From Tubulanus polymorphus (Eukaryota; Animalia; Nemertea): a DNA stretch of 64,000 nucleotides. Of this stretch, positions 1 through 64,000 are shown one piece after another. The notes beneath the pieces were generated by a model. That model saw only the letters and a list, made by a program, of their open reading frames with translations, did no database searches and was not told the origin of the DNA. The position numbers were made by a program, and so were the translations under genes. Numbering within the stretch: the first letter of the stretch is position 1; the number at the start of each line of letters is the position of its first letter. The stretch lies in contig NC_134033.1 in assembly GCF_964204645.1 (NCBI RefSeq), forward strand, positions 8,006,655 through 8,070,654, written 5' to 3'.

Positions 1-2495
1 GTGTTTCCGTTAAATTGAACACATGATTTCACCGAATTATAGATATTTTTAACTACGTTCAAAAAATTCCCCGTAATGCTACTCTCTATCAATTTTCTCC
101 ATAATGTAACCCGGCAAACCGAGTCGAAAGCCTTCTTAAAATCTACAAAGGCGCAAAAAAGTCTTCTTCCTTGGCATAAGTACAATTCGACGATTGTTTT
201 CAACGCGTAAATATGGTCAGTAGTAGAATATTTTGGTCTAAATCCGGCCTGTGCTTCACTAATTATATTGTTTGAATCGAGAAAAGTTGACAGCCTTTGG
301 TTAAGGATACTTGTGAATAATTTACCAAGACAGCTAACTAGTGTTATACCTCTATGATTATCAGGATTAGTGGGATCGCCTTTCTTTTTAAAAACAGGTT
401 TAATTATCCCTATAGACCACGTCTCCGGAACATGTCCAGTCTTAAGAACTAAATTAAATAGGTTTCGTAATATATTAACTAAGCACGGATACCGACTAAA
501 TTTTAATAACTCATTAATGATTCCATCTATACCAGGTGCCTTATTGTTCTTAAGCAATGAGATAGCTTTCATTACTCCATCAGCTGTTATGTCGCAGTTT
601 AAAATATGGTTGTCATATACAGGAGGATCATCATTCTGTTGTTCAATATTATCGTTCCCTTCGTTTACACCATTTAAGTCATTTAATTGCATAAAGTGTT
701 CAAAAATATCAATATCAATATTAGCGTCCTTAGTTTTTGCATAAGTTGCAGAATTAAGCATAGCCCAATACTTTTTCGGGTTATTAAATTCACAATGTCG
801 TAGTTCTTTAATAAAAGTTTCCTTCTGTTTTCTCTTACTTTCCCGGATGATTTTTTTATATTTCTTTGACGAGTTCTTGAAAGCATCAAAGTTAGAAGGG
901 GTGGGGCAACCTCTATATCTGTTTTTATTATAATTATAATCTTTACGCGCATCCCTACAGCTACGATTGAACCACTTGTTATGAACCGGGCTTCTACGTC
1001 TTCTATTTTTCCTATTGAGCACCAAGTTACATTCTTCGGCACTTAACACCAGGGAAGATACAAATCTATCAGTGAGTTCGTTTACTTTGTTTAGAGACTG
1101 ACTACCTGGGTCCTGCAATCCATCCATAAGTGAATCATTGAGGCCAATGTCATATAATCTTGATTCTACTGTCGCGAAAAACTGATCTGATCTACTATTG
1201 TCCCATCTAATTGATGGCTTTCCATTTACCTGCTCATTGTTAGCATTATCAGCAATAATAGTGTCCCTAGAATTTCTGCTTAAACAAAGCCTAAAAGAGA
1301 GATGTCCATCAGACAATAGCGGTTCAAAAGGCATTATCTGAAAGTCGCAAACATATTCAAACAGGTCAATATCGCATACAAAGTAATCAATAACACTAGT
1401 TCCCTTAAAAGTATAATCACCAGACTGGTCCCCGCCACATCTGCCATAATTAATGAATGATTCTTACAGAAATCAATTAACTGATAGCCTGTGTTATTCG
1501 TTCTTTTGTCCTGATTATTTCTTACAGTCGTAATGTCTAAGCTAAATAAAAGCTGTGAATCAACAGTGGGGTGTAAGTTATCGTCTATTATCTGATTATC
1601 AGGCTCTATAAAATCTGGTATACAGGAAGTGTGAGCATTAAAGTCACCCGTAATTAGTACATTAAAATCATTTTCAATCTTTAGCTGTAACAATTCTAAT
1701 TCCATTTCATTAATTGCTCTATTCGAATAATATTTACTTGTTTCAGGGGGAATATAAACTACACCTAAGAGTACATTTTTGTCGAAGTTAAACAAACTTT
1801 TATCTAAGCAGTACCAGGATACAAAAGGGCAATCAGTTGATAATGGTTCAATCTTACTATCAAAACAACTCTTATAAATTATACCGATTCCACCTGAACT
1901 CCTTTTCGAAATTATTTTCCTGTTTTTAAAATGTGACACATACGAACCGGGTAAATCATTGGTTAGATTTCCATCGACATCGTCGAGGTGGGTTTCAGTT
2001 AAACATACAAAATCATAGCTAGTAATAAAATCATCAAATTCAGGGACACCGAGTTTACTATTAATACCGCAAATATTGAGACTTACAAATTTAATATCTT
2101 TAATCGACTGTTCATCACCTATTCCTACTTCATTGTCTTCATTAAAATTAAGGTTATCAGTATCCAAATTAGTTTTTTTTTACATTTACAACAGGGACAA
2201 CATTTTTATTTACTCCATCATATACATCAAAACTGCTCATTTCATTATTTACATCAAACTCTCTTCTTTCGTTATTAACATCAAAACTGCACCTTTCATT
2301 ATATACATCAAACTCTATTCTTCCATTATTTACAACAGACTCGCTGATTTCATTATTTAACTCGTCATTTTTGCTATTTACATCAGGATTGTTGCCAAAA
2401 AGAGCAAAACTATTCACAAAGTCTAGCGCATAGCATCGACCCTTCGCAAAAATCACCGTCCGATCGATATACTCAACACGTATAAAACCCTCCAC
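1..2495 (-). pseudogene. LINE ORF2 (APE endonuclease-reverse transcriptase), frameshifted
   Basis: APE and RT motifs lie in different frames. A frameshift at the T-run ~2173-2181 separates a repeat-containing leader (2169-2495) from the APE ORF. Confidence 0.85.
2205..2360. repeat. 27-bp degenerate tandem repeat (~5 copies) inside the LINE ORF2 leader
   Basis: Units such as tacatcaaaactgctcatttcattatt and tacatcaaactctcttctttcgttatt alternate; they encode DV(Y/N)NE..(E/S)F repeats. Confidence 0.8.
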
Positions 2496-2501
2496 TGCAT
2501 C

Positions 2502-3335
2502 CTAGCTGCTATCCATGGCAGCACGTTCCCGGCGATCTCGGATAACAAGTTTGTCCCTGGCGAAAAACGCGTGTTTTCCGCTGGCTTTCGCAGCCCTCAG
2601 TTCCGGTAACAGTTCGCGTCTACGGGCGGCCCACTCTTCTGGAACTTGCTCGCTCAAGCCTAACGAAGTACCGGCTAGATTCCTCGCGACAGAGCGCACT
2701 AATTCTCTGTCCTTAAAATGTTCGAACTTCGCCACTATCGCACGCGGTTTTTTTTTATCGCTCTTTCTTTTTCCTAAACGGTGGACACGCGCAAACTCAA
2801 TAGCCTCGACGGATTCTTTTGCTAGCTTTAGATCGTGAATACAGAATTCTCGCACCATATTTTCTGTATCTTCACCATCGGATTCTCCAACGCCGTAAAA
2901 AATCAAATTATCCCGCATACTGCGCCATTGCTGGTCGAGTAAGAGTTCGTGGTCTGATTTGACGATGGTCTCCTGGTTCGCTACGATTTGCTCGAGTTTT
3001 TTCACTCTATTCTTAAGCACCGTGTTTTCGCTTTTCAATTGCAGAACGTCTTGGTGGCAGAACTCTAGCGACTGCTTAACTTCGCTCATATCTTTCTGTA
3101 AATCGTCTAAGAGTTCTAATTTCCCGAGTTGAGACAGAATCGCGTCAAGTTTCGTTGATATTCCACTGTCCTCGCGCGATGCCGTTTTCTCCGTCGGTAT
3201 CTTCTGTACCAGAATTTGTTGTAGCTGCTTGTCCGAGATTGGTATTAGCTGCGGCTGCCGATTCTGATTCGTTCTTGATGTTCCACTGGTTTTAGGTTGT
3301 TTCCTCGGGGGTGAAGTGCTCTGCCTGCCCGCCAT
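2502..3335 (-). CDS. LINE ORF1p (coiled coil + RRM + CTD; L1/Transposase_22-like), intact 277 aa
   Basis: Heptad region (LKSENTVLKNRVKKLEQ) followed by the typical ORF1p RRM motifs RDNLIFYGVGE, IEFARVHRLG, KPRAIVAKF and LSEQVP. Confidence 0.88.
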   Translation of the reverse strand: MAGRQSTSPPRKQPKTSGTSRTNQNRQPQLIPISDKQLQQILVQKIPTEKTASREDSGISTKLDAILSQLGKLELLDDLQKDMSEVKQSLEFCHQDVLQLKSENTVLKNRVKKLEQIVANQETIVKSDHELLLDQQWRSMRDNLIFYGVGESDGEDTENMVREFCIHDLKLAKESVEAIEFARVHRLGKRKSDKKKPRAIVAKFEHFKDRELVRSVARNLAGTSLGLSEQVPEEWAARRRELLPELRAAKASGKHAFFARDKLVIRDRRERAAMDSS

Positions 3336-3629
3336 TTTCTCCAGTTCTCACAGGTACGGATTTTGTATTTGGAAGTAAAAAAAGAAAGGAATAGGTGAAT
3401 GTTCAAGTATTTGAAATTTATCTGGCGGCAAAGGTTGGAGCTAAGTCACAATTAATGTAATCTACGGTGGCTACGCGCGGTGTTCAAAAGTCGTGTCGGT
3501 TATCAGCTGACGGATCGGTAGCAAATTCTCAGAACAACAGTTATAATTATATTATATCTCAGTATATTATCACAAGGTTAGAAAGTTTCCTTGTTTTATG
3601 ATTTTTTCAATTAGAATCTGAAAATTTAC

Positions 3630-3756
3630 CTCGTCGATTGATATTCTCAGGAGCGCGCCGAAAGTACGTCCGTGCAGTTGGTGACGTACCGTGCAGTGCT
3701 GCCACCTCCGAATAGTAAGTGGCAGGTGAGTATAAAACCAGGTCAGCAGCAGCCAT
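3630..3756 (-). CDS. Probable first coding exon of an unidentified gene, divergent from the hnRNP gene
   Basis: Strong Kozak context aaaATGGCT. Open frame MAAADLVLYSPATYYSEVAALHGTSPTARTYFRRAPENINRR ends at donor GAG|GTAAAT. Locally GC/CpG-rich. Downstream exons would lie outside the window. Confidence 0.5.
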
Positions 3757-4001
3757 TTTGTAAGCGGCAAATTTCCAGCAGGTCTCCGGCGAATTAGCTA
3801 CGCATTTTAAACCGAATAACCGCGAATTCGAACATGTCTGCGTTTTTAGAGTTAGACCCGAAGGCTGAGGAGAGTTTAAGGTAGTTATTAGTATCGATTT
3901 GAGATTGATGTACTTGTTAGAATGAGGTTTAATCGGGGGTTGTTTTTGAACTCTTGCTTCTGGTTTGGTTTTGCACGCGCGCGAGTTTCTTTGTGTGTAA
4001 A
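3757..4001. promoter_or_regulatory. Candidate bidirectional promoter / 5'UTR region
   Basis: About 245 bp between two divergent ATGs. CpG-rich, with an NRF1-like GCACGCGCGCG (~3973) and a YY1-like GCCATTTT overlapping the minus-strand ATG. Confidence 0.45.
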
Positions 4002-7000
4002 ATGAAGGTATCATGGCGCGCACGTGAAATAGAAGAATATTAGTTAGTTACCTAATCGTAGGTAAGCTTTTTATAATCGGATGGGCTTATACCAACGTTA
4101 GGGATGACAAGGGCCAAAATACGGTTGAACAATTTTTATTGATTTCTCGAAAAAATGTTGATTAAGCGCTCGAAACATCAATAAAATTGAATAATTTGAA
4201 AGGTACCTGTGTAAGTTTGTGAATTAAGCCATTGATTGTGGACTGAAGTCAAAAGAAAGTATATTTCTGAAGTGTTTTTAAGTGTATTGGCCTTGTCATC
4301 CCTAACATAGGTATAAGTAGTAAGCCCATCGATTGTAAAAAGCTTACCACCAACGATTTGTTAACTAACCAAGACAAGTGGCTGTTTCTCAAGTCAATAA
4401 GTTGATTCACAGTAAGAAAGAAAATACTGAGAGATAGAGTCCATTTGGCTACCGTGTTTCTTACTTAACTGCTTGTTATCAGGATTATGTCATTTTGGTA
4501 GTCTAGTACCTACTGTCTGTTACACATGCCTTCCATTTCAGGGTGTTGTGAAAACTTACAGGTTGGTTTGAGCCCTGTGGTCTAGTGGAAAGACATAAGG
4601 CTAGCAATCTGGAGCCAGTTGCTCAAAAGTTAGTTAAAGATAACCGGCCGTGAAATACCATAGTAACCATGAAATTTAAATTGTCACCATATCAACTATC
4701 CACTGGTTAACTAACCAACTTTTGAGCAACCGACCCCTGCTGGTCCAGGTTCGAATCTCGCTCTATGCTGCTATTTTTCTGACTCCGATCCCCACACTTT
4801 CCTTGAATTCTTTGTCGCGTCTCAGTGCGCATGTGCGGCATCAATTAGCCTGATCAGAATGGGCCATTGGTAAAATAGCGTTTCAAACATGATTAATGCC
4901 ATTGGCAAAATATCGCCTCCCTGATCTATTTCTGAATTACTTAATTGATCTGTTTTTACCATGTTTTTAATTGATCATCTTATCTCGGTAAAGTTAAAAT
5001 ATGTGTCAAAATGTTATAATATTAATCAAACAGGTATTTGTTACTGATCGATGTGATTTCGAGTGTTAAAACGGAAAAAAAGATAAATAAGCAAAAACGC
5101 TATCATGTCCAGTAAATTTCTTGTATTTCAGAAACTTTTCGCTAAAGACTGCATAAAAGTTGAGGTCTCCAGTCTGTAAGATGTGATCATGATATACGGT
5201 TACCAGGCATTTGATTACTGGTTATATATTTGTATTTTCAGGAAGGTGTTTATTGGACATCTAGGCGATGATACCAATAACGGTGAGTGTTCCCATAAAG
5301 TATCCCGTAAAAACATGCTGGGGCTAGTTGCTCTGTTGATTAGCTCATATCATATCCGGTATGTTGATTAAAGGGTAACTGACACTTTTTTAAAGATTAT
5401 CTACTTTTTACACTAAACGATATATTATTATACAATAAGGCTAGGTGATTTCATAATTGGAAAAATCTTTTCAATCTAGTCAGAATTGATGATTTTGATA
5501 TTCGCGCACCTGTTCAGTGTGTACATTGCCCTAGTCAGTAACCTGTCTGTGGTTTAGTTTCACGATCGGATATTTTCACAAACCACAGTCAGGAATGGGA
5601 AGGTCATTTTTGTATGCAATCTTCGTCAGGCAATTTGACGAGTAATTTGCCTGGCATTTCCTTGTCTCAAGATATCCGTCTAATTTTTGTTGTAATCGAG
5701 GCACAACAGATTTGTAGTTTGTCTGATACCTATAACACCTCACCTGACGATCTTAATCCATGTGCAAATCGGCTGTAAAGTGAGAGTAAATTTCCGTCAA
5801 GTCAAGAGCTGCCATTTTGAAAATTACTGGAGGTGCTGGCACCTGTGGACTGAGGCCAGGACAACAGCACAAACTAACGAAGCGAAACGACGAAATTGAA
5901 AAAAAATTAAGAAATCAACATTTATTCACATTTTTCTTTTACCAGAATTTATTATTTCATTATTCATTATGGAAAACACGAAGATTTGAAATATAAGTTG
6001 GAAACCATCAAAAATAAAAATTGTCGTTTCGTCTTGGAAGTTTTATATAAATCCTTGTAGGTCCCCTTGTCTTATCATGCCACATGTGCAATACAGAGAA
6101 ATGGCGGCCAATGGCGAAATTTGTGGAGAAATTAATTAATTTCTCAAAATAATGTTGATTAATCACTCGAAACATACATAAAATTGGATTATTTCGAAAG
6201 GTACCTGTGTTAGTTTGTGAGTTAAGCCATTAATTGTGGACTGAAGTGAATAGAAAGTATATTTTTGAAGTGTTACTTTTTTCAACCGTGTTTTGGTCCT
6301 TGTCATCCCTAATGTTGGTATAAGCCGATCCGATTATAAAAAGCTTACCACCAACAATTAGGTAACTAACTAACATTGCCCTTGTTGAACGCGTGGAACT
6401 GTGTCTATTAATAGAACTACGTCACTAAAGTGATGGCTTGGAAGTGATGTCTATAGAAATGAATAGGAAATAAGCTACAAGAGCAATTAAACTTAATTTT
6501 ATACTTATTTGGCATTCGAATTGAGACAAAATGCATTTTGATTTTGAAAGTCTACATATTAATGATTATAATTAGCTTTTGAACGGACCATATCCGTTCA
6601 AAATAAGCGCAAAAATAGGATATGAATAGCAATCCATGGCATTTTCTAGTAGACCGCAAGGAACACGGATGTTTAAATCATCGTTTTGTATTATCATCTT
6701 TAGTGATAGTAAGTAAGATCATGGTTAAATCTAAGAATATTTTGACTTTTGAACTGATGAAACTTAGACAGAATTAGCCGCAAGAACAATTTCAATTGTT
6801 TTCTTGAAATATACCTCGTATTGCTAGCGGCTTTGGTCACAAAATTATTATTTCTTCATCCATCCTAATTTTAAAACTTAGAAATAATGTTTGTGAAAGA
6901 TTTGTGATGTAATCTATCAAAACTCTTCTGCAGCGTAAAACTTTAATCGAATAACATTATTCCTTTGAATATTTGTTGTAAAGGCTGTAGAAATTTATTG

Positions 7001-10000
7001 AAAGTTTTTGTAGAGTTTTGAAGTGTTAGTTTTCAAACAACTTAGTCTTAAATGACTATGAAAAATAGTAAATAGTAAACGAATATGAATCTATTTATTC
7101 TTAAGCGAGATCGAAATCTGTGATTGCTTATAAGACACTGTATAGTATGCTTGTGGTGCTGAACTATAGGTGAACTATGGAGCAGCAGTAACAGTGCTGA
7201 GAGCTTAGCATAGTGTACTTCAATAGCTTCATAGCAGCGGATTGAAATCTGCATCTTCAATTTGATCGATTTAGCCTATTCAAATTACTCATTGATTCTT
7301 TGAAGTAGGTTTATGCAATAGACAATAGATCCTTTTACCTCCCTGGCCAGTTTCAAAGCTGTAAAACAATCTGGCATTGAGATATAACAGAAAATACACG
7401 CAGTTTCCTCAAAATTCAACGCATTTCTATAGATGCTATTTCTCAGCTCTGCCTTTAATGACGTCGCAGCGCGCACCTGCTGATTTAGCCGACTCTGAAC
7501 AGTAAGCGATGTCAACAATGAAATGAGGTCAAAAATCTTGTTACAAAATCACAAATTGCGCGTAAACTAAACACCCCTGCTCGCGATCTCCGGTCGCTCT
7601 GGTCGTTGCGAGCAACAGTTTCTTTTCCCAATCTTTTGGAATTGCCTTTTTCATCCCCGATAAGGTCTTCACTTGTAGATTCATAATGAAAATATGACCG
7701 GACTCCAACCAACAATTGCAATTGGGCCGTCAAGTGCTGCCACCATGTGATACCTGGCAACCAGTCTTTACATCGTCATCGTTGTAAAATGTTTTTTGAT
7801 AATTTTAGGACATTTATAGTGATTTCTAGCATTTGCAGTGAGGTTTTATCATATCAAACATAACGGCAGAATATCATAATTTACCAATTACCGATTCTAA
7901 CTAGCGCCATCAAACGAATAATTCAAGATCTTGAATTTGTCGATATCCCGTATCAAAACTACCACAGAGGAGTGCCTGTCGCCTGAACATCATTGTTAAT
8001 TGAAGCATCACTGATAGAGAGAACACAGCCTAAAATTTATACCTTGGCTAATGTGTATGGGCTATACCATTATGGAAATAAGGGTGGGTAGGAATATCAT
8101 TGGGCTAATGTCTGGGCGATTACACAATGCTGTGTAGGGAAGGTAGGTATAAGGTAGGCTAAGAGCTACGTACAACTACAATACAACGTCAACCATGCAT
8201 CTTATTATTAAGACAGTCTTAAAAATCTTATTGAATTGAAACTTACAGAATTAAACCATGATGAAATTGTTCTATTTCTTTACTTAATTCCACAGAGGAA
8301 TTTTTCAGGGTTTTGGGAAAATAGAACCACTTTTAGCTGGGAGAAAGTGTCTGTTTAACGGTTAAAAAAAAAACAGCCTCGATACGGAAACCCTCTAGGG
8401 GTCAGATTGGTAGTGATCTGTATGCTTTTTGGCCGCACACAGATCACAACGATCATTGTTAAATCACAGGGATGAAAATCTTCTGTCCAAAGATGGATTT
8501 CCGACCTTATAGTTTCATTTCCATCATTCTTGAGAACAGTGTAAATCCATTACAAAAAATTTTTGTCGAGGACCGTAAACAATTGTATCTTTTTCGCCTT
8601 ATTTGACTACAAAATAATTCTTTGAAAAAGATAGAATGCAATATATATGAAATAGAACTCTGAATTCACGAATTGAAAAGATAATTTATAGGCAATGCCC
8701 TTGCTCTATATCTCGCTGTGTATACAGCACTGCTGTCTCGACTACACACTAGCCTACTATAAGTGCTAACTCGGGGTATTCCCAAGAATACAGCGTATTT
8801 GAATGACGTAGTTTGCATAGATATGTGAAACCAGCTGACATTACTGGTGATTTCCATTGCATGAAGAAAATCCCTCACTCGCAGCGCTTTCAAGAAATAA
8901 AATCCGGGCTAGCGACTGACAAACAGCAGAGACCACCCTACCGTCAGTGTTAACCACGAACTGCGCAATATCTATGAACTACTTTAAGTAGTTCATAGAT
9001 ATTGATTTATCTTTTGACTGTTGTAGACTCAATCTGGAGATTGATCATGGCCACTAATGTACTTTGCTATAGTTGTTGGCCATATTTCACTTCGGAAGGG
9101 TGCCATTTTATGAATCTCTGGCCTAAGTTGCACTGGTGGCAAAACCTCCAGTACAAGTGTGAAATTTTATTAGCTAAACTACGCTACCATTTTGCTATTT
9201 TTTAGAGATGCTACAGAGCCATTTTTCGTCGTTCGGGGACATCGAGAAAGCAGTTGTTGTCAAAGATCCGAACACGAACAAGTCGAAGAAATTTGGTTTC
9301 GTTACTTTTAGATCGATGGAATCTGCGGATAAATGCCTCGCGAGTGACCGAAGTCCAACCATCGATGGAAAACCGGTTAGTTTCAATTTGTTCTGGGTTC
9401 GTAGCGGGCTTTGAATTCAGCACTTTGGTGTTGAAAATTATAAAAGTCATGCGCCCCTACAAAAAATTGATTTGCTCGTCCCAATAAGTTGAAACACTAC
9501 CGGTACCTCAATAATAGTATAAATAGAGTGAGTCGGACAAAACTTCATGCCATATAAACTTATTACATACGTCAATTATTGTAGAAGTGGCTCACCACGG
9601 AGCAGGTAGGCCTATAAATACCTGGGGTTTCCCGGCATGATATAAATAAAAAAATCGATGAGCGCCAAGGTCCTGACTCTGCAGCCTCAGCCGCTGAATT
9701 AACAAAACCAGCGGCCTCAATTTTTCAAGTTTCAATGCCAGTAGATAAACTTTTGCAGGGAAGAGAATTCCCCGCGGATCCGCGGTTTCCCGCTGATTTC
9801 AGTATTGAAAAATATCAATTTTCCAAATAGTCCAAAAATGATGTAAAAGTATGGGGGGGGTGTTGATCTCACTCAATTGGTCTGGCGCGATTGGTAATCA
9901 GGTGAACCGTCTTACTGTTGCCACCGTCTTACTGTGTGTGGCGAACGCCTTCAGATACTATACACTACTGGGTGATGATTTTTAGTGAGCATTCATCGGC

Positions 10001-13000
10001 GCATTTTAACTGCAATAATTCAGGGCTCGACCCGTAATGCATGAGATGCTGAATGTAATCGAAAGAGGATGTACCACATTGGAACTAGCCATTACCCAGG
10101 GTTCGTAGCGATCCTGGAAAGTGCTTAATAGTGCTTGAATCACAAAATGCGTTTTCAAGGCCTTGAAAATGCTTGAATTTTCAAAATTTCAGTAAAAATC
10201 ATTGGAAGTCCTTGAATTTTTAATGTTGTCCAAATTTTGTCAATTAGTTTGTTGTTGTATTGACTTCAATACGCCCGGGCACTGCCAACCACGTGTGAGA
10301 GTGCTGTGACTCCGTACTGTCAGCGTGCTATAGACTCCTATACACTGCTGACTTGTGTATATATACAGTACAAATGTATTAGGCACGTGGCTCACTGCTG
10401 ACAATGCGTATACAAATCTATTAGTAGACACGTGGCGGCACTACCGCTATCGCGCGCCACGTATATACAAATGCCGTTGTGATGAAATAAACAAACAAAA
10501 TACTTCAAAATAATTCTAAATAGATTATTGGTAGTAAATAATGACTTCAAATTAATATAAAGACCGTTCTAAATTTTGACAATCTTTGGAGCATTAACTA
10601 TCGAAAAGTGATTTTTTATGTCCGGGTATCCCGAGCTGATCATGATTAAGCGTTAAGATGTTATCATTTAGACGTTTAAGCCGGTCATCGAAATTTGGGC
10701 GCTATTGCACTTAGTACCCCCCTCCCAAAAATGTTTATTTCAGCATATTTATTATCAGGCAGGTCTAGGGATTCAAAATCAGTAACTTTTGACCCAAAAA
10801 GAAACTTACTTTTACTTGATTAAAATTTAGATATTTTGGCCCTAAATCGCGTGTAAAATCGCCGATTTGCGACGTCAACAACGCCATATTGGATGTCAAT
10901 CAAAGTTTCTAACCCTCTACTGAAATGTCATGACATTAAAAATTTGCAAAAGCCATGTTTTCAAACTTAACCATCTCTGAAAATGATGTGTATGTTTGCA
11001 TTATTTTCATACTTAGCTATTGATCTAAAGATGTTCTGATGAAGAAAAGTTATATGCCCAAAACGAAATTTTATCAAATCAATTCAATTACATTTATTGA
11101 TATACATTTTTTCAGATGTTTTTAGGTGGTAATTAGTGCGGAAACATGGCCGACCCGTCGGTTTGAATCGAGGAAATCGGCCCCAAATTATCAGAATTTT
11201 GGCTAGGAAAAAATTTTTTTTGTCAAAAGTAATTTATTTTGACTCTACAGACCTCCCTGATTCATAATATACAGAAATAAAAATTTTTGGGAGGGGGTAC
11301 GAAAGTGCAATAGCGCCGAAATTTGTTGGATTCAAAATTAGATAGGCCAGTATGGGAAAGTGCCATTTCTCTGTGCCATTTCTCTGACGCCTGGTTGGTG
11401 CATGAATCATACAACAGTTGGATTCAACGCAGACAAATTACAACAGAAGCTAGGTGAAATCTGGCAAAGTGAAACTCATGAGCTCATTTTAAAATCTGTG
11501 ACCATGAGAAATTCGGCTAAAGACAAGTCACATGAGTTGGCCGATGTAATTTCAGCCATCAAAACTCAAAAGGACCAAATTAATCGATTGTAAATAGGTC
11601 GGTGAGCTGTAGTTTGATTTTGTATGATTTTGTTGTTTTTGCTTTCGATAGTATGGCTTTTTGATGGCGAGGTCTACCTGTAGTTCCGTTGAAAGGCCCA
11701 CAGATTTCTTGTTTTTAAGTTATTAATTTCTGATACATGTAGTAAATCTTTCTTAAAATAAAGCTGAAAGATTCCAAAGTTATCAAGTGCTCTGCTACGC
11801 GTGGATGTTTCTTTATGATGATTTGCGTTTGTACTTATTTTAAATTTCTGCAATAAAGGAATTTTCATTGCAATAAATTCGCCTTAAATACTAGTGTTTA
11901 TATGGTATTTTTCAGAAAATAGTACTTGAATTTTGTTGAAATAGGTCCTTGAAAGTACTTGAATTAAGTTGGGCCTGGAGGCTATGAACCCTGTTACCTT
12001 CCAAAATATAATAGTCGTTCATGGGTTCAAGATCGCCCTAAGTCCTCGGAAAACGCTTTTAATTCCTAAAATTTCCTTGGGGGAGTTTTTCAAACATTAG
12101 GTTACCATATGGAAATAAATTTAATGCTTGCTAAGCTTTATTTATATCTAAATTATATAAATGGAATTTATCAAACTGGAAAAACATCAAACCATTTTGT
12201 GCACGTAAGACCACTAATCACCGGCAGGAAGGTGCTTCAAGCAAACTGCCGACGATCACTTACTAGTCAAAGAATATAAAAATTACCGAACTAAAACTAC
12301 AGTAGTTGATTATGATCCCAATTGCTGGGAAACGCATCTGAGCAACTACAAATCAGGCGCTGGAAAAATTGTTTATGTCCTTATTAATGTAATTGGGAAA
12401 AAATTGTCGATTCAAGGTCGTTGACAAGCGAGCCGCGAAGTGAGTGGGGGAGCTCAAGGGGGTATCCCTCTAATTCTTAATTACCTGTCCTGAAGTGTTG
12501 TGATTTCAGTGAAGATAGCACGGTAATTAGAGCTACTTATGATCTTACGATCTTATGGTGTAGTTCAATATTAATCATATCATGCCGGCCAAATGTACCG
12601 ATTGAAAACTTTTTCTTGGGATTCATTGAAATAAATCTTATTTTTTTATGAAAACGGCCAACCGACCGACTACTATGATGAGCTACATATGTTTGAAGTC
12701 AAGTGTACATCGTGTGAAAACATGCCTTGACGTGTGGCCTAGTTTAAGTTTTTTTTGGGGGGGGGACTAGCAGTGTTCCAATAACCTGCCATTCATTTTT
12801 TAGTGACTAGGTCTATATTAAAGCTGGTAATGTAAAAGCGCGCATATATACAATGTACTGTTTCATTTTGCACAGGATGCTCTAGCGGCAGTTTAGGTCT
12901 ACAGTAGAACTATATTAACTTCAATTACGTTATTGTAGAGAACATGTTCGCATTTTAACAATGCTTACAACATCACAACAAATAGAAATAATTTTTTTAA

Positions 13001-16000
13001 ACATGGGAATATGTCCGGTTACCGGACATAAATACGGCCCAGCGTGATGCCTGCAAATAGAAAATTTTTCCGGGGGATTTTCTACAGCGCTCGTTCTTGC
13101 GTACATACCGCCCCTGAGAATTTTATTACAATGGAGAACCCTGGGAGACATACATGGCGTTGCAACTACACTGATAATATTTTAGTAACAAGTGATTTTG
13201 ATGTTGTTTCTAATGCTATACGTTTTATTTTGAAGGTTGAAGTCAAGCGAGCTATTCCAAAGGATATTGTAAGTGACTTTGATTTTTAATTTGATTTTAG
13301 AACACAAAAGAATCTTTTGATTGAGATATGACATGTTCAGCTTATAATTCAATCATGTTGAACTGCAAATTTATGTGCGGGGGTTGGGAAAAAACATTTA
13401 GATCTTAATGGCAAACGTCTTCTGCGTACATCAGCAGATTTTATGACTAAATAATGAATACATATCTTGCAAACTGTGCACAAAAAAATGGTAATAGCCT
13501 CTTCATCTAAGAAAAAATCAACTGTTTGGCCACAGTTTGACCCATGGATTCAGGTTGCAGAGGCCTAGCACGTTTACTGCCAAACACTTAATGTGGCTTG
13601 CTTCTAAACACCAAAATCAGGTTTATGTATTTCTGCGCGTGCTAGCCTTTAAAAAGATTGTAAAAAGCCTGTGCTATAATTATTGCACTGAAAGTATTGA
13701 TTATTGAGTTTATGGGCACATTAAAAAGGCTGCTTTATTTCATATGTTCAGATGCCAGGTGTGATGAAGACGACAAAGCTGTTTTTAGGTGGTCTACATA
13801 GAGATGTGACTGAGGTTGATATCAGTGAGGCTTTCCACTCGTGTATATTAAACGTTCGAGTAAGTTTTCAATGTACACCTAAAATGATCTGGATCTGTTA
13901 TGACCGATGTAAATCCATCCGTATCATGAGAAATCCAGAGCCATCCCTTTCCATCACCTTGAGTTTGGGGAAACCCGCTATGCCAAATGTATGTTAGTTC
14001 CAGTCAATTATGACCGGTCAGTTTAGAAATATGCTGATCGATGGATGTGTCAAGTGCTGTGGATTTGCTTTTCCGTATTAAACTGTTTAATATTTTCTGA
14101 TATGGCTCGACTATCTCCCTTTTTGGCGTTGAAACTTGACGCGCGGTTGCTCACTTAAGCATAGAATTTAAAAAGTCTTTGTTTCTGGTCCCCAGGGATG
14201 AAAATTTCTCGCTTTTTAGCGGTGCCCGTTTTTAAGACAAGCTTTCCAAATTGTCCAGATCCATAGAGAAATTGATGAGGGGGGTGGAAGGTGCTGCCAT
14301 CTGGTATTGCTTTATAAACTGCTGTGAAAAAATATCCAGTTCGTGCTGCCATCTAGGATTGAAACGAGACCGCTTTTTTCATAATCCCTGGTTCTCATCC
14401 CTGGTCCCGCTAGTATGATTTTTATAGATAGAAAGGGAAATTTTTTTTTTTCTTAGAGGTGTTCAACACATCAAGGTGATATGTCCAGAGAGTCCAAAAG
14501 CATGTACAGCATATTGTCAGTTAAGTTATAGGCCCTATAGGACAGACCAGTCTTTTCTACACATAAAATGAAATCCTTCGATGTCACCTCCATTGATAAG
14601 ACAAATTGAAATTGAATATAAAATAATTCTCTACCAAACAACAAACTTTACTGTGAAACCTTTATTTACAATTCTTTTTATAAGCAAACAAGTCTGATCC
14701 TCTTTCGTTTTGTTGCCAGTTCGTTATTAATAGGTTCTTCATGCTTATAATATCCTCTAAATCCATCATCGCGATCTGTCGGCAGCCACTATTGTATCAG
14801 TCACATTAATTACAGCAGAGAACCAATGCAACTGTTTGGCTCAAAACAGGGATATTGTGTTTACAAATACTTTCTATGCATTTCGATTTGTTTTTCATTT
14901 CAACCAAAATAAAGGGAGCGTTCACAAATTACGTACCTCAAAATCTCCTGTTTTTCTGACCCCCCTCCCCCCTTGTACCACCTTTGTACCAAATTCACTG
15001 ACCCCCCTCTTAGGTACGAACCATCGCACCCATGACCATTTTCATTTGAGTTAGGTACATAAAGTACGTACCAAGATTGATTAATACCCCCCTCCCTCAT
15101 TCAGTAAACCCCCCCCCCCCCCCCCCCCAATGGAGGTACGTAATTTATGAACGCTCCCAAAGCAAATTTATTGCAAAAGGAGGTTACGCAACATTATCGA
15201 TATTTTCACAGCAGTGCCTGCTGCGCTGTGGTATAGTAAGGAGCTGCTCAGTGTATAGGTTGCCCCAGTGACAGCCGGTTGATCTATGTATCGTATGCAT
15301 GCTTGTGGGAAGCCAAGTGTATGATGGCTCATGCCAGCAGTCTTGTGTAATGATAACCCTGATATAAACAACAAAACAGAGTTTTTCATAAAAAATAACT
15401 TTTTTCTATCAACTATAAGAATTTTGTTGTCTCTCCTGCTAAGTTTCCCATAAAAACTTTAGGGTCGGCACCTTTTTGATCGCGTCGGTTGGGGGACTGG
15501 TTCCAAAGACTTATCTATTTTATGCCTTTTTTTAGGTCTGAACTGTTTGATAATCTGACCCATATGAAAATTATTCAACAGTCATGGAATTTGACTTAAG
15601 AAGCCTATCGAATTGGTCATGGAGTTGGTGGTCATGGGTGCTGTAAACCCTGTGTTGGAATCGAATATTTGATGATCTGTTTTTTCGTTTGTAGGTGACC
15701 GATGTTTTCCTTGTCAAAGATAAAAATACAGACCTATCGAAAGGTAACGTTATCTCGTACACTAGCCCTATGTACTCAACTCCTCTGAGACAAAAATCAT
15801 GCGTAACGATTGTTAATAATAAAATGAACTAATTAGAAGTGAATGAGATAATAATTAATTAATTACTCTCACAAAAATTAATTGAATCGGGGCTGATATC
15901 GCTACGAGTTTGCATGCCCGGCAGTACGAGCCAAATCGCCGTTATCATAGTCCCACGGGGCAATGGGGTCGACAAAACAATCTCGCTCCCCCTGGCTGCC

Positions 16001-17695
16001 CAGTTTGAATATTGAAAAGAAAGTATTGAAAAGAAAGAAAAGTGATTAATTTGTTGCTCATAATGAAAAATACTTGTAATATTGAATATTAATGATTAAT
16101 TATTGCGAGAATCTATCTTCTCTCTCTCTCTTTGTGTCTCTTGTTTTCATTTTAGTAGATTTCTATGAATATGATCTGATCTGGCAGAACCTCCTTCATC
16201 AAATTAGCGATTGAATGAATCTAGAACCGATGGGCGTTCTCTCGACTGACGCAAAAATGGCTCCTAACCCGTATTCCCCAACCCAGCCCTGCTACGCATG
16301 CACAATGTTGATATATCCTAAATCTGATATCAAGAACTTTTGTTCTTTTTAGTCTGAACCCAAATTTTACTTCTTGAAATCATCCTGGAGTTGAATAAAT
16401 TTGAACGATAAGATTAATCAAGACGAGACTGAAACAAAACTATGTCATTGAGCATATCGCGAAATTCACAAGATTTTCTTTCTTGGCAGGTTGAATGTAA
16501 TGCCAACATCTTTCATTACCTCACTGACAAATCAATTTGAATATGGTCACCAGCACAAAGCCCTCGTCAGTGATTATTTCATTCTGGACAAAAGCCATTT
16601 TTTTCAAAAATTTTGTGGATGATTTTCAATTTATTAAGATTCATCCTCAAGTGAAACATTGGATCGATAATTTGAAAATACTTATCTGGCAGTGGCCAAT
16701 CCACCCTCCCCTCTAAACCCTTTAAAATGTTCAAAATACTTTACTCATGAAATTTTAACTGAACTAAGGCCATCCCAAAATAATGGTCTGCTTGCTGTAA
16801 TCCGACCGACCCTACTTCAAAGATGCCGAGTGAAAACTTTTTTGTGATTCATTGAAATAAATTTTTTTTTGGATAAAAACGGCCGTCCGATCCACTACCG
16901 ATGTTTGAGCTAGAATGTTTTAAGTCAAGTGTGCAAACATGCCTCGAGTGTGGCCTAGTTTAAGTTTTCCAGGAAACTGGCAGTGTTGCAATAAGCTTCC
17001 ATTCATTCCTAGCGACTATATTAAAGCTGGTAATGGTATAGCGCGCATATATTCAATGTACTTTTTCATTTTGGACACTAGAGATGACACTCCAGACGAG
17101 TTAAGAATTTTAGAATTATTTTTGAAATCTAGGCTATAGACAAAATTCCCGTGCACAATACAGTTTTTTGATATATTTTTTCCATATGAAAAGGTGATAA
17201 ATTTTTTGCCCTCAAAATTTTGCAAAAATTATTTCCACCTACCTACCGACTCGTCCTGAAAACTTGAGTCGGTGTTACGGCAAACAGACATTTATTTTGG
17301 GATGGCCTAACTTAAATATCTATGGAGGCTTAAAATTCATTTCACGTGTGCAAAACAAAGAAGGCAGCAAAGTTATATCAATTACCGTTAGAGTTTTTTG
17401 GATAGTTTACAGGCATTCGAAGGATGTTTTTTCATGCCCAGGAAAAGTGCTTGCTTGTGGAGAGAAAAGTTAAAATTAGATGGATTTTGAAAATTGGAAG
17501 ATTTTTGGAATTAAGTGATAATTTGAATTCAAAGCTAACTCATTTAAATTCAAAACTCTACTACTTGTTTAATATGGTAGCGTATTTTTTTTCCTGAATG
17601 GTAGCCCATAGTTCTATTCGTTTTGCGTCAGTCAAGAGAATGTCGTTGGCACGAATCAACCAGAGTTGAGCCGAGCACTAAACCTACCACTACTG

Positions 17696-17731
<36 letters not shown>

Positions 17732-20625
17732 TAGCGAGACGAGCATTATTATATGAATAATTGAAGAATCATTATATTATCATCTCTCATATATTATTGT
17801 TGTTCTTTATCCTACGTTGGTCTGGTCCTTATGACACACACACAATATAGGTTTTGGTTTTGTGACATTTGAAGATGAAGATCATGTAGCGAAAGTAGCT
17901 ATGGCTCGTTATTTCTCACTTAAAGGCAAAAAGGTCAAGTTTAACACAAATATCAGTCCTGATATGTTATTACTATTATTTAATTATTATAATTTGTCGT
18001 TGATTTTATGATATAAGATTAACTTCGAAGTAGTCCTCGTTCTGGTCGATTAATCACGTTTTAATTTGTCATTTTGTGTGATGTAAAAAAATGTTTCTTT
18101 GCGTTCGGGCGTCGCGATCGATTTAATCCGCGGCGTCCGGACGCCTAGTAGCAAGCAACATCGGCAGATGGACATTTACAACTGGCAAAGGCATGAGTGG
18201 GCACGTAGTTTCTTTTCGTTGGTTCAACTACAAACACAATGCGGCAGGAGCTGTTGATCCCATCCAATTCCTTGCCGGTTTCAATGGCTGAAGTGCTCTG
18301 GAGACCCAGTAACCCCATTTACCCGCCCATTCCGTTAAAACCTGAATGTACTCGGCGGTGTGATGCTGTTCATGATTGGTTGTCCAGAAAATTAACCTCG
18401 CCTGACTTTCCCTCCCAATTCCTTTGAATTTAATTCCTGTTAATACGAAATATTAAATCCATGGAGAAAATCAGGTATGCGTTTTTATAGTCGATGAAAT
18501 AGAGTATACTTAAAAATTGACCAAATTCTTTGTGGTTTTGTTACAGTTTGAAGCAAAAGGTGCAGAGCCGAAGGGACAAGACTTCTCTGGTGGTCGTGGA
18601 GGTCGCGGTGGTGGAAGAGGAGGTAGAGGAGGAGGACGTGGAGGCTATGGAGGTGGCTGGGATCAAGGTAAATTCGGAACCATACGGATAACAAACCTAT
18701 TAGACAAATCTCCCTCGGCATGGATTTAAACCTGATGACATCATAAGATTGCCTCAGTGCAAACCCCTGCCCCTGTAGACACATCCCTCAAAGGGATTCA
18801 AAGCTGATGACAAGAGACTTATTACAGTACAAACCCCTACCCAAGGTCTACCCTCATCATGGATTCTGAATCCTATGAGTCGTACTACATGTCTCCTTTT
18901 TGTTACTTGGGATTGACTTAACTACTTGGGTGTTTGGTATACCAGTAGTTGAATGGCAACATAATTGCAAATGTGGTTCGCCTGCCACTAGCTTGGCTGA
19001 TTGTATGTTATTGTGATATTAAAGGAGGATATGGTGGTGGCTATGACGGTTATGGAGGCGGATATGGATCGTATGATCAAGGATACAACGGCTATGATCA
19101 AGGAGGCAATGGATACGGTAATTATTGAAAATTGATGGAAATATGTATGATCATTATTATTACCGGTAATTGGTTAGATACTCAATAATGTCTCAAGTCA
19201 GTTCAAATCTATCGGTTTCAATCGATATATGAAATGCTCCTAGGGATTTATATGAGAAAAACAGCAGAATCTCGCCATTTGATAGATGTACAGTAAAACT
19301 GGCATAACTCGGAAATGTTGGGACCACTGTAAAATTTTTAACTTAAAAAAAATCTGATTCTGAGTAGTAGGATTTTGGGGGTTTTCTGAGAAAAATCAGA
19401 GTTAACTGGTGACACGGGGTCAATGTGTCCGTCGAGAGAAAAGTCGGTCTACCGTTGTATAATATGTTGCGCGCTGGTGAAGATCTTTTTAAAAGAACTG
19501 ATATTAGATGTCTGACTGAAAGATTAAAAAATGCATTGCTTTGAAACTTTCGGAACATATATCCTAGCCGAGGTAGTCGAATTTCCGACTTCTAGAATGG
19601 GACTTTGAGACAGATTTTAATGGGAAAATGAACTGAAAAAATTGGGACCTTGAAATTTCGGCCAATTTTGTTGATTTTCAGACTTACGCCAGTTCTATTG
19701 TATCTCATACGATTGTACCTGGTTAAAACGAACTTCATTGTCCTAGAATATGTGTTAGTTATTAACCAATATTCCTATGCAATGAAAAATCATTACAACA
19801 AGCTTCACGTAGCCAGGAAAACTTTGTTATAATAGAAGTAGAATTTGTTAAACGCTATAATTCCATGAGCAAAGTTCAAATGCGCATCATAACCCATGAA
19901 CCTTGTTTCAACTGACTTTGGAACTGTTCATAAAGTATATATGCACAAAATTTTGAATCCTCACATCATACTATATTGGCAATGACCTGCTTACCTTCGC
20001 AAATATTTACCATCTAATTTACGAAACAAACCTATGTCTAGGTCAATGAAGTGTGTCTATGTGTTTGGTTTAAATAGCTACCAAGTTAGTACGCAGATCA
20101 TACACTTAATAAGATCAAGCTACAAGCTATACGCTGCATGCATACATGCACATTCCCTTGATCATAGGCCTATCCCCATAACGAAGTGTAGATATAGCCG
20201 TCTTGGCAGCCATTTTGAATTTTCTTTGTGCGATAGGCCTACAACCTACAATTCTTGATGGATTTTCATGATACTCGGTGTGAGTATTGGGCCAGGTGAG
20301 CTGTCCACCATTATTGAAAATCGAGGTTATTGGCCACCAATTATGAGCGCTAATACATCCCGGGGAGAGAATTGCGGGGTATTTTAGGCCGCAAGGCATT
20401 AGTCTAGTTGTAATGGTATGAAAATGATTTAACTACAATCAGCTTGGAAAGAAGTTGTCTAAAACACATTAACAGTTTACACATTTCAGTTTTATTTCAT
20501 TTCAAGATTACGGAGGCGGTAGCTACGGAGGTTATGGAGGCGGCAACTTTGGCGGTGGTAATTACGGAGGTTATGGCGGCAGTGGATACGGTCGCGGTCG
20601 AGGTGGACGCTACAATCCATACTAG
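4002..20625 (+). CDS. hnRNP A/B-D family RNA-binding protein (2 RRMs + RGG + Gly/Tyr-rich low-complexity tail with C-terminal PY motif), ~280 aa, 11 coding exons
   Basis: GT-AG exons: 4002-4007, 4542-4561, 5242-5282, 9206-9375, 13236-13268, 13752-13859, 15695-15743, 17851-17933, 18547-18667, 19025-19117, 20507-20625. They sum to 843 nt with consistent phases. Motifs: KVFIGHL / KKFGFVTF (RRM1), VEVKRAIPK, KLFLGGL / KGFGFVTF (RRM2), GGRGGRGG, and ...RYNPY*. The first two micro-exons are less certain. AATAAA at 21021. Confidence 0.93.
4041..4371. mobile_element. MITE with ~70-bp TIRs; partial second copy at ~6130-6373 and an isolated terminus at ~22644
   Basis: tagttagttacctaatcg...agggatgacaagg is inverted as ccttgtcatccct...gttaactaac. 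The internal sequence is shared with 6130-6373. Confidence 0.8.
4570..4860 (+). mobile_element. tRNA-derived SINE-like repeat, interrupted by a MITE
   Basis: A-box tggtctagtgg and B-box ggttcgaatc. An uninterrupted homologue lies on the - strand at ~31120-31300. Confidence 0.7.
4612..4736. mobile_element. 125-bp PIF/Harbinger-like MITE with CTG TSD
   Basis: TIRs gagccagttgctcaaaagt / acttttgagcaaccgaccc. CTG at 4609-4611 and 4737-4739. A degraded relative lies at ~41050-41160. Confidence 0.75.
10097..11993. mobile_element. Non-autonomous DNA transposon, CAGGGTTC...GAACCCTG ends, 5-bp TSD TTACC (hAT5-like)
   Basis: TIRs with subterminal (g/c)ttgaa repeats at both ends, and TTACC on both flanks. 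A related left end occurs at ~47707. Confidence 0.75.
10698..11317. mobile_element. Nested MITE, GGCGCTATTGCACT TIRs, 8-bp TSD GAAATTTG (Merlin-like)
   Basis: Perfect 8-bp direct repeat at 10690-10697 and 11318-11325, and imperfect ~50-bp TIRs starting GG. A right-end fragment of the same family lies at ~59890-60057. Confidence 0.8.
14193..14403. mobile_element. MITE, CAGGGATGA TIRs, 5-bp TSD GTCCC (hAT5-like)
   Basis: gtccc|cagggatgaaaa ... ttctcatccctg|gtccc. Confidence 0.8.
14914..15158. mobile_element. PIF/Harbinger-like MITE
   Basis: TIRs gggagcgttcacaaattacgtacc / ggtacgtaatttatgaacgctccc, with 3-bp AAA flanks. Confidence 0.75.
16233..17644. mobile_element. Non-autonomous TIR element containing a nested Harbinger MITE
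   Basis: TIRs ggcgttctctcgactgacgcaaaa / ttttgcgtcagtcaagagaatgtc. No clear TSD. Confidence 0.55.
16768..17307. mobile_element. PIF/Harbinger-like MITE, TSD TAA; partial copy at ~12585-12880
   Basis: taa|ggccatcccaaaataa ... ttattttgggatggcc|taa. The interior is homologous to 12600-12870. Confidence 0.82.
19291..19700. mobile_element. Tc1/mariner-pogo-type MITE (TA TSD)
   Basis: ta|cagtaaaactggcataactc ... gacttacgccagttctattg|ta. Confidence 0.6.
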
Positions 20626-21479
20626 GGATTTTTACCGGTATGCGGACGTACACGTCTTCCTGAGACCGGATGTGTTGTGTAAATATAAGTAGAAAACATT
20701 CAATGTAGACGACTGAGGAAAGAAAGACAGTTGGAGCAGCATTTCATTCGATATCGTAATTCGTTGATGGCGTATCGGACAAAAAATCCAATGATTCGAA
20801 ATATTCATAATTATTAGTGTTTATATTATAAATATTAAGTGTTTTACGCGCGTACTACCACTACTTGGAAATTGAAAATTAAAAAGGCTCGTAATTGAGG
20901 AAAACGTATCGTGAACAACAGTCACATTAAACTTGTGTCTTTTTTTTTAAATGAAAAAGAGGGTTCAAATCCATTTCAGATGTTACAAGATCATGTTTAA
21001 AATCTGTGTATAGGATTTATAATAAATTGAACGCGCGCGCGTTATAGTGTTTGTTTGTGTACGCATCTTTTTTGTCGTTATAACATCAAACTGTAAAATG
21101 TGAGTAAATATGATAAAGATGAAATAATTGTAGTCCAGCATTCTGATAACCCCCTTTGAGAATGGTAGCTCTAAACCCCTCAAAAACTCCTTTAATGATT
21201 TGGCCAAGAATCTAATCTATTTTAGCCCCTTCAAAACTACTGTCTGCTGTCCTCTAGGTATGTGTCTTGTCGGCTTGTATTATGATCTTAGCTAATCGAG
21301 GTGATTTTGAAATTGCTATACCTTGATTATTGATAGGCATATGTTTCTACTAATATGTAAATATTTTTTCTTTGCTCATACTCTGATATTTTCCACAAAG
21401 ATCCAACAAAACTTAAGTGATTTGATCCAATTTTATCTGCGGCATAGCTGGGCAGGTTTATTTCCATTCATGCCTGAAT

Positions 21480-21830
21480 ATTAGAATAAAAAAGCTATTT
21501 GGTAAAAGAATGAACCATGTTAAGTGTTTGAAGAAGTTTTTCAAAGCAGAAAGAATATTGTCTCCGGATCGCATCAGAAATTAATCCAGGATAATATGAC
21601 ATGCCGACGTGATTTTAATCCTTTTTCATCGGTTGAATACCAGGCAGCATTTGGTACGATGGGCCCTGGTTACCTCGAACTGTACAACTGAATCTCGAGA
21701 AGTCGTTCGGGAATGAAGAAATTCATTTCAGCTTGTGGCTTTTTAGATTCAATGCCACTAAATGTGTTTCACGGACATTGATATCTTACATTCTTACGGT
21801 GAACATGTTTATGGCGTCTTAAGAGTTTGA
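21480..21830 (-). pseudogene. Possible highly degraded Crypton-like tyrosine recombinase fragment
   Basis: Broken minus-strand frames give QCP(V)KH..SKKP..FF and AAWYSTDEKGLKS, resembling the CPV..P / WY...G blocks of CryptonV-type proteins. Many stops. Confidence 0.25.
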
Positions 21831-22424
21831 GGTAACTGAAGTCTTAGTATTTTCATCATCAGTCTTGTAAATACATGAAAACGTTTGAATTGGAAGATTA
21901 GAACTGAAGCCTTGATGGTTGTCAGTTTATTTTCATGTCTAACTTTTGAGAATGCATGGATATTTCATAAAAATCGGTTGCAGTTCTTGTGAGCCTTGTA
22001 GACAATTGACTGGCACACCTTGTAAAATATTCATGAAATAAAAAATGTCGTATTTTGAATATTTTCTTTTCTTTATAGTTTCAGTTTTTCATTCAAATAT
22101 CCTAAGGTTAGTTGATATACTGCCCGAACAGATGCTGCTCACGAATCTGAATTGAGCATTGATGATGAAAAAGTCAAGTCGAACTGTTCGGTGTTTTGGT
22201 TTATTTTATTTATTGCCCAAGATGCCTACATTAGCCTGGCGTCTGTGATGAAAGTGCATCAAATGTCATACCAGGTTAAACGTCGTTTGGCTATTACAGT
22301 TTTTCATTCAGTGTCCACAGTTCACTGCTGTATAGAAACACACTGCTTAAATACGTAAGAAAGTCCTGAGTTGAAGTTCAACGCTTACGTTTCTGCTCTG
22401 ATGTTTCGAAGTTTTATCGGTCTT

Positions 22425-22555
22425 ATAAATAGACCGGTTGCCTGTCCCATTCAGAAGATAGGGACCGGTAACCAGTCTAATAAATTGAGTACTATTTATA
22501 GACTGGTTACCGGTCTCTTTCTTCAATTTGAATGGGACAGGCGGACAGTCTATAG
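22425..22555. repeat. Short palindromic (hairpin) MITE-like element
   Basis: tagaccggttgcctgtcccattc..gaccggtaaccagtcta is inverted as tagactggttaccggtc..gaatgggacaggcggacagtcta. Confidence 0.7.
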
Positions 22556-22956
22556 TACCGCGGAGAGAATTTCAAGGTCGTTGAGCTCATCACCCGGCTT
22601 CAATTTTTACAAGACCGAATCGAGGTATGTGTCTCTTACCCTATAGTTAGTTACCTAATCGTTGGTGGTAAGTTTTTGATATGAACCTCTCTACAGAAAA
22701 ACCTGCATAGCTTACCCAACCAGACAGATCTTACACAACATTTAACTTTTAAATCATCACACATTCTTCAGAAACAAGACATGTTCATGTTGTGGATTTT
22801 AGCTGACTAAATCGCCACTGGCACTAACTTGCTACTAGGCGAGCAAGTTAGTCGATTTAATAAATAAATCAATTTACTAAACCGCATCCATAAATGAGTT
22901 GATTTACTAAATTGGATTCACTAAACCATATTATAATAAAAAAATATATACATTAT

Positions 22957-24433
22957 CAGTCAGGAACACTTTCCAAAAACGGCTTATTCTGCCAATTTCG
23001 GCGTTTTCCGCCAATTACGGCAGAATCAGCCGTTTATGGATCACTCAGTTTTGAAACTTTCACAGTCGTTTATGGCTTAATCAGCCAGTTTCAGCTCACT
23101 AAGTTTCGAGCTTTGCTTTAAAGTTTTTTGCGCACTTCCTGTTCAATTAGCGCATGTTGCCGATGACGTCATAATCTGGAGCAGACGATAAGCTTTCATA
23201 TGACGCTAGGATGGAAATTTTTGAGCTAGGTAAAGTGGTCAAATTTACGTTTTTCTAAATGATTACGTCATATGAAGCCCAAAAACTCCGGGAAAACTCT
23301 CAAAACTACTACAGCATGAAACAAGTTTATTAATCATGATTTTTGTTAAAAATAAATTTGGGAACTAGTTTTAAAAACTATTATAAAGTTTTTAAGTAAA
23401 CGTTGCCATGGGTACACATAAAAACATTTGCCATTTCTGGCGTATTCCGCCGTTTTTGGCGTAGTTAGTTTTATAATCATAAACTGTTAAGCCATTATTG
23501 GCAATCCACTTGTTATATATGAGGATTCCCCCACCCACTTAGACGTTTCCCCTAGTGTCTACACGGTACTTTTTTCGGAATAAAATAATTAATTTGCTGA
23601 GGTGAACGGATGTGTAAATATTATATGTTAAAAATAAAATTATTATTATTATAATTATTATTCTCATAAGACAAATCAATCATGGATGTATAAACTAGTG
23701 TATCAAAAATCTAGTTTTAAGTTTTGCCCATGGTCTTATCTTGCCTAATAAAGCATAGAATGGTTGAGGGATATATTGGACTGCATATGATGTTGGTTAA
23801 TTGAAGGTAATTAACATCTTCGATGCCTCCAAGCTAATTGATGGATTCTTGTGATGGATAGTGATTGAATGAATTGGTGGCCGATGACGTTACAACTCAA
23901 AATCGATACAGCTGTATCTAGACTCATTTCAAAATACAACAAACATTTTCGAAACAATTTGGGATACATGTATGTATATATTTATTTCATAGAATACAGG
24001 TATACAGAAAGAACAGAATTCAAATACATTTGCCATCGGAAACCCATACATTTATATTTAATTCTTTCTTGAAGCCTGGAACGGATCAAGGAGATTAATT
24101 TTTCGGCGCAAATATACAAATGTATGCCAGCACAAAAGCGATGATGTCATAATAGGGACTCCCATCGAACTAAGCATTATAAATAGCACCTGTAAAACTA
24201 TCTAAGCTAAAAACGCCGTTTCTGGCGATGTAGTTTTAGAAACTGTAACAGCTGAAAACGGCGGAAATGGCGTTTTTTAAGAACAAGCCAAAAATGGCAG
24301 AAAACGCCGATTTCGGCTAAATTGGCAGAAGCAGTTTAAAACTGAGTAATCCATAAATGGCTGATTCTGCCGTTATTGGCGGAAAACGCCGAAATTGGCA
24401 GAATAAGCCGTTTTTGGAAAGTGTTCCTGACTG
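22957..24433. mobile_element. Non-autonomous DNA transposon with ~100-bp TIRs, CAG...CTG ends, 5-bp TSD ATTAT
   Basis: attat|cagtcaggaacactttccaaaaacggcttattctgcc ... ggcagaataagccgtttttggaaagtgttcctgactg|attat. Confidence 0.88.
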
Positions 24434-24450
24434 ATTATGGCGCTATCATA

Positions 24451-25662
24451 GGGGCTCGTATCAGAGTTGTAGGTAATGTAAAAACGATAATCTGTTAATC
24501 CAATGTATATAGTATGTATAAAATAACAAGGGGGCTAACGACGCTCACAAACTACTCAACTTCAGTCGCTTACTATTTCGTTATTTCTCATCCGATTTTG
24601 ATAATCCAGGTATGATATGAAAGCTAATAGCTTCCTGCTTCTAACGAAACTAGTCCCGTTAACTTTCAATGAATAGTTCATGAAAAATATGTCTTTGAAC
24701 GCGGACCGAAATCGCCTGGACCGAAAATGCTATGACGCCGGTTTTCGTCGATTTCGAAATTTCAAACGTTGAGTTCGACGCGAAATCCTTCACCGATTTT
24801 GATGATCGAAGGCTTCAAATGCGCAAAACATTCTATATTTTCTAAATATTGCGGTTGTTTCGTTGATCCATACGATATTCCAGCTTTGCAAACGCGAATT
24901 TTTCGATTTTCGTCAATTCACGCACTCGACACGCGATCTCAAAATGGCGACCTTGAACTTGAACTAGCAACAGGTCCGCAGTGAATTTTATTTCGTAACA
25001 ATTCAATCAAATGATATTTTATCTTATTTAAGCTAGAATAAACACGATCAGGTTATAATAGATTCTGAATTTCACGTAAATATAGACAGAAAATAAATTG
25101 GAAATAAAATTCATTTCGGTTCAGCATTGCGCTAAGCATTGTGGGAGATGACAGTCGCCATTTTGAGATCGCGCATGGGGTTCGTGAATTGACGTAAAAT
25201 CGGAAAATTCGCGTTTGCAAAGCTGGAATATCGTATGGATCAACGAAACAACCGCAATATTTAGAAAATATAGAAAGTTTTGCGCATTTGAAGCCCTCGA
25301 TCATCAAAATCGGTGAAGGATTTCGCGTCGAACTCAACGTTTGAAATTTCGAAATCGACGAAAACCGGCGTCATAGCATTTTCGGTCCAGGCGATTTCGG
25401 TCCGAATTTCGCGTTCAAAGACATATTTTTCACAAACTTTTCATTGAAAGTTAACGGGACTAGTTTCGTTAGAAGCAGGAAGCTATTAGCTTTCATATCA
25501 TGCCTGGATTATCAAAATCGGATGAGAAATAACGAAATAGTAAGCGACTGAAGTTGAGTAGATTGTGAGCGTCGTTAGCCCCCTTGTTATTTTATATATA
25601 CTATATACATTGGATTAACAGATTATCGTTTTTACATTACCTACAACTCTGATACGAGCCCC
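24451..25662. mobile_element. Foldback element: ~500-bp near-identical inverted arms around a ~200-bp spacer, TA flanks
   Basis: ta|ggggctcgtatcagagttgtagg ... cctacaactctgatacgagcccc|ta. Mirror ORFs 24769(+) and 25337(-) are nearly identical. Confidence 0.93.
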
Positions 25663-25940
25663 TACAATAATTAAACTATTCGCTGTGGCTACTTGTACGG
25701 ACCCTTACGGATTTCTCTGGAGGCTATTCGTATGGAACTAGGATCTGTACGCTAACAACGAAGTACGGTCAAGTCGGCCCACTGCCAACTCGTCCCAACC
25801 AACTCGGCCCACCAAGTTGGCCCATTTCCTGCGCAGTTTAAATGCAGCAATCTTTGCAATGTACTGTACTACAGTATAACTCGTTTAATTCGTATCAAAT
25901 AGGAGAACATAATTCGGATTTTGTTTAATACACTCCCACG

Positions 25941-26012
25941 GCAGGGATTCGAACCTGATGGCATCGCTAATCTCGATCAGTATCGCTAATGCCATCAGGT
26001 TCGAATCCCTGC
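25941..26012. other. Perfect 24-bp hairpin built from a tRNA T-arm/B-box
   Basis: gcagggattcgaacctgatggcat, a 24-nt loop, then atgccatcaggttcgaatccctgc. Confidence 0.85.
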
Positions 26013-27178
26013 GCCTGGGAGGATTCGATGGTTTAATATGGACAAAATTTTATTGTCATAAAATCTTAACGTGATATTTTTGTATTTTGTAAATTTCTTT
26101 TGAAAATAAACTTAATCATTATTTTAACGTCAAAGGAAATTGTTAGTTTGTTAGTTGTTGTGATTGATTTCAGTTCGCTTGAACTAATTCACATTGTTTC
26201 TTCAATCAAGAAACACAGGTGAACTAATGGAATTGTAGAAAAGTAGTCAGCACTTAGTCAGAACGGGACTGATGACAACTTAGTCAATTATATAATCATG
26301 GACGTGTAATCTATAAATGCGTTCATCTTATAATTACTAGATGAATAAATTACCGGAGAAGCGCATCTGAACTGTTTTTATAGCATACCTGCACTATCAA
26401 GACATGTATTTATTATTATTATAAGTAAACACTGACAAATTTTTGTTAAACCTCATGGTGGGATTGAACATTTGAAAAAGTCAGTAAACTTTTTATTGGT
26501 ACTGATACTGGTACCTCTATTCTTGAGGAACAAAAAAGATTGTTAACGTTCCCATCCTTATTATTTATTTGCTCTCTAATCTGTAACAATAAATCAATTG
26601 CCATAGGAAGTTCGGCCATATGGATTATCTTTTTGTGTAATTGGTCTTTCAGCCGTCATTATTTCCACGTAATTTTCAATTCTATGACTGGCAACAAACG
26701 AAAGGTGTCATTTTTGTCCTGATGGAGTTCGATTTTTGTTTAGTTTTGATCATTTCTTACTCTTGATGTCTTGTATCATTAAATACAATGTCTTAAGACC
26801 GAATGGTGGCCCGTCATTTAAGCATTAAATGCTTTATTTAGGTTCAAAGCTTTAACTTTAGCTTCTATAGCACAAGCATCCTTGAAAGAATCCCCTTGAA
26901 ATGTTCAAAATAAAATCAAAATTATTAAATGAATTCAATCTATTCCATATATGCGTGAACGGATGAACAGTAATCAAAACTAATTATTAATCGAACTAAT
27001 CATTAATTAAGAAAGAAACTGATCTGTTTGGTGAGTAGATTGGAATTTTGATTGATCCTGACTAATTAGTTTGCCATTGGAACTGCAGATGGTATATAAA
27101 CCCCTTGATTTTTCTGTGGGTCATCACTATCCAGCATTTTGCTAAAGCGATAACAACGACTTGAGAACAGCGATTATT

Positions 27179-30004
27179 ATGGCCTCCAGAGATTCTACAT
27201 GTATTTCTTGCGAGAAGGAAGTAAGACCAAGGCAAGAGGGTATATTGTGCGACGATTGCGGGAAATGGCAGCACCGAATCTGCAAGACTGGTGAAACGAA
27301 TAGACGTAAACTTTGTTTTCGTCCAATTCCACGATCAGCAGAAAGGTGTACTTTCGTGCTGGTCGACCAGTTGATACCGTGCCTATGTTGTAGAGAGACT
27401 ATTAAAGAGGTGTGCTCTACTAACGGAAGCGATCCTTTGTCGAACGTCTCTTAAAATCCGAATCCAGACGAGAATACTAACTAGTATATTTTCGATGATC
27501 TGACGTGAATATTATTTATTGATGTATGTCAAAGCTCGCGACTCGCAGGTCGGCCTTTTCGCTATGATATCCGGAGCTCACTACTCGCAGGTGGCCCTGT
27601 TCTGATCTGATCTATCCTGAACTCAACTGAACTGAGCTGGACTGGACTTTCTGAACTATCTCAAAAATGTTGATTAAATATTTATAAGTGATGACTAGAG
27701 TTGACATAAGCGTAAAACTGACATGTGAGAGAGTGCCAAACTTACAATATACTATTCAGAACTATGATGATATTAATTATCTTTCTCCAAAGTTGGTAAT
27801 TACTAAATCAATAGAGTATCTACTACAATTGTTATTTTACTGATAATCATAAGATATACATCTGACATTGAAACTATAGTGTAAAATCCTCATTTCATAA
27901 CACTGGAATAACCCGAGAAATGTACCGGGAAGCAGTGAAAAGTGGCAAGGAAATTCCGTGGAAGTGCATTCGCACGAAGTGCACTTTACCAGCGATACCC
28001 CAGGCAGAAAGTACACGGTTATCGTTGGGGACTGGAGCCGCACAGAGGGCGAGCCTTCGCTTGTCAACTGATGATACCTTTCCACCAATCCGAGAACCAT
28101 CGATATTAGAACCGATGGATTTCGATGAATCTTCGATCAGGGATCCTGTACCAAGAGAGGTCGAAGAGCCAATGGATTTTGATGAATCTTCGATCAGAGA
28201 CCCTGTACCCAGAGAGGTCGAAGACGAGGATGAAATTACATACACAAAGGTATTTTGTCAAAACTAAATTGCTTCATCTAAATAACTACGTTGAATGGAG
28301 ATTAGTATTTCAATTCTTATTTTATATATGTATTTATATATGATAATGTTCCCTTTTTCAGGTATCATCTTCTTCGCAGAGAGGACAAGACAAATTGTTC
28401 GATTCACTGGGCTTCTCGTACACAAAAAAACGTGCAACTAATTCAACAGTTCATTGGAGGTGCTCTGTTAGAAATAAACTCATAAATTGCAAAGCATCTT
28501 CGATACAGAATGCCACGGAATACTCGAGACTTTCGGAGCACAATCATCCTCCAGGTAGGCAGATAACTAAAGTTCATTAGATTTATCGAATTAGTTTGAC
28601 TTTTTGAGGGCGGCACACGGAAAGTGAAAGTTTTTGAAACTCAATATGACAAACACAAATGAATGCAGTTTTCTGACCCTAATTGTAATTGAAATGATCT
28701 TTGATGAATTAACTTTTGTTCTTTTAGGTGCCAGTGTCGCAGTAGCTGCTAGAATTAGCACAGAAGTGAAAAAACGGGTGAAAGAAAATGTCTTTCGCTC
28801 AGCTGCGGCAATCGTAGAGGAGGTGATGCATGAACAAATCACCGACGAAAACATGGCAATTAAATCTGTTCCAGCTCCTGACAATTTGGCGAGACAGGGC
28901 AACAGAGCGCGACAAGGCCAGCGACTCGATCACCCGAATGACTTACATTTTCATTTGGAAACTGAATTCATTGCCGAAGGGTTTTTCAGAAAAGATATTT
29001 CGGTCGGTAAGTATCGATCTATTAGCATTCTCGCTCAATCATTAATTTGAGTAAATAACTGAAACAAACAAACTTGAAAATTGAAAAATAAACACAATCG
29101 GCTTTCAAAAAATACGCTCAGAGAATCAGAGTATTTTCAACAGCTTTCATCATAGATAATATATTTTTTTCAGATTATAGGAGACATGTCATATTCGCAA
29201 CAGATAAGCAGGTCGATATCCTGAAGGCCAGCAAACGTTGGTACATGGACGCAACATTCAAAGTCGTCTTTGGAATCGTCGAATCGGCTTTGTGGCGAGC
29301 ATTGCATTCAGTCTTACCGGATTGTAGCATTCACGGATGCAGTTTTCATTGGGAGCAGGCTGTATGGCGCAAGGTACAGGTATGTATTATTTAGTAATTT
29401 CATCACAAATTTACTGATAGTAAATTTGTGATACGCTTGATTTCTATTGCCTTATCTTATAATATTATATTCTTATTTTGCAGGAATTAGGGCTGCAGAC
29501 TGCCTATACGAGCGACGCGGGAACGCGGAGATACATCAGGAAATTGCTTTCACTGCCATAGGCTACCTGCCCGCCGATTTAATAACTAATGTATTCAATG
29601 GACTCTGCGGGGATGCTGCGACCGAAAAACTGCGCGAATTAACCGAGTATATTCGAAACACGTGGATAAATTCGGATATATGGTCACCAGCAGCATGGTC
29701 GGTGTATCAACGTAGCATGCGCACCAACAACGACGTCGAAGGGTGGCATACACCTCTAAATTCGAAGGCACAGAAAGGGCAGTTAAACCTCTATTTGTTG
29801 ATAAGTCTTATTTTTGGAGAAGCCTTCCTCATCCCAACGCAGACTCGTCAACTAAAAGATAAAAAGGTCCTAAGGCACCAGAGGGCTAAATACGCGCAGC
29901 TGCACGAAAAAATTTGCAGTTTATGGGACAGTTTCAGCGATGGGCGAATAGTTGTGTCCGACTTATTGAAAAGAATTGCTCATTACGTGGCGGTATATGT
30001 GTAA
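27179..30004 (+). pseudogene. PHD-FLYWCH-MULE transposase, 6 exons, inactivated
   Basis: Exons ~27179-27290, ~27906-28249, 28362-28553, 28729-29006, 29174-29379, 29484-30004. PHD: CISC..ILCDDCGKWQHRIC..WKC. FLYWCH: GFSY..HWRC..CKA..EHNHP. MULE: WYMDATFK, GCSFHWEQAVWRKVQ, RTNNDVEGWH. Lesions: exon-2 acceptor reads TG, an apparent deletion between DATFKVV and ESALW, and a 5-nt frameshift at ~29559. Confidence 0.88.
28108..28221 (+). repeat. In-frame 57-bp tandem duplication (EPMDFDESSIRDPVPREVE x2) in the transposase linker
   Basis: Read directly in ORF 27920-28267. Confidence 0.9.
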
Positions 30005-30936
30005 CAATATTGTGAATGTGAACTGTAGATTCCCCACTTTTTTATCTGTGATATTGTAAATTAAAATTCTCAAAAGCATTATTTCCTATAGAATCAATAA
30101 ATCTAAACTATTATATCGTAAGATGGTCTTGTGTTGGATTATTGCTGTTCTAAATTTACAGAAATTGAAACGATATGACATTTACGCAAAATCCGATTTT
30201 GCAAAATGAGGACGTGCAAGGGGTTCGCATTAAGGACACTATATCTGTATTAAGTACGAAAATATACACGAAACCTGTCAAATGCCATGAATTCATTGTG
30301 GGCCATACTCACAATTACAAAATAATGCTCCTCAACATGTAATAAAGGAAGTTCCTAATCTTACACTTCAATAAAGTTTACAGAAACCAGAGCAAAAGCC
30401 AGGCTAATAGTGTAATTTCTAACCAAAATTGTTTTCTTTATTTCATAGAAATACATAATTTCGTTTTTTAGTATCGGAGAATTTCTTGTTCCAAAGAAAA
30501 CAGCAGCACCATAGCCAGTAACGCAAAATCTAATCAAACACAAAACCCCTAAATGTAATTGCAGTGAAGATCTTTTTATTCACTTTCGTACAAAATATAA
30601 TATTTACACATACAAAATATCAGACAGAATCATAAACATCATAATTTTGTCTCAAATTACGGTATATTCAATTTGTAAACTAATATTGATTAATTGAATA
30701 AAATTAACTCATTTTTGGTTAAAAAAAATCAAGTTCACAAAGCATTTAAAGGTCTTAAATTACAATATATTAAAGTCGAAAAATATTGATTAATTGAATA
30801 AAATGAAATTGAACGTTATCTTTCATTATGATTTCATTACTTTTATTTATCTGTAAATTGGCAGAAAAGAAAGTTTGCAGACCTCGGCAATTTCGTAATC
30901 ATAGCCTTCTTGAACTAATTATATGTGACAATATTG

Positions 30937-31012
30937 CGGGTGTCTCCATGGCGTAGCTTGTAGAGTGTCCGCCTCGTAGTCCGTAGGTTCCGGGATCGAA
31001 TCCCACGCTGGG
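30937..31012 (+). pseudogene. tRNA-like sequence (degenerate, possible Thr-CGT anticodon loop) just inside the right MULE TIR
   Basis: A-box-like tggcgtagcttg, loop ctcgtag, T-arm gggatcgaatccc. The acceptor stem is poor. Confidence 0.45.
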
Positions 31013-31119
31013 AATACTGCACGCATTAGTGGGCCGAGTTTGCCAGTGGGCCGAGTCAGTGGTCCGACTCGGCAATGGGACGAGTTGGCAGTGGGCCGAG
31101 ATGCCGGTGATTCCAATTA

Positions 31120-31300
31120 ACTGTCGCTGATTGGCTGATTAACGCCGCGCATGCGTACAGAGGTGCGTGACTTAGAAAAATCAAGGAAAGTGTGGAGAAT
31201 GGAGTTAGAGAAAAATAGAGCGGATCGAGCGAGGCTCGAACCCCGGGCCAGTAATTTACTAGCGCAGCATCATACCACTAGACCACCGAGCTCGCTGACA
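31120..31300 (-). mobile_element. tRNA-derived SINE-like repeat (uninterrupted homologue of 4570-4860)
   Basis: Reverse complement: gagctcggtggtctagtgg...ggttcgagcctcgctc...ccacactttccttga...gcgcggcgttaatcagcc. Confidence 0.7.
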
Positions 31301-32871
31301 ATCGGCCGAATGTTTTAACTACAGCCTTACCTTACCCTAACCTATCCCTTCCGGTACGAACATTCCAGAGTAATCCGTACGCGTGTGTACGAATAGCCTA
31401 CGGAATTATTTTTTATTTGTACGTGTCCGTACGAATAGCCACTTCGTGAACTATTATATATAATATTGAACTATATTTAATACGTGAAAGTTAAATCGAT
31501 TTACAAAGATTCAGTTTCGTAAAAGCGCTTATGGGTTGTCATGATTTTGACAGTGATACTCTTGTTGTAGCTTAGAATTATCCCTGTGGCTCTGGTTACA
31601 GAGTCCGTAAATGGAGTGCGATAGCTCCGGTTACGGAGTACAGTTTTAGCGCATGTGCATTACAGTAAGATTCTGAATTGTAATATTGGGATTATATATT
31701 TGATTAGATCGAGATCAAACCAAAAAGTAGTAGAGCACTTTACCCACTGCGCCACAGCACACGACTGGAGGTTGGGTGAGTTAATTTATATAAAGCCTCA
31801 CCTTACCAAAACCCTAATCCTTCACACATGCGCATACGTAGATATAGTGCAGATTACTCCATAACTGGAGCCATTATGTAAAATTATCCCAGATGTACAA
31901 CTAGGGCAGGCCTATATACAGTCAACCCATATATACCGACCCCTCCCATATAGGCCTACCGCCACCCCACCCTCACACCAGGTTTTTTCAATGAATGGAA
32001 CATTAGGCTTGAAATCTAAAGATGGTAAAAGTGCAGATCCACACCTCTTGCAAATTTTTAATCAAATGTATTACAGATCACAAATGATATTTGAAAAGTG
32101 TTTGAAAGAAACTTAAAAAGCCTCAGGCCCTGTACAGCAAGGCCTAGTAGCTACTAAAAATTTCTAGGTGGTTACAGGTAAAAATAATTAGGGATGTTCT
32201 TGATGAGACTGTATTACCTGGGACACTGGATGATCAAAGCTACAGTTCACCCCAATACATCTACAACGCCACTAGCCCCTGTGCTCTTCACCCAGTCGTG
32301 AGAGGGGTCGGTTTGAGCCTGAGTCCAAGAACTGTTGTCTCCTATGACTTGTTGAAAATAACTTCTCATTCTCAGTCGACACGTTTAATGCTCGGTGCTT
32401 ACCAACTACGATTTCAATAAATAAACTAGGCCCTACCTACACTTAACTTTTCATTGTTAAGACTTTCAATAATTATATATTTGAAGTGGCTAAAAATTGT
32501 CACCAAAAATATTTTAGTACGTCTTTTGTTTTCACTCATAAACGCGTCAACGCTTGCCAGCATGAAAAATCAGTGTCTTAGCAACACAACAATAGATGCT
32601 GCTCTGCGTGACTCGTTGAATCTCATACATGAAATACGACAAACTAATCAAATAAATACAACAGTAAGAACAAGAAATATCAGAGGTTTTTAGGCCTGAT
32701 GATAGTTTGCTTGAAATTAAAGTTGGTTAAGATTCAAGGAATGAGTGAGGGAGGGAGTGAGTGAGTGGAAGTGTCAAACGGAGGAAAACAAGCTCACAGA
32801 ATTAGAATAATGGGCGGGGGGTACCAGTAAAGCGAGAAAAACTTTTATTCAAATTAACACATTTATCCATA

Positions 32872-35412
32872 TTTTTAGCTCCGCTGTGACCGAAGGTCAG
32901 CAGAGTTAATGGGTTAGGGGGTGAGCCGTTGTCGTCCGTTCGTTAGTTCATTCGTTCGTTTGTGCGTCTGTCAACTTTTTCTTCAAATAGCTACTAGTCC
33001 TACAGTTTTAATCAGATCAATTCCAAATTTGGCATAAATGTTCTATGGACCAAGGCCTATAAAGTTACAGATCCATTTTTTTGGATTCGTCCAAAAAAAT
33101 TCCAGCCCCAGGGGCGCCCCTGGGGTGGAATTTCTATTTCTTCAAATTGCTACTAGTCCTACAGTTTTGATCCAATCAATTCCAAATTTGGTATCAATGT
33201 TCTATGGACCATTGCCTATGAAGTTAAAGAGCCATTTTTTGGATTCGTCCAAAAAAATTCCAGCCCCAGGGGCGCCCCTGTGGGTGGAATTTCTATTTCT
33301 TCAAATTGCTATCATTCCTAGAGTTTTAATCAGATCAAGTCCAAATTTGGTATGAATGTTCTATGGACCATTACCTACAGTACAGAGCCCTTTTTGGATT
33401 TGGCTAAAAGGGGGCACGCCTAGGTATGCAGCTTCTATTTCTTCAAAAATTATAGCGGCATTATCAAAATCAAAATTGTGTCTAGTTTCATAAACATGAT
33501 TAACTACTCCACTCTCGGGTTTGAAATTTTTGACGTCATTTTTATGTTCTCTGAGGCGCTTGTTGAGGCGCTTATGTTCTCTGACGCCCAGTTCCACCAA
33601 TATGTATTTTATTACAGATTTTGCAAGGGATTTTTTATACACCAATGTTCAAAGGTTAGGTTTTGCAGGAATTGTGAGTTAAGTTATGACTAAGTTCATT
33701 ATTGTAAGTGAAAACGAGCTGTTTGTTAAGGAGATGAAGGGGGTTATTGATTTTTCCAAAAAAGGAACAAAAGGTACGACGATGGGCTGTTTCTGTGGGC
33801 GCAAAACTTGAGAATTACAAAAATGAGTGCGACGGGCCTCGAAAACGAGCATTATTCAAAAGGTTGTTGGGATAAGCTAACTTATTAAGGTAATTCCTGA
33901 TCAGGGTGAGTTCATCATCTAGAAAAAGGAGGTCGCAAATCCTAAAAGCGCGAAGAAATAATCCTTGAGCAACACCGAGTTTTATGCTATAAGTAGTAAA
34001 GGAAAAATAATGCAAGTAGGATCCAGAATGAGTGGGTTTCCTTTAAACTGAGCATTTCAAACACTACAGATAATTATGAATGCACACATCTAAAAATGGG
34101 ATTTTTCCATCAACTTCCAATTCAAATGTGAAGTTCAACGAGGGGTAAAAAGAGTTAATGATTGAGAGAAATAAATCAATATAAAAATTGCCAGGAATAA
34201 GTGCAAGAACGTCATCAACATATCGTAACCAAAGCTTAGGGGGAGTGCTAGTGTAGAGAGGTAATAGTTCAACAGTAATAGTTTCAACATGTTCGTGAAA
34301 TAAATTTGCTAAAATAGGGCTAAGGGGGTTCTCCATGGACATGCCAAAGACCTGTTCAAAATATGAATTATTAAAACTGAAAAAGGAGTTATGAGTGCAA
34401 ATTTCAATTAATTCAGTGATAGAATCAGTAGGAATATCAAAATTGAAGTCTAATGAGGGTAGTTTACGTTTGAGAAAATCCAAGGTAGGCGCGAGAGGGA
34501 CATTGGTAAACAGAGAGCTAGCGTCGAACAAGATGAATTTATCATTACCAGGAATAATGTTTCTTAAACGTTCAAAAGTAAATCTTGGTTGTGCCGTAAG
34601 TGCGAGGGGGGAAAGGAACTAAGAACCGGGGATAATTGTTTAGCCAGAAATTTGGATAAGCGATAAGAGGGAAAGTTGCAGTTCGATACGATAGGGCGCA
34701 GGGGAACATCTTGTTTGTTAATTTTAGGCTGCCCGTAATATATGGGAGAGAGGGAAGGCGAGATCGGAATTTCAAAAGAATGTCTTAAGAATCCGGGAAA
34801 CGTTTGATAATATCAGAAAGACTCTTTTTGAATGAAGCTTGCATCCGAGAAAGAGGGTTGGATTTAAATGGTTTGTATACATTGGAATCACCAAGAAGGG
34901 AGAACATTTTTTGATATCTCGCAGATATCTAACAGAACAATTTTACCACCTTTATCGGCTTCAGAAATACGAACAGAGTCCAATTTTTTGAGTTCCGGCG
35001 AGGTAAAAATTGAGAATAGTTAATCCGAAGATTATCACAGATAGTTTGTAAGTTCATAAACAAAAAACTATAGTCCAAATTTGACGACGAGTTTTTGCGA
35101 AGTTCTAAATCAGACATAAAATCCAGAATATTCGACTTACAGTGGGGTAGAGAGAAATCCAAGAAGTTGATATGTTGAGAGCGTAGCTGAGGAGAGATTC
35201 ACAATGATGTCGGTGTTGCTACACTTAGTTCTCTGGGGAGTGGTGATACTGACCTCCGAGGAATGATCTTATACACTTTATCTATAGCGGATCTGTTGCT
35301 ATTTTCGTTGTTGATATGCCAGTTCCCTTACTTTTCACTGCCGATTTAACCTCGACTTTATATTATTTCCGGCGGCAGGAGGCCCCTTCACGTCCGTAGA
35401 CGCAATCCAGTT
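32872..35412 (+). mobile_element. Helentron-associated non-autonomous element (HINE/DINE-like) with ~160-bp internal tandem repeats, interrupted by a Penelope element
   Basis: Starts tttttagctc with a short hairpin (gctgtgaccgaaggtcagc) and a gtcc/gttc microsatellite, followed by ~3 copies of a 160-bp unit (32981, 33140, 33300). Putative end ...gcaatccagtt. Confidence 0.65.
33450..35340 (-). mobile_element. Penelope-like retroelement (RT + GIY-YIG endonuclease), degraded and 3'-truncated
   Basis: DASSLFTNVP, YFEQVFGMSMENPLSPILANLF, WLRYVDD, FTFELEVDGKIPFLDV, GLFLRAFRIC, and GIY-YIG C-terminal part RLREHK..HVYETRHNFDFDNAAII. Multiple frameshifts. Confidence 0.92.
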
Positions 35413-35414
35413 AT

Positions 35415-36590
35415 TTTGGGAAGTTTTGAAGACACTTCAATGTAATGTCTTGATGTTTGGGTTACACAATATGTATCTACCCTAGACACATCTTCAGCCC
35501 AAAAACTGGCCCTGTCAGAATCAAGATGGCCGACTGGCAGCCATTGTTGTTCGCCAAAATCAGCACTTTTTACACAAGTTTTTGAGGGAAATTTTGAAGA
35601 CGCTTTGATTAATTACCTTGATCTTTTGTATGTATTTCAATCCTCCAAGGGCCCATCAGCATAAGAAAAATTGGGTCGATCGGACTCGAGATGGTCGTCC
35701 TATGACTTTTTTAGTGCCCAAAAATGTCAATTTTGGCCAGAATTCTAGGTCCTGTAGCTTCCTACTGGTTTGCCATTTCTCATTGCAATTTGTGATGGGT
35801 ATACCTGAGACAGATATTTTTGATCAGCAAATTATGACGCAATTGGCGGCCATTTTGGTGTCATCAGTACTCATTTGTAGGTGGGAAAAAGTTTTTCCAC
35901 ATTATATCAAAAATACATAAAGAGGAGTATTTTTGATTATATTAATACCTATTGTGTTACTACAATCAATTGGAAAGTTCTAGCCCATAACGTGTTCTAT
36001 GATTTTGGTGAATTTCAAGGTCATTGGTTTTTGTATATGGCCACCAGGGGGCATTGAATAATACAATAACTTAGTGTTTCCATATTATATTTGTACCTAC
36101 GCATATTTTGTTACCACAATCAATTGTAAAGTTTTAGCTCATTACATCGTCTATGATTGTGGTGAGTTTTAAGGACATTAGTTATTCTATATGGTCCCCA
36201 GGGGGCGTTGAATAGTAGAATAACTTAGTATTTCCTTATTATATTGGTACCTAGGCATATTTTGTTATCATGATCAATTGCAAAGTTGTAGTTCATGACA
36301 TGTTCTAAGATTGTGGTGAGTTTCAAGGACATTGGGTTGATTTGCATATGGCCACCAGGGGGCATTGAATAGTAAAGTAACTTTGTATTTCCATATTAAA
36401 TTGGTAACGAGGCATATTTTGTTATCACAATCAATAATCGTAGCTGTTGACATGTTCTATGATTGTGGTGGGTTTCAAGGTCATTGGTTTTTTACATAGT
36501 CACCAGGGGGTGTTGAATATTAAAATTGTTAGATTGTTGAGCATTTGAAACCGCTTCCCAAGTGGGCATGGTGTCCCTGGACCCCTAGTT
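35415..36590 (+). mobile_element. Second HINE-like family with ~154-bp tandem repeats
   Basis: About four units with caccaggggg cores (36042, 36196, 36352, 36501); end ggtgtccctggacccctagtt. Homologous inverted copies lie at 57037-59455. Confidence 0.75.
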
Positions 36591-36696
36591 TACTTTAGAC
36601 CAGCACCAGGTTGTGCCTTCGTCACGCTATCTTATCTATGAGGAGTTGCATTTAGTTTAATAAGTAAAAACGCTACACTTTTACAGAAACGGACTC

Positions 36697-38169
36697 ATGA
36701 TGAATAGCAGAAAAGAAATTCGCCGTCTGTCGAAAGATGAACTTCCACCAGGAGCGCAGATGTTATCTCGTGAAGAAGCGTTAAACATGCTGTGGAAGAG
36801 AATTAACAATCACCCCAAGCGGATGGAAGTGTGAGTACCAGTATTCATTTTTAGCAACTCATTGCGTAAACTTCCGAAGGTCGTAGAAATCGAGTAAATT
36901 TAGATGATTGCAGTCTGGTTTACGCTTAGCCCTATATCATGCTAGTGGGAAAATGAACTCTCCCTTCTTACTCAAATATTGTTAGGTATCTGCAGGTAGG
37001 CTATAGGCAAGATCATTAGAAATATTGTATTGGCCCAATATGTAGTTAGCACTTTACCATCAAACCTTGCAAAATACGATTTGGTTAAATAGAAAAACCA
37101 ATTTGATAGTTTTTCGTGCCTCAATCTCTCCTTGCTTGACCAGGGAATTAGATTCTCTTATGTAGACGTTGTAGCTTCGAGAAGCGTTTACACTATGACT
37201 AGTTTTACTAAATTGGTCTATACCTGGTACAGACCAAATGGAGCGCGTTCACCTAGCATTGTCGAATTCGCTACAAATGGTCTAGTTATCTTTGAGTTAT
37301 CAACGCATGATGTCCTGTTATTTATTGAGAACATTTTTTGAAGAATGGTTCATCGTGACACAGCAATCTACTATGCCAGGAATGGTAAATTCTAGGACAT
37401 CTTCAAAACAATATATAAAGATGTATACTCTATGACTAGCACATGTAAGAGACAGGTTTAATGATATACATGATTACCAGACAAAGTGGTGGGAGTTATT
37501 ATGGTTGTATCATGTCTGTGGCCATGTGGAATATGTGCTACCACAATAACTCAAAAACCAGTTGCAATAGAATCTTGAAATTTTCATGATAAACATGCAC
37601 CCTATTCAATTTAATTGCATTTTGTGATTTGATTTATTTTGATGTTTGAATTCAGGTGGCCTTTCACATATGGTTTAGGATTGTTGAGCGCTGCGTCGAT
37701 CGTACCCGGAATCATCTACACGAACAAAGTACGCAACACGTTTAAACTACGTGGTTTTGGAACTTTGATCACGTACGGGCCGTGCGTCGTAGTACCAGCC
37801 ATGTTCGTCGTTCTTGGCCAGACGATCGCTGTCACGAATAAACTCGTTCTGGGAGAATTCACCTGCACGTCATGCGCACAGGTTCGTAGTGCTGTAACAC
37901 AGTTGAGCGTCGGATGGGCGTGGCCGGGAATGCTCACGCCGATGCTGTGTTTCATGGTTGCACGGAAGTACAACCCGACGGCGCTCCCCGCGCTGAAAAA
38001 TTTCGGCGATCTAGGTCGATTTTTGTGGAAGATTTACCGACCATCGAAAGGTATCTTGGGATTTAGTTTCGTTTTGCAGACACTCGCTGCGGCATTTGTC
38101 ATCGATCAGCAACTTACGGCGAACGTTAAATTGAACGAGGAAGATAGAACGCTAGTGAAAGTTCGATAA
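36697..38169 (+). CDS. TMEM126: Transmembrane protein 126 family (mitochondrial inner membrane, complex I assembly factor-like), 215 aa, 2 coding exons
   Basis: Exons 36697-36830 (donor GTGAGT) and 37656-38169 join in phase (MEV|WPF). Family signature C-x2-C-x3-R (CTSCAQVRS), G..P..L.P and A.KY....LP, plus four hydrophobic segments. Upstream acceptor at 36686; AATAAA at ~38188 and ~38266. Confidence 0.85.
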
Positions 38170-39087
38170 AATTCAGGAATTTATACCAATAAAGCGCATC
38201 AGATTAGAAAAACATATTCATTTTTGTAGAGCGATTGATTGTTATTTAAGTAGGTGAAATTGAAAAATAAAATCTTGAAATAGATGGAGAATTTTAATTG
38301 TTTTTTGCCCACTTGGGGCACCAGTGGGCTATTATTACATTCAGTGTGATAGTATGTGATGTAGCTGTAGATCAATACATATTGATACTAGTCTAATGCA
38401 TCAGTTATTGTTGTGGTGGGAAGTGATGGGCCTTGAAATTTGGTGTGTAGTCAATCATTGTATATAAACTAATGCCAATTGCTATTCATGGGTGTGAAAA
38501 GGATCGAATGAGAAATACCCCACCATTCAAACCATTGGTATAGTGTATTTGCAAGTTCTTGGTTGCTGATTGGCAGAAATTTTGTTGGCTTGCACTGGGT
38601 TTGACTGGGTCATGGGGAATCTCTTATTAAACTACATGTTTGTGCTTCCAATACAATCAACATCGGTTAATCTGTTTCCGGTTAAACCGTATAAGCTTAT
38701 TCCGTATAAATAAATTTGTCCCGTTTTTCAGTAATGTTATTCCCTTTCTGTGTTGATTCGTACTCCTTAGCCTAATCCATATTTTCACATATTCCATAGA
38801 TAAATGCATGGTCCCATTGTCCAACTTAATGTAAATCCTTGTGTAATCCATATCAGCTGTCTGTCGGGAACTTTTTTTCACTTGAAGTGAAAAAAAGTAT
38901 AAACATCTGTAATCTACTGTGGTCAGTAGGAAATATGAGGAACTCCAAAACACACTCAAGTTAATCCATCAATATCATAGCTAGTCTCAAGCTTCACTTA
39001 ATATCCATCGACTTCAGTAGTGAGGTCGAGTTAATTTTAGTCCAGATGCTATTATTTGTCAATAAGCAAAAATCCTTTGATGAATCG

Positions 39088-39329
39088 CAGGGGCGGATCT
39101 AGGATTTTCCATGGGGGGTGTCCAATGAGAAAAAAGGGCACTCTTTACGAAACACAACGTACTCCGGATACTTCTACACCATTTTAGGGGGTGCTTTCGG
39201 TCATTTCATGAGTTGAAAAAATGTTAGGTGGAAAACCTTGGTCAAAAAAATTTAGGGTGACAATTTTGAGGGCACTTCAAAGTTAAGGGGGGTCCGGCCA
39301 CCCCCACATCCCCCCTAGATCCGCCCCTG
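39088..39329. mobile_element. hAT-like MITE (CAGGGGCGGATCTAG TIRs)
   Basis: caggggcggatctagg ... cctagatccgcccctg. Flanks aatcg / aattg form an imperfect 5-bp TSD. Confidence 0.75.
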
Positions 39330-42300
39330 AATTGCCCTCATAGGACTATGCATCTATGAGAGTTATCTGTAGGCTACTAGACACACAATGGCTTCAATGA
39401 AGATAGTCCTATACTCTACTGAAACTAGTTTGTTTGTGTTTCATCACACCAGAGGGGGGATGTTTTCTTTTAATTTAGGCCTAATGCAATAATGATGTCA
39501 AATGGATCTAATGAACCATGGGATACTATGTACTATTCATTCCCCCTACGGTTTGTTAGAATGTGGTTCTACTGTAGTAGTTGTTCACGGTTTGAGAGAT
39601 AACTAAACCAGCTATTATACAGATTGTGCACTTAAATCATAGTTTATATGGATAATATTATATTTATAGTTTATTCTTATCAATTACAAATTATCTGTTA
39701 TCTGTATATCACTTAATCTGTACTAAAGAGCTCACTCCCTAGTGATTTACGGATTAATCAAGGTTGACTCTAGTTACCGGGTATGTTACCTGTGGCCTTC
39801 ACAGGCCTAAGACAACTTTGATGGGGCCAATCTTCAGTAGGTATACCCAGTCTCCACGAGCACCGGTTCTCCAAGTTCCTGGCATCCCACGTGGCCTCAA
39901 TAGGTGCACATCGGATAACACAAAATATTACATTCTAAAATGTACCTACCAAATTCACCGCCAAACTGCATTGAATTTTCATGAAGAGAAGGTGGTTGAA
40001 TCAAGTTGTGGGCTAACTTAGGGCAGGTGGCTGGTTAGTTACAATTTAGGCCTTACACATACATGCATGTGTAGTCTTTAACTAAATGTACACGCCATGC
40101 AGTTCTGAAAAAGGCGACTATAAATTAGCTGTCAATTTTCATTAGTACTGCCATAATGAACCCTGTCATTTGTCTGGGTTCATATGTACGTGTAGTAGTC
40201 AGTTGAGGCGAAAGGAAGCCCTTAAAAGCATTTTATGATAGCAAAATACACACGTTTCTGATGAAAAAGAAACAATTTTCTAATCATCTAAGACCATGGC
40301 CCTAACACATAATTGTTCAAAAAAAATAATTGGGTATTCCAAAAGCAAAACATAGCACTTGGGAGACTTGCTATGAATGCTGATTTTGTGCAATATTTTT
40401 TTTAGCATATGAGTTGTCCTTAAATTACCTCTGTGATTGAAAAGCTAAAAACACAGTACTGCTTACAAGAATAACTTACGAATAAATGACGTTTATTTAT
40501 CATGTTTTAACAGTTTGGACATATTGCAGTTATTTGACTGACGAACAATATATAAAATACACGATAAGTATCGCACTCTGTAAAAAGATTTTATACAAAG
40601 ATCTTCATTATCTGACGATGATACAAAATGTAGGATGTCCCGAAGTAACACTCGCAGCCACAAAAAATAAAGATCATTTACCATATCAAAGTTACATTTG
40701 ATGACTGTACACCATTACTCTCCGGTATTATTTGGTTGGCAGCGAAATTCATTTCTCATGGACACAAAATATGAAAATTAGCCTAGTGCACGAAAATCCG
40801 GCTGCACCCGAGATGTGCTGTGTGAATTTGAAAACGCAGAGATCGTGCAAATCAAACCTATATTAGTGTCTGCTCAAGACTGAACTTTCTCATTTTGTTG
40901 TTTTTTCACATTTTATTAGAGAAAGTTCTTGCTGTTCAAATAAGTTCAAAAACTCTGAATTACATGTATACAAAAATATTTTTCCTGAAATGATGATGAC
41001 ATGGCATAAATAATGACTTAACTCTTTCCATGCGAATTTAATGGCGTTCAGGGGCTAGTTGGTTAAAGATAGCCAGACGATGATAGTAACAATGAACTAT
41101 TAATTGTCATTATGTCAGTCAACTATCCACTGGTTAACTCTAACTGACTAATGAGCTCCTGTATGGTATGATGAGGTATATAATATAGTTGAAACGATAA
41201 AGCGTTTTTTAGCATGAATGGAATGTATTGGAATAATAAATAACAGCAGTTGTGAGTAAAGATTAAGATTAGACTGCAGTTTAGGCCAGCACATATTTCC
41301 TGGTTGATCATCCCTTCCTTGCCCATAGGTTTTTACATTGTCTAGGAAATAAATGTGCCCTGTTCAAGATCTATTTCTTCAGTCATTGGAAAAATACGTA
41401 CTGCCTAGTAACAACCTGGACCCAGTAACTCTGTTCTGGTTATAGTTAACTAGTGTTTGAATTAGTCCAAACTGTTTTAAGCTTCGAGCCTATAATAGAG
41501 AACTATTTAACAGGTTCTGGAGTGGCCCTTTCGTTTCAGTTACCGTAATCTTAGTAACAACTGTGGAGCTGAATCCGATGTGGAAAGCAATGGATAAAAT
41601 AGAAAAAACAAAACAGTGAAACAAGAACAGAAATTAATAGAAACAATATTTATCTATCTAGATAAGCTTAATACATGCACCTAAGTGGCAGGAATCATGA
41701 ACAACATATCGATACGAATTAGTGAATTGTACAGTAAACCTCGCCTTAAAAAAGTAATTCATTTTCTTCATTCCTATATTTTTCTGTACATAAAGCAATG
41801 CCCAACTAGACTCTTTTAACTCGGATTTTTGTCTAACTCAAATAGAATTTCAACGTATTTTCATTCTCCCCTGAATGATCTTCCCCTCTATAATCTGATA
41901 CTGATAAAGATAACTACTGTGTCTGATGATGTTGTTCGTTGTCTGCATATATGCCGATCACAATACCTTAACAGTGAGTGACAGCGTGCTGTAGCCGAGT
42001 CTACCGATGCCAATGGTTGTCCCTACCGGGGAGGACGAGAGTTACAATGCCCGAGGCTAAGAAAAGATCAACTTCGCGTTCATTGAAAGAGCTGGAAATT
42101 AAAGTTCTAAAGAGAAAAATCCAAATATGAAACATATGATTGTCGCAGGAAAGTTTGGACCAAAAAAAAACAATCTTTCAATGATGATTTGAAAAATAAA
42201 GGTCCAATGGCCCTGTGGCTCACCATCAAATCATCGAGTGCATACATACAATACCTAGTTGAATGAAATGCTCGCCATTTTGTTTTGGGTTTCACATTGG

Positions 42301-43397
42301 GCTTTCCCAATTACATCAGAATCCAAGTATGCAAATTTTCATATGTAAAAACGTGCCATTGCTTAGTGCTAAAAAGCAGGGTTTTTTACGTGTTTTTCAA
42401 GAATAAGTCCCCTAAAAATAACTCATCACTATGAAATTTTTGTAGGCTCGAGAACTCATAAAGCCAAACCATGACACCAAAAATCAACACTATTGGTTCA
42501 ATAACCAATGTTTGTACCTTGTTGACTCACCGGTACTCGATTCATTTTCAATGAAAACTGCTTCACCAGACTGTTTGCATAGGCAAACCTACAATAAAGA
42601 CTTTTAACTCTTGACCGGGCTTTTAAGCACCCTGATGTCGGCGTGGCTTAATTATTATGTTTGTCATTATAAATCGTCCATCAGCCAGATATTGTTGATG
42701 GCAATCAACATGTTTTAGCTGCAATGAGTTGGATATTAGCGAAAATAAAGAAAACTATGTATAAAATAGTTATCCCTCGCTATTTAAGTGCAGAATGTGA
42801 TTCCAGTGCCTCTCGGCCGAGTTTAGTTTCATACATCTCTGAAGAGAGTGCGGTTTAAACAGACATGTCTAACACTGACTGACAATATTGCATACAATCA
42901 TTACTCTGTACTGCCTAATGAATCGGAACTTTGACCAACCCATTGCATTTTTTGGTTATTTAGATCTGAATCTAACAACTACAGATCTATCTTATAATTG
43001 GAGACCACCGTTTTTCAGACTTCACGAGTGCCAACCGTGTGACCGCCAGTTGCTGAATTGGGTTTCATTCTTGGAGTAAAAATAAGTAAAGTTATGGTAT
43101 ACACAATTTTCAACTGTGAAGTACATATAAAATGATAACTGGTTGCTTGTCATTAAGGAATATTAAGAACCCTGCAGAATGGGTTATTGTCTGGTTCAAC
43201 TAGTATTGCTGAATGCTATTAGTTCTCTCAAGAAAAATACTGCGAAACCTTGATACAAAGAACACAAAAAATGATTATTCATTACCCTGGTATATCACTG
43301 ATGATATTTAATTAGGGGTCATTCGTAAAGTAGAATGTACCTACGCAAAAAATTGAGTATTTTTTGAGGCCCTACTTTGTGTGCGCATATCGTACTA

Positions 43398-43559
43398 CAG
43401 TAGACTTCACTCCAGTCGGATCTTTTGAGACCGTAAAAATTGAGGGATATCCGAGTTGGATGTTATGTGTTTCAATTATTGTGTCACAATAAATATTCAA
43501 AAAATCATCTTGAGTTGAACGGTTATCCGGATAAGATGCGACTTGGGATGAGTCTACTG
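43398..43559. mobile_element. Tc1/mariner-pogo-type MITE
   Basis: ta|cagtagacttcactccagtcggatc ... gatgcgacttgggatgagtctactg. Confidence 0.6.
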
Positions 43560-45044
43560 ATGACCTTACCTACGCAATGTTACACCGTGTAAGTTACATA
43601 ACCTAAATCTGCGTAAAAGTCAACTCTGTCGAGAGCGTGTCTGGCTGCATAATTTGAACATAAAAGCGAGTGTAAACAAAATCATCAGGGATTTTGAAGT
43701 CAGCCTGGTAACGGATACTGTTTCCTGCGCACCCTCCCTCGGCCAGCATTTGAACATCATGGCATTGAAATAAAGTTTGAATCCCTGCTGAGGGAGGATT
43801 GTGTGGAGAACAGTATCCAGTTACAAGGTCGTAAGAATCAACTCTAAACTGTTACACAATAGCTCACATTCAATTATTTCAATTCTATAGATTTCACTTC
43901 AATTTATAGAGTGAAAGTCGAATCTCTAAATTGGAATTGGATCTTGCTGGACCACGTTCCAAAAGTTTTCAGTTAAGATTTTGATGCAAAAATTGAAAAG
44001 GAACTAATTTTGACTTAATAGTCATATCTAACACCACAATGGAACCTGGCTGGTTATATTGTTTTGAGATTTCTTTCTGGGGAATTTTAATCCCAAATGA
44101 CAATTCATCAATTTTAAGGGGAACACGGATCAGTTGAATTCATTTCTCAGCAGTAATGGAGTGTTTCTAATGGATTTTGTGCAGTTTTTCTCAAATGACG
44201 GATTTCTATGTATGATTTGCACCACATCAAAAAAAGTTCTATGACATTCAAATATCGTTCATCATCAGTAATTTCAGAATTATCAAAAAGAATACTGTAA
44301 TAATACTAGTCTATTGTGTTTCACAAACTCTTATTCATTATTTGACAACAACTCAGGGAAAAATTTCACTGGTTTCATACAAGTAAGGGGTAGAGTCTAT
44401 CATATTTCTCAAACCCTTTCTCAGCATTTGACACCAATTCAGAATTTTACAAGTCTCAATTTGACTGCAGTAAGATTCACCTGTATTTCTCAAATTCTAA
44501 CTCGGTGTTTGACACCAACTCTGACTAGAATTTTACCATCATCAACTTAACAGAGTAAGAAACAGAGTCTACTGTATTTCTTGGACTCCTAAAAGTCTAC
44601 AGTATTTCTCAAACTCTAGCCTAATTCAGTATTAAGACACACACCAGTAGAATTTTACCAGTTCCAAATTTAGAGAGTAAGACTACTTTTTTTCACAAAC
44701 TAGATTACTATTACTAGATATTTGTCCATAACTCGGCAAAGTAGAATTTTACAGGTCTCAGCTTAACCGAATTAGAGGTGCGTAGGCTGAATTCGTCATT
44801 AAAATGAAAAACTCGACATATACAATATTCAATATAACATTATTAATGAAAATGAAAATATAACAAATTTAAAATATATAGATATAGTTATAAATTAAAA
44901 GTGGCAGGAATCATCATTATTGTTATCATTGGAAAGTTGTAAAGCTATATATAAGAATGTAAGAATTGACAACTTGACAAAGTTTGTGTTAGTTATACCC
45001 AATCCCTGTAGGTGGCAATACGAGTATTACTTTAACCCCAGTTA

Positions 45045-45508
45045 CCGTATTTTCCGGTGATTACGCCGACTCGGCCAATAAGCCGAGGGCAGTCTTTTAG
45101 CCCATAATACATGGATTTCTTAATGCATCGCTCAATAAGCCGGAGCCCTTCATCAGGAGATTTTAATTCACTGATTTGTCAATAAATTTGTCTTAATTGA
45201 CGATGTATTAGGCTGACAGCTGACGCGGGTATATACAAATGTGCTAGCGCTGCGGTATTAGATTGCCGCTGTGAGTTGATGAAAGAAACAAAGTAACAAA
45301 ATAGTTCTAAATAAATTATTGGTAGTAAATAATGACCTCAAATAAATATGGAACACTTATCGATTTTTATGATCTTCAGGAGCATTAGAGTGACATAGTT
45401 CGGGAAGTAATTATTCAAGTCAGATCATATCCGTCCAATAAGCCGATCATGATATTTTGGGGTGAAAATCTGAGGCTAGAAAATCAGCTTATTAGCTGGA
45501 AAATACGG
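45045..45508. mobile_element. pogo/Tigger-type MITE (TA TSD, CCGTATTT ends)
   Basis: ta|ccgtattttccgg ... ctggaaaatacgg|ta, with repeated aataagccg motifs. Confidence 0.8.
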
Positions 45509-46143
45509 TATTCTTTAACCCCAGGGCTAACTCAATAATTCATTTTCAATTGAGTTAACCCCCGGGTTAAAGTTAATACCAGTCTATAAAACTGGGCCCT
45601 GGATTAATTTGACCCTCTGTACTATCCAAACATTTAACTGTATAGGATAGAGCAGAATTCTAAACGTTTTCTACGCCCAAACACTTAGTGCCTGTAGGTG
45701 GCATTACTAGTTTGGAGCAGAGTTTTAAAACCTTTTTAAGACCAATTGTATACCGTATTAGTTCCTGTCGGCGGCTGTAAGTGGCAAAATCCCCTATCTA
45801 CTGTCATTCAGGCTATGAATTCTACTTCTACTTGCTGCCACTAAATGGCAGTGGCACGTGTTACTACCGTTTAAAATGTTGTTGGTTGTTTAAATACTGA
45901 ATATCCAATAAACAAAAATATACCATTGCACATCATACTACTCAGCCTTTTCTTAACCCAATGGAAAGTCAACCTCATGGGTGATGAGGGATCCAACACA
46001 CATGATATCAAATTATTGAATATATATGACTTTTCTACTTGGTGTTTGGTAAAGTTTACACTAATTCAATGAAAACTGTAATGTAGAAATGTAGAAATCT
46101 TCTGGTTAGATATTGTATAAATACAGCTCTGGTAACGAATGAG

Positions 46144-46146
<3 letters not shown>

Positions 46147-46206
<60 letters not shown>
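46147..46206. repeat. (TA)n microsatellite
   Basis: About 30 uninterrupted TA units. Confidence 0.98.
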
Positions 46207-46215
<9 letters not shown>

Positions 46216-46760
46216 AAAAACATTGAATCTACGTCATTTCTAGCCAATGGTGAATCAGTTATAGGGGTATGGAAGAACAGTACAACATACAATCAATATC
46301 AAATACAGTTCAGCTGCTGTTGGCATATTTACGACGAAATTCACACAAACAACACAAATAAACAATACATGTGGGAAAATAGCTTCGTAGCCATGTACAT
46401 ATATTTTGATTCTGGTGCGGAATTCTGAGGACCTTGGTGTCTAGTTCATCTGAAGCTAATGGGTTAAAATTCTACTGTAATGATTTTTTTTTGTAGCAGA
46501 CAAAAAAAGCGTCGGGCGGATTTGGGTGGCTTGAGACGTAGTACGCAGGGCGGATGCAGATGACTTGAGAGCTAATAGGTTGAATAGTAAATGGGTTGAT
46601 ACTGAATCAATCTATTCAATCCTAATTTTCTATTAATTGAATTTCTATTCACAATGAACCTCTTTGACAACTAAAAATAGTCCCAGCTTGGCTATTTTCC
46701 CACCGGATGCAGCCAATCTAGGAAGCTATTGCCCTAGACTAATCATTAACAAATGATTAT

Positions 46761-49700
46761 TCAGCATATTTCGTATTCGCGGAGTGCGTTCACGTCAACC
46801 GTCACTTCTTCTGACCGTGTTACCGTCACGTGCGGAAAGTCTCGCCGTTTATTTTTCTCTGATTTCCGTTTGCCGGTGCGTTGCCCAGATGTCGACGACG
46901 AAGCCATCGATGATGATCGAGACGATGAACCCGCCGCCGATAATCTACCCTTCAGACGATCTTTGATCTTGGCCGCACGGTTTTTACGGAATTGTTTATC
47001 GTCATTCGGGTGTTGTCGGTGCTCGGGTGATTTCGATCGCAGCTCAACGGAATTTTTATCGTGGAACACGCGATCCGGCGAACACTGTTCCATGTTGTCG
47101 ACGAGGGCGCTAGTGGCCAGGCGATGTTGACGCCGGCGCCACCACACTATTAGCGGCACGACCGTTATTAACGCGATCAGAATAACTACGAATACGGCTA
47201 ATGTGGCGGTACCCGCTCCGGAACCTACAAATATATAATACTACATTAAGAGCGTGAATGTATCATATGAACTAGCAGTCCAGGGACACCACGCCCATTC
47301 GAGAAGTGGTACAGAATGAGGAAATTATAGCGTTATAACAGTAATAAATCAAATAAATATCAAACTGTAATAAGAGCCCCACTTTTCATGAATGGTTCTA
47401 TGAGTAACTAGAAAGAATCTTTCTATGTGGTCAGGTTAGAAAAAATTTTGTTCGAAGACACTCAGTGACAGTTACGAACTCTACCATTCAACACCAGACC
47501 ACTGCCACGTGAGAACAAGGCTTGTACGCCGATACGAGGTCACAGTCTACGTTCCCTCCTAGTTGCCGCGCCAATCCATTACTACTCCGTTGCATAATCG
47601 TCTCATCAACATACCTTAACATCATATTGCAGTGCAAGTGTGACACAGAGGCAGGATCATAACGAACGAACCGGATCGTTGCAAGCGTTTGATTTCAACC
47701 ATATACCAGGGTTCGTAGCCTCAAGACCAACCAAAATTCAAGGCCATTTGAGATGCACATTCAAGGCTTTTTACCCCCATGAAAAACATTTTCACGGCAA
47801 TATTTCCTCGCTTCATCCATTCAAAAACAATCAAAACAGCTAACAGGGTTTATTATGCCACTGCTGACCCGAATTCACTGATATTCACTGACACGGCCAA
47901 CAACAGCAACTTCAAGAAATTTGATAATTTTGAGCCAGTGACTGAATGCCTACACTAATGACTTTTTAATTGGTTGAAGTACAGATTTTCTTGGAAATAT
48001 AACGGAAAAAATAAGTGTGAAAACTGTATTGGGTTGAATTCAAATGATGGGAGAAAACTTACTTTTTGCAAATAATCAAGATGGAAATACCAAGAAAAAC
48101 ATCTTTTAAAAAAATTAAATCTGATGTTAACACCAACCAGATGTTTTTGGCGGGATTTTTGGCCTCATATCATAACCAAATACACGTTTTTAATTTAAAT
48201 TTCATCAAAAAAAGTTTTTTAGGCCTACGATATACAATACAACAAGTAGCGGCACACCTCAACGAGTAAGAATTCTTTTTTTTAGAAAGGCCAATCACCA
48301 CAGCCATATCGGTGCGCAAGAGTCAAGGGACTCAAGATGTCATATCCCGATATGACATCAGGCAGGAAAATTATGATTTTTTTACAGAATTCCTTCAATT
48401 TCTTCTTCTGAAATAAATCAATTCTTTCTTTCAACAAACTCAGGAAAGCGCAACAAATTTCAGACTACCTGAGCAAGTTACAAAGCTATCTTATATCAAA
48501 TAACAGAGAAAAGTGGGAAAATGAAGTGCAAGTCGAACCACTAAAACATCGTGGTCGGTGTTGCTACGCAACCCGACCACAAAAATACAATGTTTCTATG
48601 TACACAGTACAATCATTCTTTTTAAGTAACCCAGACAGGGAGACGGCACGAACACATACTTCAGATCACATTTTTTCCTGTGTCTCACTCATTGATTTGA
48701 ATGCATAATCAAATTGAATCGGATTTGGTGATGTTTTGTTCTTTTTTTGAAACTTTGCACAGGGGCTTGCCACCAACTACATTATCAGTAACACATTTCC
48801 ATAATCAAATCTGCTTCATTTAGAAGTTTATCTGACATTATCTTTTTCATGTATTAAGCATCCAAGAAAACGAATATGGCCGCCAGTCGTATAAAGTCAA
48901 TGAAATATCAAGAAAAGCCATAAATACACTTTCTCAACTTCCCAATTCAAGCTATAACTTGACCCAAGTGGAACAAAAATATAGAGAAGCTTTTTTATCA
49001 GATAAATGCTGGTGGGGGTAGAGCTGTGATGAGATTCAGAATACTTACTCATTGGAGAACAGCTATATGAACTTGAAATGGTCACGTTGCTGTCGATGAA
49101 ATATGGTCCTGGTGAACTTTCAACATGGAACTCGGCCTGTTACACAAAAATACGCAACAATCAGCTCATTACCAATAATTTTTCAAGTAAATTTGAAGTA
49201 GAAAATCATCCAAATATAATAAAATGATGTTACCAATTCGATAAGATTGACTTCTCTACATTAAGTGTTTGGTATATCAATTTACAGTAAATTGAAATGA
49301 AACACTTGTTAAAAGTAGATTCTCTAACCAAAATACAGAATAAATTGAAATACAGATGACCTGTGTAATTCCAGTAGAACCTACTTAATAAATCCGGATC
49401 ATTTCTGACCTATGAAATTCATCTAGTTTGTAAGAAATTTAGATGAAACATCATATTTTACATGCATAAAACTGTGGACTGTAAATAATACCTGGATTAA
49501 ATTAAAACCTGGCATATATGATTTGGAGTATGTGGGTTTGACTAGTGGAACCTCGTTGATACAAGTTCCCGGGGCAATTATTTGTATTAACGAGAATTTG
49601 TAACATGCAATTTGACGTAAATTTCCTGCCGATAGATAAAGAAAATAGAGAAAGATAAAAGAGAGATAAAACGATTGAATGGTTTAAACTCAAATTTGGT

Positions 49701-52700
49701 CTGGTTCGGTTTAGGGAAGCAAACGTTCTTCAGGATGTCAAACTTTATTTTTATACCACACATGTACTATGTCCAATACAGGTGATCCACTCAATCAGCA
49801 ATTGTATTAACGGTATTGATTTATATACTATGGAAATGAGATATAGGGACTAAACATTTTCATAGTTTTAACGAATTTTACATATCATCATGTTTGTATT
49901 AAACTGATTTTTACTAGTATTATTTATACAAAATTTAGTCGGGACATACAAAAATCATTCTGGCTTTTGTACTGGCTTGTGTACTAAACTAAGTGTGAGT
50001 AGGGGGGGTATGGAGGGGTCTGGGTGGAGGGGTGATGGAGTGTGGGTGGATGGAGCAACCGAGGAGTGTAATTACCTTTATATGCAGAATGTCATGGGTG
50101 AGTTTCAATAAAACGACGTATATTTTCACTTCATGCGGAAAACCGTGAATAACAAGAATTTCATGTTGATTAATGAACGTATGTGTCCAATCAATACTGG
50201 ATGTCGTTGACTGAAATATCAATGAATACAAATATAGCTGCAAAGCAGCGATAACGGGTTTTCTGCACAGTCTTAGAATCCTGTTCAACGGTGGATTTCG
50301 ACGAAGCATTTGATAAGGCACAACATCAGCCATTACTAAACAGGCTATTAGGAAACAGTATCAATGATAGGTTGCCCAAATAGCTCAGCAGTTATCTCTG
50401 AACGAAAACTTGTAGCCGAAATCAACGGAACGCCTCATCTTGGAATAAGTCGGTCAAACTAGTGGAGTCACGCAAGGTAGTATCCTAAGTTGTCTTCTGT
50501 TTAATGTCCTGACAAATGACATACACAGTAATCCAACATATACCAGACCGAGTAAATTTCCAAATCGACCTTAACACGCTGTTCGACCAAAAAACTTAAT
50601 GTTCCAACAAGAAAATCTTGTTCGAATGAAAATAATTCTGTTTGATCGAACAATACGCTTTTTACTTGAACCAAAAATTTTCTTCATTCTGACAAAAAAT
50701 GTGTTCGAATAAAAAGTTATGTTATTGTTGAAATGAAAAATTTTTAGTCTCGGCAAAAAAATTTGGTCGAGCGAAAACAATTTTTTCGAACGAATGTTTG
50801 AATGAAAACGATTCTGTTCGATTGAACGAAATACTTCATACTTTCGGTTCGGAGAAAAAACTTTTTTCAATATACTTGTTCGAACGAAAAACTTAATGTT
50901 CTGACAAGAAAATTCTGTTCAAATTAAAAAAGATTCTGTTCAATAGAACGATTGTTCGAACGAAAAACCTTTCGTTTGGACAAAAAAAAGTTTGTTCAAC
51001 TTTGTTCTTACGATTTTTTCAAATTGGTTCAATCGTATAGAATATTATTGGTTCGAACGAAATAAATTTTGTTCCGACGAAAGAATTTTCAAGCGAAAGG
51101 TCTTTTGAACGAAAAAAAAAGATATTTCTGGTGCTCCGCAGTAACTTAAAGCCGGACGTAGGTTGGTCTTGTGACACGATGCGATCCTCGCGTTGCATCG
51201 CAAGTTTCGGTGCAAGTCGGTTGCAATACGATTGTGTGCGACTAGTTTCTGCCAGTCGCAAGAGCGTCGGTTGGTTGTGACAGTCGTGTTGCGTCGCAGA
51301 AAGTTGAACACGTACGACTCCATGTGACTGGCGTTGCTGAAAGATGAGGACGCCAGTGATATGACGACTGAGTTTCAAGTCATCAAAACGTCACGATATG
51401 TCAACATATTTATGTTGACTTGATGCGATATATCGCGATTTATCGAGTTGGAACGCGACAACTCGAGGCCCTTTATCGCTTCCGTAGATCTTTCATTAAG
51501 TAGATCACTAGAATGATCGCTTTAAAATCTCTTTAAAAAAAAAATAATCGGCCAAAATGACCTTAATATTCGACACTATATCTACGGAAGCGATAAGGGG
51601 CCTCGAGATGTCGCATTCCAACTCGACAAGTCGCCATATTTATGTCGACATACCGCGATAAATCGCGTCAAGTCGACATGAATATGTCGATATATCGTGA
51701 CGTTTTGACGACATATTTCGTTTTCTCGACCATTTTCCTCGCGACAAGTCGACATATTCATGACGACTTGAAACTCAGTCGTCATATTACTAGCGTCCTC
51801 ATCTTACATTTAGACATGTCTTCAAATGATGGCTTGTCCCATGGAAAATGAGCAAAAAAGCGAAATTTGTCGTGAAAATGTCACGATATGTAGACATATT
51901 CATGTGGACTTGACGCGATATATCGACATAAATATGGCGACTTGTCGAGTTTGAAGGCGACAACTCGAGGCCCTTTATCGCTTCCGTACTATATCAGATT
52001 AATCGACTTCAAAATAGGCGAAAGCATAAGTCTTTATTACGTTATTAATTGGCCTAATTATTCAAAAGCTAATAAAGTGGGCGACAAAACCAAAAAAATT
52101 AATTGTCGCGGGCGATAAAACCAAAATAATCATTTGTCGCTGGCGATAAAACCAAAACATTGAATTGTCGCGGGCGACAAAACCAAAAAAATGAATTGTC
52201 GTGGGCGAAAAAACCAAAATCTTGAATTGTCGCGGGCGACAAAACCAAAATATTGAATTTTCGCAGGCGACAAAACCAAACTAATGAATTGTCGCGGGCG
52301 ATAAAACCAGAATATTGAATTGTCGCAGGCGATAAAACCAAAATATTGAATTGTCGCGTGGGACAAAACCAAAATATTGAATTGTCGCGGGCGACAAAAC
52401 CAAACTAATCAATTGTCGCGGGCGATAAAACCAAAATAATGAATTGTCGCGGGCGATAAAACCAAAATATTGAATTGTCGCAGGCGATAACACCAAAATA
52501 TTGAAGTGTCGCAGACGATAAAACCGCGACAAAAAAAAAAATTGTCGCGGGCAATAAAACCAAAATAATGAATTGTCGCGGGCGACAAAACCAAAATGTT
52601 GAATTGTCGCGGGCGACAAAACCAAACTAATGAATTGTTGCGGGCGATAAAACCAAAATAATAAATTGTCGCGGGCGATAAAACCAAAATATTGAATTGT

Positions 52701-55700
52701 CGGAGGTGATAAAACCAAAATATTGAATTGTCGCGTGGGACAAAACCAAAATATTGAATTGTCGCGGGCGACAAAACCAAACTGATGAATTGTCGCGGGC
52801 GATAAAACCAAAATAATGAATTGTCGCGGGCGATAAAACCAAAATAATGGATTGTCGCTGGTGATAAAACCAAAATATTGAATTGTCGCAGACGATAAAA
52901 CCAAAATATTGAAGTGTCGCAGGCGATAAAACCGCGACAAAAAAAAAAATTGTCGCGGGCGATAAAACCAAAATAATGAATTGTCGGGTGCGACAACACC
53001 AAAATAATGAATTGTCGCGGGCGATAAAACCAAAATAATGAATTGTCGCGGGCGATAAAACCAAAATAATGAATTGTCGCGGGCGACAAAACCAAAATTA
53101 TTGTTTTGTCGCGTTATTTTAGTTTTGTCGTTTTGTCATAATGTCGCCCTCATTTGCATATACGTGTTTTTTTTACGCATGGCCCTTATCAGCCACCATA
53201 CTAAAGCCTTAAGGTCGCGTAAAACTCGATAAACACTTCAAGCGACACAGCGAACGATCTCCTTTCCCCAACAGCGAACGCTTAACCTAGTAGAGGCTAC
53301 TAGCCTATGTAGGCCTATGTAAATGCGTAGGCCTAACATCCGGACAGATTGGTCGTAGGTAGGCCTATTGAATAACAACCCACCTAAATATCGTAAATTT
53401 TGTTTTGAAGTTCAATCCAATGAGTCCGTTGATAAACGCAACAATTATACTGTGTTTGTTTGAGACAGTAAAGCTCAGTACCGGTAGGCCTAAAGCCGCA
53501 TCAAACTCGATAAACACTTCAATCAAGCGACACAGCGAACGATCCCTTTCCCCCACAGCGAACGCTTACTCCGAATGTCAATTGTGAGTCCAGCATACGG
53601 AAAGGATTGTGTTATATACTTGTATTTAGTAAATACCTTGTGCATTTGACAATGATCGGTATGTACTGTAGGAAATATAGAGTATTGATGGCATTGATTT
53701 AGAGGTTGAAGCCCGCGGCTGAATAAAGTAATATATTCTTTTATTTTGATACCTCGTCGACATAACAGCTTTTCTCCACTATATCTCTTCGGCGTGTTTC
53801 GTTTCATCTTCACCCGTCAAGGGATTCGAACCCACTACGCTAAAGCTGTTCGCCGAACCCCTTGACCTCACGAGTCGGAGTCGTTGGAGTCGTTACTAGC
53901 CGACCAGAATCCGGTCGTACCAATCACAGCGCTTGTAACAAACGACTTTAGGCTTCTATTGGTTTTCCCATTTAATGGACCAATCAGCGAATGTTTTACT
54001 GAACAAGGAAGTATTTCGCAAATCGATATATGACGTCACGCGCAACAGCACTAGTAATGAAATCACGCTTCGTGAGGCCTGGGGGCTGGTGGAAGCGAGT
54101 TCGGGGGTGTGATACCGGACCCCTGGCAAGCGAGGATGGTTTCGTTTAGGCCTACGACTCCCCGGTACACTTATGATTTATCTTAGTAAATACACGGTTA
54201 ATTTGATAAAGAAAAATAGGTATTGCTAAACTAACTGCATGACGCCCGCAGCCAAATCACTGGTAGTAATAAATTAATTTGTATTCGATTTGATTCCCAT
54301 GATGAGGTGAAACTCGCAGCTGATCCCCGGAACGACGATGTAGTGACACACGTCGATTCGTCGATGTTTACGGCTCGACAGTGCTTTTAAAATCTAAAGT
54401 AGTAAATTTCCTGTATATCGGTAATACGATTTGATGAGGAAAATGGGCTATTGTTAAAATTAGTTTTTAAAAACCGCGACAGAATGTGCAATCTTTGGGC
54501 AATAAATTTGTTAATTTATGCTTGAATTGATAATCGATGTGACAAGAAACGTGTGGTAGATTTCGGAAAGAGGACTTAGAAAAACATGTCGGCTCTTTGA
54601 ATGGGACTCAATTTTCGACAGTGCTTTTGTAACGATGATTCTTCGAAATACGCACGGGGTATTTGTAGATCGAAGTGAGCTGAATGATATCAGACGGATT
54701 GTATCGACAACAGCGTCAAGGTAACAAAGCCTTTGTTCTTTTAGTAAAAATAGTGTGGAAGAAAATAATAATAATAATAATCACGCGGATATCAATAGGG
54801 TTTTCTGTGAAATAACAGAAAACCCTAATAATAGAATTGGTAATACCATGCTATCATATAACTTTAAACTAACATCAACGTCGAGCGAATATTCGCTAAC
54901 CTTTTTTAAAACAGAGAACATAGCCCGCTGCGCTTGGTTTGCTAACGCTTTTCGGCACTGAGCAAAAGACCCGGTATGGGAGAATAGTATACCCAAATAC
55001 TTATAGTTATATACTAACTCCAACACTCGACCGTTTATATTAAACTCCGGAGGGTATCAGAGTCTTCGTTTCGAGAACATCATTACTTTTGTTTTTTCGC
55101 AATTTATTTGTAACTTCCATTCTTTACAATAAACATGCAGGTTGTCAATCAATTTCTGAAGTCCCTGTGGACTCTCGCTCATAAGTACTGTATCGTCTGC
55201 GTACATAAGGATCATCAATTTGACCCATGCATCATTACGCATGCGCAGATTTAGGGAGGGACAATTTTGAGCATCTAAATAGCCTTCCAGTTCATTTAAA
55301 TATATTGAAAAGAGCACGGGGGACAAATTTTCTCCCTGTCTGAATTTCATAAAACTTTCAAAGGCATCTGTTTTACTATCATTAGAAAATACACATGACT
55401 TGATGCCCTGGTACATGCTTTATATTACATTTAGAACTTTGCCCGTAACACCACTATTGATCATCTTATGCCACAAAGCCTTTCTCCATATGCTATCAAA
55501 GGCACGTTTGTAATCTACAAAAATGCGGTAAAGCTTGCGATTACTATTCAAAAACATATCCACAAATGACTTAAGGGAGTATATATGGTCCAGAATGCCG
55601 TGTTCATGTACATGCATCATTTCCCTACAATGCGTCAAGGTAATTACCAGCCAATAAAGTTAGCAATCATAATCAGGTCGACTCAAGTACCACAGTTACA

Positions 55701-55993
55701 CCGTACTGTAGGTTAGATGCAATGTAGGCTAGTCCTATGTCCATTATATGCTGCACTTTGGTGATACTATCATGTTTTCTCAAAAAACAGAAGGTGGGAA
55801 ACTGTCAGTATTGAGAAGGTTACCCAGACGGTTTCAAGTGAAATGAGGGACTGAGCAGATGTACAAAATATTTTTGGTTTTTACCTGAATATCTAATGTA
55901 ACATCTACAGGATTGTGACATCTGTTTATTACGCCCGTTATCTGCACCGGATACTGATTATTAATCTTATAATCGCAGGAAGAGACATAATTC
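46761..55993 (-). CDS. 3' part of an unidentified single-pass (type I) membrane protein gene, 4 exons
   Basis: GT-AG exons 55993-55885 (NYVSSCDYKINNQYPVQITGVINRCHNPVDVTLDIQ), 50210-50076 (STTSSIDWTHTFINQHEILVIHGFPHEVKIYVVLLKLTHDILHIK), 49136-49049 (AEFHVESSPGPYFIDSNVTISSSYSCSPM) and 47224-46761 (TM TLAVFVVILIALITVVPLIVWW, RRRQ stop-transfer, basic/Ser-rich tail ending YEIC*). All phases are compatible. The 5' exons were not identified. Confidence 0.8.
50285..50580 (+). pseudogene. Degraded CR1-type RT fragment
   Basis: VDFDEAFDKA..LLNRL and SGVTQGSILSCLLFNVLTND. Confidence 0.65.
50575..51120. repeat. Low-complexity ttcgaacgaaaa-rich repeat (MITE interior)
   Basis: Many degenerate (g)ttcga(a/c)c(g/a)aaaa units. 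Confidence 0.6.
51341..51988. mobile_element. MITE with tacggaagcgataaggg TIRs (51583-51988) plus an adjacent inverted partial copy (51341-51488)
   Basis: aagatgaggacg..tgacgactgagtttcaagtc is inverted at 51760-51805; gccctttatcgcttccgta occurs at 51467 and 51970. Confidence 0.7.
52075..53110. repeat. 31-bp minisatellite (~33 copies) with palindromic core ttgtcgc-gg-gcga(c/t)aa, ending in a MITE-like terminus at ~53200
   Basis: Unit aattgtcgcgggcgataaaaccaaaataatg. It explains the overlapping repetitive ORFs at 52099-53095. Confidence 0.95.
53805..54068. repeat. Interspersed repeat with a B-box, CCAAT boxes and TGACGTCA; second copy at ~60290-60500
   Basis: Shared cgtcaagggattcgaacccacta..ccaatcacagcgcttgtaacaaac..ccaatcagcgaa..ggaagtatt..tgacgtca..agtaatgaaatc. 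Confidence 0.75.
54830..55600 (-). pseudogene. CR1/L2-group LINE RT fragment (same clade as 1-3530)
   Basis: DHIYSLK..FVDYKRAFDSIWR, RQGENLSPVLFSIYLN, LMYADDTVL, YKYLG. Frameshifted. The 3' side is cut by a HINE-type hairpin end at ~54765-54830. Confidence 0.88.
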
Positions 55994-57036
55994 CTGAAAT
56001 CACAGTCGCTATCTGAAAAAAATGTTTACACAATAACTATGATTATGACGAGTTATTTTCAATTATTGTTTATTTTTTGGGTTCCCGAGGCTTTATATAG
56101 GGTTGCTGATGTTTTTGACTTACTTGCGCAACAAACGTCTAATGCCTGGTTTAGCAATAAGAGCATAATTCCTAAAACCACATTCTGCAACATCAGCAAC
56201 ATTTTTACTGCTTCCAGTCAATCGATAGATTTTCAAATCCCATTTACGACAACCTTCATAATTCAGAATCAGTTCACGAAATGGCATTCAATCAATTAAC
56301 AAATTCTGCTATCGAAGATTTGAAGCACGATGATTAGTTCTGGAATTCAGCTCAATTGAACCAAATCGGTGCTGAATAGTTCTGCCGCGGTGTCTCTGTA
56401 ACATAAAATCATCCCTGGTATATTACCACATCAGTCTCAAGTGATATTTAAGAGGCGATGTGTATGGTACATCCTAACAACAAAATCCCAATTTTTTGCC
56501 TTCAGGTAGGCCCTATACCCTTTTCAACTTTTTTCATACCTCTTAAGCAAAAGAATACTAAAGGTGAACCCATTACCAAACTCTTTCATATTAATGTTGT
56601 TAAAAGCTTTAACCGCTGGAGGCCTATTTGCTGTTTAGCCTAGTCTAATTGCCTATCTGCTTTTGGATTCAACATGCTAAATAAAAATGGTTGGTGTTTT
56701 CCACTGGAACAATGCTAAGTTATTCTGCTACAATCACAGAAACTGTCATGTGCTATGAGTACAGCTACGATCTGTGCAGAGGTATCACTAGAAATAGACA
56801 AATTGTATATGCCTATTGGTAATTCAATATCCAACTACTGGTGGCCAAACAAATAACTGGGTGATCCCAATTCCATATGTACCGTAAGGAGATCTATCCT
56901 TTGATAGCACTGAAAATTGTTAAATCTTGGACTATAAGTTTAATGCTGTTGATATTTACCTTAAAAACCATCTCCAATCTACGAATGAGGACTGAAGATA
57001 CTAAGATGGCTGCTGAGCGTGTGACAATTGATTGAT

Positions 57037-59455
57037 AACTAGGGGTCCAGGGACACTATGCCAACTTGAGAAGTGGTTTCAGATGCTCAACAATTTCAAT
57101 ATTCAACGCCCCATCCAATGACCTCGAAAAAATCCAATGACCTTGAAACTCACCACAATTATAGAACATGTCAGCAACTACAATTTTGTAATTGATTGTG
57201 GTAACAAAATATGCCTAGTTACCAAAATGATATGGAAATACTAAGTTATTCTACTATTCAACGCCCCCTGGTGACCATATGCAAAGCCCAATGACCTTGA
57301 AACTCACCATAGTCATAGAACATATCATGAGCTACAACTTTGCAATTGATCATGGTGGCAAAATATGCCTAGGTACCAATATGATAAGGAAATACAAAGT
57401 TATTCTACTTCAACGCCCCCTAGTGACCATAATAGAATAACCAATGACCTTGAAACTCACCACAATCATAGACCATGTCATGAGCTCCAACTTTCCAATT
57501 GATTGTGGTAACAAAATATGCATAGGTACGAATACAATATAGAAATACTAAGTTAGGCCTATTGTATTGTTCAAGGCCCCCTGTTGGTCATATACAAAAA
57601 CCAATGACCTTGAAACTCGCCACGATCATAAACTATGTCAAGAGCTACAACTTTCCAATTGATTAATGTAACAAAATATACTTACGCATCAATATAACGT
57701 GGAAAAACTTTTTTCCACCTACGAATGAGTACTGATGACACCAAGATGGCCGCCAATTGCGTCATAATTGCCTGACCAAGAAATACCTGTCTCGGGTATA
57801 AAGATCCCATTCCAAAGAGTACCCATCAGCAATTGCAATGAAAAATGGCAAACCATTAGGAAGCTACAGGACTCAGAATTCAGGCCAAAATTGACATTTT
57901 TGGGCACAAAAAAGATTACAGAACGGCCATCTCGAGTACAATTGACCCAATTTTTCTTAAGCTGATGGGCCCTTGGGAGATACAAATAGCCTATATACGA
58001 AAGATCAAGGTAATTGATAAAAGCGTCTTCAAAATTTCCCTCAATAACTTCAACAAGAGCCCCAAGGGGCACTATGGCCACCCTGTCAGCTTTTCATAAA
58101 ATGGCAAATGATGCATTCTGTGGTTGAATTTGTCCTAATACACTCCCAGCTCATTAACTTAGTCAATCCCAGGCTAATATCGTGTTTTCATAAGTAGCAC
58201 AGACCATAGAACTCAAATCAATGGAACGCCAACTCACACGAGACTTCAATGTAGTCAATACTGTGAGCATTTTTTTGATTTGATTTTTTGATCTATGCAC
58301 AGACATTGACTGGAGTTGGCAGGAACAAATACCTCAGATAAATCTGTTCCCTTGGTCGTATTGAGTTGAATGTGGAATAGAATTGAATTTCCTAAAATTT
58401 GCTCAATAAAACAAAATTGAATTTGATTTGCTATTTTACCTTGTTCAATAAAGTAAAATTGAATTGGATTTGATATTTTTTGCAGAACAAGAGCCCCAAG
58501 GGGCACAATGGCCAGCCTGTCAGATTTGCTTTTTATAAATGATGTAATCTGTTGGTTATATTTATCAATATACACTCCCTGCTCAATATCATTTACATAG
58601 TAAAATCGTGTGTTAACACAGACAGCAGGAACGAATGTAATATAGAAATACGAAGTTATTGTATTGTTCAACGCCCCCTGGTGGCCATATACAAAAACCA
58701 ATGAGCTTGAAACTCACCAAGATCATAGACCATGTCATGAGCTACAACTTTCCAATTGATTGTGGTAGCAAAATATGCATAGGTACGAATGTAATATAGA
58801 AATACTAAGTTATTGTATTGTTCAACGCCCCCTGGTGGCCATAAACAAAAAACCAATGAGCTTGAAACTCACCTCGATCATAGAACGTCATGAGCTACAA
58901 CTTTCCAATTGATTATAGTAGCAAAATATGCTTAAGTATCAATTATGATGTGGAAAAACTTTTTTCCACCTACGAATGAGTACTGATGACTCCAAGATGG
59001 CCGCCAAGTGCGTCGTAATTGCCTGGTCAAAAATACCCTCTCGGATATAAAAGATCCCTTTCCAAAGAATACCCATTACAAATTGCAATGAAACATGGCA
59101 CACCATTAGAAAGCTACAGTACTCAGAATTCAGGCCAAAATTGACATTTTTGGGAACAAAAAAGGTCACAGTACAGCCATCTTGAGTCCGATCGACCCAA
59201 TTTTTCTCATGCCGATGGGCCCACGGGGGAAACAAATATATAGGAATTATCAAGGTTATTGATAAAAGTGTCTTCAAAATTTCCCTCGAAAACTTCAAAA
59301 ATGTGTAAAAAGTGCTGATTTTGGCGAACAACAATGGCTGCCAGTCGGCCATCTTGAATCTGACAGGGCCAGTTTTTGGCCTGAAGATGTGTCTAGGGTA
59401 GATACACGTATAAACCAAATATCAAGACATTACCTTGAAGCCTCTTCAAAACTTT
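57037..59455 (-). mobile_element. Compound HINE-like array (two copies of the 35415-36590 family, with nested aacaagagcccc..ggggcac ends at ~58051 and ~58487)
   Basis: aactaggggtccagggacac end, ~154-bp tandem units, and duplicated blocks 57700-58050 and 58950-59300. Confidence 0.8.
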
Positions 59456-59569
59456 GGAACTCTCACGAACTATCTAGATGGTTATCTCTCGACCTCAATA
59501 GCTTCAAGACCCATCTCAAAACAACTTTGTTCCATGCAGCATACCATTAACTCTCGGAAAGCGAATTGT

Positions 59570-61352
59570 ATTTAACATTTTTTTGGCAGAATAAAATTTG
59601 ATTGAATTTGCAATATGGGCACATGGCTAATTAGCATATCAAGGTCATACACCCGATTTGGTAAAACCATTTTTTTCGCGAACCTTGCGCAATTGTCAAG
59701 GATGAATTTTCTGTAAAGCAAATAAAAATTCCTCCCAAACACCAAATCAACTAAAGATTTCATAGAAATCGATCTTGAAATACAATTTTAAATCTTAAAA
59801 TAAAACCCGGAAGTAAAACAGTAGACGATACCGCGGGTTCACGTGAACACCTGATTTCTGTAAACGAAATGTTGGTTGTGACAAAATTGTTCAGACGGTT
59901 TTAGGTGGTAATAAGTACGGAAACGTAACGACCATGGTCGACTTATTCGATGAAATCAGGCCTATGTGATATCCAAATTTTGACTTTTTTATTCTCCAGA
60001 CCTCCCTGATATAGAAATAAAAAATTTTGGTGGTATGAAAGTTCAATCACAGCGCCGACGGGGACAGAGCCGTGTCAGAGATCGGCGGAATGAAAATTGA
60101 GGTGGACGAACACGAAGAAGTAATCATGCAATGGGTTTTCACAATCTACCGCTGGTATTTACCGGATTTCAATATCACTCCAAAATTCAAAGAAACCTCG
60201 AAATATCGAACCGGAACACTTCCGGTAGATATCCGCGGCTGCCCAACCGGGAAACTTATTTGTTTCAATAGATATTGATAGGATCCATCATCTTCACGCG
60301 TCAAGGGATTCGAACCCACTAAGCTAAAGCCATGCCAGAATCGGGTCGGGCCAATCACAGCGCTTGTAACAAACCACATTAGGCTTCTGTGGAATTTCCC
60401 AGTAAATGGGCCAATCAGCGAACACGTAGCGAACGCGGAAGTATTGTCGCGTGTTGATACATGACGTCATGCGCAAAAGCGCCAGTAATGAAATCGCGAT
60501 AATTCACGTGAACAGCTGCTGATATTTTCAGATAAACCAATCACAGGGAAGACACAACTTCCTGATTGGCTGATAAAAATTGAAATTTTCCCGATTTAAC
60601 TTTCGTGAAAAATGCAGAAAACATTTTTATGAGACCCTATTCCAAAATTCTGCTCGCTACGATTCCGAGAATGGATTACGCTTAAATACGTGATTTGTTC
60701 GAATATGCCCTCACTTGGCAAGCAAAAGAGCCTTTTGTGTGGAAACCATGTCATTTAAATTCGCTCCATTTGTATAGTAATAGGCTCAGCCTACGGCTGG
60801 CCTAATAAAACTTGATTGAATTTGCAATTTGAGCACATGGCTAATTAGCATATCAAGGCCATCCATCGATTTGAGAAAAAGCTATTTTTCCCGGACTTTG
60901 CACATTTGTCATTGATATTTTCCATAGTGCAAATAAAAATATTCCTCCCAAAAACCAAATCAACTGAAGATTTCACAGAAATCGATATTGAAATACAGTT
61001 TTAGATCTTAAAATAAAACCCAGAAGTAAAACAGTAGACGATACCGCGGGTTCACGTGAACACCTGCTGATCTCTGCTGCTTAGCCAATCATAGAGGAGT
61101 CTTTGCTTTCCGATTGGCTTTTTAATACAGATACTTTTGCGATAAGATATTCGCGAAAAACCTCATATATATTTTAAGGAGACCCTCTTTCAAAATTCAG
61201 CTTCATAGGGGATGGAGAATGGATAATGCTCTTATGAATGATTTGTATGAATTTATGCTCAGTTGCACAGTAAAATAGCCTTTACTCTGGAAACCATGTC
61301 ATTTAAATTCGCTCTATTTGTATAGTAATAGGCTCAGCCTACGGCTGGCCTA
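59570..61352. repeat. Tandem duplication of a ~550-bp HINE-like unit ending in hairpin aggctcagcctacggctggcct; first copy interrupted
   Basis: 59600-59853 matches 60812-61065, and 60503-60803 matches 61051-61352. Confidence 0.75.
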
Positions 61353-62391
61353 AAAATGTGTAAAAAGTGCTGATTTTGGCGAACAACGATGGCTGCCAGT
61401 CGGCCATCTTGAATCTTACAGGGCCAGTTTTTGGGCTGAAGATGTGTCTACTGTCTAATAGCCTATTCAAAGTCCCTTCCAAAATACCAATCACAAATTT
61501 CAATGAAAAAATTACAAACCATTAGGAAGTGACAGGTCTTGGAATTCAGGTCGAAAATTACCTTGTTGGACACAAAAAGGGTCAAAGGTCAGGACAGCCA
61601 TCTTGAGTCCAATTCTATTTGGGCTGATGGCCTCTGGGGGCAACATATATAAATGATTATCGACTAAGACGTTTTCTTGAACACTTCAAAATGTGATGAT
61701 TTAGGCAAATGACAATGGCCGTCAGCCGGACATGGATTCTGTCTGACAGACAGATGAACGACAGACAGATGAGCGACAGACGAAAAGTGAATGCAATTAG
61801 CCCGCTTGGACTGTGTCCCAAGTGCACTCAAAATCAGACGAATATCTCATAAGACAACAATTGGTAAATTACCCACAATTCAAAATTACTCTCGAAAATT
61901 TCACTGGAAAATTACTTTCATATTCCCGACTGATTTGTGAAATAGGCCTATCTGGTAGGCCTAGTGCACTAAACCATATAGGGTAACTCACTGTAATTTT
62001 ATAAATGGCTTCTGTACTTACATGGAGTTACCCTTAGACTAGACTGATAACTGACAAAAAAAGTCTTACCCAAGCTAGCGTTGGCAAATACTACTGGCTC
62101 TGGTCTGCTGCCTAGAGACTAGGGCCTATTAAGCCTACTATATTCTAGGCTAGATGAGTTAAGTAATTCTCTCTTGTTTTGATGAAGACTCGTCGCTGTC
62201 ATTGATTGTGAATGAAATTCAACCATCATTCCTGGTCTACACGGTCCTTACTTCAGACCAGTCTGATTACATGATTGTCGACCTAGAAATAGTCAATACG
62301 ATATCATATCAAATCTAGCTAGGCCTATTCAGTATTCTGCTGCTATTTAAATTTGACTTGTATGTTCATGAATGATTGATGACAGATTCAT

Positions 62392-63382
62392 CACAAAAAA
62401 AGGATTTTGACCCCAGTATCCAAGGTACTATAAAAAGACAAGGGAGCCAACTCTCCGTCAGATCGGTCGATAGGTATGTCACTTCAACAGTTTGTAACTT
62501 CGTTATTAATAATCCAATCCGATTCAAGTAAGAATATTCTTAAAGATAATGAATTTCTGCGTTAGACTGGGTGGTTTGAGATAGATTTGAGTGCCTTTTT
62601 GAAAACAAACGGTGCTTTCGACCAGTAATTCTGAACCGACGAGGCTTTGAGCGTCTATTTCACCCCTTAAAACACCATCAACTTACCTCAAACTGACTGT
62701 TCTGTAATCAGATGGAAGTTAACTATTGTTTGTGCATAAATTTGTAATCCTGAGTAGCTTTTGACGATTGTAGTAGCTCAAAACTTTTGAATAGTCGCCT
62801 CAAAAAACAGTTGAAGTGAAGCAACATAACAAATATGGCGGCTTTTCGTGGTGCATGATGGGAGTGTAAATTACGGATTCGAACTTAAACTTGGTGCCAA
62901 TGCAGATATTATTCTTGTTTCAAATTATTAAGGTTAAAATTGACCAAAATTTATGCGTTTTATCAAAAATAACATTTAGAGTAATTTTAGAGAGACATAT
63001 TGAATTTTCACATTTTATTAATTTAGTCCGTATTGGAAATCCCGATAGTGGCAATCAATTCAATTCAAATCAAATAAATAAATTCATCGGTTCGCGATTT
63101 AAATCATCAAAAAATATATTATAAAACACGTTTTCAAAGTCAACAAGGTAACTAATTTATTTATTTTAGTACAAAGGTTTGATTTGACACTAAAATCAGT
63201 TGATGCATTGCAATTAACAGAAGTTAACCTCTATATGATAGTTTAGCGTCAGACGTTGTACGGAACCGTCGTAGTAACAACGACTGGTATTCAGACTAAC
63301 CTATCGACTGTTGGCTCCCTTGTGTTTGTATATATAGTACCTCGGATACTGGGTCAAAATCCTTTTTTGTCAAGTCCCTGTG
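62392..63382. mobile_element. Non-autonomous DNA transposon, CAC...GTG ends, 8-bp TSD AGATTCAT (P- or hAT-like)
   Basis: AGATTCAT at 62384-62391 and 63383-63390. TIR aaaaaaggattttgacc(c)cagtatcc.aggtactata; the left TIR has a small internal deletion. Confidence 0.82.
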
Positions 63383-64000
63383 AGATTCATCAAGAAAAAA
63401 ATCGATGGTTATGTCGTGTATGATGCCGATGGGCGATGGTGGTATGAGTCACCCCCGTCCCACCCAGGCTGTGTCGGTAGTAACGCCTCAAACCCAGCTC
63501 ACCTTCGGCTTCTTACAACAGTAAATCCTCTTTATTCATTCGTTGGTGATTATGGCTTTTTTCGTCATAAATATCTTGGTTATCTACATTGAGTTAGAAG
63601 TAGGCCTAATTGCTAATAGAAATGATTCCTATTTTTCGAGAAAACTGCTCGTTAAAATATGGTCAATGTTGAGCGGCGTAGGCCTATACGATAATTGAAC
63701 GTGGGTTCGAATCCAAGATTTTTCATAACGTTAACGTTCTTGCAAATATCATTCTATTCTATTCCATTCCTAGTATTCTCTCATATATAAATAATCTCCT
63801 TTTTAAATATCAAAGATATCGCTCTTATGAAATACTCAAGCCCCTGGTTTCAGAATGGGGCAAATCTGGTAATAAGCCTCTGAGAGAAAAGGACAATGTG
63901 TTGTTGTGCCTGTTCTCTCGTTTGTATATTTTAATCCTTTTTATAGTAACATTTTGACAGTTTGTAACATTCTCAACAGATTATAATCATAATTAGTTCC

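What the first reader, a model, noticed from the sequence alone, without database searches (positions are those of the whole stretch)
9607..63686. Pervasive TA-site insertions TAGGCCTA / TAGCCTA / TAGGCTA: a candidate genome-wide transposon excision-footprint system
SEEN: by eye, 17 exact TAGGCCTA at 9607, 20165, 20234, 31951, 39476, 48220, 53310, 53328, 53360, 53485, 54147, 57554, 61943, 61956, 62320, 63601 and 63679. About 0.7 are expected in 64 kb at roughly 35% GC (my estimate). There are also many TAGCCTA, TAGGCTA, TAGGCCCTA and TAGGGCCTA variants. Three sites show these are insertions at a TA: (i) ctaagtTA[GGCCTA]ttgtattg at 57554 versus the sister repeat ctaagttattgtattg at ~58806; (ii) aaaTA[GCCTA]tatacg at ~57987 versus aaatatatagg at ~59234; (iii) CCA TA[GGCTA]C CTG at ~29559, which frameshifts the MULE motif LPYLP. 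KNOWN: Tc1/mariner-type excision leaves TA + a few terminal bases + TA. INFERENCE: a very active TA-targeting element with GG(G)...(C)CC ends has repeatedly inserted and excised. The TA-flanked foldback at 24451-25662 has exactly such ends. This would be a distinct, sequence-stereotyped mutational force on the genome.
Basis: partly seen in the sequence, partly recalled or inferred. Interest (0 to 1): 0.8.

Follow-up and report, generated by a model that had tools for sequence, protein, structure and literature searches.

The report
Six-base TAGGCCTA scars at TA sites

Summary
The window has 17 exact TAGGCCTA against 0.5-0.8 expected. The genome has 21,141 against about 3,400-3,500 for two same-composition control words.

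These are real insertions at TA. In 321 kb of window plus paralogous loci I found 8-9 independent private events (TAGGCCTA x5, TAGCCTA x2, TAGGCTA x1). Up to 59 sister copies keep a plain TA at the same site.

One repeat family does not explain them: 45 of 50 sampled contexts on a chromosome arm are unique. In repeat-rich regions, though, many copies are inherited when host repeats multiply. Sites cluster strongly. Decayed copies suggest a mean age near 8% divergence.

The excision-footprint reading fits the anatomy: TA duplicated, GG+CC between, +/-1 base variants, and extra bases always G or C. It remains an inference, because no TA|GG...CC|TA element was found.

Its family ends in CACAGGGG...CCCCTGTG and has 8-bp target duplications (hAT-like).

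A second palindrome, TACCGGTA, is also enriched (12,039 copies) in unique contexts.

The scan has already reported this phenomenon in other windows of the same genome.

The parts
9607..9614 (.). TAGGCCTA scar
   Evidence: exact match
20165..20172 (.). TAGGCCTA scar
20234..20241 (.). TAGGCCTA scar
31951..31958 (.). TAGGCCTA scar
39476..39483 (.). TAGGCCTA scar
48220..48227 (.). TAGGCCTA scar
53301..53492 (.). Dense cluster inside a high-copy repeat: TAGCCTA 53301, TAGGCCTA 53310, 53328, 53360 and 53485, and TACCGGTA 53479 sharing a TA with 53485
   Evidence: Read depth is about 100x that of single-copy DNA. At 53355, 1740 of 2357 reads differ only by a 4-base deletion, so at least the 53360 scar is inherited in the repeat family.
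54147..54154 (.). TAGGCCTA inherited in the consensus of a high-copy repeat
   Evidence: Other copies read ...GTTTCGTTTAGGCCTACGA across the 343-bp insertion at 53796-54138.
57554..57561 (.). TAGGCCTA, private 6-bp insertion at TA
   Evidence: The sister copy at 58737-59365 and at least 10 further paralogous alignments have a plain TA.
57987..57993 (.). TAGCCTA, private 5-bp insertion at TA
   Evidence: Three paralogues have TA.
29559..29565 (.). TAGGCTA that shifts the frame of a transposase-like ORF (read as MULE-like by its motifs; no Pfam match)
   Evidence: The frame changes from 3 to 2 exactly here, with a stop at its TAG. The ORF 29447-30004 has no Pfam family.
61943..61963 (.). Two TAGGCCTA scars 13 bp apart (61943 and 61956)
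62120..62327 (.). TAGGGCCTA 62120, TAGGCTA 62146, TAGGCCTA 62320
63601..63686 (.). TAGGCCTA at 63601 and 63679
14529..14537 (.). TAGGCCCTA, a 9-mer variant (others at 32427 and 56507)
   Evidence: In the 246-kb sample the extra base is G or C in 13 cases and A or T in 1.
24447..25666 (.). Foldback element.
   Evidence: The family has CACAGGGG...CCCCTGTG tips and 8-bp target duplications.
9498..9505 (.). TACCGGTA, a second enriched TA-flanked palindrome (also at 19161, 20633 and 53479)

Best explanation
TAGGCCTA and its one-base-shorter or one-base-longer forms are small insertion scars at TA dinucleotides. The TA is duplicated and GG+CC lies between the two copies.

The most likely origin is repair of the donor site after excision of a cut-and-paste DNA transposon. 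Such an element would insert at TA, duplicate it, and have 5'-GG(G)...(C)CC-3' tips. On excision each flank keeps TA plus about two tip bases as a 3' overhang, as known for Tc1/Tc3-type elements. The two GG overhangs cannot pair, so end joining fills and ligates them. This gives TAGG|CCTA, sometimes losing or keeping one extra base.

Scars accumulated over a long time, and they are copied further whenever a host repeat that carries one multiplies.

Shown here: insertion at TA, recurrence, dispersion, clustering, decay and inheritance within repeats. Inferred: the transposon origin, the 2-nt overhang chemistry and the element's tips. The superfamily is unresolved; it could be IS630-Tc1-mariner/pogo or an undescribed TA-duplicating lineage of the GG-tipped PIF/Harbinger-like group.
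For: Enrichment: 17 vs 0.5-0.8 in the window. Genome 21,141 vs 3,384 (ATCCGGAT) and 3,529 (ATGGCCAT).

Insertion polarity: 8-9 independent private events, with 3 to 59 paralogues keeping a single TA. In copies of one neutral repeat family, 3 of the 9 private 4-7 bp insertions are of this type, and a fourth is TA to TACCTA.

Not a repeat artefact: 45 of 50 contexts in the first 3.4 Mb of contig C1 are unique.

Variant spectrum: it centres on GG+CC, and extra bases are only G on the left or C on the right. TAGGGCCTA + TAGGCCCTA total 13 against 1 for TAGGACCTA + TAGGTCCTA in the 246-kb sample. TAGGGGCCTA and TAGGCCCCTA occur once each.

Clustering: 10 gaps under 300 bp against 1 expected, as expected for hot spots or local hopping.

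Decay: about 11.5 excess one-mismatch variants per 17 intact copies, implying roughly 8% divergence.

Transposases of TA-targeting superfamilies exist in the genome: DDE_3, and DDE_1 with 75 matches including at least 8 equal-scoring copies with 741-775 aa open frames.

PIF/Harbinger-group terminal repeats usually start with GG (PMC4482050), and the genome has at least 371 candidate DDE_Tnp_4 matches.
Against: No element with TA|GG...CC|TA ends was found in 321 kb by several terminal-repeat scans.

TAGGCC is not followed by any recurrent extension that would mark an element end.

The only verified TA-duplicating family has CA...TG tips (TA|CAGGGTGTCCC).

No mariner-type transposase matched, though that search rang in no control genome either, so it does not show absence.

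The described GG-tipped groups duplicate AT or TWA, not TA, and the AT version ATGGCCAT is at control level.

Scars far outnumber any plausible living copies.

A second palindrome, TACCGGTA, needs a second set of tips (CC...GG).
Confidence: 0.6

Rival explanations
1. A process without a transposon. A TA-specific staggered break, made for example by a host or domesticated nuclease, is filled in so that TA is duplicated. A G-biased, template-independent polymerase then adds about two G to each 3' end before ligation, which reads GG then CC.
For: No source element was found. The numbers of G and C vary from 1 to 4 around a mode of 2, and the extra bases are always G or C. A second palindrome of the same form, TACCGGTA, is enriched.
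Against: Independent addition at the two ends predicts mixed products (TAGGGGTA, TACCCCTA) at high frequency, yet only 4 and 0 occur in the sample. I know of no precedent for such a TA-specific germline process.
Confidence: 0.12
2. The excess is mainly copy number: a few repeat families whose consensus happens to contain TAGGCCTA were amplified.
For: Several window sites (53360, 54147) and 8 of the 17 sample sites with paralogue cover are shared by sister copies. The 14-mer TACCGGTAGGCCTA occurs 333 times, mostly in the central, repeat-rich parts of chromosomes. Density is 266/Mb in this repeat-rich window against 36/Mb on a chromosome arm.
Against: 45 of 50 arm contexts are unique. Private insertions occur in single copies. 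The contexts in the window are diverse. Amplification explains part of the count but not the origin.
Confidence: 0.08
3. TAGGCCTA is a functional palindromic binding site, for example for a promoter factor, and is kept by selection.
For: Sites cluster. Other readers of this scan report pile-ups at gene 5' ends (unchecked notes).
Against: The sites arise as exact 6-bp insertions inside neutral transposon copies. They decay by point mutation at about the neutral level. One breaks a transposase-like reading frame.
Confidence: 0.06
4. Assembly or sequencing artefact.
For: None.
Against: Independent Illumina raw reads and contigs agree with the assembly in the single-copy stretch that holds three variant sites.
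Confidence: 0.01

Closest known systems
Excision footprints of IS630-Tc1-mariner elements (Tc1/Tc3, Sleeping Beauty, Minos)
   Same: The target is TA. After excision both TA copies remain, with a few terminal transposon bases between them, and products vary by a base or two. Sleeping Beauty's canonical footprint of this kind is discussed in PMC5224488 and PMC6943129 (listed); the details of the chemistry are from my own knowledge.
   Different: The known families have CA...TG-type tips, and so does the one resident here. Here the bases are GG/CC and no donor element is identified. The scar is common enough to make one 8-mer about 6 times over-represented in a 268-Mb genome, which I have not seen described.
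Genome-wide surveys of DNA-transposon excision footprints in plants (rice, PMC4423477, listed)
   Same: Footprints are treated as a measurable genome-wide class of small indels.
   Different: Those footprints are tied to identified Stowaway/Mariner, hAT and other families by comparing two species. Here there is a single stereotyped scar and an unknown source. I did not read that paper beyond its abstract.
PIF/Harbinger-ISL2EU-Spy (PHIS) transposons
   Same: Terminal repeats usually begin with GG (PMC4482050). Transposases of this type are abundant and recently active in this genome.
   Different: The described groups duplicate TWA, AT, ANT, CWG or TNA, or nothing at all, but not TA. The AT-flanked analogue ATGGCCAT is not enriched.
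hAT-type foldback/MITE (the window element at 24447-25666)
   Same: It has long inverted arms and is multicopy (351 arm candidates in the first look).
   Different: It makes 8-bp target duplications and has CACAGGGG tips. It cannot produce TA-flanked GGCC scars.

Membership tests
Tc1/mariner-type excision footprint | The scar sits at a TA and both TA copies are retained | tested here: met
   8-9 private events in which paralogues have a single TA.
Tc1/mariner-type excision footprint | The bases between the TAs equal the terminal bases of a resident TA-duplicating element | tested here: not met
   No TA|GG...CC|TA element in 321 kb. The resident Tc1-like family has CA...TG tips.
Tc1/mariner-type excision footprint | Heterogeneous products differing by about one base, as from end joining | tested here: met
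   Unique sites in the 321-kb sample: (G,C) = (2,2) 60, (1,2) 30, (2,1) 25, (3,2) 6, (2,3) 11; (4,2) 1, (2,4) 1. Some of the 7-mers are chance occurrences.
Tc1/mariner-type excision footprint | Loci that show element, empty site and footprint as alternative alleles or orthologues | not testable with these tools
   The single read-laying run fell mostly on high-copy repeats. No relatives' genomes are available.
Tc1/mariner-type excision footprint | A transposase of a TA-targeting superfamily is present in the genome | tested here: met
   DDE_3: 8 matches. DDE_1 (pogo-like): 75 matches, with some open frames of 741-775 aa. No link to the scars is shown.
   11 of 14 copies start with CACA before GGGG, and 13 of 14 end with TGTG. 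The 8-bp duplications are perfect in 8 copies and near-perfect in 2.
PHIS / ISL2EU-type footprint | AT (ISL2EU) or TWA (Harbinger) duplication around GG...CC tips | tested here: not met
   ATGGCCAT occurs 3,529 times, which is control level. In the window no NNGGCCNN context other than TAGGCCTA exceeds 4.

The most novel reading that the evidence does not exclude
The scars are written by something other than an ordinary resident transposon family. One possibility is a very low-copy 'hit-and-run' element that prefers open chromatin and almost always leaves. Another is a host-encoded, TA-specific break-and-fill process that writes GGCC (and CCGG) palindromes. Either would make this a distinct, sequence-stereotyped germline mutational signature.
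Probability: 0.18. Interest if true: 0.85.

Novelty: new variant of a known kind. Interest (0 to 1): 0.55.

Why it matters
If these are excision scars, they form a fossil map of tens of thousands of past landing sites of one mobile element. That would allow study of its target choice, hot spots and tempo without the element itself. They would also be a leading class of small insertions in this genome: about a third of the private 4-7 bp insertions in one neutral repeat family. They can break reading frames. If no element exists, the signature points to an unknown TA-specific DNA break and repair activity in the germ line.

Tried and rejected
1. The foldback as source is rejected: it makes 8-bp duplications and has CACAGGGG tips. 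A 9.2-kb copy (L031) has an unrelated interior with two ORFs that match no Pfam family.

2. TA|GGGATGACAAGG at 4101-4302/6309 and the similar short elements in L036 and L056 are rejected as termini. The inverted repeat continues outward past the TA.

3. The 28-bp hairpin TA|GGGTTTTCTGT...ACAGAAAACCC|TA at 54796 looked like a mini-remnant of an element. It is part of a larger repeat that has the same flanks elsewhere.

4. L039 4494-6500 (TA|GGCCCACATG...CATGTAGGCC|TA) is two clusters of decayed scars, not terminal repeats.

5. PHIS loci L048-L061 gave no TA-flanked GG ends.

6. A search for large insertions with TA duplications between paralogues found none.

8. Testing states of the TACCGGTAGGCCTA site across repeat copies gave only 3 exact-flank matches, all carrying both motifs.

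9. A literature search for the 8-mer returned only primers and unrelated sites.

10. The window has no tRNA or Rfam feature.

Full report
**Observation**

TAGGCCTA occurs 17 times in the window at exactly the listed coordinates. Dinucleotide shuffles give 0.49, and none of 100 shuffles reaches 17. Markov models of order 1 to 3 give 0.47-0.84. Among all NNGGCCNN contexts it stands alone, at 17 against at most 4 for any other. It is the most over-represented 8-mer that does not come from a tandem array or a homopolymer run.

Variants are also raised in the window:
- TAGCCTA: 10 against 2.3-3.3 expected
- TAGGCTA: 7 against 2.3-2.8
- TAGGCCCTA: 3 against 0.1-0.2

The genome is G000, 268 Mb in 77 contigs; the window is C9:8006655-8070654.
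- TAGGCCTA occurs 21,141 times genome-wide.
- Control words of the same composition occur 3,384 times (ATCCGGAT) and 3,529 times (ATGGCCAT).
- The 7-mers show no excess genome-wide: 12,601 + 12,490 against 18,121 + 18,096 for the reversed word. Most 7-mers are therefore background, and only some are scars.
- The window, at 266 sites per Mb, is 3.4 times richer than the genome mean of 79 per Mb. The first 2.8 Mb of contig C1 has 36 per Mb.

**They are insertions at TA**

The two sister repeats in the window (57480-58120 and 58737-59365, 89% identical) differ by clean gaps. One is TA[GGCCTA] at 57554 and the other is TA[GCCTA] at 57987.

I then compared the window with 59 loci fetched from the same genome, 321 kb in total, by all-against-all BLAST. 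I scored every motif site that a paralogue covers.
- Five TAGGCCTA, two TAGCCTA and one TAGGCTA are private to one copy. All paralogues, from 3 up to 59, have a single TA.
- One more TAGCCTA faces TATA in its paralogue.
- Other sites are shared by sister copies, so they were inherited, or they differ by one substitution, so they have decayed.
- No site faces an unrelated 6-mer.

Within copies of one neutral repeat family there are nine private insertions of 4-7 bp. Three are of this type, and a fourth is TA to TACCTA at the very TA that carries TAGCCTA in another copy.

At 29559 a transposase-like reading frame (MULE-like by its motifs, no Pfam match) runs in frame 3 up to the TAG of TAGGCTA and resumes in frame 2. 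This is what a 5-bp insertion would do.

**Not an artefact and not one repeat**

In the single-copy stretch 55.6-57.0 kb, contigs of run X1 match with no differences. Among the rows shown, raw reads of another sample (X5) carry no indel at the three variant sites there.

Fifty TAGGCCTA sites with 12-nt flanks from the first 3.4 Mb of C1 fall into about 45 unique contexts.

Amplification does add copies in repeat-rich DNA.
- The sites at 53360 and 54147 belong to repeats whose read depth is about 100 times that of single-copy DNA, and other copies carry them too.
- The 14-mer TACCGGTAGGCCTA occurs 333 times, mostly in the central parts of chromosomes.

**Further properties**

- Sites cluster. 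On C1, 10 gaps are under 300 bp against 1.0 expected. In the window, 5 gaps are under 100 bp against 0.4 expected.
- The base before the TA is G in 33% of half-sites against 17% for all TA sites, and C is depleted (chi-square 21.8).
- The interior is always G-run then C-run. In the 246-kb sample TAGGGCCTA + TAGGCCCTA total 13, against 1 for TAGGACCTA + TAGGTCCTA. TAGGGGTA (4) and TACCCCTA (0) are not enriched. TAGGGGCCTA and TAGGCCCCTA occur once each.
- One-mismatch variants number 26 against about 14.5 expected, beside 17 intact copies. This implies a mean age near 8% divergence (my estimate).

**Source element**

In 14 complete copies the ends are CACAGGGGCTCG...CGAGCCCCTGTG. They are flanked by 8-bp duplications that are perfect in 8 copies and near-perfect in 2. 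The window copy has mutated tips (CATA/TACA) and no duplication. It is a hAT-like non-autonomous element and cannot be the source.

Several scans of the 321 kb for TA-flanked GG...CC or CC...GG inverted ends gave only internal points of longer palindromes or chance pairs. TAGGCC has no recurrent continuation other than TA.

What the genome does contain:
- A young Tc1-like family of 1.44 kb, 98-99% identical between copies, with ends TA|CAGGGTGTCCC. Its tips are CA...TG.
- 75 pogo-like DDE_1 matches, including at least 8 equal-scoring copies with 741-775 aa open frames.
- At least 371 candidate DDE_Tnp_4 matches.
- No Pfam mariner match, although that search rang nowhere, including in the control genomes.

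From the literature, terminal repeats of the PIF/Harbinger-ISL2EU-Spy group usually start with GG, but the described groups duplicate AT, TWA and other sequences, not TA (PMC4482050). The AT-flanked analogue ATGGCCAT is not enriched.

**Mechanism**

The best reading is donor-site repair after excision of a TA-duplicating cut-and-paste element with GG(G)...(C)CC tips. Each flank keeps TA plus about two tip bases. The overhangs do not pair, so end joining gives TAGG|CCTA with variants of plus or minus one base. This matches every anatomical feature and the known chemistry of Tc1/Tc3-type elements (my knowledge). The element itself is missing from my data, so this step is an inference.

The numbers do not need an extremely active element. 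About 18,000 scars accumulated over roughly 8% divergence correspond to about 1e-4 to 1e-3 fixed scars per generation, assuming a mutation rate of 1e-9 to 1e-8 per site per generation (assumed values, my estimate).

Rival readings are given separately with odds: a break-and-G-addition process without a transposon, pure repeat amplification, a selected binding site, and an artefact.

**A second palindrome**

TACCGGTA occurs 12,039 times against about 3,400-3,500 for controls. With flank anchors the count is 5,266 against 1,366, and all 50 listed contexts are unique. It sometimes shares a TA with TAGGCCTA, as at 53479/53485 in the window and in L034. In my sample none of the 7 paralogue-covered sites shows an empty TA, so its origin by insertion is not shown. 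If it is a scar, it needs CC...GG tips.

**Earlier notes of this scan**

Other readers and two follow-up agents reported the same scars in other windows of this genome. One did not find the element. The other states that an element with GG...CC tips exists in few copies. I could not check the second claim. Notes on pile-ups at gene 5' ends are untested here beyond the clustering statistic. The organism name, a ribbon worm (Tubulanus polymorphus), comes from such a note and is unverified.

**Verdict**

Insertion at TA is demonstrated. The footprint interpretation is likely (about 0.6) but unproven. The proposed source element is refuted. This is a known kind of process at an unusual scale, with an unidentified agent.

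Noticed in passing
window 9498, 19161, 20633, 53479; genome-wide: TACCGGTA, a second TA-flanked palindrome, is enriched: 12,039 against about 3,400-3,500 for control words. It sits in unique, dispersed contexts and sometimes shares a TA with TAGGCCTA. Origin by insertion is not shown.
   Followed up: partly
window 53796-54138: A 343-bp insertion with a 9-bp target duplication (GTTTCGTTT) and a tRNA-like GGTTCGAATCC box on the minus strand, so SINE-like. About 2,000 reads from other copies of the host repeat skip it.
   Followed up: partly
L036 588-9852 (G000:C5:14501587-14510851): A 9.3-kb palindrome whose near-identical arms were traced at many points along it. It could be a giant foldback or an assembly fold-back.
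   Followed up: no
L044-L047 (e.g. G000:C1:20808494-20809938): A young Tc1-like family: 1.44 kb, ends TA|CAGGGTGTCCCATTAA, a 360-aa open frame, copies 98.4-99.2% identical.
   Followed up: partly
G000, e.g. C1:15911046, C3:13841358, C9:8608326 (DDE_Tnp_4); C5:13121760, C7:10007561 (DDE_1): Two apparently recent transposase families. At least 14 equal-scoring Harbinger-type copies have 400-aa open frames, and at least 8 equal-scoring pogo-like copies have 741-775 aa open frames. Their ends were not read.
   Followed up: no
L031 3385-6140 (G000:C4:10823584-10826339), minus strand: Two adjoining open frames of 560 and 381 aa with no Pfam match, inside a 9.2-kb copy of the foldback element.
   Followed up: partly
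L010 871-1816 (G000:C9:8781706-8782651): One foldback copy inserted into another, exactly inside a pre-existing TAGGCCTA scar, with the 8-bp duplication GTATAGGC.
   Followed up: partly
window 52079-53113: A tandem array of 33 copies of a 31-bp unit (GGGCGATAAAACCAAAATAATGAATTGTCGC). Similar arrays occur in L038.
   Followed up: no
window 37639-38169 (+): An uninterrupted 176-aa ORF of the TMEM126 family (Pfam E = 1.5e-15), with scar-type motifs within about 0.7 kb upstream and 0.6-1.3 kb downstream.
   Followed up: no
L039 4490-4550 (G000:C10:5010389-5010449): A tight cluster of decayed motif copies (TAGGCCCA, TAGGCCTC, TAGGCCCG, TAGCCTA) within 60 bp, which looks like an old hot spot.
   Followed up: no
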